Source: Rebecca billardiae RCC1528
Lineage: Eukaryota > Protista > Haptophyta
NCBI GenBank assembly: GCA_965240325.2
Contig: OZ251247.1
Coordinates: 310,001-374,000 of the forward strand
Reading direction: 5' to 3'
DNA: 64,000 nt
Of this stretch, positions 1-64,000 are shown one piece after another. Made by a program: the position numbers and the translations under genes. Every line of letters starts with the position of its first letter. The stretch's first letter is position 1. The notes below the pieces were generated by a model. The model saw nothing but the letters and a program-made list of their open reading frames with translations. It was not told the DNA's origin and made no database searches.

Positions 1-908
1 CCGGCGAGCGCGGCGCGCGGCGTGGGAGGGCACTACGTGCTGTCTAGCATGCGACCAACCACGCGCGCCGTGTCCGCGCCCGCTGCCGCGGGCGCAGGAG
101 CACGCGGCGTGCGCACCCCACGCGCCCTCCAGGGCGGCGCCCCAGGAGATCGATACCCAACCTCCTCTCACCGGCGCGGCAGAGTTCGCAGCCCTTGCGA
201 GGAGGGATCCGACACTCCGGACCCTTGATCCGACCTTTGAATCATCATCATCACTACATCTCTTGCTGTTCCCGGGGACGTAGCTGGGGGAGTTGACTGA
301 CAGATTGCACGAAAAACCGTTGGCCCCAATTGGGATCTGACTAAACTGTATTCCTCGGGATACCTATTGGAAGGCCATCAACCTTGTAAGAATCACCGGA
401 CTTCGCGTGTCCTACCGGAAAACTCGCTCCGCTCGCATGCTTGTTCTTACAGAACAACCAATGCGAGCGGGGCTCGCGATTAATTTATTCATTTATTCGT
501 CGTAGTCGGCCACTGGCCGATGAACGGGCAAAAGTGGGCATCCTGTGGCCGACGGGTTGGCCGACGCCCGTCGAGGCTTGATTCGCACACAGCCGCCTAT
601 GCGTCCGATCTTCTGGAGAGCATATTCGCCGGCACGTAGTGCGCGGGCATTGATGGCGGTGCATCGCGTGGCGATATATATATTGATGATGCTGCGATGC
701 GTCCGCGCAGACACCGAGTAGCTGCGGCAGCGCTACGGCAGCACCGAGCAGGCGCGGCGGCTCGGCGGTCGGCCCGCCACCGTCAGTCGTCACCGTGGGC
801 GGCGGCGCCACTCGGCCGCACTCGGTGCGGCAGTGGGCAGCACTCATCACCGCCGCCCGTGCGGCTGGCACCCAGACGCAGATCACCGCCGACGAGCCGA
901 TGACACGT

Positions 909-2378
909 TCAGCGTTCGCTCGCGAGTTGGAGCCCGTCGATGCGAGCAGGGACGGCCCAGATATAAGCACCGGCTGGCGTGGCTGGCGGCATTGCTAGGC
1001 TCAGCCCGAGGCCGAGTGCCGCCGAGTGCGCCCCGCACGCGTACACGCTGCCGCACGCGGTGGCAAACAGCGCGTGCTGAAAGCTCAGGGCGCAGTGCAC
1101 CACGCGAGCTTGGGCTAGCGCACCGACACGCATGGGCAGCAGCGATTCGTCAAGGCCATCGTGTCCCAGCTGGCCGTCTTCGTTGTCCCCGAACGTGTGC
1201 ACGCTGCCGTCCGCGCCCAGCACCGCGCTGCAGCGGAGGCCAGCGCACGCGCGCACGATGCGCACAGCGGCGAGGGCGTCAACCCGCCTCGGCGTGAGCT
1301 GGTCGTCTGTGTCTCCGTGCCCGAGCCTGCCCTCCCCACCCGCCCCAAACGAGTGCACCCCACCCGCTGCGTCCACCACCAGGCTGTGCAACCAGCCCGC
1401 GCTCACGTTCACGGCGCGCACGCCTTCGAGCGCCTCGATGCGCCTCGGCGTGCGCTGATCCTGTTGGTTGCCGTGGCCGAGCTGGCCGTAGTAGCCCCAG
1501 CCGCACGAGTAGACGGCGCCTTGCGCAGCGAGCAGCAGCGTGTGCGCCTCGCCAGCTGCCATCCCCCCCACGCGCACGCCGTCCAGGGCCTCGATGCGCG
1601 TCGGCTCCCACCGCTTCTGAGTGTCGCCGTGGCCGAGCTGGCAGTAGTAGTTGTTGCCCCAGCTGTACGCGCAGCCGGCGGCGGTGAGCGCGAGGCTGTG
1701 GTAGTCGCCAGCGGCGATGCCCATCACCACGACGCCAGCGAGCGCCACGATCGGCTCAAACTCGCGCCGCTCCTCCGCGTCCCCCAGCCCGAGCTGGCCG
1801 GAGCCGTTGTAGCCGCAGCCGTACACGGCGCCGGCCTCGCTCAGCGCGAGCAGGTGGGCACGGCCAGCGGCCACAGCGGCTACGCGCACCGCGCTGAGCG
1901 AAGGCACGCAAGTCTGCACGCGTACTGCCCGCACGCCCGCGTGACCGATGACGAAGGGCGTTCGAGCCTCGCCCGTCCACACCCCGTCCTCCTCGTCATC
2001 CTGCTCCTCACCGCACGTGTGCAGCCCGCCCTCCGCGTCCACAAACGCGCTGAAGTCGTAGCCGGCCGCCACGGGAGGCGAGTGCGCACGCGCGAGCACG
2101 ATCACGCGCTCACGCGAGAACAGCTCCTCCGTCCAGGTGTACACGCCCGCGGGGAGCGTCGGCGGCAGCGCGCGATCGTGCCCCCGCGCGCGCACGCGCT
2201 CGCGCAGCGCGCGCTCGACCGCCGAGCGGCCGCCGGGGGCGCCGCGGAAGAGGCGCGAGGCGGCGTTCAAGCTGGCGAGGTCCACCGGCGCGTCGATATG
2301 CCCCAGGACGCGCTCGACGAGCTCCGGCGGCAGCATGTCTCCCAGCGCACGCGGCGTCTTGCAGCCGTCGCTCGTCAT
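909..2378 (-). CDS. F-box-like / RCC1-repeat beta-propeller protein, copy 1
   Basis: Intronless ORF with first ATG at 2378 (MTSDGCK). F-box-like LPPELVERVLGHIDAPVDLASLNAASRLFR is followed by RCC1 repeats (AAGxxHLLAL..GAVYGCGxNxxGQLG, YSWGxNxxxQLGHGD). Confidence 0.88.
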   Translation of the reverse strand: MTSDGCKTPRALGDMLPPELVERVLGHIDAPVDLASLNAASRLFRGAPGGRSAVERALRERVRARGHDRALPPTLPAGVYTWTEELFSRERVIVLARAHSPPVAAGYDFSAFVDAEGGLHTCGEEQDDEEDGVWTGEARTPFVIGHAGVRAVRVQTCVPSLSAVRVAAVAAGRAHLLALSEAGAVYGCGYNGSGQLGLGDAEERREFEPIVALAGVVVMGIAAGDYHSLALTAAGCAYSWGNNYYCQLGHGDTQKRWEPTRIEALDGVRVGGMAAGEAHTLLLAAQGAVYSCGWGYYGQLGHGNQQDQRTPRRIEALEGVRAVNVSAGWLHSLVVDAAGGVHSFGAGGEGRLGHGDTDDQLTPRRVDALAAVRIVRACAGLRCSAVLGADGSVHTFGDNEDGQLGHDGLDESLLPMRVGALAQARVVHCALSFQHALFATACGSVYACGAHSAALGLGLSLAMPPATPAGAYIWAVPARIDGLQLASER

Positions 2379-2460
2379 CGCGGTTGCCGGCGCGACCCGC
2401 ACCACCGATGGGGCAAGGGTGGTCGCTGGGGCAGCCGAGCCGGACTTCCGCGGCCCCCGC

Positions 2461-3592
2461 AAGGGTAGTAAGGGTGAGCAACTCCGCTGGCGACAGCCGC
2501 GGAGGTCGGTCGGGCTCTGTTTGCCCCGGCGCCCGGTGCGAGCGGAGCGGAGCGAGTACTATCAGCGGCGGAGGGCGGTGAGGCCGCGCACGGCGTGAGG
2601 CGCGACGTCGGCCGAGTCGGTCCGCAGAGGATGCGCGGCGCTCGGCCCGCTGCGCAGCAGCAGTGCGCCACACTTTGCCCCGAGCGCCGTCCTCCGCGTC
2701 GCCTCCTTCCCGCCTTGGAGCAGCACGCATGTGCGCGCCGCCACCTCGAAGGCGGCACGGGCTTGCTCGGCCGGAAGACCGCGCGCGCGTGGCGCGCGAC
2801 TTGGTCGGCTGCGCGCGCGCGCTGCCGCGGGGCAAGGTAGCGCCACTGCATGCGCGCGCCGTGCCCGCGCGAGCCTTTGCTCACGGACATCTCATGAGCG
2901 TAGTGCGCGCTTGTCTGCTTGCTCTCACGAATGGTTCGCTGTGCCTCACGCCGGCACTGTTCGGGTCGATCAGCGAGGCGTTGAGGGACATTGGACACCC
3001 AGGACGAAGGCCTAGTCTTGTGTATTCCTTCCCAGCACGAATGTAAGTGGAAGCTAAGGCTCCGCATCGATGGTAATAACACTCACGCCGCTGTCTTTTC
3101 CAGCTTCACGTCAGTCGGCAAGTTAGATGCGCAGGCAGCATTCGGCATGCGTGTGAGCTCGCACACACGTGCGCGTACACGCTCTCGCGCGGGCACGGCG
3201 CGCGCATGCGGTGGCGCTACCTTGCCCCGCGGCAGCGCGCGCGCGCAGCCGACCAAGTCGCGCGCCACGCGCGCGCGGTCTTCCGAGCAAGCCCGTGCCG
3301 CCTTCGAGGTGGCGGCGCGCACATGCGTGCTGCTCCAAGGCGGGAAGGAGGCGACGCGGAGGACGGCGCTCGGGGCAAAGTGAGGCGCACTGCTGCTGCG
3401 CAGCGGGCCGAGCGCCGCGCATCCTCTGCGGACCGACTCGGCCGACGTCGCGCCTCACGCCGTGCGCGGCCTCGCCGCCCTCCGCCGCTGATAGTACTCG
3501 CTCCGCTCCGCTCGCACCGCTCGCCGAGGCAAACAGAGCCCGACCGACCTCCGCGGCTGTCGCCAGCGGAGTTGCTCACCCTTACTACCCTT
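2461..3592. mobile_element. Non-autonomous Mutator-like (MULE/foldback) element with ~410-bp TIRs and a 9-bp TSD
   Basis: 2461-2873 is the reverse complement of 3184-3592 (termini AAGGGTAGTAAGGGTG...CACCCTTACTACCCTT). Both sides carry the direct repeat GGCCCCCGC (2452-2460 and 3593-3601). Long TIRs plus a 9-bp TSD are Mutator hallmarks. Confidence 0.85.
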
Positions 3593-3767
3593 GGCCCCCG
3601 CGCGTGCAGCAACCCGGACCGGGGCCAGGCGCCTACCCGCCCGGAGCGGCGCGCCTCCTCGCCGCTTGCGGGTGGCGCTTGCAGCCCTTGCCGCTCTCGC
3701 GCCCGCCGCCACTGGGCGCCGCCACTGCTGCGCACCGCGCCGCGCGCGCGGCAGGGCGAGGGCGCGC

Positions 3768-4301
3768 ATGAGCGAGCCGAACGACGGCGCGCGCGGGGGC
3801 GCCGGCCCCTCCGCCGCCCCCGAGCGCCGCCGTGACTTCAAGAAGGTGCGATCGAGCGCCGCCGCGCGCGCCGCCCGCGCCGCGGCCGCGGCGGCAGCGG
3901 CGGCCATGGCTCTGCGCAGCCGCGCCGCGCCGCCGCGTCTCGCCGGCCGCCGCGCCGCGTGCACGTCGCGCGCGTGCGCGCGCGTGGATGCGACTACCCA
4001 CGCGGCCCCTCGCCGGTGCCCGCGGCCCCGCCTCCGCGCTGCACGCGCCGCTCACGCGCCTGCCGCCGCCCGCGCCCGCGGCCGTGCCGCGCCGCCTCGC
4101 CCGCGCGCCCGCCGCGCGCCCGCCGCGCGTCCGCAGGCGCTGGACCCGCCGGGGCTGCGGCGGCGGCGTGAGGCGCAGGGCGCGGAGGTCCGCCGCGCGC
4201 GGCGCGACGACGGCGTCACGCGCAAGCGCCACGCCGACGGCGGCGCCGGCTCCGGCGGCGCCGCCGCCGGCTCAGGCTGGGAGGAGGAGGCGGACTCGTC
4301 A

Positions 4302-4336
<35 letters not shown>

Positions 4337-7300
4337 GGGCGGCGGCGGCACGCTGCGCCGGTACGAGTGGGGCTCGGTGTACACGCCGCCGCACGCCGCG
4401 GCGGGCGCCGCCGCGGACGCCGCCGCCGCCGGGCGCGGCGACGGCGGCGGCGGCGGCGCGGACGGCGACGGCGGCGGCGGCTATGTACAGATGGCGACGG
4501 ACGATGCGGCGGACGGGAACGGCTCGGACTCGGGCGGGAGCCGGGGCGGGGTGCGCGCGCCGCCCGCGCCGCGCGCTGCGTGCGGCGCGGCGCGCGGTGC
4601 GCGCACCACCGGCCGGACCCGCGCGCCGCCGCCAGCGCCGCCACCGCTCACGCGCCGCCGCCCCGCCGCTGCCCCTACCCTACCCCTACCCTACCCTACC
4701 CTCTACCGGACCGCGTGCCTCGCCGCGGCGCAGGGCGGGCGCTCGATCCACCAGCCCGCGTACTCCGAGTCGCTGCGCCAGCGCATCGCCAACATCAAGG
4801 TGCGCGCCGCTCCGCGCGCGCGGGCGCGCGCGGCCGCGCGGCTAGGGCTAGGGGTAGGGTTGGGGGTAGGGTTGAGGCGCGGCGCCGTGCGCGCGGGCCT
4901 GCCGGCCTGGCGGCCGCGGCGGGGCGCGCGCCGCCGCCGCGCCGTTGGCGGCCGAGAACGACCCCCCCCCCCCCTGCCCCGCCCCGCGTAGGAGGACTGC
5001 GCTGCGCTGCAGTCCCAGGACCCGCTGGTGGCGCTCGAGGCGTGCGCGCGCTTCCGCAAGCTGCTGAGCATCGAGCGCAACCCGCCCATCCAGGAGGTGC
5101 GGGCGGCACGGCCGCGTGTGTGTGTGTGCGCGCGTGTGTGTGCGCGCGGGGGTGCGCTGCCCCGGTGCATGCACGCGGCGCGCGCGCACGCAGCCGGCAG
5201 GCCTGCCGCAGCGCTGCCGCGGCGCCGCGCGCGCCCTGCCGCGCCGCGCCGCCGCGGCCACCGGCCCGCGCCCTCACTCGCCCTCCCCGCCGTGTGCGCG
5301 CGCGCGCGTGTGCACGCGCGTGCGTGTGCGCGTGCGCGTGGGTGCGCTCCGCGCAGGTGATCTCCGTGGGCGCGGTGCCGCGCCTCGTGCAGCTGCTGCG
5401 CTGGCACGCGCACCCGGCCGTCCAGTTTGAGGCTGCGTGGACCCTTACCAACGTTGCCTCGGGTGCGTGTTAGCCCGAGCCCTAAGCCTAAGCCTAAGCC
5501 TAGCCCTAGCCTCGGCGCGCCCTGCCGGCCCCGCGCGCGCGCGCTCGCCGCCCGGGGCCTGCCCCCCGGCAAACACGCCCAGCGCGGGGCGGGGCGGCGG
5601 GGCGGCGGTGGGCGTCCGTTGCTCCCGGCCGCTGCCCCCAGGCGCCTCCGCTGCACACGCACCACACGCGCCCTACCCCTACCCCTACCCCTACCCCTAC
5701 CCCTAACCATACCCCTCCCCCTACACCGTCGTGCGCGCAGGCACCTCGGAGCACACGCGCGTGGTGGTGGACTACGGCGCGGTGCCCGCGCTGGTGGAGG
5801 TGGTGGCGGGCGCGGCGGCCGACCCGACCAACGCGCGACCGCCACCGCCGCTGCCGGGCGTCGCGAGCGCACTGCGCGCCCGCCCGCCCGATGACGGCGA
5901 GGGCGGCGCGGGCGGCGGCGTCAGCGGCATGCTGCAGCTGTGCGGCGGGGGTGGCGGCGCCGACTCGGCGATGGCGGACGGCGGCGCGCGCGGCGCGGGG
6001 CCGATGGGCGCCGACGCCGAGCTCGCGGAGGCGGCGGAGGCGGCCGGCGGCGCGGGCGCAAGCCCTGAGGCGGCCATGCTGGCGTGCGCGCGCGAGCAGG
6101 TGCGTGCGCGCCGCGGCTGGGCGGCCGGCGCTGGCCGCTGGCCGCGCCGCGTGGCGCCGCGCGCCGTGCCCACCCGACCCCCGCCCCTCCCGCTCCGCAC
6201 CCACCCGCCCCCCCAGGCCGTGTGGGCGCTCGGCAACATTGCCGGAGACTCGGCGCGGCTGCGAGACCTCGTGCTTAGCCACGGGGCGATGGGGCCGCTA
6301 GGGGCGCTGCTCGGCAGCGCGGGCGTGCGGCCGTCGATGCTGCGCAACGCGACGTGGGCGGTGTCCAACCTCTTCAGGTGCGCGCCGCGCGCGGGGGGCG
6401 CGCGCGGGGCGCGCGGGCCAAGCGGGCACGGGCGTGGCGCGGGGCCTTGCCGCGCGCGCGTGTAGGGTTAGGGTAGGGGTAGGGTGGGGTGAGCGCGCGG
6501 AGCGGAGCGGAGCGGAGCGGAGCGGAGCGGAGCGGAGCGGAGCGGAGCGGAGCGGAGCGGAGCGGAGCGGAGCGGAGCGGAGCGGCCAGGCGTCGGGGGT
6601 GGCGAGGGGCGTCGGGGCGCGGGCGTGCGCGCGCGCGCGAACGCGCGCTGCCGCCGGCCTCGGCGCCACGCCAGGGCGCACGCAGCCGGGCGGCGGCCGC
6701 GCCGCCAAGCGCGCCATGCGCGCACGCGGCGCCGGCCTCAGCCGCGGGCGGCACGGCAGGCCCTCAGCCACACCCGCTCCGCCCCGCGCGCCCCGCCGCG
6801 CCCGCGCCCCGCGCTGTGTCCGCAGGGGCCGCCCTCCCCCGCGCCCCGCGCTCGTCGCCGCCGTGCTCCCCCCCCTGCGCGCGCTCGCCTGGTCGGACGA
6901 CGAGGAGGTTCTGACTGACACCGCCTGGGCGTTTGCCTATGTGTCAGACGCACTGGCAGAGCCGCCCCCGCCGGTGGCGGGGGCGGGGGCGGCGGTCGGT
7001 GCTTCGGGGCTTGGCGGCGGGGCGGCGGGCGTGGGGCTCGGGGGCGGCGGCGGGTGCGCGGCCCTGCCGCCGGACGCGCCGCCGAGCGCGCGCGTGCTCG
7101 CCGCGGCGGGCGTGCTGCCCGGCGGCGGCGGCGGCGGCGGCGCGGAAGGCGGCGCGGGCGCGGCGCTGCACGCGGCGCTTGCGCCCGGCGGCGCGGCCGA
7201 CGCGCTGGCGGCGCTGGCGCCGGACGGCGTCGTCGCGAGGTGCGCGCGGCGCTCGGCGCGCGGCGCTGTTCGCGCGCCGCCGCGCGTGGCGGAGCGCGCG

Positions 7301-9903
7301 CGCACCCCACCCCACGCGCGCACGGCGGCCGCCCCCCCCCACCTCGCGCGCCGCGCGCACGGCCGCGCGCCCGCCGTCCGCGCGCGCGCGTGCGTGCGTG
7401 CGTGCGTGCGCGCGTGCCGCAGGCTGGTGTCGCTCCTCGCGCACCCGGCAGGCGGCGCTGTGCACACGCCCGTGCTGCGTCTGCTCGGCAACCTCGCGTC
7501 TGGGGACGGGCGGCAGGCACGCGCACGCGCACCGCACCGCACGCGTGCGCACGCGAGCGCACGCCGCGCTGCGCGTGCGGTGCGCGCTTGGGAGCACCGC
7601 ACCGCACGCGCGCGCGCGCACGGCCTGCGCGGCCTGACGCGCCGCCGCCTCCGCGCCACCGCCGCCGCCGCCGCCGCCGTGCCGCGTGCGCGCCTGCTCA
7701 AACCCTAACCCAGACGGAGCTGATCCTGGGCTGCGGCGCGCTGGACGCACTGGGAGCGCTGCTGTCGCAGCCAGACGTCAAGAAGAGCGTCGTCAAGGAG
7801 GTGTGCTGTGTGTGCTGTGTGTGCTGTGTGCGCTGTGTGCGCTGTGTGCGCTGTGTGCGCTGTGTGCGCTGTGTGCGCTGTGTGTGTGTGTGTGTGTGCG
7901 CGCGTGCGTGTGCGTGTGCGTGTGTGCGTGTGCTGTGTGGGCGCACGCTCTACCGGGCAGCACCGCCCTGCCGCCCGCTGCTGCTGCTGCTGCGCCGCCT
8001 CACGGCCGCACACGCGCCGCGCGGCTGCGCAGGTGTGCTGGATCGCCTCCAACGTGGCCGCGTGCGCGACCGAGGTGGCGACGGCGGCGCTGCTCTCCTC
8101 CGGGCTCGCCGCGGCGATGATCGCCATCCTGAGCGGTGCGCGCGCCCACCGCGGCACTGGCGCGCGCCCACTGCGGCACCGGCGCGCGCCCACTGCGGCA
8201 CGGCACGGCGCAACGGCCACCCCGCGCCGACCGCCCACCCGCGCTTGCCCCCCCGCGCCCTCCGCGCCCGGACCTCCGTCGGCTGTCTGGGCCGCCGCTG
8301 CCGCCACCGCCACCTGCCGCCGCCGCCGCCGCCGCCGCCGCCGCGTGCGCGCAGGCACGGCCTTCAGCTACGAGATCCGGCGCGAGGCGGGCTGGGCGCT
8401 GGCGAACGCGTGCATGGCCGCGGCGGACCCCGCCGTGCACGCGCTCGTCGCGATGGGCGCGCTGCCCGCGCTCTCCGCGCTGCTCGAGGTGCGCACGCAA
8501 GGCGCCGGAGGGATCGGAGGGATCGGAGGGATCGGAGGGATCGGAGGGATCGGAGGGATCGGGCCCAACCTGCATGCATGCGCGCGGGCGCACGCGCGAA
8601 GCCGCAGTGGCCGCGCGCGCGTGGGACGTGGGCGGGGCGGGCGTGGGCGCGGGCGCGCAGCAGCGGCCCAGCGGGGCGGCGCGCGCGGTGCCGCGGCACC
8701 GCCGCACGCGGCTGCCCGCGCGCGCCCCCACCCACCCACCCACCCCCCCGCCCCCACCCCCCCGCTCCGCGCGCCGGCCGCCACCGCGCGCACCCTAACC
8801 CTAACCCTAACCCTAACCCTAACCCTAACCCCTAACCCGCACACAGGCGCCGGACGCGGACCTCACCGCCGCCGCGCTCGGCGCGCTCGGCGCGGTGCTG
8901 GGCGCAGGCGGCCGCGCGGCGCGCGCGGCGGCCGACGCGACGGGCGGCGGCGCGCGCGGCGCCGCGCCGGGCGGCGGCGGCGCCAACCGCTACGCGCGGC
9001 TGTGCGACGAGTGCGGAGGTGTGCGCGCGCGCGCGCCGCGGCGCCGGCGCGCCCGCGCGCGCGCGGCGCGTGCGGCGCGCGGCGCGCTGCGCGGAGCGGC
9101 GGACGCTGCGGCCCGGCGCAGCGGCAGCAGCGGGCGCGCGCGCGCTGCGGCCAGGCGGCGAGCGCTCCCGCGGCGCGGCGTGCCGCGGCCGCCGCCCCAC
9201 CGCAGCTCGCGCCGGCGCGCCGCACCCGCCCGCTCCGCTTACCCACGCGCCTCCGACCCCCAACCCACGCCCCGCCCGCCCGCCCGCCTGTGTGTGTGTG
9301 TGTGCGCGCGTGCGCGCGTGCGTGCGCGCGTCCCGCCGCCCTCGGCCGCCGCGCCGCACCCCGCCCCCAGCGCTCGACCGCGTGGAGGCTCTGCAGAGCC
9401 ACGCCAACGAGGCCGTGTACGCCGCCGCCGTCTCGCTGCTCGAGGCGCACTTCGGCGCCGACCAGGACGACGAGGAGTCCGGGCAGGCAGGGCACGCGGC
9501 GGCGGCGGCGGCCGCGGCGGCGGCGGCGGCGGCCGCGGCGGCGGCGCGCGGGCCGGCGGGCGGCGGCGGCGCAGGCGGCGCGGGCGGCGGCGGGCATGGC
9601 ATGGCTGCGGCGGTGGCGGCGGCGGCGTGGGGCGCCGACGGCGTGGGCGCCGGGCTCGGCGCAGACGGCGCGCTCGCGCCAGCGCTGGGCGCGGGCGGCG
9701 GCTTCGCCTTCGGGCTGAGCGGCGCCGCCGAACAGGCGGGGGCGGCGGCGGCCGCGGCGCTCGCCGGCGCGGCGCCGCACGCGCTGCAGCAGCAGCCGCA
9801 CGCGGCGGCGGGCGGCGGCGTGGTGGGCGCGGGCGCCGGGGTGGGCGCGCAGCAGCAGCACGCGCACCCGCCGCCCGGGCAGCCGCCATTCGGCTCCGGC
9901 TGA
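3768..9903 (+). CDS. Importin subunit alpha (karyopherin alpha), 14 exons
   Basis: IBB domain (RRRDFKK|[26 protein letters not shown]) and ARM repeats ([97 protein letters not shown]). Inferred introns: 3846-4136, 4551-4733, 4800-4991, 5097-5356, 5463-5740, 6100-6216, 6378-6825, 7240-7422, 7517-7713 (GC-AG), 7801-8032, 8136-8354, 8489-8846, 9019-9370. Stop TGA at 9901-9903. Confidence 0.92.
6497..6584 (+). repeat. (GCGGA)n intronic microsatellite
   Basis: About 17 tandem GCGGA units inside an importin-alpha intron. Confidence 0.95.
7801..7900 (+). repeat. (GTGYGCTGT)n and (GT)n intronic tandem repeat
   Basis: A 9-bp unit is repeated from the splice donor onward, followed by a GT run. Confidence 0.9.
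8507..8560 (+). repeat. (GGAGGGATC)n intronic minisatellite
   Basis: About six tandem 9-bp units. Confidence 0.9.
8793..8838 (+). repeat. Interstitial telomere-like (CCCTAA)n just upstream of a 3' splice site
   Basis: Six CCCTAA units plus a variant, ending 8 nt before the exon start at 8847. Confidence 0.9.
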
Positions 9904-10088
9904 GCGCGCGCGCCGTGGCGCAGTGCGGCACGCCCGCGCGCCGGTCGACTCCGTGCTACCGGGAAGCGCGCCGTTGACGAGTGATGCGCTGTGCCGTATA
10001 CTACGACGACGCGACAGATCCTCATCGCGTCGTCATCGATCAAATCGATATATGACGCGACTGCGCTATACGTTCATCGTGACAGATA

Positions 10089-10090
<2 letters not shown>

Positions 10091-10136
<46 letters not shown>
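10091..10136. repeat. (TA)n microsatellite
   Basis: Read directly from the sequence. Confidence 0.97.
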
Positions 10137-10141
<5 letters not shown>

Positions 10142-10142
<1 letters not shown>

Positions 10143-10940
10143 GCGGACCGTAGGTCCGCCCCTACTTGTAGTGCCCACGGCCATTAGCATGTGGCATGAC
10201 ACGCGGAGGGTGCCCATGAACGCCTCCCCACCCCGGTGGTGGCCGTATAGTAGGCGGCACTCGAAGCGGTCGCATCGTCTAATGAACCCGCTGATCACAT
10301 CACGGTCCGCCGTTGTTATTGAGGCTGTCGGGCGAGCATAAAAGGCGTGCGATCTGACCCTCACCTGTTGGCGGACGGGCAGCTAGAATCGCGATTATTA
10401 TATGCCTCGTCTAAGGACGCACGTGTCGTTGTTGTAGGCGGGCAGTACTGAGTCCCGCCCCAAGTGAAAGGGCGGGCGTGGTACGCGACTTGACAGCAGC
10501 TTGAATGACTCGATGGCACGCACCATCGAAGAGCAGCAGACAGTCATAGCGCAGACCAGAGACCCGAGCACTGCTGTATATGTCTGCTGCTTCGCCAGTG
10601 CAACTCCGCCGGTGCGCGCTGCGCTGCGCGGCACGCGCGGCATCGCATCGTCGTCCGACGTGTCGTCGTCTCGTCGTCTCGTCTGTGCACTCATATACTA
10701 CCGCGCGCCGACAGCATTCAAGACTCTGCGTACTTAATGCTGCGCCACACTGGCGCATATATGCGACTATCAGTCTGGCGTCATATCGGCCGCCGACGCG
10801 CCGCGAACTCGGACCGCGTGGCCGTGAGTAGTACGGTCCAGTAATACTGAGTAGCTGGTGGTACAGTGGGCACGGCCCCGGCACCAGCCGTGAGCTCAGA
10901 ATTCAGATGTGAACGCAGCCGAGTCAGCGGGCAGAGTTCC
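10142..10940. mobile_element. Putative non-autonomous element with a terminal hairpin (Helitron/Helentron-like?), related to 43051-44511
   Basis: Starts with a perfect hairpin GGCGGACC-GTA-GGTCCGCC followed by TTGTAGTGCCC, a motif also found at 43051. The right end (GGCACGGCCC...GGGCAGAGTT) resembles 44469-44511. The right boundary is uncertain. Confidence 0.35.
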
Positions 10941-11713
10941 GCGGTAGGGTAGTATACGTATGGTAGTATACGCGACCAGTAGGCTGAGTCGGTATATATA
11001 TCTCTCTCTCTCTCCGCGGCCCGGCCCGATCGTCTCGCGGGCCACATGACGAGCGCACTCCGCGACTCCGACTGTCCTGTCATTCAGTCCAGCGGTCCGC
11101 CGCAGGGCCACGGCGGACTGAGACTCCCGGCCAGGAGGCGGCGGCCCGGGCGGCGCGGCGGCGGCGGTCTAATGACCGGCCAGTAAGGAAACTGCTCCAC
11201 TACTACGCAAATGGCGGCGGATTTCCGGCCGCCAACGGCTGCCGCCTGAGGTCCGAGCGAAATCCCGAGAGCCGTTCGGTGCTCTGGTCGAGTCGGATCC
11301 CGGAACGCCCGCCATGGCTTCCTTCCGGAACACGTCGGGAACGTTTCATCTGGACTCTGGATGCGGACACGCGCAGTATTCATCACTCCTCATCAGGCTT
11401 CGCAGGCGACGGTATCGCCTTTCGTCCCTTTTCGGCCAATGGGAGGGCTCCAATTCCATGTGAAAGCGGCCCACCTCCACCCGTTGATGTCTGGGAAAAT
11501 AAGACGCACCGCCAATCGGCAAAAACGGAATGTTTAGAAGCCGAAAGCCCTTCCACCGCGAACTTACGACCATCATCATTCCCACTCCCGAAGCGTCCAA
11601 AACCAGGAGTTCGTGCTCGCTGGGGATGCAAGATGTGCGGATGGATGAATGTGGGGTCCGAACCCTGACGAGAACCCCAGCGACGGAAGAGGTGCTCGTC
11701 GCATATCCAGCCG

Positions 11714-13354
11714 ATGTCCCCCTCCTCGTCGTCAGCGCCGCGCGCCAGCGCGACCGACGCGCCCGCGCCGCCGCCCGCGCCCGCGCCGCCGGCGGCGAGC
11801 GCCGACGACGCGCGGCACGCGCCGCCGCCCCGGCTCGCCGACCTCTCCGCCGAGCTGCTCGAGCACATCCTCTCGCTCCTCCACGCGCCCGCCGACCTCG
11901 CCGCCGCCAACGGCGCCGCGCGCCTCTTCCGCGCCGCGCCGCCCGGCGAGCGCTCGCCGGTGGAGCGAGCGCTGCGCGCGCGCGCGCACGCGCGCGGGCA
12001 CGGCGGCGACGCGCTGCCCGACGCGCAGCCCCGCCGCTCGCGCACGTGGACGGCCGAGCTCTTTGCGCGCGAGCGAGTGCTGGCGCTCGCGGCCGCGCAC
12101 GCCGCCGCGCTCGCCGCGGGCGGCGGCGCGCGCCCGCCGGTCTTCTCGGCGTTCCTCACGGCGCCCGACGGCGCGCTGTACACGTGCGGCGAGGACGAGC
12201 ACGACGGCGGCTCGGACGACGTCGCGCTGCTCGTCGGGCAGGGCGACGTGTGCGCGCCCGCGCCGACTGCGCAGCCAGGCTGGCCCGCGCCGCCGCCGCT
12301 CGTGCCCACGCTGGTGCCGCCGCTCGGCGTGCGGCTGGTGGCGCTCTCGGCGGGGTACGCGCACCTGCTCGCGCTGAGCGAGGGCGGCAGCGCCTTCGTC
12401 TGCGGCGAGAACGGCCGCGCCCAGCTCGGCCACGCCCACCCCAGCACGCCGCGGCACGCACTCACGCCGCTCCCGCCTCCGCTCGACCGGTTTGTCGTGT
12501 GCGTCGCCGCGGGCGGCTGGCACTCGGTGGCGGTGCGCTGCGACGGGCGGGCGTACAGCTGGGGGGACAACGCGCACGGGCAGCTCGGTCGCGGCGACGC
12601 GGAGGACTTGGACGGGCCGCGCCGCGTGCGCGGCCTCGACGCCGTGCACGTGGGCGCTGCGAGCGGCGGCAACTTCCACAGCCTGCTGCTCGCGGCGGAT
12701 GGGCGCGTGTACAGCTGCGGCGGCGGCGCGCACGGGCAGCTGGGGCACGGCGACCGCGAGGAGCGGTGGGAGCCGAAGCGGGTCGAGGCGCTGTGCGGCG
12801 TGCGCGCCGCGCACGTCAGCGCGGGGCTGGCGCACTCCCTCGTCGTCGGCGCCGACGGCAGCGTGCACTCGTTCGGCGCGGGCGCGCGCGGCGCGCTCGG
12901 CCACGGCGACGAGGAGGACCGGCTCACGCCGACGCGCGTCGAGGCGCTCGCGGGCGTGGCCGCGGTGCGCGCGTGCGCGGGGCACCAGGGCAGCGTGGTG
13001 CTCGGCGCGGACGGCGGCGTGCACGCCTTCGGCGACAACTCGCTCCTCCAGCTCGGCCTGCCCGGACCGCCCGGACCGCAGCAGCTGCTCCCGGGGCGCG
13101 CGCCGCCGCTCGGCGCAGCGGGCGCCGCCGCCGCGGTCGTGGGCTGCTCGGTGCGGCAGACGCACGCGCTGTTCGCGACGGCCGACGGCGCGGCGTACTC
13201 GTGCGGGCTGCTCTCGGGCGCGCGCGGCCACGGCGTCGCGCTCGCCGCCGGCGTCAGCCACGTGGGCAACGCGGCGCGCATCGCCGAGCTGCCGCCGCTG
13301 CTGCGCGTGCGCGCGGCGCTGACGATCGATCAGTCGACAGTCGGCGCGTACTAA
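11714..13354 (+). CDS. F-box-like / RCC1-repeat protein, copy 2 (most divergent, highest-GC member)
   Basis: 546 aa. LADLSAELLEHILSLLHAPADLAAANGAARLFR is followed by RCC1 repeats (AAGGWHS..YSWGDNAHGQLG, YSCGGGAHGQLGHGD). Confidence 0.9.
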   Translation: MSPSSSSAPRASATDAPAPPPAPAPPAASADDARHAPPPRLADLSAELLEHILSLLHAPADLAAANGAARLFRAAPPGERSPVERALRARAHARGHGGDALPDAQPRRSRTWTAELFARERVLALAAAHAAALAAGGGARPPVFSAFLTAPDGALYTCGEDEHDGGSDDVALLVGQGDVCAPAPTAQPGWPAPPPLVPTLVPPLGVRLVALSAGYAHLLALSEGGSAFVCGENGRAQLGHAHPSTPRHALTPLPPPLDRFVVCVAAGGWHSVAVRCDGRAYSWGDNAHGQLGRGDAEDLDGPRRVRGLDAVHVGAASGGNFHSLLLAADGRVYSCGGGAHGQLGHGDREERWEPKRVEALCGVRAAHVSAGLAHSLVVGADGSVHSFGAGARGALGHGDEEDRLTPTRVEALAGVAAVRACAGHQGSVVLGADGGVHAFGDNSLLQLGLPGPPGPQQLLPGRAPPLGAAGAAAAVVGCSVRQTHALFATADGAAYSCGLLSGARGHGVALAAGVSHVGNAARIAELPPLLRVRAALTIDQSTVGAY

Positions 13355-13830
13355 CGCTGGGGAGGCTACTCATCTACGATTCTACTAGCAGACTTATTCT
13401 ACTACGACTACGCTGATATGATGTACGGCGCGCGCTGCTGGCAGCCGCGCCCTCAGCCGTGCTACCGTGAATAGTGAGTCAGTACTACTACTAACTATTA
13501 CTACGGCGCGCAGTAGAGTACTGACTGCTCCTACTCGGCATATACTATATATATATATATAGCACTACGCGTGCCGCGCGCATCGTGCCGGGTGCGGGCG
13601 GTGCCGCTCGGCGGCCTCAAGCACGCTGGGACGCGTCCCGTCCACCACGTCTGTCTGAACTGCGAGTCACTCTGCAACACTTCAGTAAGGTACTACAATA
13701 CATATCACCTACGACCATGCTTATTTACGAATTGCACCCGCTACACGACTGTACGCTCGTCCGGGCGCGCGCCTCGGCGCTCGAGCGACGAGCGAGGCGC
13801 TCCCTCGACTCCGACGGGCGCAGGCTTGCG

Positions 13831-15315
13831 ATGACGCGGCAGGCGGGCGCCGTCTGTCCCACGCTGGGCGGCATGCCGGCCGACGTGATTCAGCGCGTGA
13901 CGGCATCGATCGAGCGCGTACGCGACCTCGCCGCCGCCAACGCCGCCTCGCGCCTCTTCCGCGGCGCGCCCGGCGGGTGCTCGCCGGTCGAGCGCGCGCT
14001 GCGCGAGCGCGCGCTCGCGCGTGGCCACAAGAGCGCGCTGCCGCCGACGCTGCCCGCGGGCGTGTGCACGTGGACGGAGGAGCTTTTCGCGCGCGAGCGC
14101 GTGCTCGCCTGTGCTCGCGCGCATGCGGCCGTCGTCGCGGCCGGCAGCGGCTTCAGCGCGTTTGTGGACGCGGAGGGCGGGCTGCACACGTGCGGCGAGG
14201 AGGAGGAGGCGGACGAGGTCACCAGGCAGCTGACGGGCGAGTATCTAGCACACGCGGCAATCGGCCACTCGGGCATGCATTCGGTGTGCGTGCCCACGCA
14301 CATCGCCTCGCTCAGCGCAGTGCGCGTGGTCGCTGTGGCCGCTAGCCACCACCACCTGGTCGCGCTGAGCGAGGCCGGCGCCGTGTACGGCTGCGGCAAC
14401 AACGAGAACGGCCAGCTCGGGCTGGGGGACGCGGAGGAGCGGCACGAGTTTGAGCCGATCGTGGCGCTCGTTGGCGTCGTGGTGATGGGCATCGCCGCGG
14501 GTGACTACCACAGCCTCGCGCTCACCGCCGCTGGGTGCGCGTACAGCTGGGGCTGCAACAGCTGCGGCCAGCTTGGCCACGGCGACAGGAATGAGCGGTG
14601 GGAGCCGACGCGCATCGAGGCGCCGGACGGCGTGCGCATCGGCGGAGTGGCGGCTGGGCAATCGCACACGCTACTGCTCTCTGCACATGGCGTGGTCTAT
14701 TCGTGCGGTGACGGCTTCCAAGGCCAGCTCGGCCACGGCGACCAGCAGCAGCAGCACACGCCGAGGCGCATCGAGGCGCTCGCGTGCGTGCGCACCGTGC
14801 ACGTGAGCGCGGGTTGCCGGCACAGCCTGGCGGTGGACGCGGAGGGTGGCGTGCGCTCGTTTGGAGAGGGGTACGGAGGCTGCCTCGGCCATGGTGACCA
14901 GGCGTGGTGTCTGCTGCCCAAGCGCATCGAGGCATTGGCGGGCGTGCGCGCGATCAGCGCCCGTGCTGGCGCACTCAGCAGCGCTGTGCTGGGCGCGGAC
15001 GGCAGCGTGCACGCGTTTGGGCACAACAGCAGCGGCCGGCTGGGGCTCGACACGCCAGGGATGGACGTCTATCAGCCCACGCGCGTGGCTGCCCTTGCAC
15101 ACGCGCGCGTGGTGGAGTGCGCCTTTGGCCCCTGCCACGCGCTCTTCGCCACAGAGGCGGGTGTCGTGTACGCGTGCGGAGAGAAGTCGGCAGCGCTCGG
15201 CCTCGGGCTGAGCACAGGGGAGGATCCGATTGGGGCTGCAGACCGACCTGACCAGGCGATGCCAGTGCGCATCGAGCAGCTGCCACGCGTGCCGCCCCGC
15301 CGCCTATCCGGCTAG
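13831..15315 (+). CDS. F-box-like / RCC1-repeat protein, copy 3
   Basis: The ATG at 13831 (MTRQAGAVCPTLGGMPADVIQRV) matches the starts of copies 4 and 5. Full RCC1 repeat set. Confidence 0.88.
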   Translation: MTRQAGAVCPTLGGMPADVIQRVTASIERVRDLAAANAASRLFRGAPGGCSPVERALRERALARGHKSALPPTLPAGVCTWTEELFARERVLACARAHAAVVAAGSGFSAFVDAEGGLHTCGEEEEADEVTRQLTGEYLAHAAIGHSGMHSVCVPTHIASLSAVRVVAVAASHHHLVALSEAGAVYGCGNNENGQLGLGDAEERHEFEPIVALVGVVVMGIAAGDYHSLALTAAGCAYSWGCNSCGQLGHGDRNERWEPTRIEAPDGVRIGGVAAGQSHTLLLSAHGVVYSCGDGFQGQLGHGDQQQQHTPRRIEALACVRTVHVSAGCRHSLAVDAEGGVRSFGEGYGGCLGHGDQAWCLLPKRIEALAGVRAISARAGALSSAVLGADGSVHAFGHNSSGRLGLDTPGMDVYQPTRVAALAHARVVECAFGPCHALFATEAGVVYACGEKSAALGLGLSTGEDPIGAADRPDQAMPVRIEQLPRVPPRRLSG

Positions 15316-15617
15316 CGCGCAGCGCTCGCGGCGATCCGACAGCGCATGCAGCTCGCAGCCGAGCGCGGGGTGGTAGCCATGCAGGGCGTCACGCTGTCAC
15401 GCTACCGTGTTGACTGCGACGGCGATGCTGCGGATGATGCTAAGTGTCGTTGTATTCGTCGTAGTAGTACATCGGCGTACGTGCGCGTATGTACGACATA
15501 GAAGACAGTATGTACAGTATCATACTGTACTATCTAGACCAACCGTCATCGACGACGGCCGAGCGGGAGGGCCGGGCGAGGGCACCACCGGGGTGCACGC
15601 GGCTCGCTGCGCGTGCG

Positions 15618-17117
15618 ATGAAGCGGCAGGCGGGCGCCGTCTGTCCCACGCTGGGCGGCATGCCGGCCGACGTGATTCAGCGCGTGGTGGCATCGACCGA
15701 GCGCGTACGTGACCTCGCCGCCGCCAACGCCACCTCGCGCCTCTTCCGCGGCGCGCCCGGCGGCCGCTCGCCGGTCGAGCACGCGCTGCGCGAGCGTGCG
15801 CGCGCTCGCGGCCACGATCACGCGCTGCCACCGACGCTGCCCGCGGGCGTGTGCACGTGGACGGAGGAGCTGTTCGCGCGCGAGCGCGTGCTCGCCTGTG
15901 CTCGTGCGCATGCGGCCGTCGTCGCGGCCGGCAGCGGCTTCAGCGCGTTTGTGGACGCGGAGGGCGGGCTGCACACGTGCGGCGAGGAGGCGGTGCTGGA
16001 GGATGAGACCGGGGAGTGGACGGGCGAGTACTCGGCGCATTCGGCTCTGGGCCATGGTGATCCCGCGACCGTGCCGACGCGCGTCGCCTCCCTCACCACG
16101 GTGCGCGTGGCAGCGGTGGCCGCTGGCCGCTACCACCTGCTCGCGCTGAGCGAGGCCGGCGCCGTGTACAGCTGCGGCGACAACACGTTCGGCCAGCTGG
16201 GGCGGGACTGCGTGGTGGAGTGGCGTTCAGTTGCTCCGGTGAGCTCTCCGTTGAGCGCCTTGGGACGTGCCGCCGTCGTGTGCATCGCTGCTGGTGGGTG
16301 GCACAGCTTCGCGCTCACCGCCGCTGGGTGCGCGTACAGCTGGGGCTGCAACAGCTGCGGCCAGCTCGGCCACGGCGACAAGAAGGACCGGTGGGAGCCG
16401 GCGCGCATCGAGGCGCTGGACGGCGTGCGCGTGGGCGGGATGGCAGCTGGCGAGGAGCATACGCTGTTCCTATCTGCGCAAGGTGCTGTGTACTCGTGCG
16501 GCCTTGGCCAGTTTGGCCGGCTCGGCCACGGCGACGAGGAGGATCAGCTCAAGCCGAGGCGCATCGAGGCGCTCGCGGGCGTGCGCGCCGTGCACGTGAG
16601 CGCGGGCCACATGCACAGCCTGGTGGTGGACGTGGAGGGTGGCGTGCGCTCGTTTGGACATGGGCATTTGGGCTGCCTAGGCCACGGCCATGAGCATTCG
16701 CTGCCGCTGCCCCTGCGCATTGCCGCCCTGGCTGGCGTCACCGCCGTGCGCGCGTGCGCTGGCTTCTGCAGCAGCGCGGTGCTGGGCGCGGACGGCAGCG
16801 TGCACACGTTTGGGAACAACGAGTACGGCGAGCTGGGGCTCGACACGCCGGAGATGGACGTCGGCCAGCCCACGCGCGTGGCTGCCCTTGCCCACGCGCG
16901 TGTGCTGGATTGCGCGCTCGGCCGCAGCCACTTGCTCTTGGCCACAGAGGCGGGTGCCGTGTACGCGTGCGGAGAGAAGTCAGCCGCGCTCGGCCTCGGG
17001 CTGAGCACAGGGGAGGATCCGATTGGGGATGCGGGCGAGGGTGCAGACGCGTACTGGCCCGGCACGCCAGTGCGCATCCAGCAGCTGCCACGCGTGCTGC
17101 CCGGCATGCCGGGCTAG
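15618..17117 (+). CDS. F-box-like / RCC1-repeat protein, copy 4
   Basis: ATG at 15618 (MKRQAGAVCPTLGGMPADV). Tandem sister of copy 3. Confidence 0.88.
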   Translation: MKRQAGAVCPTLGGMPADVIQRVVASTERVRDLAAANATSRLFRGAPGGRSPVEHALRERARARGHDHALPPTLPAGVCTWTEELFARERVLACARAHAAVVAAGSGFSAFVDAEGGLHTCGEEAVLEDETGEWTGEYSAHSALGHGDPATVPTRVASLTTVRVAAVAAGRYHLLALSEAGAVYSCGDNTFGQLGRDCVVEWRSVAPVSSPLSALGRAAVVCIAAGGWHSFALTAAGCAYSWGCNSCGQLGHGDKKDRWEPARIEALDGVRVGGMAAGEEHTLFLSAQGAVYSCGLGQFGRLGHGDEEDQLKPRRIEALAGVRAVHVSAGHMHSLVVDVEGGVRSFGHGHLGCLGHGHEHSLPLPLRIAALAGVTAVRACAGFCSSAVLGADGSVHTFGNNEYGELGLDTPEMDVGQPTRVAALAHARVLDCALGRSHLLLATEAGAVYACGEKSAALGLGLSTGEDPIGDAGEGADAYWPGTPVRIQQLPRVLPGMPG

Positions 17118-17729
17118 TGTGCACCGGGTCCGGTGCCAGCGCATGCAGCTTGCCGCCGCGGCAGTGCCGGCGGCGTGACACAGGGCACAGACAGCCACAG
17201 GGCCTCACTCAGGCCGCCGGTGCGGGTGACGACGTCCGGTCGTCGTTGTAGTCGTCCTCGGTTGATCGATGCTGCATGAGTGCTGCGCGCAGCATGCCAC
17301 ACGCGACGGCGTGAACGCCACAGGTGCCGCGATCATCGTCCGGTGACGATTATGCCGCGGCTGACGCCGGCCCGCTGATTTACACTGAGGGCCACCTCCG
17401 CGCCGTCAGCGCGGAGCGGCTGCTGCTGATGAGAGTCGTCAGCGAACGGAGTAGAGATCGACGATCGCGTCGATCGTCACGACAGGCGCGCGTATAATCG
17501 GCTCAGACCGCGCTGACTATATATATATATACTGTCGTCTGTCACTCTGATTCTCTCTCTCTCTCTAGTCATCATCTCTATTCTCTATCTCTCTCCGTCT
17601 AGTCATCTCTGCTGCCTCTCGCAATCTACTGTCTCGCGCCTGCTGCTCCGCGTCCCGCGGTCTAATCTAGCTCACGCGCAGTCGGCTGCTATCTCCAGTG
17701 CTGCTCACTCTGAGTCTCTCCCTGCTCGA

Positions 17730-17731
<2 letters not shown>

Positions 17732-17803
<72 letters not shown>

Positions 17804-17876
17804 TCTCTAGTCTCTCTCTAGTCTCTCTCTCTCTCTCTCTCTCTCTTACTCTCTCTCTCTCTCTCTCTCTTACTCT
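17732..17876. repeat. (TC)n microsatellite, interrupted
   Basis: Read directly from the sequence. Confidence 0.95.
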
Positions 17877-18181
17877 CGCCGCCATCTCTGATCCGTGATC
17901 GTCGCGTCGTCATCTCTTTATTATTCTGCTCTCTCTCTGGCGCTGCTCACTCACTAGTGCTGCTCGTCCGTAGTCTCTCTCTAGGCGTCTACGGCAGTCG
18001 TCCGCTTACTGATTACTCTCGGCTAGCTTAAGATCATCATAGTTCTAGATATCGCGCGTCCGCCGACGCGGATCACTCGTCGTCCACGACGAAATTGGCA
18101 GCAGCAGCATATCGTCATCGTGGCGCGATATATTATTATCATCGTCATGCAGCATCATCACTGCTGAGCAGCATCAGCAGA

Positions 18182-19531
18182 TCAATCCTCACTGAACTTC
18201 GGCTCGAAGATGGTGCGCGGCCCGTACCAGCGCCCGGGCAGCATGGCCCACCAGTACGCAGCCGGGAAGATGGTCGTCTTCATCACGTAGAAGAAGTAGT
18301 GCTCCTTGGTCTGGTCGAAGAGCCAGCCGAGAGACTCCTTGGGCACGCCGCCGTACTTGAACTCTGCCAGAATCAGCCCGCCCTTGCGCGTGAGGATGGG
18401 GCAGCTCGTGTACCCGTCGTAAATTGCGTTGGGGGCCTTGCCGCGCATCACCATGCGCAGGTTGTGCACGAGGACGGGCGCCTGCGAGGTGATTGCTGCC
18501 GCCGTCTTGGACGTGGGGAGGCTCGACGAGTCGCCGATCGAGAACACGTTCGGGTAGCGCGTGTGCTGCAGCGTGCCCTTGTCCACGCTCACGTACCCGG
18601 ACTCTGGGTCTGCGAGCGGAGACTCGCGCACGGCACGGATCGGCCCCATGCGCGGCGTGACGTGGAGGAAGTCGTACTTCTTGGCGACGCGCGAGCCGTC
18701 CGGCAGCTGGAAGACCGCGGTCTTGCCCGGCCCGTCCACCTCCACCAGGTCGTGCTGGAAGGACGCGTGCACGCCGCGCTCGGCCTTGAGCTTCTCGAGC
18801 GGCTGCCTGTACCGCTCGACGCCAAACATCCCGCCCGTGCCGGTGACGAACTCGACGTGGATGGCGTCGCGCCGGCCGTGGCGCCGCCACCAGTCCTCCG
18901 CGAGCCACATGATCTTCTGCGGCGCGCCGCCGCACTTGACGCCCGCCTTGGGCTGCGTGAAGAGCGCGACGCCGCCGCTGAGCGCCTGCACGTTCTCAAA
19001 CACGACGGGGGCGTACCGGTAGTCGTAGATGGTCGCGACGCCGTCCTTGCCGATGGCGTCGGGCAGGCCCTTCACCGCCTCCAGGTCGTTCACGATGCCC
19101 GGGCACACCACGAGGTAGTCGTACTTGACGCGCGTCCCGTCGGCCAGGACGACCGCGTTCTGCTCGGGCTCAAACCCGGCCGCGCGCGCTTTGATCCACG
19201 CCGCCCTGCGTGGGATGACGCGATCCATGGGGTGCCGTGAGGGCTCGATCGGCATCAGGCCGCCCCCGGTCATCGTCCACCACGGTTGGTAGTAGTGATG
19301 GTCCGACGGCTCGATGATGGCGACGTCTCGCGCGTGCGGCTCGAGCTTCCGCAGCAGCTGGCTCGCGACGTTCACGCCCGCGGCACCTGCGCCCACGATG
19401 ACGACGTGGTGCTTGTCGCCGTCGGCGTGCGCGACCGGCTTCGCCTTGCCACGCGTGAGTGCATACCCGCCGTACGCAACGCCCGCCACCACCGCGCCAG
19501 CGCCTGCGACGCGAGCGACACGCGCGAGCAT
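18182..19531 (-). CDS. SQOR: Sulfide:quinone oxidoreductase, mitochondrial-type (SQOR/HMT2 family)
   Basis: 449 aa, intronless. Rossmann motif VVIVGAGAAG, plus HYYQPWWTMTGGG, KCGGAPQKIMWL, TSKTAAAI and YDGYTSCPILT, which include both catalytic Cys motifs. The N-terminus resembles a targeting sequence. Confidence 0.93.
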   Translation of the reverse strand: MLARVARVAGAGAVVAGVAYGGYALTRGKAKPVAHADGDKHHVVIVGAGAAGVNVASQLLRKLEPHARDVAIIEPSDHHYYQPWWTMTGGGLMPIEPSRHPMDRVIPRRAAWIKARAAGFEPEQNAVVLADGTRVKYDYLVVCPGIVNDLEAVKGLPDAIGKDGVATIYDYRYAPVVFENVQALSGGVALFTQPKAGVKCGGAPQKIMWLAEDWWRRHGRRDAIHVEFVTGTGGMFGVERYRQPLEKLKAERGVHASFQHDLVEVDGPGKTAVFQLPDGSRVAKKYDFLHVTPRMGPIRAVRESPLADPESGYVSVDKGTLQHTRYPNVFSIGDSSSLPTSKTAAAITSQAPVLVHNLRMVMRGKAPNAIYDGYTSCPILTRKGGLILAEFKYGGVPKESLGWLFDQTKEHYFFYVMKTTIFPAAYWWAMLPGRWYGPRTIFEPKFSED

Positions 19532-19747
19532 GACGATGCGGAGCTGCCGGAGGCAGACGGGCGGAGTTGGCGTCGAGCGTCGGTGTTGAGTGCATCAAAC
19601 GCGTGGCACGCGTACCCAGACGATAAATAAAGTAGCGCGGCAGAGAATCTCGGTAGGCGGTGGCCCGAATATCCACCGCCGCCGACGACCAAAATGCTGA
19701 GAGGGGCCAACATTTGACGGTGAGATTCCTCGCTGCAGACCTTCAGC

Positions 19748-20998
19748 ATGTCTGCCGCGCTTGCGACCATCGCGTGCGGATCGTTATTCGTTCCCGCGGG
19801 ACCCGCCATCGCCGAGCGCGGATGCGCGTGGGCAGCCGACTTCAGCCGCCCGTGCCGAGCGCTGGTCTTCGTCCACGTCGGCAAAGCCGGCGGCGGCAGC
19901 CTGCGCCCGGCGCTAGGTAGGGCATGCGCTGCGATGCGCCCGCAGGGCGCGTTCGAGGTGATCATCAGAGTGCACGAGGTGAGCCACTTCGTGGACGACG
20001 ACGGCTGCCGCTGGACTCGGCCCAGTATCCCGGCGCAGGAGGCGACAAGTAGCCAGTGCGCAGGCGTCACCATCCCTGGCCCGCTGTACGTCGGCCCGCT
20101 CAAGGCGGCGAGGAACGGGAGTCAGCTCGCCGCCGGCCGCACCATCCACCGAGTGAACGCCGCTGCCGCTGCCAGGCACGTGAAGTGCCTGCGCGCCGCG
20201 CCAGGGCTGCTTGGCCACGCTCTGCGCGAGTCGCCGATCGTCATCTTCGTGCGCGACCCAGTGGCTCGCTTCGTCGCGTGCTTCAACTTCATGCTCACTT
20301 CGGACTGCGCTGCCGCTGACGGCAGCAGCGGCAGCAGCGGCGGCAGGGGCAGGGCGTGCCCTCGGGTGGCGCAGTACGTGGCCAGGGCGTCCTCGGTGGA
20401 GCGCGGCGCGGGCACAAATGGGCACGGCGCCGCGCCGGGGTGGCGCAACGCCACGGACCTGCAGCTCACCCTCGAGCACCTCCACCGGCGCGCGCGGCAG
20501 GAAGGCTCCGATGCCCACGCCGCCACCGAGCTTTTCTGGGCAGTCCCGCACGCGCTGGCCAGCGTGGCCTGGTACGTGGGCGGCCTCGGCGGGCTGGCGC
20601 GGCTGGAGCGGCGGCTGCTCTTCGCGGGCACGGTGGAGGCGATCTCTGCCGACTTCGCGGCCCTGGAGCGCGTCCTCGCCCGCCACTTTGGGCTCTCCGC
20701 TCAGCGCCTGCCGAACACGCACGACGCCAAACTTGGTCACGAGCACTCGTCAGCGTCGGGGCGCGCGCGCAGGCGGTTGCCTGCGCACTTGGTGGCGTTC
20801 GTGCGTGAGTACTTTGTCGAGGACTACGACTGCATCGCGTGGCTGGCGCAGCGGGGCCTCGTGCACTACGACGGGCGCGGTGGAGCGCAGTACGTCGAGA
20901 GCATCACGGCGGCTGCCAACTCGTACTGGGTTGAGCCGCCGCTGTCTGAGTCTGATGAGGAGTTATTGGACAGCAGTTATTGGACAGCAGCACTATGA
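19748..20998 (+). CDS. Sulfotransferase-like protein (Sulfotransfer_2-type P-loop)
   Basis: 5'-PSB-like LVFVHVGKAGGGSL, 3'-PB-like IFVRDPVARFVACFNF and C-terminal VREYFVEDY. Confidence 0.7.
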   Translation: MSAALATIACGSLFVPAGPAIAERGCAWAADFSRPCRALVFVHVGKAGGGSLRPALGRACAAMRPQGAFEVIIRVHEVSHFVDDDGCRWTRPSIPAQEATSSQCAGVTIPGPLYVGPLKAARNGSQLAAGRTIHRVNAAAAARHVKCLRAAPGLLGHALRESPIVIFVRDPVARFVACFNFMLTSDCAAADGSSGSSGGRGRACPRVAQYVARASSVERGAGTNGHGAAPGWRNATDLQLTLEHLHRRARQEGSDAHAATELFWAVPHALASVAWYVGGLGGLARLERRLLFAGTVEAISADFAALERVLARHFGLSAQRLPNTHDAKLGHEHSSASGRARRRLPAHLVAFVREYFVEDYDCIAWLAQRGLVHYDGRGGAQYVESITAAANSYWVEPPLSESDEELLDSSYWTAAL

Positions 20999-21173
20999 TG
21001 GCCGGGCCTAGGCGGCCCTAGCTCGCGCGCATCACTCATCAGCTGTGACAGCAGTCTCCGAGTCTGCTGAGGCATGACCACGTCGTGGTATGGGCGGGCG
21101 GTCGTTGATGTATAGCGGTTACGGCAGCGTACGTGCGAGTCGGTCTGTGGCCGACTCTGGCCGGCCGACTCTG

Positions 21174-21538
21174 GACCACGCCGCGCACTCGGCGCGCGCG
21201 GCGCCGGCTGCGGCGCGGCATTGAGCGGCTGGCCGCCTTGAGGCGGCGCGTGCGTGCGCGCTGCTCTGAGCCGCCGAGGCGAAAGAGGCGTGGCGCAAGT
21301 CACGCGGCGCAGGAGGGCGCCAGATGCTCTCCCGCAACAGCCCGTCCGCACGCGCCGGCTTCACGGGCACATCCGCGCCCGCAGCGCCGTGGCCCCGTGC
21401 GCTCGCCCGGCGCCAGCGGAGCACGCCCTCGCCGCCGCCCGCCGCAGGCCGCGGGCAAAAAATGTGGATCCCAACATCCGGCGGCGAGCGCGCCACTGGG
21501 GCGCGGGTGCGCAGCTAGTGCGCACCCTTGACTCCCTT
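21174..21538. mobile_element. Solo arm of the MULE-like foldback family (same family as 32724-33802 and 38264-39393)
   Basis: Collinear with 39048-39393 and ends in CACCCTTGACTCCCTT, 27 bp before the ATG of copy 5. Confidence 0.75.
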
Positions 21539-21565
21539 GCCCGGGCCGGGCTGACTGCGCGTGCG

Positions 21566-23068
21566 ATGACGATGGCGGGGCATCAGGCGCAGGCCGTCTG
21601 CTCGCCCACGCTGGGCGGCATGCCGGACGACGTGCTCGTGCGAGTGCTGGCGTCGATCGAGCGCGTGCGTGACCTCGCCGCCGCCAACGCCACCGCGCGC
21701 CTCTTCCACGCCGCGCCGCCCGGCGGGTGCTCGGCGGTCGAGCGCGCGCTGCGCGAGCGCGCGCGCGCGCGCGGCCACGAGCGCGCGCTGCCGCCGTCGC
21801 TGCCCGCGGGCGTGTGCACGTGGACGGAGGAGCTGCTCGCGCGCGAGCGCACGCTCGCCGTCGCCCGCGCGCACGCCGCAGCCCTCGACGCCGGCAACGG
21901 CTTCAGCGCGTTTGTGGACGCGGAGGGTGGGCTGCACACGTGCGGCGAGGAGCAGGTTCGGGGCGCGGACGGCAGGCCCACGGGCGAGTACCGGGTGCAC
22001 GTGGCCGCCGGCCACCCGGGCGAGCAGGACGTGCGCGTGCCCACGCACGTGGCCTCGCTCGGCGCGGTGCGCGTCGTCGCGGTGGCCGCCGGCGAGGCCC
22101 ACCTGCTTGCGCTGAGCGAGGCCGGCGCCGTGTACGGCTGCGGCGACAACGAGTGCGGCCAGCTGGGCGTGGGCGACACGGAGCAGCGGCGGCCGTTCGC
22201 TGCGGTGGACGCATTGCGGCCCGAGGCGGTCTTGGGCATCGCGGCAGGCTTCCACTACAGCCTCGCGCTCACCGCCGCTGGCTGTGCGTATAGCTGGGGC
22301 TGGAACGGGGACGGCCAGCTCGGCCACGGCGACACGAAGGACCGGTGGGAGCCGACGCGCGTCGAGGCGCTGGACGGCGTGCGCGTGGGCGGCGTGGCGG
22401 CTGGGCATGCGCACGCGTTGCTGGTGTCGAGCAGCGGGGCCGTGTACTCGTGCGGCCGTGGCCGCTCGGGCCGCCTCGGCCACGGCGACGAGGAGGATCA
22501 GCGCACGCCGAGGCGCATCGAGGCGCTTGCGGGCGTGCGCGCCGTGCACGTGAGCGCAGGACACATGCACAGCCTGGTGGTGGACAGCGAGGGGGCGGTG
22601 TACTCGTTCGGGCTGGGCGCGGGCGGCGCCCTCGGCCACGGCGACTTGGCGTCGCAGCTGCTGCCCAAGCCCATCGCCGCGCTGGCGGGCGTGCGCGCCG
22701 TGCGCGCGTGCGCGGGCATGGGCAGCAGCGCGGTGCTGGGCGCGGACGGCAGCGCGCACGCGTTTGGAAGCAACGGCCATGGCCAGCTCGGGCTGGGGCC
22801 CGCCTTCCGCTCGATCGAGCTGCTCCCGGTGCGCGCGGCGGCGCTCGCGCGCGCGCGCGTGCGCGAGTGCGCGCTCGGCTTCCGCCACACGCTCTTCGCC
22901 ACGGCGGACGGCGCCGCGCACGCGTGCGGCAAGCGCTCGGCCGCGCTCGGGCTCGGGCTGCGCGCGGGCGCGGACGGGGGCGCGGGCCACGCGGGCGCGT
23001 GCCGAGACACGCTCACGCGCGTCGAGCAGCTGCCGCGCGTGCTGCCTTGCGACGAGCCCGGCCGGTGA
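21566..23068 (+). CDS. F-box-like / RCC1-repeat protein, copy 5
   Basis: ATG at 21566 (MTMAGHQAQAVCSPTLGGMPDDVLVRVL). Full RCC1 repeat set. Confidence 0.88.
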   Translation: MTMAGHQAQAVCSPTLGGMPDDVLVRVLASIERVRDLAAANATARLFHAAPPGGCSAVERALRERARARGHERALPPSLPAGVCTWTEELLARERTLAVARAHAAALDAGNGFSAFVDAEGGLHTCGEEQVRGADGRPTGEYRVHVAAGHPGEQDVRVPTHVASLGAVRVVAVAAGEAHLLALSEAGAVYGCGDNECGQLGVGDTEQRRPFAAVDALRPEAVLGIAAGFHYSLALTAAGCAYSWGWNGDGQLGHGDTKDRWEPTRVEALDGVRVGGVAAGHAHALLVSSSGAVYSCGRGRSGRLGHGDEEDQRTPRRIEALAGVRAVHVSAGHMHSLVVDSEGAVYSFGLGAGGALGHGDLASQLLPKPIAALAGVRAVRACAGMGSSAVLGADGSAHAFGSNGHGQLGLGPAFRSIELLPVRAAALARARVRECALGFRHTLFATADGAAHACGKRSAALGLGLRAGADGGAGHAGACRDTLTRVEQLPRVLPCDEPGR

Positions 23069-23515
23069 CGGCCGCGCGCTCGCGGCCGCGCGCCTCCGCC
23101 GCCGCCTGGGGCGCGCCACACGCACGTCCGCGCGCCCGGCGGGGGCGACCTCTCCGCTCTCGAGCTCATTGTCAATTGATCATTTGATGGCGGCATGATG
23201 CGGTGCGAACCGCTATGCTTTGGGCGATGTGGAAACAATCCGGCTCAATGAAGGAGATGCTTCGTCACGCGCGTCGCGCCGGTATGTGTGTGGGGGGGGA
23301 CGGCGGGTAAATATGGGTACTTGACTCATCGGCGCGACGCATCGGCGTGCATTCAGCATCACTACTGTGCGTTGTATCATAATTATAAAGGTGTGCCGGG
23401 CGCTCTACCTGTAATGACCAATAGTCGCGGCTCGGGCGCAGCCCCCGCGCGCGCACCCCGCGCCGCCTCCCGAGCTGAGAGCGTTGGGCGTGCCCTCGGC
23501 CCCCCACCCCTCGCC

Positions 23516-24657
23516 ATGCCGCTCGGCGGGCCGCGCGGCGGCGGCGGCGGCGCCGGCGCGCAGGTGGTCTACCTCGTCGCCTCGCTCACCACCTCGCCCA
23601 CCCGCCTGGCCACGCTGGGCACCACGCTGCACTCGCTCTCCGAGTACCGCCAGCTCCGGCCGTTCGACGAGATTGTTCTCAACCTGCCGAGAATCTTTGC
23701 GCGCACGGGCGAGGCGTACCCGGCGGTGCTGCCCGACGGGGTGGCGGCGCGCGCGACGGTGAACCGGTGCGGCCACGACTGGGGCCCCGCGACCAAGCTC
23801 GTCCCCACCGTCCGCTACCTCGCCACGACGCGCGCGCCGACGATCGCGCGCCGGCTCGGGCTGTCCACCGACGCGGCCGGCGTGGCGGAGGCGCTGCGGC
23901 GGACGCACATCGTGCTCGTGGACGACGACATCGTGTACCCGCGCGGGATGGCCTTCTCCCTCGCCGCCACCGCGCGCCCCGACACCGCCGAGTCCGCCGC
24001 GGGCTTCAAGCTCGCGCCGCGCACGCTCGCCAACCCCGACGGCATCGCGACCATCGTGGGCCACCACGGCGCGGCGCTGCACGTGTGCGAGGCCTTCTCG
24101 GGGTGGCGCGTGCCGCTGGCGGCGGTGGGCGCGGAGGGCGTGGAGCCGTTCGAGGCGCGCTTCCGCGCGCTCACCGCCGACCCCGACCTGCGCATCTCCG
24201 ACGACCTCGCGATCTCAGACTACCTCGCCGCGCGCGGCATCCGGCTGCGTCTGCACGCGACGCGCCACTTTGCGAAGGGGCTGCTGTTCGTGCGGCTGAC
24301 GGGGCAGCGCGCGGACGCGCTGCACTTCACCAACTCGTCGGGCGTGACGCACTGGGCGCGCTACTGGCGCGTCATCGACACGGGCAAGCTCCCCTCCCTC
24401 CCCGCGCCCGAGCGGTGGCGCGGTCTCTGCCCGGCGCGCGTGCGGCCGCCGCGCCGCCCGCCCGCGTGTCCGTGCGGCGCGGTGGCGGGGCGCGCAAAGG
24501 CGGCGGCGAAGGCGGCGGCGAAGGCGAGGGCGGCGGCGAGGGCGGCGGCGGCAGGCGCGCCGAGCGCCAACCGCACGCTGCTCCTCGCCGCGGCGGCCGC
24601 CGCCGCCGCCGCATCCGCGGAGCGCAGCGGCGACGGCCGCGACGGCAACGGCACGGC

Positions 24658-24697
<40 letters not shown>

Positions 24698-25518
24698 TCG
24701 GCGGCGGGCGCCGACGGCGCGAGTGCGGCGCTGGCGCTGCCCGCGTCGGCGCCGACGGTGACGGTGCTGGGCGACCCGCGCGCCGGCGTGGGCACGGTGC
24801 GCGCGCTGCTCCGAGCCAACTTTTGCGCGCGCCTCGCAGGGCCGGTGTACCCGCCCCTGCCCGCGGACGGCGGCTCGCTGTGGGGCAGCGGCGGCGGCGG
24901 CAGCAGCGGCGGCGGCGGTGGCGGTGACGGCTTTGCCGCGCCCTCGCCGGGCCGCGCCTCGCTGTGGGGCGGCGGGGCGGCCGGTGGCGGCGGCAGCAGC
25001 GGGCTGTGGGGTGGCGCTGCGGCCGGCAGCGCCGGCGGCGGCGCCGGCAATGCCGGCGTGGGCGGCTTTGCGAGCGCGGCCGCAGGTCCGGGCGGGGTCG
25101 GCGGTCTGTTCCCGCGGCGGCGCGGCCGGCGGCGCGGCCGGCGGCGGCTCGCGAGCGCCGCCGCCGCGGCTGGGGCGGCTGGGGCGGGTCGACCCCCGAG
25201 CGGCGGCGTCGTGGGCGCGGGGCGCGCGGACGCGTCGCCGCTCTCGCAGCTCACGGACGCGCCCGCCTCGCTCGCCGCGGCGCGCGCCGCGCTGCGCTCG
25301 GTCCACCTCCGGCAGCGCGCGCCCCTCGTCGTCGTCGTGCGCGAGCCGCTGCAGTGGCTTGCTGCGCTGCACGCGCGCCCCGGCGTGGAGGCGGGCTTCT
25401 GGGCGAGGGGGCTGAGCCTGGACGAGTTCGCGACGGCGCCGTGGCTCTCGTGGCGCGCGCCGGGCGCGCGCGCGCGCTGCCTGCACAACGGCAGCGCCGC
25501 CGCCGCCGGGGGCGCGGC

Positions 25519-25579
<61 letters not shown>

Positions 25580-26722
25580 TGGCTGAGTGAGGCCGAGGCG
25601 TCCGCACTCGGCCCCGCCGCGCTCCGCGGCTGCGCGCCGCGCGCGTTCGCCTCCGCCGCCGCGATGCGCGCGGCCAAGCTCGGGCTGCTCGTCGACGCGC
25701 TGCAGCTCGCCGCGCGCGCCGACGGCCTCGTGAGCGCGGGCGGCGGGCGCGCGAGCGGCGCCGCTGTCGGCGGCGTGCTCGCTCGCACTGTGTCGCACTA
25801 CGCGCCGCCGCCGGGCAGCGGCGGCGCGGGCGGCGGCGGCGGCGGCGGCCATGCCGGCAGCGGCGGCGGCCACGCTGAGCCGCCGCCCGTGCTCGTGCTG
25901 CGGTACGAGGACATTGCGCACGAGCCGGGCGCGGCCGTGTGCACGCTCGGCTCGGCGCTGGGGCTGTGCGCCAGGCGCGGGCGCGGCGTTCTGAACGTGG
26001 TGAGCGCGGACGCGGGCGCGGACGCGGGCGCGGACGCGGCGGGCGGCGGCGCGGGCGGCACGGCGGGCGGCATGGTCGGCGGCGGCGGTGGCGTGGCCGA
26101 CGGCGAGGTGGCCGGGCTCAGCGGCGCCACCGCCGGCGGCGGCGCGCCCGCCGCCGCCGCCGCCGCGCCGAGCGCCGGCGGCACCGCCACCGCCGCGCCC
26201 GGCCCAATCGCCGCCGCCATCTCCGCCATCTCCGCCGCGCACACGCGCATGCGCGCTTCCATGGCCAGCCCGCGCCCGTGCACCGCCGCGTCGCGCTTCG
26301 GCGACGGCGCGCTGCGCGCGGTGCTGGACGCGCTCGACTGGCGCGCCGAGGCGGTCTTCGGCTACGGCACGCGCCGCGAGTACGAGCGCTGCGCCTCGAC
26401 GCTCTCAGCGGTGCTCAGGCGGCGGTGGCGCGAGCGCACGAGCGCGGCGCTCATGGGCGGCGGCGGCGGCGGCGTGGGCGGGCTGGGCTTGACGGCCGCG
26501 CCGCTCGGCGGCGGCGGCTTTGGCGCCCCCGCCGCCGCCGCCGCCGGCGCTGGGTTTGGGCTGTTGCCAGGCGCAGGGCTGGGCCACCACATGCTGCCGG
26601 CCGCGGTGCCGGGCGCGGCGGCGGGCGCGATGCCGGGCGCGGTGGCGGGCGCGGTGCCGGGCGCCCCCGCAGACCCGTGGCAGTGGGCGGGCGCGCCGCA
26701 GCCTCGGACGCCGCGGCGGTGA
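23516..26722 (+). CDS. GT-A-fold glycosyltransferase-like domain fused to a degenerate sulfotransferase-like domain, with Gly/Ala-rich linkers
   Basis: N-terminal VASLTTSPTRL..DEIVLNLP..DWGPATKLVP..IVLVDDDIVYP (DxD motif). C-terminal VLGDPRAGVGTVRALLRANF, VVVVREPLQWL and LVLRYEDI. The start is uncertain (23414 or 23516). Confidence 0.65.
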
Positions 26723-27114
26723 CGGCGGCGCGAGGCGGTCGGCGCGCCGCCGAGACGGGCGGCAGACCCGCGCTCGGTGCAGACAGACAGACCGCCGAGC
26801 GCGCGCCGCGCCCTCGTGGCCGCGCCGCCGCCGCCGCCGCCGAGCCGCTGCCGCCGCGCCGCGCCGCGCGGCCGCGGCAGCGGACGATGCCGGCATGATC
26901 ATGCTGCGACTCAGGCGCGGCCGTCGTTGCGCATGCTCAGATGCTCGCTGCATAGTGCGTTCTGCATGCCGCCCGCCTGATGGTGACGACGACTTCCGAG
27001 CGCAGCGTAGCTACCACTGCTAGTAGTAGCAGTTATTAGTCGTAGTAGGACTTCTGCTCTGCAGCACAGCGCAGTGGCGGACGGCTGCAGACCTGGCGGT
27101 CGAGCATTCTATAT

Positions 27115-28096
27115 CCCCTTACCGCAGTCTGCTTCTATACGAAGCAGATTTGGGTGGGCGGCGGCGTGGGAGCGCTGGGCGCGCAGGTAGACGGCGCGAG
27201 CGGGCGCGCGCACGCTTGGGGGCATCTTTGGGACCATACCCATCGATGACCCGAGCCTCGCCGCCACCGCCCTTCCCCTTCTCCCGTGCCACGGCGTCCA
27301 GACGGAGTGCCAAACGAGCGTTTGAACATGCCACGAAGCAGATTTGGAATGGTGCTCAAACCGCTGCGGAGGTGATCGTCAGGCTGCGGCGTGAGGCTGG
27401 GAGGGGTATCATAACATAATGGATGACGGTCGTCACCCGTGCGCCGGTCGGTAGGCTGCTACTCAGCGCCCGTAGCCTCGTACGCTGCACGTCGAGCTCA
27501 AGATCCCTCACCGTGGGCTCCGCGCGAGTGACACTGAGCACGAGGAGGGTGTACTTGCGAGGGGTACGCGCGTCGCGCCTGCGATCGACGCCAAGACAAG
27601 CGAAGAAGCGATACCACCACTCCCGCGAAGCGCCTGCCTGACTTGCACTCGGTGTACACACCGCGTGCGGCGTGCCGCAAGGAAGGAGCCCGACCCGTGC
27701 CTCAGCGTGTCCCGCGCGGCTGGCTGGCGGGCACTTTCAGCGTGATCGGTCATGCGAACGCGCGCAGAGTAACGCGCGCAGTATGTACACTGTCTACAAT
27801 CATCTTTGTCGGTCGCCCACGTGCTTGAAGCGGCTGCAAGGAGTGCAGCCGGGTGTCGCGGGCCAGTCGAGCGCCCAGCTAGCACGACGGCAGCTCGGCG
27901 CCGCCGCGCGTTGCCATCGTGGAGGCGGTGAAGCTGGAGGGACTAGGCTGGCGGCTGTCTGAGGGTAGCTAGACCATGCCTGGGCACTCTCAAGCCGTGT
28001 TCAATGCCCAGGCGCGCGTAGGTGGGCCGCAAAGCGCGCGCAGCGGCCGCCGTCAAATCTGCTTCCATACGAAGCAGATTGAACTGCGGTAAGGGG
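27115..28096. mobile_element. ~980-bp MITE with CCCCTTACCGCAGT TIRs and ATAT flanks (piggyBac-like ends)
   Basis: ATAT|CCCCTTACCGCAGT...ACTGCGGTAAGGGG|ATAT. Both ends carry a subterminal hairpin TCTGCTTC-n5-GAAGCAGA. A second copy lies at 41972-43041. Confidence 0.78.
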
Positions 28097-28187
28097 ATAT
28101 TCCTGGCATCGCGCCCCGGACTCTGCGGACTCCCTGCAGCGGCCAGCGCGCGCACCGCCGCCCTCTCGTCTTCTCGCGCTCGGCTCG

Positions 28188-29651
28188 ATGGCCACGGCAC
28201 GGGCGCACGCGCTGGACGACCTGCCGCACGACGCGCTGGCACGAATCGCCACCTTCCTCGCGGTGCCCGACCTCGCCGCCGCCAACGCCACCGCGCGCCT
28301 CTTCCGCAGCGCGCCGCCGGACGGCCGCTCGGCGGTCGAGCACGCGCTGCGCGAGCGCGCGCGCGCACGCGGGCACGAGCGCGCGCTGCTGGCGTCGCTG
28401 CCTTCGGGCGTGCGCACGTGGACGGAGGAGCTGTTTGTGCGCGAGCGCGTGCTCGAGCTCGCATGCTCGCACTCGCCCCCCGTGGCGACCGGCGCTTACG
28501 GCTCAGGTGGCTTCAGCGCGTTTGTGGACGCGGAGGGCGGGCTGCACACGTGTGGCGAGGAGGAGGTGCGGGACGCGGACTGGCTGCCGACGGGCGAGTA
28601 TCGAGCGTACGCGGCAATCAGCCACCCGGGTATGCAGACAGTGCGCGTGCCGACGCACGTCGCCTCCTTCAGCGATGTGCGCGTGGTCGCGGTGGCTGCT
28701 GGGTGGGACCACCTGCTCGCGCTGAGCGATGCCGGCACCGTGTACGGCTGCGGCCACAACCTGCACGGCCAGCTCGGGCTGGGGAACAGGGAGAAGCGGC
28801 GCTCATTCGCGCTCGTCAAGCTACCCGCGATTGAGCTCGTCGTCGCGATCGCCGCGGGCGGCTACCACAGCCTCGCGCTCACCGCCGCTGGGTGCGCGTA
28901 CAGCTGGGGCGACAACGACTACGGCCAGCTCGGCCACGGCGACAAGAAGGAGCGGTGGGAGCCGACGCGCATCGAGGCGCTGGACGGCGTGCGCGTGGGC
29001 GGCATCTCCGTGGGCGGGTCGCACACGCTACTGCTCTCGGCGTGCGGCGCCGTCTACTCGTGCGGCCGTGGCCAGTTTGGCCGTCTCGGCCACGGCGACC
29101 AGCTGGTTCAGCGCACGCCGAGGCGCATTGAGGCGCTCGCTGGCGTGCGCGCCGTGCACGTGAGCGCGGGCGGTGCGCACAGCCTGGTGGTGGACAGCGG
29201 GGGGGCGGTGTACTCGTTTGGGCATGGCGAGGATGGTGTGCTCGGCCACGGCGACACTGTCGGTCGGCGCAAGCCCAAGCGCGTCAAGGCGCTCGCTGGT
29301 GTGCGCGCCGTGCGCGCGTGCGCTGGTCGGGGCAGCAGCGCGGTGCTGGGCGCGGACGGCAGCGTGCGCACGTTTGGGAACAACGAGTACGGCGAGCTGG
29401 GGCTGGGGCACGGAGAGGCAGACGTCAAAGCGCCCACGCGCGCGCTCGCCCTTACACAAGCTCGTGTGGTGCGCTGTGCCATGGGCTTCTCCCACTCGCT
29501 GTTTGTGAGTGCGGAAGGCAGCGTGTACGCGTGCGGTGAGCGCTGGGCTGCGCTCGGCCTCGGCATGAGCGAGGCCGAGCAAGACGAGCCCACCCAGCGG
29601 ATTGAAACGCCCACGTGCGTCGAGACGGCGTGGCGTGCGCGCGTCTGCTGA
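28188..29651 (+). CDS. F-box-like / RCC1-repeat protein, copy 6
   Basis: 487 aa. LDDLPHDALARIATFLAVPDLAAANATARLFR plus RCC1 repeats, ending TPTCVETAWRARVC. Confidence 0.9.
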   Translation: MATARAHALDDLPHDALARIATFLAVPDLAAANATARLFRSAPPDGRSAVEHALRERARARGHERALLASLPSGVRTWTEELFVRERVLELACSHSPPVATGAYGSGGFSAFVDAEGGLHTCGEEEVRDADWLPTGEYRAYAAISHPGMQTVRVPTHVASFSDVRVVAVAAGWDHLLALSDAGTVYGCGHNLHGQLGLGNREKRRSFALVKLPAIELVVAIAAGGYHSLALTAAGCAYSWGDNDYGQLGHGDKKERWEPTRIEALDGVRVGGISVGGSHTLLLSACGAVYSCGRGQFGRLGHGDQLVQRTPRRIEALAGVRAVHVSAGGAHSLVVDSGGAVYSFGHGEDGVLGHGDTVGRRKPKRVKALAGVRAVRACAGRGSSAVLGADGSVRTFGNNEYGELGLGHGEADVKAPTRALALTQARVVRCAMGFSHSLFVSAEGSVYACGERWAALGLGMSEAEQDEPTQRIETPTCVETAWRARVC

Positions 29652-30120
29652 CGCCGCCTGCCTCCGAGGCGCGACGGCAGGCAGCCGGAGCCGCTGCGGG
29701 CCTGCCTGCGGCGGGGAGTGTGGAGGTGCGCGGGGGGGAGGGGGTAGGGGTGGGGGGAGCCCGCGCGACGGCCCGCGCGCCGCGTGGCTGGGTCCTGCCT
29801 CCGGGATGCGACGAGTCCGCGGGGTGGCGTGCGGCGTGTGCGCACTCTGAGCAGCTCGGACTGGCGGCCGTCGGCGTCGCGGACGCGGTCGGCAGCGCGG
29901 ACTGCTTGCCGCGCGAGCAGCCGAGCGGGGGTCGGCCAGAGTCAGCCATGGCCATGGGCCGCGTCATCATCGGTCTCATCACTCTCATCATCAGTGGCGA
30001 CTCAGGTGCCCGTGATGATGTCGTCAACGGTGTGGCAGCGGTCCGCCCGTGATCCACCGCGCCGCCGGGCGCTACTGGCACCGCCTACTAGAACACGACG
30101 ACTATACTACTCTACAACTT

Positions 30121-30586
<466 letters not shown>

Positions 30587-30590
30587 TATC

Positions 30591-32515
30591 GGCCTGCCTG
30601 TTTTATTTCTACGAGAGCCCAATACGGCGACATTCGCCAAAACCGGGTAAAATGGCGGCTTGCCCGCTGGTGGTGGGTGCCCGGGCGCGATTGCGGAGTA
30701 GGGATGGCACGTCGTTGGCGCATGTTCGTACTAGGGCGCTGAGCTGTAGCGAAAGGTGTTGCCAAGGCATGCTGCTTAGCCTTGCCATGGTGCTTCGCCA
30801 TGACACGGAGGTCACTCGCAGCGCACGGCGGTGTGACGATCGCCGCGCCGCGGCGGCAAACCGCAGTTGCGGGCGCGCTGCGAGCTGCAAGCACTCTGCC
30901 TTGGCTGCGTCGCGCCCGTGTCAGTTGTTGAACCAGGATTGTTGAACAACCGATGGGCTGCAAACGATACCAGCTCTACTTGCTCCGCCGCCACTTCCGT
31001 GTCGAGCGTGAGATGCTTCCGTTGCGTGCGCTCGCATGCAGCTTGCCGCCTGCATTTGAACGTGGTCAAGGCAGGTTGGTGGGCTGGTTGCTCAGGCCTC
31101 CTCGGCGTAGATGACGACAGGGTGCGTGCCACGCGCACCCATGACGCGGGAAAGGCGTGCACACGCGTCCTCGCGCATCTGGCAGGCTGCAGTCTTGGCC
31201 AAGATGATGCCAGAACAAGCCTGCCAGTGCCTCGCCGCGCGGGCGCGAGCGCGCAGAGAGATCTGGCTTCTGACCCGTGCTCTTCAGTGTACCTCGTGTG
31301 CGACGACGACGAGGCGGACGAGCGCCGCAACTGGATTCCTGCCCTCACCGGTCACCGAGGAGTGCAGGAATCGCATTCCTCGCGCACGCCGGGGCCGCCA
31401 TCGGCCGTGAGAGGCAGGGATGGGCACAAGCGATTCGCCGAATCGCCAATTCGCCGAATTCGCCGATTCGCGAATTCGCGAACGCTCGGCGCGTTCGCCG
31501 AAAGTGGCGAAATGCCCCGATCCGGGCGTTATTGTCCTTGCCGGACTCAGTATCTTCCCGGCCGGCGCGACGGCCGGCGGCCGCCGATCGGCGCATGCGA
31601 CCTGCGCGCCGCCGCGTGCGCGCCCGCCGCGCCGAGGCGAGCGGCGTACGACGCGAACTCGCCAAGCGGGCTGCCGAACCTGATGCGCTTGGCGCTTGCA
31701 TGCCTCCGCAGTGGCGGCAGCAGCCAGTCGTCCAGCGCGGAGAGGGCGCGTCCCCGCTCGGCGCCGCTGCGTTGAACGGCGGCTGCGAGCAGCTCTGCCT
31801 TGCACGCGTCGGTGACGCTCAGGGTAACGTAGCGCATGCCCACTACGAGTGCGCCGACGTGCACTCTGACGAGGCCTCAGGCGAGCGGCGAGACGACTTC
31901 TGGCGCGGGCGTTGCGTGCACACTCCCGGCGTGCCGAGCAGCGTCAGAATAGCTGCGCGCCGGCATTGGTGGTGGGTCGGCGAGGCTGGTGTTCGCCGGG
32001 GGGCGCGGCAGACTCGAGCACATTGCTTCATGGCACGCATGCAGTGAGACACGCCGCAAACTTAGCGAAGACTAAGGAGCTGGCGGCTGAGGTCCGTCGG
32101 TCAGCCAGAGTCACGCCTCACAGTCCACACGGCGGTGCGTCCGGCGCGCAACGGTCTGACCCAAGCCGCACGCGTCCCAGAGCTCGTAGGCTGCACAGAG
32201 GCGCCATCGCTTGGGCATGGCCCCTGGTAGTATACGGGCTGTGCCACACGTCATACTGACACTCGTAGCCTCTTGTTGGGGTGATACATGGCGCAAAAAT
32301 GTTCGATTCCCGGAAATTCGCCATATTCGGCGAATTTCGGCGAATTCGGCGAATTCGGCGAATTCGCGAACGCTGAGGCCATTCGGCGAATCCGCCCATC
32401 CCTGGTGAGAGGTACACTGAACGGGGCGTGACACCGATTCCCACTGGCGGGCACGGGTTTGTCGCCGTGACCTAGTAAATGGAATCTATGGAATCTGGTA
32501 GAAATAAAACAGGCC
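30591..32515. mobile_element. Non-autonomous TIR element with PIF/Harbinger-like ends, hosting a nested hAT MITE
   Basis: GCCTGTTTTATTTCTAC (30596-30612) is inverted at 32498-32515 (GTAGAAATAAAACAGGCC). The element is absent from the paralogous site near 38130 (..TA|TTTCTGAACT). No clean TSD was seen, so the superfamily is tentative. Confidence 0.65.
31415..32404. mobile_element. hAT-family non-autonomous element (990 bp)
   Basis: 11-bp TIRs CAGGGATGGGC...GCCCATCCCTG, a perfect 8-bp TSD GTGAGAGG (31407-31414 and 32405-32412), and clustered subterminal ATTCGC(C/G)/GCGAAT repeats at both ends. Confidence 0.92.
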
Positions 32516-32723
32516 TATTTCTGAACTACACGGATCAGGAGACCCGCGTCGTCCTACCTGTGTCGTTAAATCATAGAATGGGTCCGGACTCAGAGACAGA
32601 GACTAGTCACTAGAGCAGAGTATACCGATAGGTGGCTCGGAGCCAGTGATGCATATCGTCATTCATGCAATGCGCGTTCGTCAGTGGTCAGCCGGCGTCA
32701 CGCAGGCATGGACAGGGCATACC

Positions 32724-33802
32724 AAGGGAGTCAAGGGTGCCCGCGCCCCAGTGGCGCGCTCGGCGGATGATGTTGGGACTCACTACCTTTTTGCCCGCGC
32801 AGCCTGCGGCGGGCGGCGGCGATGGCGTGCTCGACGCTGGCGGGGCGAGCGCACGGGGCACGGCGCTGCGGGCGCGAATGTGCCCGCGAAGCCGGCGCGT
32901 GTGGACGGGCTGTCGTGGGAGAGTATTCGGCGCCCTCCTGCGCCGCGCGACTTGCGCCACGCCTCTTTCGCCTCGGCTCAGAGCAGCGCGCACGCACGCG
33001 CCGCCTCAAGGCCAGCCTTGCCGCGCCGCAGCCGGTCGCGCGCGCGCCGTGCGCGGCGTGGTCGGGAAGGAACGGGCGCTGCTGCCGGGCGAGATGGCGA
33101 CGGCATATGCGCACGCCTTGCCGCTGTGTGGCGCCGCGAAAGAGCACGAGAACGGATCCGCACAGCTGTTGACGAGTGCTGATTTCTTGTCGTGCCTGAA
33201 GGCCAGACCTGAGCTCGAAGAAGATGATGAAAGAGCATCAGCGCGAGGAAAGCGTCGCACCCAGCACTTCTACATGACCGCACGGTGATGAACATCCATG
33301 CAAGAGTAGCCCGCGCGGCCGTCTGGCACTGTTCTGTGTCTCAATGGTCGTCCCGACAAGGGTCACGACCGCGAGGTCGTGCACACCATTTGTAACAAGT
33401 CGAAGAGGCATGCAAACAGACCGACGACACGCTCATCAAGGCGCCGCGGGGCGGCATAGCGTGCGCATATGCCGTCGTCATCTCGCCCGGCAGCAGCGCC
33501 CGTTCCTTCCCGACCACGCCGCGCACGGCGCGCGCGCGACCGGCTGCGGCGCGGCAACTGGCTGGCCTTGAGGCAGCGCGTGCGCCAGTGCGCGCTGCTC
33601 TGAGCCGAGGCGAAAGAGGTGTGGCGCAAGTCGCGCGGCACAGGAGGGCGCCGGATGCTCTCCCGCAACAGCCCGTCCACACGCGCCGGCTTCGCGGGCA
33701 CATCCGCGCCCGCAGCGCCGTGCCCCGTGCGCTCGCCCCGCCAGCGGAGCACGCCATCGCCGCCGCCCGCCGCAGGCCGCGGGCAAAAAGGTGAGTCCCA
33801 AT
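32724..33802. mobile_element. MULE-like foldback element (long TIRs, right terminus partly deleted)
   Basis: 32724-33116 is inverted at 33459-33802. The terminus AAGGGAGTCAAGGGTG resembles that of the 2461 element. It lies upstream of copy 7. Confidence 0.78.
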
Positions 33803-33957
33803 ACCGCCCTTGGTCGTGGCCCGCTCCACGGGAATCTTTCTTCAGCCCTTGAGAATCAGGCCGCGGCCCGCGGGCCGACCTGTCCACCTTCGTCCACCTC
33901 CTGGTCAACTCATCATCCCTTCCCGGCTTCCCCTCGTCTTCTCTCGCGCTCGGCTCC

Positions 33958-35454
33958 ATGGCCACGACACGGACGCGCACGCCGCCCCTCGCGCTCGACG
34001 GCCTGTCGCACGACGAGCTGACACGAGTCGTGACATGCCTTGCGTTGCCCGACCTTGCCGCCGCCAACGCCACCTCACGCCTCTTCCGCGGCGCGCCCGG
34101 CGGCCGCTCGGCGGTCGAGCACGCGCTGCGCGAGCGCGCGCGCGCGCGCGGGCACGAGCGGCTGCTGCCGGCGTCGCTGCCTTCGGACGTGCGCACGTGG
34201 ACAGAGGAGCTGTTTGTGCGCGAGCGCGTGCTCGAGCTTGCACGCGCGCACGCATCCCCGGTGGCGTGCGGCGCTTGCTTCAGCGCGTTTGCGGACGCGG
34301 AGGGCGGGCTGCACACGTGCGGCGAGAAGGGCGTGCTGCCGCAGGAGACCAGGTGGCGGATGGCCGACTGTCGAGTGCACGCAGCCACCGGCCACTCGGG
34401 CATGCCGTCAGTGCGCGTGCCCACGCGCGTGGCCTCGCTCGGCGCGGTGCGCGTGGTTGCTGTGGCCGCTGGCTGTGACCACCTGCTCGCGCTGAGCGAT
34501 GCTGGGACGGTGTACGCGTGCGGCAAGAACCGCAACGGCCAGCTCGGGCTGGGGGGCGGTGGGACGCGGCGCTCGTTCGTCGAGGTCTACCCTCTCGCGC
34601 GCGAGCTCGTCGTCGCGATCGCCGCGGGCGGCGGCCACAGCCTCGCGCTCACCGCAGCTGGCTGTGCGTACAGCTGGGGTGACAACCACTGCGGCCAGCT
34701 CGGCCACGGTGACACAAAGGACCGGTGCGAGCCGACGCGCATCGAGGCGCTGGACGGCGTGCGCGTGGGCGGCATCTCCGCGGGCGACACGCACACGCTA
34801 CTGCTCTCGGCATGCGGCGCCGTCTACTCGTGTGGTGCTGGCGCGCTCGGCCACGCCGCAGGCTACGGCGACGAGCAGCGTGGGCGCACGCCGAGGCGCA
34901 TCGAGGCGCTCGCGGGCGTGCGCGCCGTGCACGTGAGCGCGGGCTGCGATCACAGCCTGGTGGTGGACAGCGAGGGGGCGGTACACTCGTTTGGGTATGG
35001 TGGGCATGGCGTGCTCGGGCACGGACACGCGACCGAGATGCGCACGCCGAGGCGGATCAACTCCCTCGCGGGTGTGCACGTCGTGCGCGCGTGTGCAGGC
35101 ACAGGCAGCAGCGCTGTGCTGGGTGCTGACGGCAGCGTGCACGCGTTTGGGAACAACAGCAACGGCGAGCTGGGGATTCCCGGGAACGAGGATGCCAACC
35201 CCCCTACGCGCGTGGATGCCCTTTCTCAAGCGCGCGTGGTGCGCTGTGCCATGCGGGCGATGCCCATGGGCATCGCCCGCATGAGCAAGTCCCACTCGCT
35301 GTTTGTGAGTGCGGACGGCAGCGTGTACGCGTGCGGCACGCGCTCGGCTGCGCTCGGCCTCGGCATGAGCGCGGATGACGAGCAAGACGAGCCCACCCAG
35401 CGGATTGACACGCCCACGTGCGTCGAGACGGCGTGGCGTGCGCGCGTCTGCTGA
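33958..35454 (+). CDS. F-box-like / RCC1-repeat protein, copy 7
   Basis: 498 aa. LDGLSHDELTRVVTCLALPDL plus RCC1 repeats, with a 30-bp in-frame palindromic insertion at 35250-35283. Confidence 0.9.
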   Translation: MATTRTRTPPLALDGLSHDELTRVVTCLALPDLAAANATSRLFRGAPGGRSAVEHALRERARARGHERLLPASLPSDVRTWTEELFVRERVLELARAHASPVACGACFSAFADAEGGLHTCGEKGVLPQETRWRMADCRVHAATGHSGMPSVRVPTRVASLGAVRVVAVAAGCDHLLALSDAGTVYACGKNRNGQLGLGGGGTRRSFVEVYPLARELVVAIAAGGGHSLALTAAGCAYSWGDNHCGQLGHGDTKDRCEPTRIEALDGVRVGGISAGDTHTLLLSACGAVYSCGAGALGHAAGYGDEQRGRTPRRIEALAGVRAVHVSAGCDHSLVVDSEGAVHSFGYGGHGVLGHGHATEMRTPRRINSLAGVHVVRACAGTGSSAVLGADGSVHAFGNNSNGELGIPGNEDANPPTRVDALSQARVVRCAMRAMPMGIARMSKSHSLFVSADGSVYACGTRSAALGLGMSADDEQDEPTQRIDTPTCVETAWRARVC

Positions 35455-36221
35455 CGCCGCCTGCCTCCGAGGGGCGAGGGCAGGCAGCCGGAGCCGCTGC
35501 GGGCCTGCCTGCGGCGGGGAGTGTGGAGGTGAGCCGGGGGGAGGGGGGGGGGAGGGGGGGGGGGGGGAGCCGGCGCGACGGCACGCGCGCCGCGCGGCTG
35601 GGTCCTGCCTCCGGGATGCGACGAGTCCGGGCGGCGTGCGGCGTGTGCGCACTCTGAGCAGTTCGGCCCGGCGGCCGTCGGCGTCGCGGCCGGCAGCGCG
35701 GACTGCTTGCCGCGCGAGCAGCCGCCAGCGGGGAATCGGCCAGAGTCTGAATCAGCCATGGGTCACAGTTATTGGGCGCGTCATATCATCATCGCCCATC
35801 GGTCTCTTACTCTCATGACTAGCATGTCTGTCACATGAGTCATGAGTGGCGACTCCGAAGGCGCGGTCTGCTCCGCGGCTCCGCCGCCGTCACCGCCGTG
35901 TGTCAATATAACGGTATATAATCCGCCAGTGATCCAGCACCGCGCTGGACGCTACTCGCTACTAGTCACAAAGGTATAGTAGGCGGAGCTGTGTGTTGCC
36001 GCGCGTAGTCAGCCGGCGTTAGCAGGCTACTAAGTAATACTATGGCTTGGCAGCAGGAGCCGTGACGCACGCGCTCAGCACCCTCGCGGTCGCGGTGGCT
36101 TGGACTCACGGTTGGAGCGGTTGCGTCCGACGGTTGCCATGCGCAGGCCCTGTCCTCCGCAGCGCACCGGCACCGCCCTCCGCTCGGCCCTTCCCCTCGT
36201 CTTCTGTCGCGCTGCGGCTCG

Positions 36222-37672
36222 ATGGCCACGGCACGGACGCGCACGCCGCCCCTCGCGCTCGACGGCCTGCCGCACGACGCGCTGGCACGGATCGCCACCT
36301 TCCTCGCGTCGCCCGACCTCGCCGCCGCCAACGCCACCGCGCGCCTCTTCCGCAGCGCGCCGCCGGACGGCCGCTCGGCGGTCGAGCACGCGCTGCGCGA
36401 GCGCGCGCGCGCGCGCGGGCACGAGCGCGCGCTGCCGCCGACGCTGCCCTCGGTCGTGCGCACGTGGACGGAGGAGCTGTTCATGCGCGAGCGCGTGCTC
36501 GAGCTCGCATGCGCGCACGCATCTCCCGTGGCGGCCGGCCTCCGCTTCAGCGCGTTTGTGGACGCGGAGGGCGGGCTGCACACGTGCGGCGAGGAGAAGG
36601 TGACGGACGAGAACGGATATCCGACGGACGAGTATCGAGCGAACTTGGCAACCGGCCACCACGATGCGCCGGCCGTGCGTGTGCCGACGCACGTCACCTC
36701 CCTCGGCGGTGTGCGCGTGGTCGCTGTGGCCGCTGGCTACGGCCACCTGCTCGCGCTGAGCGATGCCGGCGCCGTGTACGGCTGCGGCGACAACAGCCAC
36801 AACCAGCTCGGGCTCGGCGACAGGGAGGAGAGGCACTCGTTGGCTCCGCTCGTTGCGCTGGCCGACGTCGTGGTCGTGGGCATCTCGGCCGGCAACTACC
36901 ACAGCCTCACACTCACCGCCGCTGGGTGCGCGTACAGCTGGGGCGACAACCGCAGCGGCCAGCTCGGCCACGGCGACAAGAACGAGCGGTGGGTGCCGAC
37001 GCGCATCGAGGCGCTGAGCGGCGTGCGCGTGGGCGGCACGGCTGCTGGCGATGCCCGCACGCTCTTCCTATCTGCGCGTGGTGCTGTCTACGCATGCGGC
37101 CGCGGCTTCGATGGCCGTCTCGGCCACGGCGACCGGCAGGCTCAGCACACGCCGAGGCGCATCGAGGCGCTCGCGGGCGTGCGCGCCGTGCACGTGAGCG
37201 CGGGCGGTGCGCACAGCCTGGTGGTGGACAGCGAGGGGGCGGTGCATTCGTTTGGGTTTGGGCTCTGTGGGCTTGACGTGCGCTACGAGCAGCTCACGCC
37301 GAGGCGGATCGACTCGCTGGTGTGCGCGCTGTTCGCGCGTGCGCTGGCGACAACAGCAGCGCGGTGCTGTGCGCGGACAGCAGCGTGCGCACGTTCGGGA
37401 GCAACGAGTGCGGCCAGCTGGGTGTGCGCGGGATCGCGGCTGCCGCGACCCCCACGCGCGTGGGCGTCCTCGCCCGCGCGCGCGTGATGCGCTGTGCCAT
37501 CGGCGATGCCCACTCGCTGTTTGTGAGTGCGGACGGCAGCGTGTACGCGTGCGGCAAGCGCTCGGCTGCGCTCGGCCTCGGCATGAGCGCGGATGACGAG
37601 CAAGACGAGCCCACCCAGCAGATTGTCACGCCAACGTGCGTCGCGACGGCGTGGCGTGCGCGCGTCTGCTGA
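36222..37672 (+). pseudogene. F-box-like / RCC1-repeat gene, copy 8, frameshifted
   Basis: Homology switches frame near 37315-37320 (GACTCGCTGGTGTG, apparently lacking 4 nt relative to DSLAGV in paralogues). It continues in ORF 37322-37672 to the conserved ..AWRARVC stop. This could be a sequencing error. Confidence 0.8.
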
Positions 37673-38263
37673 CGCCGCCTGCCTCCGAGGGGCGAGGGCA
37701 GGCAGCCGGAGCCGCTGCGGGCCTGCCTGCGGCGGGGAGTGTGGAGGTGCACGGGGGGAGGGGGGGTAGGGGTGGGGGGAGCCGGCGCGACGGCCCGCGC
37801 TCCGCGTGGCTGGGTCCTGCCTCCGGGATGCGGCGAGTCCGGGGCGCCGTGCGGCGTGTGCGCACTCTGAGCAGCTCGGACTGGCGGCCGTCGGCGTCGC
37901 GGCCGGCAGCGCGGACTGCTTGCCGCGCGAGTAGCCGAGCGGGGTCGGCCAGAGTCAGCCATGGGCCGCGTCATCATCGGTCGCATCAGTGGCGACTCAG
38001 GTGCCCGTGATGATGTCGTCAACGGTGTGGCAGCGGTCCGCCCGTGATCCACCGCGCCGCCGGGCGCTACTGGCACCGCCTACGACTAGAACAGTCGATA
38101 TGATCTATATATATATATACAATTTTAATATTTCTGAACTAGTCCGGCGGACGTACTACTCATGCAGAGAGTAGTAGGTGGCTCTGAGCCAGTGATGCAT
38201 CATATCGTCATGCAATGCGCGTTCGTCAGTGGTCAGCCGGCGTCACGCAGGCATGGACAGGGC

Positions 38264-39393
38264 AAGGGAGTCAAGGGTGCCCGCGCCCCAGTGGCGCGCT
38301 CGGCGGATGATGTTGGGACTCACTACCTTTTTGCCCGCGGCCTGCGGCGGGTTGCGGCGATGGCGTGCTCGACGCTGGCGGGGCGAGCGCACGGGGCACG
38401 GCGCTGCGGGCGCGAATGTGCCCGCGAAGCCGGCGCGTGTGGACGGGCTGTTGCGGGAGAGCATCCGGCGCCCTCCTGCGCCGCGCGACTTGCGCCACGC
38501 CTCTTTCGCCTCGGGTCAGAGCAGCGCGCACGCACGCGCCGCCTCAAGGCCAGCCTTGCCGCGCCGCAGCCGGTCGCGCGCGCGCCGTGCGCGGCGTGGT
38601 CGGGAAGGAACGGGCGCTGCTGCCGGGCGAGATGGCGACGGCATATGCGCACGCCTTGCCGCTGTGTGGCGCCGCGAAAGAGCACGAGAACGGATCCGCA
38701 CAGCTGTTGACGAGTGCTGATTTCTTGTCGTGCCTGAAGGCCAGACCTGAGCTCGAAGAAGCTGATGAAAGAGCATCAGCGCGAGGAAAGCGTCGCACCC
38801 AGCACTTCTACATGACCGCACGGTGATGAACATCCATGCAAGAGTAGCCCGCGCGGCCGTCTGGCACTGTTCTGTGTCTCAATGATCGTCCCGACAAGGG
38901 TCACGACCGCGAGGCCGTGCACACCATTTGTGACAAGTCGAAGAGGCGTGCAAACAGACCGACGACGCGCTCATCAAGGCGCCGCGGGGCGGCATAGCGT
39001 GCGCATATGCCGTCGCCACCTCTCCCGGCAGCAGCGCCCGTTCCTTCCCGACCACGCCGCGCACGGCGCGCGCGCGACCGGCTGCGGCGCGTCAAGGCTG
39101 GCCTTGAGACGGCGCGTGCGTGCGCGCTGCTCTGAGCCGAGGCGAAAGAGGCGTGGCGCAAGTCGCGCGGCGCACAGGAGGGCGCCGGATGCTCTCCCGC
39201 AACAGCCCGTCCACACGCGCCGGCTTCGCGGGCACATTCGCGCCCGCAGCCCCGCAGCGCCGTGCCCCGTGCGCTCGCCCCGCCAGCGGAGCACGCCATC
39301 GCCGCCGCCCGCCGCAGGCCGCGGGCAAAAAGGTGAGTCCCAACATCCGCCGAGCGCGCCACTGGGGCGCGGGCACCCTTGCTTGACTCCCTT
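38264..39393. mobile_element. MULE-like foldback element, 1130 bp, ~390-bp TIRs
   Basis: 38264-38654 is inverted at 38997-39393. Near-identical to 32724-33802. No TSD was detected. It lies upstream of copy 9. Confidence 0.8.
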
Positions 39394-39605
39394 CCGAGTC
39401 GGAGTGGCCTTGCTTTGAGTGCGTCGTGGCCCGCTCCACGGGAATCTTTCTTCAGCCCGTGGGAATCAGACCGCGCGCGGCCGGGGCCCGGGGCGAGCCC
39501 CCGCGGGCCGCGGCCCGCGGGCCGGACCTGTCCACCTTCGTCCACCTCCTGATCAACTCATCATCCCTTCCCGGCTTCCCCTCGTCTTCTCTGCCGCTCG
39601 GCTCG

Positions 39606-41069
39606 ATGGCCACGGCACGGACGCGCACGCCGCCCCTCGCGCTCGACGGCCTGTCGCACGACGAGCTGACACGAGTCGTCACATGCCTTGCGTTGCCCGA
39701 CCTTGCCGCCGCCAACGCCACCTCACGCCTCTTCCGCGGCGCGCCCGGCGGCCGCTCGCCGGTCGAGCACGCGCTGCGCGCGCGCGCGCGCGCGCGCGGG
39801 CACGAGCGGCTGCTGCCGGCGTCGCTGCCTTCGGACGTGCGCACGTGGACAGAGGAGCTGTTTGTGCGCGAGCGCGTGCTCGAGCTCGCACGCGCGCACG
39901 CATCCCCGGTCGCGTGCGGCGCTGGGTTCAGCGCGTTTGCGGACGCGGAGGGCGGGCTGCACACGTGCGGCGAGGAGGAGGTGCTGGAGGAGGAGACCGG
40001 GGAGTGGATGGGCGAGTGTCGAGTGCACGCAGCCACCGGCCACTCGGGCATGCCGTCAGTGCGCGTGCCCACGCGCGTGGCCTCGCTCGGCGCGGTGCGC
40101 GTCGTCGCGGTGGCCGCCGGCGACTCCCACCTGCTCGCGCTGAGCGACGCCGGCACCGTGTACGCCTGCGGCGGCAACCGCTGGGGCCAGCTCGGGCTGG
40201 GGGACAAGGAGAAGCGGTACTCGTTCGCACTCATCGAGCTACCCGCGATTGAGCTCGTCGTCGCGATCGCCGCGGGCTTCAGCCGCAGCCTCGCGCTCAC
40301 CGCAGCTGGGTGCGCCTACAGCTGGGGCTACAACAGTGACGGCCAGCTTGGCCACGGTGACACAAAGGACCGGTGCGAGCCGACGCGCATCGAGGCGCTG
40401 GACGGCGTGCGCGTGGGCGGCGTGGCCGCGGGTGGTCGACACACGCTACTGCTCTCTGCCAACGGCGCCGTCTACTCGTGCGGCCATGGCAAGTTTGGCC
40501 TGCTCGGCCACGGCGACGAGCAGGAGCAGTGCACGCCGAGGCGCATCGAGGCGCTCGCGGGCGTGCGCGCCGTGCACGTGAGTGCGGGCGGTGCGCACAG
40601 CCTGGTGGTGGACAGCGAGGGGGCGGTATACTCGTTTGGGAGCGGTGGGCATGGCGTGCTCGGGCACGGACACGCGCTCGAGCAGCGCACGCCCAGGCGG
40701 ATCGACTCCCTAGCGGGTGTGAGCATCGTGCGCGCGTGTGCAGGCACAGGCAGCAGCGCGGTGCTGGGTGCTGACGGCAGCGTGCACGCGTTTGGGAACA
40801 ACAGCTACGGCGAGCCGGGGATTCGCGGGAACGAGGATGCCAACCCCCCTACGCGCGTGGATGCCCTTGCTCAAGCGCGCGTGGTGCGCTGTGCCATGGG
40901 CCGCTCCCACTCGCTGTTTGTGAGTGCGGACGGCAGCGTGTACGCGTGCGGCTCGCGCTCGGCCGCGCTCGGCCTCGGCATGAGCGCGGGTGATGAGCAA
41001 GACGAGCTCACCCTGCGGGTTGACACGCCCACGTGCGTCGAGACGGCGTGGCGTGCGCGCGTCTGCTGA
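39606..41069 (+). CDS. F-box-like / RCC1-repeat protein, copy 9
   Basis: The ATG at 39606 (MATARTRTPPLALDGLSHDEL) matches copy 7. 487 aa. Confidence 0.9.
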   Translation: MATARTRTPPLALDGLSHDELTRVVTCLALPDLAAANATSRLFRGAPGGRSPVEHALRARARARGHERLLPASLPSDVRTWTEELFVRERVLELARAHASPVACGAGFSAFADAEGGLHTCGEEEVLEEETGEWMGECRVHAATGHSGMPSVRVPTRVASLGAVRVVAVAAGDSHLLALSDAGTVYACGGNRWGQLGLGDKEKRYSFALIELPAIELVVAIAAGFSRSLALTAAGCAYSWGYNSDGQLGHGDTKDRCEPTRIEALDGVRVGGVAAGGRHTLLLSANGAVYSCGHGKFGLLGHGDEQEQCTPRRIEALAGVRAVHVSAGGAHSLVVDSEGAVYSFGSGGHGVLGHGHALEQRTPRRIDSLAGVSIVRACAGTGSSAVLGADGSVHAFGNNSYGEPGIRGNEDANPPTRVDALAQARVVRCAMGRSHSLFVSADGSVYACGSRSAALGLGMSAGDEQDELTLRVDTPTCVETAWRARVC

Positions 41070-41971
41070 CGCCGCCTGCCTCCGAGGGGCGAGGGCAGGC
41101 AGCCGGAGCCGCTGCGGGCCTGCCTGCGGCGGGGAGTGTGGAGGTGCGCGGGGGGGAGGGGGGGGGGGGGGAGGGGGAGCCGGCGCGACGGCACGCGCGC
41201 CGCGCGGCTGGGTCCTGCCTCCAGGATGCGCCGAGTCCGCGGGGCGGCGTGCGGCGTGTGTGCACTCTAAGCAGCTCGGACTGGCGGCCGTCGCGGCGTC
41301 GCGGCCGGCAGCGCTGACTGCTCAGGCCGCGCGAGCAGCCGAGCGATGTCGGTCAGAGTCAGCCATCATGTGGGCGTCATCATCGGTAGTCGTCGATCTA
41401 CTCCGCGTCTGTCTCCGATCATCAGCAGATATGACGACGATATTGTCACCCTGCCATCACGGTGTCAATGATGACCGTACAGTGGCGGCGCAATAACTCT
41501 CAGATCGGAGTACGACGTACTCTACGCAGTCAGTCTAGTGATGACGTCTACTATCATCATCTAATATCAGACTCATCAGCCGGGGCCTGCTCCCGCCGCC
41601 GTCGGTTGCGCTTGCGTGTCGTCAATGGTGCCCGGGCCGCGTAGTGGTCTGCCAGCAGCATCAGTTATTATATCCTCTGCAGCCGTGGAGCGGGCATCCA
41701 GCGCCACGGCTGCGGAGCCCGAGAAGCCGATGATGGCGACCTGACGGCGGAGATCTTTGGCCGGTAACAACTAACATGCAGAAAAATTAAAGCCGGACGG
41801 CGCGGACGGACTGTTTTATGTCCTGCGGGACCAGCTCGTTGCTGACAGGCCTATTTCGCCTAATGGTCCGGGTAGAGGGCGATCGATGGAGCTGATGAGC
41901 GGCGCTGGCGCCTGGCGTTCGTGTCGTTCTCTTAGACAATCAGGTATTGTACCAATAACCCCACATTATAT

Positions 41972-43041
41972 CTGCTCCTTATTACTGCAGTCTGCTTCTA
42001 TACGAAGCAGATTTGGGTGGGCAGGCGGCGTGGGGGCGCTGGGCGCGCAGGTAGACGGCGCGAGCGGGCGCGCGCACACTTGGGGGCATCTTTGGGACCA
42101 TACCCATCGATGACCAGAGCCTCGCCGCCACCGCCCTTTCCCTTCTCCAGTGCCACGGCGTCCAGACGGAGTGCCAAACAAGCGTTTGGACATGCCACGA
42201 AGCAGATGTGGAATGGTGCTCAAACCGCTGCGGAGGTGATCTGCAGGCTGCTGCGTGATGTTGGGAGGGGTATCATATCGTAATGGATGACGGTCGTCAC
42301 CCGTGCGCCGGTCGGTAGGCTGCTACTCAGCGCCAGTAGCCTCGTACGCTGCACCTCGCGAGCTCAAGACCCCTCACCGTGGGCTCTCCGAGTGCTGACA
42401 CTGAGCACGAGGAGGGTGTACTTGCGAGGGGTACGCGCGACGCGCCTGCGATCGACGCCAAGACAGGCGACTGAGAAGCGATACCACCACTCCCGCCAAG
42501 CGCCTGCCTGACTTGCACTCGGTGTACACACCGCGTGCGGCGTGCCGCAAGGCCAAGGAGCAACCCGTGCCTCAGCGTGTCCCGCGCGACTGGCTGGTGA
42601 GTGGTGGGCACTGCTTTATTCGGCAGCGTGATGATCACTGTCATGCGAACGCGCGCATCAGACTTGAATCAGAGTAACGCGCGCAGTATATGCACTGCGC
42701 TGATGTCTACGATCATCTTTGTCGGTCGCCCACGTGCTTGAAGCGGCTGCAAGGAGTGCAGCCGGGCCAGTCGAGTGCCCAGCCAGCACGCGGACGGCAG
42801 CTCACGGCGCCGCCGCGCGTTGCCATCGTTCAGGCGGTGAAGCTCAGTACTGGAGGTCGTACTAGGCTGGCGGCAGTGTCTGCGAGGGTCACAGCTAGAG
42901 ACCACTAGTGATGCCTCGGGACATCACTCTCAAGCCGTGTTCAACGCCCAGCCGCGCGTGGGTGGGCCGCAAAGCGCGCGCAGCGGCCGCCGTCAAATCT
43001 GCTTCCATACGAAGCCGATTGAATAACTGCGGTAAGCTGGG
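41972..43041. mobile_element. Degenerate second copy of the 27115-28096 MITE
   Basis: Collinear throughout. The TIRs are interrupted by small insertions, and the ATAT flanks are retained. Confidence 0.8.
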
Positions 43042-43050
43042 ATATTATAT

Positions 43051-44511
43051 GGCGGGCCGTAGGTCCGCCCCTTGTAGTGCCCGGGAAAAAGATAAGAAAA
43101 AGAAAAAGAAAAAGAAACTCGCCTCGCCAAGAAAAGAAAATCGCTTCGCTCACTACCGGGCGCCCTCGCAGCTCCCACTGGGGACGCTCGGCCGAAAAAG
43201 GGTTGCCCATGGCGCGGAGCGCATGGGCGGCGCGCGCCAAATCCAACGCCGGCGTGGACATCGCGCGAGGATTCCCTAGACGCGTTTTCGCCTGATTTGC
43301 GTTTGCTGCCCTCGTCGTCTCGCGTGCAGGTCGAACGGGGGCTAAATCGACACGTTTGGAGCGGTACGCTCGGCGCGTCGACACGATCGCGCGACCTGGG
43401 GCGATCCTCGCCCGACGTGCACGTCGAAAGCTCGCACCGGCCATAGCACCATGCGCTGCGCACGATGACCGCCGCGCGCGATCCACCGTCGCGCGTCGGG
43501 CTCGGTGCGAGAAAGCCCTCATCATGAGGCGTCTCGCGGGCGGGAAGCGCCATCGCACGCGACGCAAGATTTGGCGCGGCCTTCTGAACTCGATCGCCGG
43601 AATCCGCGCACCGGACTCAGTCATTGCTCGCGGTCCGGTCCCTCAGCCGAAGCCCACGTCCGGCCTGCATGGCGTCGACGGTGACCAATGCGACGGAAGC
43701 GCAGCGCCAACGGCGTACGACGCGCAGCGGACGCACCTCCCGGGTCTGTCGCCGTGGCAGCAACCGCGTCATCGCGAGTTGGCGACCCTCGCCGCAGCGC
43801 GACACAGACAAGCCCGTGATGCCATCCGCAGAGCGATGAAACGTCGAGCATGCAACATCGCCGCGCCATGGCCTCGTCCATGGCGCAGGCGCTGCGGGAC
43901 GAGGCGGAAGTCGTCACGCCGGTGACGGATGCGCTGCGATTCGTGTGCTCGCGTGAGCAGCGCTTGCCCATTCTCGATCGCGAGTGCACACGCTGTCGCT
44001 GTGCGCGCGCGCGCGCACGACCAACAGCTCCTCGTGCCGCCGAGCACGTGAGCGCCAGACCTGTCGAAGATGCGAAGAGCGACGACCGCGTGAACGTCAA
44101 CGCGCTCGTGCTCAGCGTGGTGGCCGTGTACGACGTCAACGCGACGTGCGCCGAGCCCACGGCGCCGAGGCGCTCGATTACGCCATCGCGGTCGATATGC
44201 GGCACATACAACGCGTACCCGCGCTCGCGCGGAGCAACGGGCTACCCGCCCCGCCCCGCGTGCTGCACATTCCCTCTTGGGTGTGGGCCTCGCTGATGCG
44301 CATACAATACTCTAAGAGTACAGACCGTGAAACGTGTGTACATCACGTCGGGGAGCCAACTTCACGTGTCACTGGTCCTTGCACTCGACTGTCCGTCACC
44401 CACGGCCACGAGCGAATGTTTATGTGGAAAGACGCGCGAACCCGCAAAGGATACATTGCGACAGCACTGGCACGGCCCGCCGACCCCCCCGCCCGCCGCC
44501 AGGGCACAGTT
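43051..44511. mobile_element. Putative non-autonomous element with a terminal hairpin (Helitron/Helentron-like?)
   Basis: Begins GGCGGGCC-GTA-GGTCCGCC CCTTGTAGTGCCC, as at 10142, and ends GGGCACAGTT before a TA run. GTGCCC/GGGCAC may be a subterminal inverted repeat. Confidence 0.35.
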
Positions 44512-44537
44512 TATATATATATATATATTCATCATCA

Positions 44538-45314
44538 TCACTCACGGAGCGGCTGCCAGCAGGTCTCATCACGCCCGTTCGGCGCCCGCGGCCGCGCCGT
44601 CGCGGCCACCACTGCCCCCGTGGCTGCCACCGCTGGCCACCGGCGCGCCCTCGGCGCGGCCGTCACTCCGCAGCGCGTGGCTGTGGGCAGACGAAGCCTC
44701 AGCAGCAGCCGGAGCCGCGCTGCCGCCGCTGCCACTGGCTGCGGCATCGCTGTCGCACTCGTCGCCACCGCCGCCGCTGCTGCCGCCGTGCTCCGCGGCG
44801 GCGCCCGAGGGCGCGTCGGGTGCGCGTGGGGGGTCAGGCTGGCACCGCCCCGCGAGCCCCCTGCAGACGCGCCGCTCGCGCGGGCTCCATGTGCACCTGC
44901 GGCCGCGGCGCGGCGGGGTCCAAGAGGCCAGCGTGTCGGCGCGCGTGCGCGCGGGTGGGCGCGGGCGGGCGGGCCTTGAAGCAGGCGCACGCGCGCGCGC
45001 GCTCGCTGCGCGCGCTGCGCGCACTGGGCGCCCGTGGCGGGGTCGACGATGTTGAGGGGGCGGGCCTCGCCCCTTTCGCGGTACTTTGCCTCGAGCTGCG
45101 CCATCGTTTCGCTCAGCCCTGCCGGCGGCGGCGCGGCGAGCGCGCGCGCGCCGGTGCGTGCTGAGTGCGGCCCTGCGCACCGAGGCACGGCGTAACGGTG
45201 GTAGGGCGCGCGCGTACCGGCCTCCGCCGCGCGTAGTGGCTGCGTGCGCGCGCGTGGCACGACGAGCGCGTGCGTGAGCAGCGCGGCGAGCGCTCGCCGG
45301 CGGGCGGCCGCCAT
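44538..45314 (-). CDS. Hypothetical protein (possible signal peptide), divergent from the RING-CH gene
   Basis: ATG-initiated 258-aa ORF 227 bp from the next gene's start, separated from it by a lower-GC promoter-like gap. No recognisable domain, and introns are possible. Confidence 0.3.
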   Translation of the reverse strand: MAAARRRALAALLTHALVVPRARTQPLRAAEAGTRAPYHRYAVPRCAGPHSARTGARALAAPPPAGLSETMAQLEAKYRERGEARPLNIVDPATGAQCAQRAQRARARVRLLQGPPARAHPRARAPTRWPLGPRRAAAAGAHGARASGASAGGSRGGASLTPHAHPTRPRAPPRSTAAAAAAVATSATAMPQPVAAAAARLRLLLRLRLPTATRCGVTAAPRARRWPAVAATGAVVAATARPRAPNGRDETCWQPLRE

Positions 45315-45540
45315 TGCTCCCGCGCAAATCTATCGCCAGTAAATACTTTTCTCGCGTCCAACGGCTCCTGAGCGCCCTGGATTCCTGAATCCTGATTGGC
45401 CCACTCGGACTGGAGGGCTCACACGGTCTGATCCTCGTCATTCCTCGCCCCAAACTCCAAACCTGCCGCCCACGGACGACGGCCGGGTTGGCAGTGGCTC
45501 AGCGGCTTGCCCCCCGTGCCACGTGCCCGCGCGGGCGGCG

Positions 45541-47109
45541 ATGGCGTCGTCGCTCACCGAGGTGCAGATCTCGCTCCCCAGCACCACCACCTCCCGCGCC
45601 GAGACGACGCCCGCCCCGCCAGCAGACGACGCCGACGACGAGGCGGCGGAGCAGCCGCCGCTCATCACCGGCGCGTCGGTCGCTTGCTTTGTGTGCCTGG
45701 AGGACGCGGAGGTGGACGTGCGCGATCGGTTCCTGCCGCGCGTGTGCGGCTGCACGCGGAGCGCGGTGCACCGCGTGTGCCTCGAGAAGCTGCTCAACTC
45801 GCGCGTGCGCCGCCGCCTGCCGCTGCCCGAGCGCACGCGCTGCGCCGTGTGCCTCACGCCGTACCGCGTGCCGCTCGCCCTGTGTCGCGTGCCCGGCGGC
45901 GGCTCGGCGGCGGGCGGCGGCTCGCGGTCGTACCGGCAGATGCCCCGGATCGTGCGCGCGATCGGCACGGTGCTGCTCGTCACGTACGTGCTCGGCTTCG
46001 TCCTCCGCTACGGCGCGGTGCAGGCGCTCGCCGGCAGCCAATTTACTTACGTGCTACTGTCGGCGCCGTTCGTTGTGATCAGCCTGTGCCTGCTGCGCGA
46101 CCTGCGCGCGTGCCGGCGCGCGCGCAGGCTGGCGGGGCGCGGCAGCGGCGGCGAGAGCGGGCGCGGCGGGAGCAGCCACGGCGGCGGCGGCAGCGGGCGC
46201 GTGCCCGGCAGCCTCGCCGACGAACCACTCTCTGACGAAACGCTGGACGCGCTCGACGACGAGACGTTCTATTCCCAGCTGGTGCTGCCGCGGAGGCGGC
46301 GGCTGCGCGGCGCGGTGCCGCTGAGTCCGGAGGAGGCGGCGGCGATCGAGGAGCTGCCGGAGCGGGTGCGGGTGCTCGTGCACGTGGGGAGGCCGCCGTG
46401 GCCGCCGCTCGACGACGGGGCGGACGCGGCGGCCGCGGGCGCAGGCCCCGCCGAGCCTCACGCGCCGCCGCGCGCGCTCGCCGCCGTGGACGAGGGCGGT
46501 AGTAGCAGCGGGCACGGCGGCAGCAGCGGCGGGCGCGGCGGAGGCAGCGAGGATGGCGCGGGCGGCGAGCGCGAGGCGGCGCGTGCGGGACCGGCGGCGG
46601 CGGGCGCGGCCGCCATCGCCGCGGGCGCGAGCGCCGCCGCCGCCGCGGTCGCCGCCCTCGTGCGCGGCAAGCCGCCCCCGCGCGCACCGCCTGCGCGCTC
46701 GGGCGGCGGTAGCAGCGCGCACGGCGGCCATGCTGACGGCGGCGGCCATGCTGACGGCAGCGGCGGCCATGCTGAGCTCGAGGACTGCTCGGTGCGCTCC
46801 GGCCGCTCCGTGGGCTCGGCGGCCGCCGTCGCGCTCTCGCGCACCGCGAGCGGGCTGCTGCAGGCGGCGGTGGGCGCAGTGGAGGGGGCGGCGGGCGGCG
46901 CCGCCCAGTCCATGCAGTCCGTGCAGGGGGCGGTGCACCGGACTCTCTCGGCGTCACAGCTGCAGCGGCAGGGCGGCGGGGGCGAGGACGAGGAGGCGGC
47001 GGGGCGGGGGCTGCTGCAGGGCGGCGATGGCGAGGAGGAGGACTCCGACGGGAGCGCGGACGAGGGCGCCGCGTCGGGCGCGGCGCAGCGTGCGGCCGAG
47101 GCGGTGTAG
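45541..47109 (+). CDS. RING-CH (RINGv, MARCH-like) membrane E3 ubiquitin ligase
   Basis: C4HC3 pattern CFVC..CGC....VHRVC..CAVC, followed by two hydrophobic segments (IGTVLLVTYVLGFVL; FTYVLLSAPFVVISLCLL) and a low-complexity tail. Confidence 0.8.
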   Translation: MASSLTEVQISLPSTTTSRAETTPAPPADDADDEAAEQPPLITGASVACFVCLEDAEVDVRDRFLPRVCGCTRSAVHRVCLEKLLNSRVRRRLPLPERTRCAVCLTPYRVPLALCRVPGGGSAAGGGSRSYRQMPRIVRAIGTVLLVTYVLGFVLRYGAVQALAGSQFTYVLLSAPFVVISLCLLRDLRACRRARRLAGRGSGGESGRGGSSHGGGGSGRVPGSLADEPLSDETLDALDDETFYSQLVLPRRRRLRGAVPLSPEEAAAIEELPERVRVLVHVGRPPWPPLDDGADAAAAGAGPAEPHAPPRALAAVDEGGSSSGHGGSSGGRGGGSEDGAGGEREAARAGPAAAGAAAIAAGASAAAAAVAALVRGKPPPRAPPARSGGGSSAHGGHADGGGHADGSGGHAELEDCSVRSGRSVGSAAAVALSRTASGLLQAAVGAVEGAAGGAAQSMQSVQGAVHRTLSASQLQRQGGGGEDEEAAGRGLLQGGDGEEEDSDGSADEGAASGAAQRAAEAV

Positions 47110-47323
47110 TCGTCAGAGCCGCCGACTAGGATTATTATAAGCGGCGGGCTTCTGCTAAGGGACCGCCAGATCCAGTTTCGTCAGGGCCGGCACCGTCCGG
47201 ACCGCTGTTTTGCCGCACAGCCGGACGTGTCCGCTCGCGCCCAGCGCTGAGCCCGACGCCGCGCGGCAGCTGCCACTGCGCTCGCGAGCGGCTCGGCGCA
47301 GCCCTGCGCGCACGCCCACACCC

Positions 47324-47977
47324 ATGTGCGCGCGCCGCGCGAGCGCGCGCGCGGCGCGCACGGCGCGGCGCGGCAGCGCGCGCGGGGGTCAGGGGTAGTC
47401 GCCACGCCTCGCCCGCGCCCCACGCCACGCGCGCGCCCGCGCCGCCGCGCCCGCTCGCGGTCGCGCGCGGCCGCGGCCGCGCCCGCCGCGCGCGCCGCGC
47501 GCCCGCGCGCGCGCGCTCACGCGCCCCCGCGCGGCGTCGCGGCGCGCGCGCGGCGCCAGGTTTGGTGGCGACGAGGTTAACGCCATCGTCATCGACGCGG
47601 GCACGCACACCACCCGCGCCGGCTGGGCGGGCGAGGACGTGCCGAGATTCGCTTTTCCTTCCGCATACTCGTCCGTGCCCGAGGCGGCGGTTACGGCGGC
47701 GGTTACGGCGGCGGGGGCTGGGGGCGGCGACGTGGAGATGGCCGAGCCTGACGACGCCGCCGCCGCCGCCGAGGCCGACGCCGCCGCGGCCGGCGCGCGG
47801 CTGCGCGCGTCCGCCCCGAGGCCGCGCGTCGTGCGCGGCCGCGCACTGCGCTACGGCGAGGCGGCGCTGAGCCTCGGCCGTTACGGCGGTTACGCGGCGG
47901 CGGTGGGCTCGCCGTTCGGGCAGCCCGGGCTCGAGTGCGGCTTCGACCCGCGCACCGGCACGTACGTCAGCGCGGCG

Positions 47978-48018
<41 letters not shown>

Positions 48019-50407
48019 GGCGGCGGCCGGCGGCGGCGGCGAGGGCGGCGGCGGCGGCGGCGAGGGCGGCGGCGAGGGCGGCGGCGAGGGGTCTGCGCCG
48101 CCGCCGATCGTGCCCACCGGCGCCGTCCTCGACCGCGACGCGTGGGAGGCCCTCCTCTGGCACTGCTACGGCCCCTGCCTCGGCGCAGACCCGACTCACC
48201 ACCCGCTCATACTGGCCGAGCGACTGTTACAAGACGTTACGGCCGGGATGGCGCAGCGCGAGGCGTGCGCCGAGACGCTGTTCGAGGCGCTGCGCGTGCC
48301 CGCGCTCTTCGTCGCCAAGGCGCCCGTCCTCGCCGCCTTCGCGTGCGGCCGCCCCACCGCCCTCGTTCTCAAGGTGAGGCGCGCGCCGGGCGCGCCGGGC
48401 GCGCCCGCGGCGGCGGTGGTGGCACAACAGGCTGCGCGCTGCCCTAACCCTAACCCTAACCCTAACCCGAACCCTACCCCTGGTCCACGCCCTACCCTGC
48501 CCGCCCTGCGCCCAGGTGGGCGCGCTGGAGGCCTCGGCGGTGGCGGTGCACGACGGCTTCGCGCTGCACAAGAGTCTCGTCACGTCGCCACTGGCGGGTG
48601 CGCGCGAGCGTGCGTGTGTGCTGCGCGTGTGTGCGCGCGTGTGTGCTGTGCGTGTGCGCGTGTGGCGCGCGGGGGCTGTGCTGTGGCGTGGTCTGTGCGT
48701 GCGCACGGGGTGTGCGCGTGGGGCGCGGGGCGTGTGGGGCGTGTGCGCTGTGCCCTCCGTGTGCTTTCGCCGCGCTCACCCGCGGGCACAACCCTACCCT
48801 CCAACCCTAACCCCCCGCCCCAAACCTACACCCCCGCTGGACCCCCCAACCCTACCCCCTAACCCTACCCCCGTCGACAGGCAACGCGCTGACCAACATC
48901 CTCGCCCACCGCCTCAAGGCGCGCTCGCCGCCGCCCGCGCTGCTCAAGATCTACGACGCGGCGTCGTCGGCGCCCGCGCCCGCGCCCGCCGCCGCCGCCG
49001 CGCCCGCCGCCGCCGCCGCACCGCTGCTTCCGCCCGGCTGTGTGAGCGTGGGCGCGTGGCGGCAGTGTTGCCTGCTGGCTGATGCCAAGGCGGGCGCGTG
49101 CGCGGTGCGCGACGCGGCGGCGATGGCCGCGGCCGCGTCCGCCGCCGCGCCCCCCGCCGGGCCCGCCGCCGCAGCCGCCGCAGCCGCAGCCGCCGCAGCC
49201 GCCGACGCCGCCGCCGGCCCCGGCGGGCCCGGCGGCGCCGCCGCATCGCCCGCGCTCGGTGCGAATTATTACGAGCTGCCGCGGCGCGGCGGTTACTTAG
49301 ATATGCGCACGGAGCGTAACGACTTGGCGGAGCTGTTACTCAACCCGAAGCACGCGGTGCCGGCGGGCACGCTCGCCGCCGCCGCCGCGCCGCCCGAGCT
49401 GCCCGAAGGCGCCGTGCTCGCCGGCGGCACCTCGCGGTACGCGCGCGCCGCCGCCGCCGCCGCCGCCGCCCGCCGCCGCGCCGCGTCGCCGCGCCGCGCT
49501 GCGCCGCGCCGCGCCGCGCCGCGCGCCCACCGCCGCCCCCGCCCCGCCCCCGTCCCACCCCGCGTGTGTGCGCGCGCGTGCGCAGCAGCGGCGCAGGCGC
49601 GGGCTTCCCCGTGCCGCCCGGCTCGCGCGGCCTCGTGCAGCTTGTCACGCAGGTGTGCGCGCGTGTGCGCGTGCACGGCGCAGCGCGCCGCGCCCTGCGC
49701 GCACGCTGCGGCGGCGGTGCGGCACGGCGGCAGCGCCGCAGCGCGCGCGCGTGCCGTTGGCATTGTCCGCGGGCGCGGGCGCAGCGGGACTGCTGACGCG
49801 CGCGCGTTCGCACACGCCGCCCCTGCCCCCGCCCCATCCCACCCACCGCCGCCCCACGCGCCGCATGCCGATTCTCCGTGTCGTCGTCGTCGCCCCTCTT
49901 TATTCCTTTTTTCGATGTTTTTCTCTCATCCTTTGCTTTTCGCTGCTCTGTGCTTCCCCTTGTCTGATCGGCGCCAGTCGATCGGCGTCTCGGACCCGGA
50001 CATCCGGCGCGACCTGTACAGCGCCGTCGTGCTCACGGGCGGCGGCTCGCTGCACCCGGGGCTGGCCGACCGGCTGCAGGCGGCGCTCGGCGCGGCCGTG
50101 CCGCAGCTCCTCTCGCTCAAAGTCAAGGTGCTCACGGTACGAAAGTGCATGGCGCGCACGCGACGCGCCGCGCGCGCGGCGCGGCGAGAGCGCATGCGCG
50201 CGCGCGCGCGAGCGCCCGGCTCACTCACCATCGGCGCCCCGCGCTCCCCGCCCGCGCGCGCAGGGCACGACCAACGCCGAGCGGCAGCACTCCGCGTGGA
50301 TCGGCGGCTCGATCCTCGGCTCGCTCGGCTCGTTCCAGCAGCTGTGGATGAGCAAGGCCGAGTGGGAGGAGGAGGGGCCCGCAGCCGTGCACCGCAAGTG
50401 CCCGTAG
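47324..50407 (+). CDS. ARP4: Nuclear actin-related protein 4 (ARP4/BAF53/ACTL6-like), multi-exon
   Basis: [80 protein letters not shown] and the C-terminus [39 protein letters not shown]. The start codon is inferred as AT(47324-47325)|intron|G(47560). Confidence 0.88.
48442..48480 (+). repeat. Intronic telomere-like (CCCTAA)n
   Basis: Four CCCTAA units plus variants in an ARP4 intron. Further degenerate units lie at 48791-48872. Confidence 0.85.
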
Positions 50408-50906
50408 GCAGCCGCACTGCCTCAGGCAGAGTGGGAGGAGCGGAGGGGCCCGCTGCAGCCCGGACTATGCAGGCCGTCGCAAGTGGCCCTGCTTATAGTT
50501 AGCGGCCGCTAGCCGCTACTGCTCGGCCCGAGTCACGGCCTCACGACCCTCAGCCGTCCGAGCGGCGCGGAGCCCCTGGCGGTGCCCGAGCACGGTTGCA
50601 GTCGTAGCGTCAGCCAGACAGTAGTGTCATCGCGTAGTCGTCATCATCATCATCATCGCGCATCATCGTCGCGTCATCAACATCATCGTCATCATATCAT
50701 CCGCCATATATATTGATATGATGTAGCCACTAAGCTAGGGAGCCCGCAGCATCACGGACGGGCGGCGGCCCGCGACGACCGCGCGCGCGCCGCGCAGTAC
50801 GGCGCAGTAGTACGTCGTGAGCTGACCAGGCGCTCGTCAGCGCGCGTGCCGCCGGTCACTCGCCAGTCCGAGCGGAGCAGTAGTGGGGCGTCGGCGCAGG
50901 CACATG

Positions 50907-52400
50907 TCAGCAGGCACGGGCACGCCACCCCGTCTCGACGCACGTGGGCGTGTCAACCCGCTGGGTGGGCTCGTCTTGCTCGGCCGCGCTCATGCCGAGG
51001 CCGAGCGCAGCCGAGCGCTTGCCGCACGCGTACACGCGGCCGTCAGCACTCACAAACAGCGAGTGGAAGGAGCGCATGGCACAGTGCACCACGCGCGCGT
51101 GGGCGAGGGCAGCCACGCGCGTGGGCGTGGGCACAGTGAGGCATGTCTTCTCAAGCCCGAGCTGGCCGTACTCGTTGTCCCCGAACGTGTGCACGCTGCC
51201 GTCCGCGCCCAGCACCGCGCTGCTGCTGTTGCCAGCACACGCGCGCACGACGTGCACACCAGCAAGCGCCTCGATGCGCTTGGGCTTGCGCCGACCGACC
51301 AGGTCAACGCGTCCGAGCTGTCCACAAGTCCCGGCCCCGAACGAGTGCACCGCCCAATCGCTGTCCACCACCAGGCTGTGGTGGCAGCCCGCGCTCACGT
51401 GCACGGCGCGCACGCCCGCGAGCGCCTCGATGCGCCTCGGCGTGCGCTGATCCTGCACGTCGCCGTGGCCGAGCTGGCCAAGCTGGCCAATGCCACACGA
51501 GTAGACGGCGCCCCGCGTGGTGAGAAGCAGCGTGTGCTCGTGTCCTGCGGCCAAACCACCCACGCGCACGCCGTCCAGCGCCTCGATGCGCGTCGGCTCC
51601 CACCGCTCCTCCGTGTCGCCGTGGCCGAGCTGGCCGTAGTAGTTGTCGCCCCAGCTGTACGCACACCCAGCTGTGCTGAGCGCGAGGCTGTGGTTGCCTC
51701 CAGCGGCGATGCCCACCACCACGAAATCGGCCAGCGCGGCGACCGGAACGAACTCGCGCCGCTCCTGCAGGGCCCCCAGCCCAAGCTGGCTGAAGCAGTT
51801 GCTGCCGCAGCCGTACACGGCGCCGGCCTCGCTCAGCGCGAGCAGGTGCGTCCAGCCCGCCGCCACAGAGCGCACGCGCACTGCGCTGAGCGAGCTAACG
51901 TGCGTCGGCACGCGTACTCCCCGCGCGCCCACGTGGCCGATGGCGGCGGGCGGTATACGCTCGCCTGTCAGCAGCGCGGCGTTCCAGTCCAGCACCGCCT
52001 CGTCCTCGTCTAGCACCTCCTCCTCGCCGCACGTGTGCAGCCCGCCCTCCGCGTCCACAAACGCGCTGAAGCTAGCGTCGCACACGACCGAGGATGCATG
52101 CGCGCATGCGAGCTCGAGCACGCGCTCGCGCGCGAGCAGTTCCCCCGTCCACGTGCGCACGTCGGAGGGCAGCGTCGCCGGCAGCGCGTGCTCGTGCCCG
52201 CGCGCGCGCGCGCGCTCGCGCAGCGCGCGCTCGACCGCCGAGCACCCGCCGGGCGGCGCAGCGTGGAAGAGGCGCGCGGTGGCGTTCAGGCTGGCGAGAT
52301 CGCGCGGGTGTAGGAGTGACATGATGTTGTCGAGCACCTCCGGCGGCAGGTCGACGAGCGCGGGCGTCGGTTGCGCGGTGCCCATCTCGTCGGTGGCCAT
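50907..52400 (-). CDS. F-box-like / RCC1-repeat protein, copy 10
   Basis: 497 aa. LVDLPPEVLDNIMSLLHPRDLASLNATARLF is the clearest F-box consensus in the set, followed by RCC1 repeats. Confidence 0.9.
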   Translation of the reverse strand: MATDEMGTAQPTPALVDLPPEVLDNIMSLLHPRDLASLNATARLFHAAPPGGCSAVERALRERARARGHEHALPATLPSDVRTWTGELLARERVLELACAHASSVVCDASFSAFVDAEGGLHTCGEEEVLDEDEAVLDWNAALLTGERIPPAAIGHVGARGVRVPTHVSSLSAVRVRSVAAGWTHLLALSEAGAVYGCGSNCFSQLGLGALQERREFVPVAALADFVVVGIAAGGNHSLALSTAGCAYSWGDNYYGQLGHGDTEERWEPTRIEALDGVRVGGLAAGHEHTLLLTTRGAVYSCGIGQLGQLGHGDVQDQRTPRRIEALAGVRAVHVSAGCHHSLVVDSDWAVHSFGAGTCGQLGRVDLVGRRKPKRIEALAGVHVVRACAGNSSSAVLGADGSVHTFGDNEYGQLGLEKTCLTVPTPTRVAALAHARVVHCAMRSFHSLFVSADGRVYACGKRSAALGLGMSAAEQDEPTQRVDTPTCVETGWRARAC

Positions 52401-52901
52401 CTCGCCGTTCGTCCGCGCTTGCTCGCGCTCTCGGCCGACGACGACACCGACAGAACGAGGGCGGCGGCGGTCCGGCGAGCAGGCGCCTCACTGCTGCCAT
52501 TGTCACGGCGACTGTCATATTGATCACAGTCACGACTCACGAGGCAGGCCAAAGTACAGTCGCAGATGTGTCTGCTTGTCCATCCGCCATCGCGAAGCTA
52601 TGACGCGGTGGAGTGTACTGGCAGCTGCATGCGGCGAGCTGCTGAGTCGGCCGGCACTGACCGACCAGGCGGGACACGAGGCGGCCTGCTGCTGGGACGA
52701 CGGCACGCTGCCGGTGACGAGCAGAGACAGCAGGCGGTGCGCTGCCCGTCGGACCCGCAGGCTTCCTTCAGCCTTGAGCCTGGGCAGCAGCCGCCTGCAC
52801 GGTGGGTGTGGACTGTGGTCGGGCCCGTGCAGCGGCTGCTGTCAGCTGTCTCCGCCACGCACCCCTGCAGCGGGGCAGCGGGGCGTCAGCGGAGCCACGC
52901 G

Positions 52902-54371
52902 TCAGCAGACACGCGCACGCCACGCCGTCTCGACGCACGTTGGCGTGTCAATCCGCTGGGGGGGCTCGTCTCGCTCGGCCTCGCTCATGCCGAGGCCGAG
53001 CGCAGCCGAGCGCTTGCCGCACGCGTACACGCTGCCGTCCGCACTCACAAACAGCGAGTGGGACTTGCTCATGGCACAGTGCACCACGCGCGCGTGGGCG
53101 ACAGCGTTCACGCGCGTGGGAGCCTCAACGGCATCGTGGGCGTGCCCCAGCCCGAGCTGGCCGTGCCTGTTCTCCCCAAACGTGCGCACGCTGCCGTCCG
53201 CGCCCAGCACCGCGCTGCTGCCTGCGCCTGCCCACGCGTGCACGATGCGCACACCAGCGAGCGCCTCGACGCGCTTGGGCTTGCGCCGGCCGTCGGAGTC
53301 ACCATGCCCGAGCTGCCCATAACGCCCGCCCCCGAACGAGTGCGCGCCACCCTTCGCGTCCACCACCAGGCTGTGCGCGTAGCCCGTGCTCACGTGCACT
53401 GCGCGCACGCCCGCGAGCGCCTCGATGTGCCTCGGCGTGGGCTGATCCTGAGTGTCGCCGTGGCCGAGAGGGCCAGGAGAGCCCGATCCGCACGAGTAGA
53501 CGGCGCCGTGGGCAGAGAGCAGTAGCGTGTGTCGACCACCCGCGGCCACCCCGCCCACGCGCACGCCGTCCAGCGCCTCGATGCGCGCCGGCTCTCACCG
53601 GTCCTTCGTGTCGCCGTGGCCGAGCTGGCCGTAGTAGTTGCGGCCCCAGCTGTACGCACACCCAGCTGCGGTGAGCGCGAGGCTGTGGTCGCCGCCAGCC
53701 GAGATGGCGACGCCGGGTTCACTCGCGGGGAGATCGGTGAGTGCGAACGAGTGCCGCTTGTGCTTGTCCCCCAGCCCGAGCTGTCCGAAGAAGTTGTCGC
53801 CGCAGCCGTACACGGCGCCGGCCTCGCTCAGCGCGAGCAGATGGGCAATGCCAGCGGCCACAGCGACCACGCGCACCGCGCTGAGCGAGGCGACGCGCGA
53901 CGGTTGCAACACCTTCGGCGCGGCGAAGTGACCCACCGCAGCATGTGCTCGATACTCGCCCGTCCACTCCCCGCCCTCGTCCCACACCGTCTCTTCGCCG
54001 CACGTGTGCAGCCCGCCCTCCGCGTCCACAAACGCGCTGAAGCCGTCGCCAGCCGCCACGGGAGATGCGTGCGCGCATGCGAGCTCGAGCACGCGCTCGC
54101 GCACGAACAGCTCCTCCGCCCACGTGCGCACGTCGGAGGGCAGCGTCACCGGCAGCGCGTGATCGTGCCCGTGCGCGCGCGCGCGCTCGCGCAGCGCGCG
54201 CTCGACCGGCGAGCACCCGCCGGGCGGCGCGGCGTGGAAGAGGCGCGCGGTGGCGTTCAGGCTGGCGAGATTGCGCGGGTGTAGGAGTGACATGATGTTG
54301 TCGAGCACCTCTGGCGGCAGGTCGACGAGCGCGGGCGTCGGTTGTGCTGTGCCCACCTCGTCGGTGGCCAT
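52902..54371 (-). pseudogene. F-box-like / RCC1-repeat gene, copy 11, with a single in-frame TGA
   Basis: ORFs 53595-54371 and 52902-53564 are in the same frame. The sequence reads GAC CGG TGA GAG CCG where paralogues have TGG or TGC, and the rest is intact to ..AWRARVC. Confidence 0.82.
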
Positions 54372-54836
54372 TTCTCGCCGCCGTTCGTCCGCGCTGCTCG
54401 CGCCCGGCCGACACAGGGTCCAGGCGCCTTCCCGTTGCCGTTGTCACGGCGACTGTCATTGATCACGAACAGCAGAGTCACGAGCCAGGCCAAAGTACAG
54501 TCTGCTTGTCCATCCGCCATCGTGAAGGCTCCACGAGGCGGTGGAGTGTACCGGCTTGGTACCGGCAGCTGCATGCGGCGAGCTGCTGAGTCGGCCGGCA
54601 CAGACCGACCCGACGGCCTGCTGCTGGGACAACGGCGCGCGGCCGGTGACGAGCAGACGAGACTGAAGGCGGTGCGCTGCCCGTCGGACCCACAGGCTTC
54701 CTTCAGCCTTGAGCCTGGGCAGCAGCCGCCTGCACGGTGGGTGTGGACTGTGGTCGGGCCCGTGCAGCGGCTGCTGTCAGCTGTCTCCGCCACGCACCCC
54801 TGCAGCGGAGCAGTGGGGCGTCCGCGGAGCCACGCG

Positions 54837-56306
54837 TCAGCAGACACGCGCACGCCACGCCGCCTCGACGCAAGTGGGCGTGTCAATCCGCTGGGTGGGC
54901 TCGTCTCGCTCGGCCGCGCTCATGCCAAGGCCGAGCGCAGCCGAGCGCTTGCCGCACGCGTACACGCGGCCGTCAGCACTCACAAACAGCGAGTGGAAGC
55001 TGCGAATGGCACAGTGCACCACGCGCGCGTGGGCGAGGGCAGCCACGCGCGTGGGCGTGGGCACAGTGAGGCATGTCTTCTCAAGCCCGAGCTGGCCGTA
55101 CTCGTTGTCCCCGAACGTGTGCACGCTGCCGTCCGCGCCCAGCACCGCGCTGCTGCTGTTGCCAGCACACGCGCGCACGACGTGCACACCAGCAAGCGCC
55201 TCGATGCGCTTGGGCTTGCGCCGACCGACCAGGTCAACGCGTCCGAGCTGTCCACAAGTCCCGGCCCCGAACGAGTGCACCGCCCAATCGCTGTCCACCA
55301 CCAGGCTGTGGTGGCAGCCCGCGCTCACGTGCACGGCGCGCACGCCCGCGAGCGCCTCGATGCGCCTCGGCGTGCGCTGATCCTGCACGTCGCCGTGGCC
55401 GAGCTGGCCAAAGTAGCCCCAGCCGCACGAGTAGACGGCGCCGTGCGCAGAGAGAAGCAGCGTGTGGACGTGACCCGCGGCCACGCCACCAAATCGCACC
55501 CCGTCCAGCGCCTCGATGCGCGTCGGCTTCCACCGGTCCTTCGTGTCGCCGTGGCCGAGCTGGCCGTAGTGGTTGCAGCCCCAGCTGTGCACACACCCAG
55601 CGGCGGTGAGCGCGAGGCTGTGGCCGCCGCCCGCGGCGATCGCGACGACGCGCTCAATCGCGGGTAGCTCGGTAAGTGCGAACGAGTGCCGCTTCTCCTT
55701 GTCCCCCAGCCCGAGCTGGCCCCAGTCGTTGTAGCCGCAGCCGTACACGGCGCCGGCCTCGCTGAGCGCGAGCAGGTGGTAATGGCCAGCGGCCACAGAG
55801 CACACGCGCACACCGCTGAGGGAGGTGACGTGCATCGGCACACGCACTGAAAACATGCCCGAGTGCCCGGTGGCCGCCAGCACTCGATGCGCCCACGCCC
55901 CGGCGTCCTCGTCGCGCACCTTCTCCTCGCCGCACGTGTGCAGCCCGCCCTCCGCGTCCACAAACGCGCTGAAGTTGTCACCGCACGCGACCGGGGATGC
56001 GTGAACGCATGCGAGCTCGAGCACACGCTCGCGCAGAAACAGCTCGTGTGTCCACGTGCGCACGCCGGAGGGCAGCGTCGCCGGCAGCGCATGATCGTGC
56101 CCGCGCGCGCACGCGCGGTCGCGTAGTGCGCGCTCGACCGGCGAGCACCCGCCGGATGGCGCGGCGTGGAAGAGGCGCGCGGTGGCGTTCAGGCTGGCGA
56201 GATCGCGCAGGTGTAGGAGCGAGAGAGTGCGCTCGAGCACCTCGCGCGGCAGGTCGTCGAGCGCGAGGCGAGGCGCATGCGCCTGCTGGTGTGCCCTGCT
56301 GGCCAT
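54837..56306 (-). CDS. F-box-like / RCC1-repeat protein, copy 12
   Basis: 489 aa. LDDLPREVLERTLSLLHLRDLASLNATARLF plus RCC1 repeats. Confidence 0.9.
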   Translation of the reverse strand: MASRAHQQAHAPRLALDDLPREVLERTLSLLHLRDLASLNATARLFHAAPSGGCSPVERALRDRACARGHDHALPATLPSGVRTWTHELFLRERVLELACVHASPVACGDNFSAFVDAEGGLHTCGEEKVRDEDAGAWAHRVLAATGHSGMFSVRVPMHVTSLSGVRVCSVAAGHYHLLALSEAGAVYGCGYNDWGQLGLGDKEKRHSFALTELPAIERVVAIAAGGGHSLALTAAGCVHSWGCNHYGQLGHGDTKDRWKPTRIEALDGVRFGGVAAGHVHTLLLSAHGAVYSCGWGYFGQLGHGDVQDQRTPRRIEALAGVRAVHVSAGCHHSLVVDSDWAVHSFGAGTCGQLGRVDLVGRRKPKRIEALAGVHVVRACAGNSSSAVLGADGSVHTFGDNEYGQLGLEKTCLTVPTPTRVAALAHARVVHCAIRSFHSLFVSADGRVYACGKRSAALGLGMSAAERDEPTQRIDTPTCVEAAWRARVC

Positions 56307-56411
56307 CGCCCTCTACGACACGGGCGATGTCGCGCAGCGCTCTTGCGCAGACGGTTGGCCGGGCCCACCCGCACGGGAGCGCTGTGACTCATAAGGGCGC
56401 TCAACCCCCCG

Positions 56412-57107
56412 GTGGCTGAGCACAACCAGAGGCACGCGCTCTTCGTGACGGCCCGCACGGAGTGCGTCGCGCGCCAGAGCGAGGGCAAGCTGTACATCGC
56501 CGCTGCGACGCCACTTTCCGCTCCGCTCGCGGCACTGGCGCCCGCGCCCGAGTCGGCGCCAGCGCCGGCGCCGGCGGCGCGTGCTGAGGCGCACCGTCCG
56601 CGCAAGAAGGCAAAGCTGGAGGAGCAAGCAGCGTCGAAGGTGCACGCGGCGGTGCGGCAGCGCCTCGAATGCATGCTCGCGACGGTGCTGGAGACTCAGC
56701 CTCTTTGCGAGCAGCTGCGCTCGTCATGGTCTGCGGACATCGCGCGCACCTTCCCGCGGGAACGCGTGACCATTTTCTTCCGCCGCAAGCTGGCTGACGA
56801 CGAGTGGCAGCAGCTGCGCGCAGACGTCGAGCAACTGCTACTCGACGGCCTCATCCGCGCCATGCCGGTGGCGGAGTACAAGTCGGCGCAGCGGAGATGC
56901 GGCCATTTGGAGGCGTTCCGTCTGCAGCTCTGCCCGATTCTCGACGAGCGAGCACAAGCCATCTCGGAGCGCGCGCGTGTCGACGAGACCATGCTCAGGT
57001 GCTTCGTGCTGAGCGTGTGGGGCGACTCGGTTGCGCACAACCTACAGCTGCTCGACGTCTGGCGCAGCGAGCCCGAGCCCAACGGCCCTTGTTCCAACCG
57101 CCCTTGA
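56412..57107 (+). CDS. Hypothetical protein with an NLS-like motif (start unresolved)
   Basis: The ORF has protein-like composition (RPRKKAKLEEQ, helical C-terminal half), unlike the shadow ORFs. There is no ATG at the 5' end, so it may be a truncated or spliced gene. Confidence 0.4.
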   Translation: MAEHNQRHALFVTARTECVARQSEGKLYIAAATPLSAPLAALAPAPESAPAPAPAARAEAHRPRKKAKLEEQAASKVHAAVRQRLECMLATVLETQPLCEQLRSSWSADIARTFPRERVTIFFRRKLADDEWQQLRADVEQLLLDGLIRAMPVAEYKSAQRRCGHLEAFRLQLCPILDERAQAISERARVDETMLRCFVLSVWGDSVAHNLQLLDVWRSEPEPNGPCSNRP

Positions 57108-58470
57108 CTCTTCACTCTTGCGAAGAGTGCCAGCGGGACTGAGGAGTAGGACGGATTAGGAAGACCACTACTCGGACTACTGCCCGTACTGGGTGGCACG
57201 GCCTGGTGGTGATGAGCATTGTCGCTTGAGGCGGCTTGCTGAGCCTTGATAGTAGTTGATCAGCACGACAGTATCGATCATCTAGTATCATATATGATAC
57301 GCCTATACGATTATACGAGGCGCCGCGTGACGACTGATGACGACGGTCCGCGTGGCGGCGGCGTGCGGCCGGACGCCGCTGCGCGCCCGCGCGGCCGTGC
57401 CGGTATAGACGGTAGTCGGGTGCCACTGGTACTGAGTGACTCTTGTCAGGCATGGCATGGCAGTCTGGCAGTTGTGTCGGCAGACAGGCATTCACTTCAT
57501 GGGACGCATGCAGAGCGGCACTGAACTGGGCCACTGAGTGTGACAACGGACGTCACCGCCGGCCAGCTCTGGCGCGCCGGAGTGAGCGCGGACGCGGCCC
57601 GGCCGACGCGGCAGGCGGCGGGGCCGAGCCCTGCTCAGGACGAGCCGGCGAGCGGGCTGTGCTGCGCGAGGCCGCTCGCGCCGCCGTTCGACGACTGGCG
57701 CCGCCTGGGCGAGAGCATCGCCTCGTCGGGCCATCGCTCGTTGACGAGCGGATCGGCGACGGGGCTGCGCGCCGGGCTGCGCGCCGGCGCGCCGTCCGCG
57801 CCGCCCGTCGCGCCGTCGGGCGGGACGATGCCGAGGGACTCGGAGAGTCGTCGGCGCACGGCGACGCGGATCTGTCGGCGCGCGAGCACCGGCGCGCCGC
57901 CCGCGAGCGCCGCGCCGCCTCCGCCCACCCTGAGCCGCGCGGACGCCGGGCGGCTCGTCGTCGGCGAGCCCAGGAGGCCGTCAGGCAGCAGGTGCGGGTT
58001 GGACGGCTCAGGGGGGGAGGCGGGTGGCGAGTCCGGGGGCGCGTCGTCGGGCGGCGGCGGCGCGGGCGTCGCGATGGGTGGAAGCGGCGCCGGCGGCGGC
58101 TTCGGCTGGCTGCTCATCCGGCGTGCGGGTAGGGGCGAGGGTGTCGCTTGGCGTGAGACGTGATGCGCGTCAAGGGACGCGACGTACTTGTAGATGGGTT
58201 CGCGCGGTCGTCAAAATCAGCGAGGGAGGTACCCGCGAATCCGTATATCATCGGGGCAAAATGTACTCACGTCGCCGCCGATTGGCTGGCGCGCGCGATC
58301 GATCGCGGTTCGGACGCCGGGTAGGTCCCAACTATCTACAACCCAGAAGCCCCTCGCGAATCTACGGGAGAACCGACTCGGCGACGATTGATGAGTTTTG
58401 CATCGGTTCGAGCAGCCAGGCTTCGCCGGATCACCGCGAAAACGGGCCGGATGACCATTTCATCGCCCTA

Positions 58471-59218
58471 CCAACCGGTCCAGACCTCAGGATTATCCTT
58501 AACCTGCACGCCAGTGGGCGGCCCACTGGCGTGCAGGTTAAGGGTTTCGTCAGCTGCGCGCGCTGTGGCGGACGCTCCCGCCGCCACCTCGCTCTCGCCT
58601 TCCGCCGCCAGGGCGAGGCCGCGCGAAGTCCAGTAGATCTTCCGATGGGACGCAGCGGGGCGGTAGCGAAGCGGTGAACTACTGTCGCTTGCGCGTGGCG
58701 CAGCGCTTCGCGCCCTCGCACCTCGACGGTCAGCTGCAGGCCCGCGCGAGCGCGAGCCGGTGTGCCGCCGCCACATTCAGCCAGAGACATGCCGCGCCTT
58801 GCCTGCCGAGGCAGCGAAGAGGCACGCACGTGAAGCCGCTGGGCGCCATGGCGCGCGCCCATGACCGTACTGTCACATGGCTCACGCCGTCCTGGGATGC
58901 GCGCCTCGGGTTGCGCTCAGCGCGCGCATACTTTGCGGGGACGACAGCACGGCTGAAGCCGAGAGGCGGCGCACACGCCCGTGCGGGCTCAAGGCGCCGA
59001 GAAGATGGTCAGACGCGAGTTGCCCGGCGCAGGGCGGCGCAGAAAGGCCCTATGCCTCTGCCCGACCGCGTGCGCCATCGCCGCGTGCACGTCTACGACC
59101 GCGGCGGCGCGGCAGCGGGCGGCGCCTCGCGGCGGATGGCTGTGGCGGGCGCACGCGGCGGGTTTTGATTTTTTCTCATTTTCCGAGTTTCCCAAATCCT
59201 GAGGTCTGGACCGGTTGG
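58471..59218. mobile_element. ~750-bp MITE with perfect 24-bp TIRs
   Basis: CCAACCGGTCCAGACCTCAGGATT (58471-58494) is exactly inverted at 59195-59218. The TSD and superfamily are unresolved. Confidence 0.75.
58503..58537. mobile_element. 35-bp palindrome flanked by TTAA (minimal piggyBac-like remnant?)
   Basis: TTAA|CCTGCACGCCAGTGGGC-G-GCCCACTGGCGTGCAGG|TTAA. Confidence 0.5.
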
Positions 59219-59446
59219 AAGGCATTATCAAGCCCCTTGATGAATCGGTAAATGACTACGGATGAAGTTTGGCGCCATTTGGCGCCAATTGCTGAATTGC
59301 ACACACATCAGCTGGTGGCATCGAAGTTCATTGACTAAATGACTAATAAGGAGAATCTGCATACCCCGGGTACGTCCGGGGAAGTGTTTATCAACGGGAT
59401 TGCGGGCGGGCGTCTACTGCCACAGCGAGCGCGCCGCGCATTGCCG

Positions 59447-60955
59447 TCACAACAAGCGCACCGCGCATTGCCGTTGATGGAGAGGCGGCAGCTGCTCGAT
59501 GCGCGTGGGCGCGGAGAGATCGCGCTGCGGCCAGTCGGCCGCGCTCCTGCCGTGGCCGAGCGCTGCCGAGTGCTTGCCGCACGAGTGGACGCAGCCGTCC
59601 TCCGTGGCGTGTAGCGCGTGGTCGTAGCCGAGCGCACAGCTGAGCACGCGTGCGTGCGCAGACGCGGGCACGCGCGTTGGGACGTACTCGCGGGAGCCCC
59701 CGTAGCCGAGCCCCAGCTGGCCGTACTGATTGCTCCCGAACGCGTGCACGCTGCCGTCTGCGCCCAGCACCGCGCTGCTGTAGTAGCCCGCACACGCCCT
59801 TACGGCGCGCACTGTCGACAGAGCGTCGACGCGCTTCGGCACGCTCCGATACGGACCCGCATCGTAGCCAAGAGCACCATCGCACCCACGTCCGAAGGAA
59901 TGCACGCAGCCCACTGCGCCCACCACCAGGCTGTGGTGAGCACCGGCGCTCACGTGCACGGCGCGCACGCCCGCGAGCGACTCGATGCGCCTCGGCGTGC
60001 GCTGATTCCGCTGGTCGCCGTGGCCGAGCGCGCCTCTGCCACCCGCGCCGCACGAATACACGGCGCCGCCGTGCGCAGATAGCAGCAACGTGTGCTCAGC
60101 ACCCGCCGCCACACCACCCACGCGCACGCCGTCCAGCGCCTCGATGCGCGTCGGCTCCCACCGCTCCTCCGTGTCGCCGTGGCCGAGCTGGCTGTAGTAG
60201 TTGTCGCCCCAGCTGTACGCACAGCCAGCGACGGTGAGCGCGAGGCTGTGGTGAAAGCCGGCCGTGATGCAAGCCCAAACCTCGCGCGAGGGCGCGGGCA
60301 CGAACTCGGTCGTGTGCAGCGGCGCCGGGTCCCCCAGCCCGAGCTGGCCGTTACAGTTAAGGCCGCAGCCGTACACGGCGCCGGCCTCGCTCAGCGCGAG
60401 CAGGTGGTACCGGCCTGCTGCGAGAGAGCGCACGCGCACAGCACCTAGCGAGGTGACGCGCGTGGGCACGCGCACGGCCGGAGCGTCCGGATGGCCGTTG
60501 GCCAAATGCGCCCAGTACTCGCCCGTCGGCGCCCCGTCCACCTCGTCCTCCTCCTCCAGCTCGCCGCACGTGTGCAGCCCGCCCTCCGCGTCCACAAACG
60601 CGCTGAAGCCGTCGCCGGCCGCGACGGGGCCCGCGTACGCGCACGCGAGCTCGAGCAAGCGCTCTCGCGCGAACAACTCTTCCGTCCAGCTGAGTACGCC
60701 CGCGGGCAGCATCGCTGGCAGCGCGCGCGCGTGGCCGCGCGCACACGAGCGCTCGCGCAGCGCGTGCTCGACCGCCGAGCGCTCGCCGGGCGCGCCCCGG
60801 AAGAGGCGCGAGGTGGCATTGACGGCGGCGAGGTCGAGCGACGATGAAAGCCGACGCGCGACGCGCTCGATCACCTCTGCGGGCAGGTCGCCGATCTGCA
60901 CCGCCCCCGTCGCTGAGCGCCCCGCGCCACCATTCGTGTGGTGGGCGGCCGCCAT
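59447..60955 (-). CDS. F-box-like / RCC1-repeat protein, copy 13
   Basis: 502 aa. IGDLPAEVIERVARRLSSSLDLAAVNATSRLFR plus RCC1 repeats. Confidence 0.9.
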   Translation of the reverse strand: MAAAHHTNGGAGRSATGAVQIGDLPAEVIERVARRLSSSLDLAAVNATSRLFRGAPGERSAVEHALRERSCARGHARALPAMLPAGVLSWTEELFARERLLELACAYAGPVAAGDGFSAFVDAEGGLHTCGELEEEDEVDGAPTGEYWAHLANGHPDAPAVRVPTRVTSLGAVRVRSLAAGRYHLLALSEAGAVYGCGLNCNGQLGLGDPAPLHTTEFVPAPSREVWACITAGFHHSLALTVAGCAYSWGDNYYSQLGHGDTEERWEPTRIEALDGVRVGGVAAGAEHTLLLSAHGGAVYSCGAGGRGALGHGDQRNQRTPRRIESLAGVRAVHVSAGAHHSLVVGAVGCVHSFGRGCDGALGYDAGPYRSVPKRVDALSTVRAVRACAGYYSSAVLGADGSVHAFGSNQYGQLGLGYGGSREYVPTRVPASAHARVLSCALGYDHALHATEDGCVHSCGKHSAALGHGRSAADWPQRDLSAPTRIEQLPPLHQRQCAVRLL

Positions 60956-61329
60956 CTTTTTGCGTGCTCCTGGTCGAGTTGGCGCTAGTCGCTACGCCGT
61001 GGATACCACTTGTACTCATTCTCCTATATTTTAACGACACTGCTGTATTCGAGTGAACCGCCAACAATAAACTTTGAACTTTCGCCGTTGAGAGCTGAGA
61101 AGGTGTTCTTATTCGATTTTTCGGCAGAGCTGGCCGCTCAATCGCGAAAAGCTTGCCGCTGATTGGCCAGATTGAGGTTTGGAGAGCCCATCTGCATCAT
61201 GACGACTTGTTGAGTGTTTGCTCTTCGGGAAAGAATAATGCGATGCGGGTAACAAAGGACAGAGCAACTACTTGCGACCTCGTTCGCGGCCCGCCGCCCG
61301 ACGACACCAGCCAGCTTGCACGTAGCGCC

Positions 61330-62254
61330 ATGAGCGGTGATGGCGCCTTCAGCTCGGACCCGCGCATCGAGCTGTCTGGCCTCCCGTGGATCGCCATGGC
61401 CGACTTCTACGACTTCGCGCCAGTGAGCGGCTACTGCTGTTGCCCTCCCTGCGCATGCGTCTGCCTCGCCAACGACGTGCAGCGCGGGCGCCACTACGCG
61501 GCCGTCCTCCCAGCGCGGATCGAGATGAACCAGCCCATCGCCCCGTGCCTCTGCCTGACGACTGAGCGATGCATGGTCGACTCGCCGAGCCTGCTCTTCT
61601 ACGACCAACCGCCGAACCGGATCGGCACGTGCTGCTACTGCTGCCCCGCTGTGTGGTGTGGCCATCCAATCGTACGCTCGCAGCGCCGCTCGCTGCAGCG
61701 CGGGCGTTGCACGCACTCGCCGCGCCACACCACTGTGCGCGGCGCTGGCGTCGGCTGCCCCCGACTCCGGGCACTCACGCCGCGTGCCCATCCACAACGC
61801 GCGCGTGCGCACTCCGCCCATTCCTCCGTCTGTCCGGTACCATGCATCGGCTCGTCCGGCATGCACCCCCACTCTCTCCGCGCGCCTCCCGCGTTCGCGG
61901 CACTGCGAGCAGATCTTTGCGAAGAAGACGATGTGCTGCTGCTGCATCGACTGCAGCAGCTGCTACGGCGAGAGTGTCAACGTGTCCCCCTGCACCTGCT
62001 GGGGCTGCCTCAAGATGAAGCTCTGCATTTGCGCCGGTCCGCCCTGCTATGAGTATTGCAGCATGCCCGTGATCACCGGCATGCGGAGCCCGGCAAAGTT
62101 CATGTCCGCTCTCAAGTACGCCACCGAGGAGTACAACACGCGACATGGCCTGAGTGCCGTCGAGGTGGCCGAGTTCCCCGCCTCGGTCGAGAACCGGGTC
62201 TTCGATGCGAGTCGCATCGAGGTGGCAGCTGCTTACATGCAGCGGGTCGTGTAG
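61330..62254 (+). CDS. Cysteine-rich protein of unknown function, 2 exons (~227 aa)
   Basis: Exon 1 is 61330-61671, the intron GTACGC..GCAG is 61672-61912, and exon 2 is 61913-62254, joined in frame. Cys clusters include YCCCPPCAC, TCCYCCP and MCCCCIDCSSC. Confidence 0.72.
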
Positions 62255-63041
62255 CACTACTACTCTACTTACTACTAGTGGGGCGGCCGCTGCATCCGTA
62301 CGCTCGGTCCAAGCGCGCCGCTCAATCTGTCTGCCAGCGGGACGAGTGATCCGTGGGCGCGCCAGCCCTGTCAAGCCACGGGCAGGCGGCGGGCACCGGG
62401 GGCAGGCGCCCCGCGGACTAAACGCGGCTATTAGCCAGTCCGGCACTGTCACGGGGCCGCGCTACCGGTACGGCGCGCCCGGGCGCAGCCGTCTCACAGC
62501 GGAGCCGACGGTCTACGCAGGCTCGTCATCGCGTATTGTCAGTGTCTTCCATCTATATCGGTGCTATCTATATATCGATCTATGTGTGTGTGTCGACGCG
62601 GCGCTCAGCGCGGGCCGCGCGCGGGCCGCGCCACCTGAACCACACTACCACAGCCAGCAGTCGTCAGGTCCGGGCAGCGAGCAGCCGCGTCACCGAGCGC
62701 GCTCAACCGCGCGCCGCTAAGTCGTACTAATAAGAGTGCGCTGCCGATCAATCGGATGCGCGGAGATTAGCAGTAGGCATGTCTAGCTAATAAACCGGCT
62801 ACCCCGCGCGCACTTTATGGTACCGACGTACAGATCCGATTCGCGTGGTGCTGCTGATGGCGCAGTTGCGCGGAGGCCATACTCATCGTCAGTGACGGTA
62901 CGACGACAGTGGCTATGCAACTTGCATCGGCCACGCTGGCTTACGAATGCTAGCGCGCGCGGTGTAAGTTCTGAGTCATCATCGTCGTCGCGCGGCGGTC
63001 CGGTATGTCGTCGTCCGCGCGCGCCGCCGATATATCGTCTG

Positions 63042-63267
<226 letters not shown>

Positions 63268-63608
63268 CGATGCAGATGACAAAAGGTTATACGTACCGTC
63301 AGCGTCATCACGACTGCTCGTGATATCATCAGTCGTGTAGACCTACGGTGTATATAGTCGGCAGCCGCCGCAGCCGCGCGCCGCCGGCGCCGCCGTGGGC
63401 GCGGCCGGAGAGACTGGCACTGTGACCGGCTGGCTAGCGGCTACTATCAGCTGCTATACTACGCTGCTACTCGACCAGACGCAGCGCGGCTCATCAATAA
63501 TCATACTTTATTATTCATCGTCACTACGGTGGTGATGACAGCGCGCGGGCCCGCACCTAAGCTGTGACGGTGCTGCTTATGTGGCGCCCGCCGGTATCAT
63601 CATATTAT

Positions 63609-63809
<201 letters not shown>

Positions 63810-64000
63810 ATATTGTCATATCATCGTGATCGATGTCATGTGCTGTCGTGATATATGATACGCGCGGCGACTGCTGCTACTGATGGCATCACGCGCACGA
63901 GCGACGCCGACAACGAACGTCGTCGATGTGATGACGCAAGGCAGCGCGAGGCGTTGGGCGCGGCGCGCTGTTAGTGGCGTCCGCCGACAGCCGTCACCGC

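Follow-up and report, generated by a model that had tools for sequence, protein, structure and literature searches.

The 13 intronless paralogues that span positions 909-60955 of a 64-kb window (the whole stretch of DNA analysed here) are best read as intracellular substrate receptors that form a tandem family with birth-and-death turnover, in which an F-box-like motif is joined to an RCC1 propeller whose hypervariable (HV) face is under diversifying selection; we assign this reading a probability of about 0.6. According to this model, the N-terminal F-box-like motif and the helical linker that follows it would dock SKP1/CUL1, and the seven-blade RCC1 propeller would bind a target. Gene conversion and duplication would keep the scaffold nearly identical among copies, and diversifying selection would keep about 27-35 loop residues on the same face different between paralogues, with each paralogue presenting a unique binding surface. 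The predicted outcome is SCF assembly and ubiquitination of the bound proteins, which may be foreign, viral or fast-evolving endogenous proteins.

Organization of the array

The copies were delimited as stop-to-stop open reading frames around recurring blocks (Table 1). Two near-invariant nucleotide blocks occur 13 and 12 times at <=3 mismatches, against expectations of 0.03 and 0.00, and all 13 paralogues have the same layout, with an N-terminal F-box-like motif leading through a helical linker into a seven-blade RCC1 propeller. A preliminary description of this DNA had counted 13 F-box/RCC1 genes; the number of paralogues and their span stand, but two copies are broken, copy 8 by a frameshift and copy 11 by a premature TGA, and 11 of the 13 are intact. 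A 34-bp palindrome in copy 7 (35250-35283) contributes 10 extra residues to a variable loop. The window as a whole has a GC content of 71% and a strong GC3 bias (0.88). In read assemblies, the region 50880-56400 is represented by seven short, low-depth contigs of X1 (among three coded runs, from one sample, reached via a neighbouring oxidoreductase gene), and the 5.5-kb query matched no run.

Table 1. Features of the array, in window coordinates.
Feature	Position	Strand	Description	Basis
Copy 1	909..2378	-	intact, 489 aa	ORF, profile search, alignment
Copy 2	11714..13354	+	intact, 546 aa; N-terminus much extended, sequence the most divergent of the 13	
Copy 3	13831..15315	+	intact, 494 aa	
Copy 4	15618..17117	+	intact, 499 aa	
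Copy 5	21566..23068	+	intact, 500 aa	
Copy 6	28188..29651	+	intact, 487 aa	
Segmental duplication unit A	32650..35740	+	upstream DNA and copy 7	
Copy 7	33958..35454	+	intact, 498 aa	
Copy 8	36222..37672	+	pseudogene with a frameshifting 4-nt deletion near 37317; the blade D loop also lacks 12 nt	
Segmental duplication unit B	38195..41350	+	upstream DNA and copy 9; partner of unit A	
Copy 9	39606..41069	+	intact, 487 aa; paired with copy 7 by segmental duplication	
Copy 10	50907..52400	-	intact, 497 aa; copy chosen for structure modelling	
Copy 10 propeller	about 50940-52088	-	residues about 105-487	
Conversion tract in copy 10	51076..51481	-	406 nt, identical to 55006-55411 in copy 12	
Copy 10 F-box-like motif	about 52260-52355	-	residues 16-47	
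Copy 11	52902..54371	-	in-frame TGA (53595-53597) replacing a conserved Trp; full length otherwise	
Copy 12	54837..56306	-	intact, 489 aa	
Copy 13	59447..60955	-	intact, 502 aa	

A hypervariable face on an RCC1 propeller

All six copies scanned match PF00415/PF25390 with E values of 1e-50 to 1e-78, and the RCC1/WD40_RLD matches have E values of 1e-62 to 1e-78. The AF2 model of copy 10 (pLDDT 92.2, pTM 0.91) contains 28 strands, four per blade, and a Foldseek search identifies UVR8 as the closest fold (TM 0.92-0.94, rmsd 2.0 A), with matches to UVR8, HERC2, RPGR and RCC1 at E values of 1e-25 to 1e-40. With the profile scores and the model in agreement, we regard the predicted RCC1 seven-blade fold as certain, and the RCC1 assignment made earlier is upheld.

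A MAFFT alignment of the 13 copies shows invariant anchors separated by variable residues that stay in register in each blade. At the first G-x-x-H site, copies 1-13 read RA, YA, HH, RY, EA, WD, CD, YG, DS, WT, IA, HY and RY; at the CG-x-N-x-x site that follows (N omitted), they read YGS, EGR, NEN, DTF, DEC, HLH, KRN, DSH, GRW, SCF, DFF, YDW and LCN. These strings reproduce exactly those given in the preliminary description. Each of 11 such variable clusters has between 9 and 13 distinct variants among the 13 copies.

The fastest-changing positions are concentrated in one part of the predicted structure. Twenty-seven sites have beta>1, and 23 of these fall in the two loops per blade that share a face (Fisher p 2.5e-8), where the face is assigned from strand topology and homology to UVR8, not from 3D coordinates. 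The HV positions align with W233/R234, W285/R286, W337/R338 and W94/W198/W250/W302 of UVR8, residues located at its dimer interface (PMC7455749). On this topological and homology-based evidence, the HV residues, contributed by two loops per blade, are predicted to share one face of the propeller, as had been proposed.

The residues used at these positions are distinctive. Aromatic residues and His make up 28% of the total against 7% expected, with Tyr, Asp, His, Phe and Trp all abundant and Tyr enriched 10-fold; Val and Ile are almost absent, as is Pro (0.6% against 12% expected). The GC content of HV codons is 0.55 at position 1 and 0.46 at position 2, in a window of 71% GC. As a separate observation, GC3 is lower at HV codons in blades C and D only (z = -2.9, from non-independent data).

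Rates of replacement at the variable sites

Scaffold codons evolve under constraint (omega = 0.23), and HV codons undergo fast, non-neutral replacement, with a beta that is 2.54 times the synonymous rate of the interleaved scaffold codons (LRT 90.7). The segmental duplicates, copies 7 and 9, provide a second yardstick: their non-coding divergence (p) is 0.020-0.028 and their pS 0.03-0.05, but HV pN is 0.28, so that HV change exceeds non-coding divergence 10-14-fold. The elevated dN/dS anticipated in the preliminary description is thus found against both neutral yardsticks, but not when the HV codons are allowed their own synonymous rate; omega is then 0.99 and not significant, because the HV codons are saturated. 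The GC3 bias may also lower synonymous rates, which in the worst case would reduce the HV ratio to about 1.1-1.2.

An omega of 0.99, a GC-bias correction that could take the ratio near 1 and the observation that equivalent positions vary across RCC1 proteins generally are what would be expected if unconstrained surface loops drifted neutrally, with no selection for diversity, and the scaffold alone was held in place by purifying selection and concerted evolution. We consider such relaxed constraint quite unlikely, given the excess of HV replacement over non-coding divergence in copies 7 and 9 and an HV composition, in Tyr and Pro above all, that lies far from the mutational expectation. Moreover, HV diversity would erode without selection, because long conversion tracts overwrite HV codons. 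Diversifying selection on the HV face accounts better for these observations.

We also considered whether the mutation rate itself might be raised at these sites. Synonymous diversity is 0.246 in codons adjoining HV codons and 0.226 in distant ones, and for Gly codons the values are 0.343 and 0.346. Synonymous diversity beside HV codons is therefore normal, which implies that there is no local hypermutation, and a DGR-like or other targeted mechanism is rejected.

Duplication and gene conversion

The family bears the marks of turnover: two of the 13 copies are broken, one segment has been duplicated and conversion tracts reach significance. The flanks of duplication units A and B are 97-98% identical, and the middle of the propeller is 74-90% identical. 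The tract shared by copies 10 and 12 covers blades D-F, including 10 HV codons, and its complete sequence identity marks it as a recent gene conversion. Trees built from individual blades are incongruent, and the significant conversion tracts include many short ones. Gene conversion homogenises the scaffold, synonymous sites included.

The short tracts and the mosaic structure raise the question of whether most HV differences between close copies were imported from other paralogues by short conversion events that leave no trace in an invariant scaffold. In that case conversion, and not repeated point substitution, would account for the high apparent rate, and the repertoire would still be diversified, with a templated generator. 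Two comparisons point in this direction. In blades D-F of copies 7 and 9, four of the five changed HV codons differ at 2-3 nucleotides, against a neutral divergence of 2-3%; between copies 1 and 3, there are five changes within three HV codons and 0/72 differences in the flanks. Within the window, however, identical cassettes occur in similar surroundings (median flank divergence 0.062, compared with 0.191 over all pairs), no donor for the isolated HV changes was seen among the copies present, and shuffling could not have created the underlying diversity. We therefore regard cassette shuffling as a doubtful explanation for the HV differences. Its in-window form, micro-conversion of cassettes only, is unsupported, since shared cassettes accompany similar flanks.

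The N-terminal F-box-like module

The preliminary description also assigned an F-box to these proteins, and this claim holds at the profile level but not in the scores of most individual copies. The isolated N-terminus of copy 10 scores 27.3 bits against PF12937, above the cutoff of 24.3; matches at E<=10 are found in 8 of the 13 copies, and most copies fall under the Pfam cutoff. A profile built from 42 family sequences gave 24 matches in the PDB, of which 22 are F-box proteins matched at their F-box (best E 5.6e-4). The N-terminal model of copy 10 has helices at residues 20-29, 32-41 and 43-46, followed by the linker helices, and among its top 12 Foldseek matches nine are Skp1-bound F-box proteins, with weak E values (0.3-2; up to 4 across the listed matches). 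Profile comparisons thus point to a putative F-box in the array proteins.

The alternative is that the F-box has degenerated or been repurposed and has lost SKP1 binding, and that the propellers bind or regulate other molecules on their own. Besides the sub-threshold scores of most copies and Foldseek E values above 0.3, this would explain why the PF12937 match is limited to profile positions 1-33 of 47 and why a profile made from the 13 N-termini alone matched nothing in the PDB, F-box matches having come once homologues were added. The canonical LP is altered in five copies. Against this alternative, purifying selection acts on the module (omega 0.28), which contains no fast sites; 268 representative clusters retain it (E<=1e-10), and homologues have above-threshold PF12937/PF00646 matches at the equivalent position. 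In addition, FBXO24, which has the same architecture, binds SKP1/CUL1/RBX1 (PMC10932545). Loss of SKP1 binding thus appears unlikely, and an SCF receptor remains our preferred reading of the two-domain proteins.

Possible roles of the repertoire

Should the array encode functional SCF receptors, the alga would possess many rapidly diversifying ubiquitin-ligase adaptors on a propeller scaffold, with HV residues as regularly placed as those of engineered binders. The view of F-box families as a means of adaptive recognition, developed for nematodes and plants, would then reach marine protists, whose innate immunity against giant viruses is, to our knowledge, almost unknown, and the array would provide a natural instance of a constant-scaffold, variable-face binder design. 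A more specific proposal is that the alga has more than 100 germline-encoded HV SCF receptors, these 13 being one part, for intracellular antiviral non-self recognition; propeller faces would capture foreign proteins for ubiquitination, and selection together with conversion between paralogues would renew the variants. We offer this proposal tentatively, as a possibility that is on balance rather unlikely. Viral contigs contain generic RCC1 propellers only (23-34% identity), lacking the N-terminal module.

The repertoire could instead serve self/non-self recognition, as in mating or gamete recognition by plant S-locus F-box arrays, or conflict with selfish elements, as in the toxin-antidote and hybrid-incompatibility systems of Caenorhabditis F-box genes. 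Tandem arrays of fast-evolving F-box genes are a genomic signature shared with such systems (precedents in PMC11573670 and PMC12951971), but the window has no visible partner locus or mating-type context, and we consider a role of this kind, in place of pathogen defence, very unlikely.

Comparison with known systems

Our literature search found no paper describing a hypervariable F-box/RCC1 array. The combination of an F-box with RCC1 repeats is in itself not new, since it occurs in FBXO24 (PMC10932545) and in haptophyte proteins of public sets that are automatically annotated as F-box+RCC1. Mammalian FBXO24 is found in co-precipitates with SKP1, CUL1 and RBX1, and it causes a substrate that it binds to be ubiquitinated (PMC10932545). 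It resembles the algal proteins in its two-domain architecture, with a comparison limited to an atlas feature score of 0.94, but is a single conserved gene and not a diversified array. On the contig of the nearest foreign homologue, which was checked for tandem copies, the neighbouring gene is unrelated.

The nearest solved structure is UVR8 (PDB 4D9S, 4DNW; E 1.7e-67), which has the same overall fold as the algal propeller and whose dimer-interface residues fall at the algal HV positions. Unlike the algal proteins, UVR8 has no F-box, and the positions of the GWRHT Trp triad (W233, W285, W337) that defines its photoreception are hypervariable in the array, where no copy keeps the triad; a UVR8-type UV-B photoreceptor is accordingly rejected. 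HERC1 and HERC2, among the fold matches, are ubiquitin ligases that likewise bind substrates or partners through RCC1 propellers, but they are single-copy HECT ligases and are not hypervariable. In the SLF arrays of Solanaceae and Rosaceae, linked F-box paralogues jointly recognise diverse non-self proteins. These differ from the algal array in having FBA/FBK-type domains and in lying at a mating locus.

A close parallel is with the F-box families of nematodes and plants, such as FBXA/FBXB with FTH/FBA domains, which are fast-evolving (Thomas 2006, Genome Res 16:1017, as cited in PMC8120010). In these large families of tandem genes the F-box is conserved and positive selection is concentrated in the substrate-binding domain; the immune role proposed for them is largely unproven. 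The algal family differs in that its binding domain is a seven-blade RCC1 propeller in which each blade varies at the same pair of loops, its scaffold is conserved at the nucleotide level by conversion, and its host is a very GC-rich haptophyte. We place the array among the known families of fast-evolving F-box receptors, as a new version built on a propeller.

Composition of the array

Reading the frame through each conserved anchor recovers 13 paralogous ORFs (c1-c13, in window order) from sequence of about 70-71% GC, and bears out the preliminary description of the array, with two of its copies, c8 and c11, broken. The two nucleotide blocks described there as near-invariant occur 13 and 12 times at <=3 mismatches, against 0.03 and 0.00 times in dinucleotide-preserving shuffles, and the variable-residue strings given there match our alignment of the 13 copies exactly. 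The genes are intronless and, from aligned Met starts, encode proteins of 484-546 aa; the lesions in c8 and c11, which are otherwise full length, suggest recent pseudogenisation. A 5.5-kb query matched no sequencing run, and three runs of one sample, reached via an adjacent gene, contributed just seven short, low-depth contigs there. The propeller alignment is almost gap-free, and the variable residues fall between invariant anchors, in the same register from blade to blade. Each of the 11 variable clusters exists in 9-13 distinct versions among the 13 copies, and any two copies differ at 12-26 (median 24) of the 27 motif-defined hypervariable (HV) positions.

A perfect 34-bp palindrome, missing from all other copies, forms an in-frame insertion that adds 10 residues at the last-blade variable loop of c7. 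The subfamily comprising copies 6-12 has a conserved C-terminal tail that closes with ...TPTCVETAWRARVC, its final residue being Cys; the tail of copies 3-5 and 13 is of another type, ...QLPRV/PPL. A direct repeat outside the genes is a possible boundary marker of a larger duplicated block.

Features of the array and its surroundings (window positions), with divergence between the segmental duplicates c7 and c9
Feature	Position	Strand	Description
Array	909-60955		13 paralogous ORFs
c1		-	
c2-c9		+	
c10-c13		-	
c8 lesions	near 37317 (frameshift)		4-nt deletion, frameshift; 12-nt loop deletion in blade D
c11 lesion	53595-53597		TGA at a Trp conserved in all other copies
c7 palindrome	35250-35283		34 bp
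Segmental duplication	32650-35740 / 38195-41350		contains c7 / c9
Upstream duplicated stretch	32664-33740 / 38209-39290		~1.1 kb, 98% identical
ORF in upstream stretch	32665-33288		207 aa, ATG start, no Pfam match
c7/c9 non-coding upstream DNA			p = 0.020 (21/1064)
c7/c9 3' flank			p = 0.028
c7/c9 synonymous sites, N-terminus			0.031
c7/c9 synonymous sites, blades D-F			0.046
c7/c9 HV codons, blades D-F			pN 0.28; 5/12 codons changed, four at 2-3 nucleotides
c7/c9 N-terminal third	33958-34570 / 39606-40220		16 nonsynonymous, 4 synonymous changes outside HV
c10/c12 exact tract	51076-51481 = 55006-55411		406 nt, 10 HV codons inside
ORF inside array	18182-19531	-	FAD/NAD(P)-binding oxidoreductase-like, unrelated
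ORF inside array	49042-50502	+	unrelated, partial actin-family match
High-GC stretches	4000-10000 and 23288-26722		80-83% GC; long ORFs overlapping on both strands, one 1144 aa; no Pfam match
Direct repeat	27149-27448 (before c6) and 42013-42312 (after c9)		300 nt, 93% identical

Domain architecture

RCC1/WD40_RLD matches were obtained in 6/6 copies scanned (E 1e-62 to 1e-78), and the closest solved sequence is UVR8 (E 1.7e-67). An AlphaFold2 model of c10, built from a 48-sequence alignment (pLDDT 92.2, pTM 0.91), superposes on UVR8 with a TM of 0.92-0.94 at 2.0 A, the next fold matches being the HERC2, HERC1, RPGR and RCC1 propellers. The RCC1 propeller proposed from the sequence is thus recovered by both profile and fold.

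The evidence for the F-box is weaker than that for RCC1, yet four lines agree. PF12937 stays sub-threshold in full-length scans (best 23.9 bits against a cutoff of 24.3), but the assignment stands at the profile level: the isolated N-terminal 100 residues reach 27.3 bits in c10, with 8/13 copies matching, and of the 24 PDB matches to a profile built on this module in 42 family members, 22 are F-box proteins aligned at their F-box, including FBXO31 (5.6e-4), Legionella AnkB and FBXW7. Skp1-bound F-box proteins make up 9 of the 12 top Foldseek matches to a model of residues 1-112 (pLDDT 89), with E-values of only 0.3-2, and homologues in other organisms have above-threshold F-box matches at the homologous position. 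We conclude that the architecture is an F-box-like motif followed by a linker and an RCC1 propeller, and we infer that the predicted F-box would bind SKP1.

At E<=1e-3 the N-terminal module, taken as motif plus linker over 94 profile positions, matches 736 representative clusters, or 268 at the stricter E<=1e-10, and its full-length proteins have about 450-550 aa. ESM atlas neighbours are haptophyte clusters automatically named F-box/RCC1, plus chordate FBXO24; viral contigs yielded only generic RCC1 propellers without the module.

Location of the variable residues

DSSP assigns four strands per repeat in the c10 model, where the first HV cluster (AG-xx-H) is a 3-residue loop joining strands 2 and 3 and the second (G-x-N/G-xx-G) begins the long loop following strand 4. 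Because the strands form an antiparallel meander, both loops would lie on one face of the propeller. In phmmer alignments the AG-xx-H pairs correspond to UVR8 W233/R234, W285/R286 and W337/R338, and the first residue of the second cluster to W94, W198, W250 and W302, all seven Trp residues belonging to the UVR8 dimer interface (PMC7455749). The UVR8 Trp just before Gly (W92, W196, W300 and their equivalents) lies buried within the sheets (PMC7455749), and a conserved W, C or F occupies the matching algal position.

To estimate rates for single sites over columns 40-530 we used a GY94/F3x4 likelihood on per-blade IQ-TREE trees, holding the synonymous rate at that of the partition. At p<0.05, beta exceeded 1 at 27 sites; 16 of these belong to the motif-defined HV set, and the F-box and linker contain none of the 27. 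By place, 23 are in same-face loops, one in an opposite-face loop and three at strand edges (Fisher 2.5e-8 for same-face loops against the rest, 8.8e-5 against opposite-face loops). The prediction that the variable sites share one face therefore holds, as judged from loop topology and homology to the UVR8 interface.

Replacement at the binding surface

Pairwise Nei-Gojobori estimates give dS 0.45 and dN 0.23 in the scaffold and pN 0.615, near saturation, in HV codons. The pooled likelihood fit on per-blade trees yields a scaffold omega of 0.23, and the dN/dS excess anticipated at the variable sites appears when HV alpha is constrained to the synonymous rate of the scaffold (beta 2.54, LRT 90.7) but not with the HV codons' own alpha (alpha 2.26, beta 2.25, omega 0.99, not significant). 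Saturation and codon differences at more than one nucleotide account for this inflated alpha. Nucleotide diversity at HV codon positions 1/2/3 is 0.70/0.63/0.46, versus 0.18/0.18/0.30 in the scaffold. A locally raised mutation rate at the loops is rejected, since synonymous diversity is equal in conserved codons interleaved with HV codons and in distant ones (0.246 and 0.226; four-fold Gly 0.343 and 0.346).

HV residues differ at 70-79% where the 12 codons on each side differ at only 2-7% of nucleotides. The extremes, chosen post hoc, are c1/c3, with five changes across three HV codons and 0/72 flank differences, and c4/c6, with five HV changes and 1/75. Nearest-neighbour dN(HV)/dS(flank) is 4.4-4.8, falling to ~2.7-3.0 once the underestimation of dS by NG86 under codon bias is corrected and to ~1.1-1.2 under a deliberately harsh GC-biased-fixation correction.

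The composition of HV residues is far from mutational expectation: Tyr (10.9%), Asp (10.0%), His (8.6%), Phe (6.0%) and Trp (2.9%) are set beside Pro at 0.6% and Val at 0.3%, aromatic residues plus His reach 28% against the 7% expected from base composition, and codon positions 1 and 2 have a GC of 0.55 and 0.46 against 71% for the window. Across all copies, the HV codons of blades C and D have a GC3 of 0.63-0.65, versus 0.87-0.89 in adjoining codons, and many end in T; these may be young codons that have not yet reached compositional equilibrium.

The c7/c9 duplication is the cleanest yardstick. HV replacement there is ~6x pS and 10-14x non-coding divergence, and synonymous sites change no more slowly than non-coding DNA, so that the objection from GC bias loses weight. 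Together, the rates, this yardstick and the HV composition argue for selection favouring change at a protein-binding surface and disfavour simple relaxed constraint.

Outside HV codons, nonsynonymous changes between c7 and c9 equal or exceed synonymous ones, mostly in the first blade's acidic variable loop, where some sites also have beta>1 and pLDDT is low. The 207-aa ORF may be a second gene of the duplicated unit.

Gene conversion and mosaic history

Per-blade codon trees are incongruent: c7 and c9 pair as sisters over the N-terminus and blades D-F, whereas in blades A-C c9 joins c12 or c11 and c7 joins c6. The c7/c9 pS in blades A-C is 0.22, against 0.03-0.05 elsewhere. A Sawyer-type run test finds globally significant tracts in c10/c12, c7/c9, c3/c4 and c8/c11, and many shorter ones significant pairwise. 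Long tracts such as that of c10/c12 replace HV codons, which would erode their diversity unless it were restored or preserved. Import of isolated HV changes from donor copies outside the window is a live alternative source: it would fit the excess of multi-nucleotide codon replacements at HV positions, although cassette-only micro-conversion was not seen within the window, where copies sharing an identical HV cassette are in most cases also alike in its flanks (median divergence 0.062 vs 0.191).

Comparison with known systems

The observation behind the preliminary description is confirmed, and its interpretation as a candidate SCF receptor repertoire holds in part. We give a probability of about 0.6 to the most likely reading, in which the copies form a diversifying set of SCF-type receptors for substrates; an immune role is conceivable but speculative. 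No description of a hypervariable F-box/RCC1 family turned up in full-text literature searches. Dinoflagellates have been noted for RCC1 expansions and, separately, for F-box expansions (PMC6517890). Both the architecture and the concept of a fast-evolving F-box family were already known. FBXO24 has the combination of F-box and RCC1 domain that is predicted for the algal copies and co-precipitates with SKP1, CUL1 and RBX1 (PMC10932545). Nematode and plant F-box families, as Thomas 2006 is cited in PMC8120010, are under positive selection in the domain that binds the substrate and have been proposed to act in immunity; the algal array probably shares this focus of selection. What is new here is an RCC1 propeller with blade-periodic hypervariable loops, the conservation of its scaffold at the nucleotide level, and the algal host.
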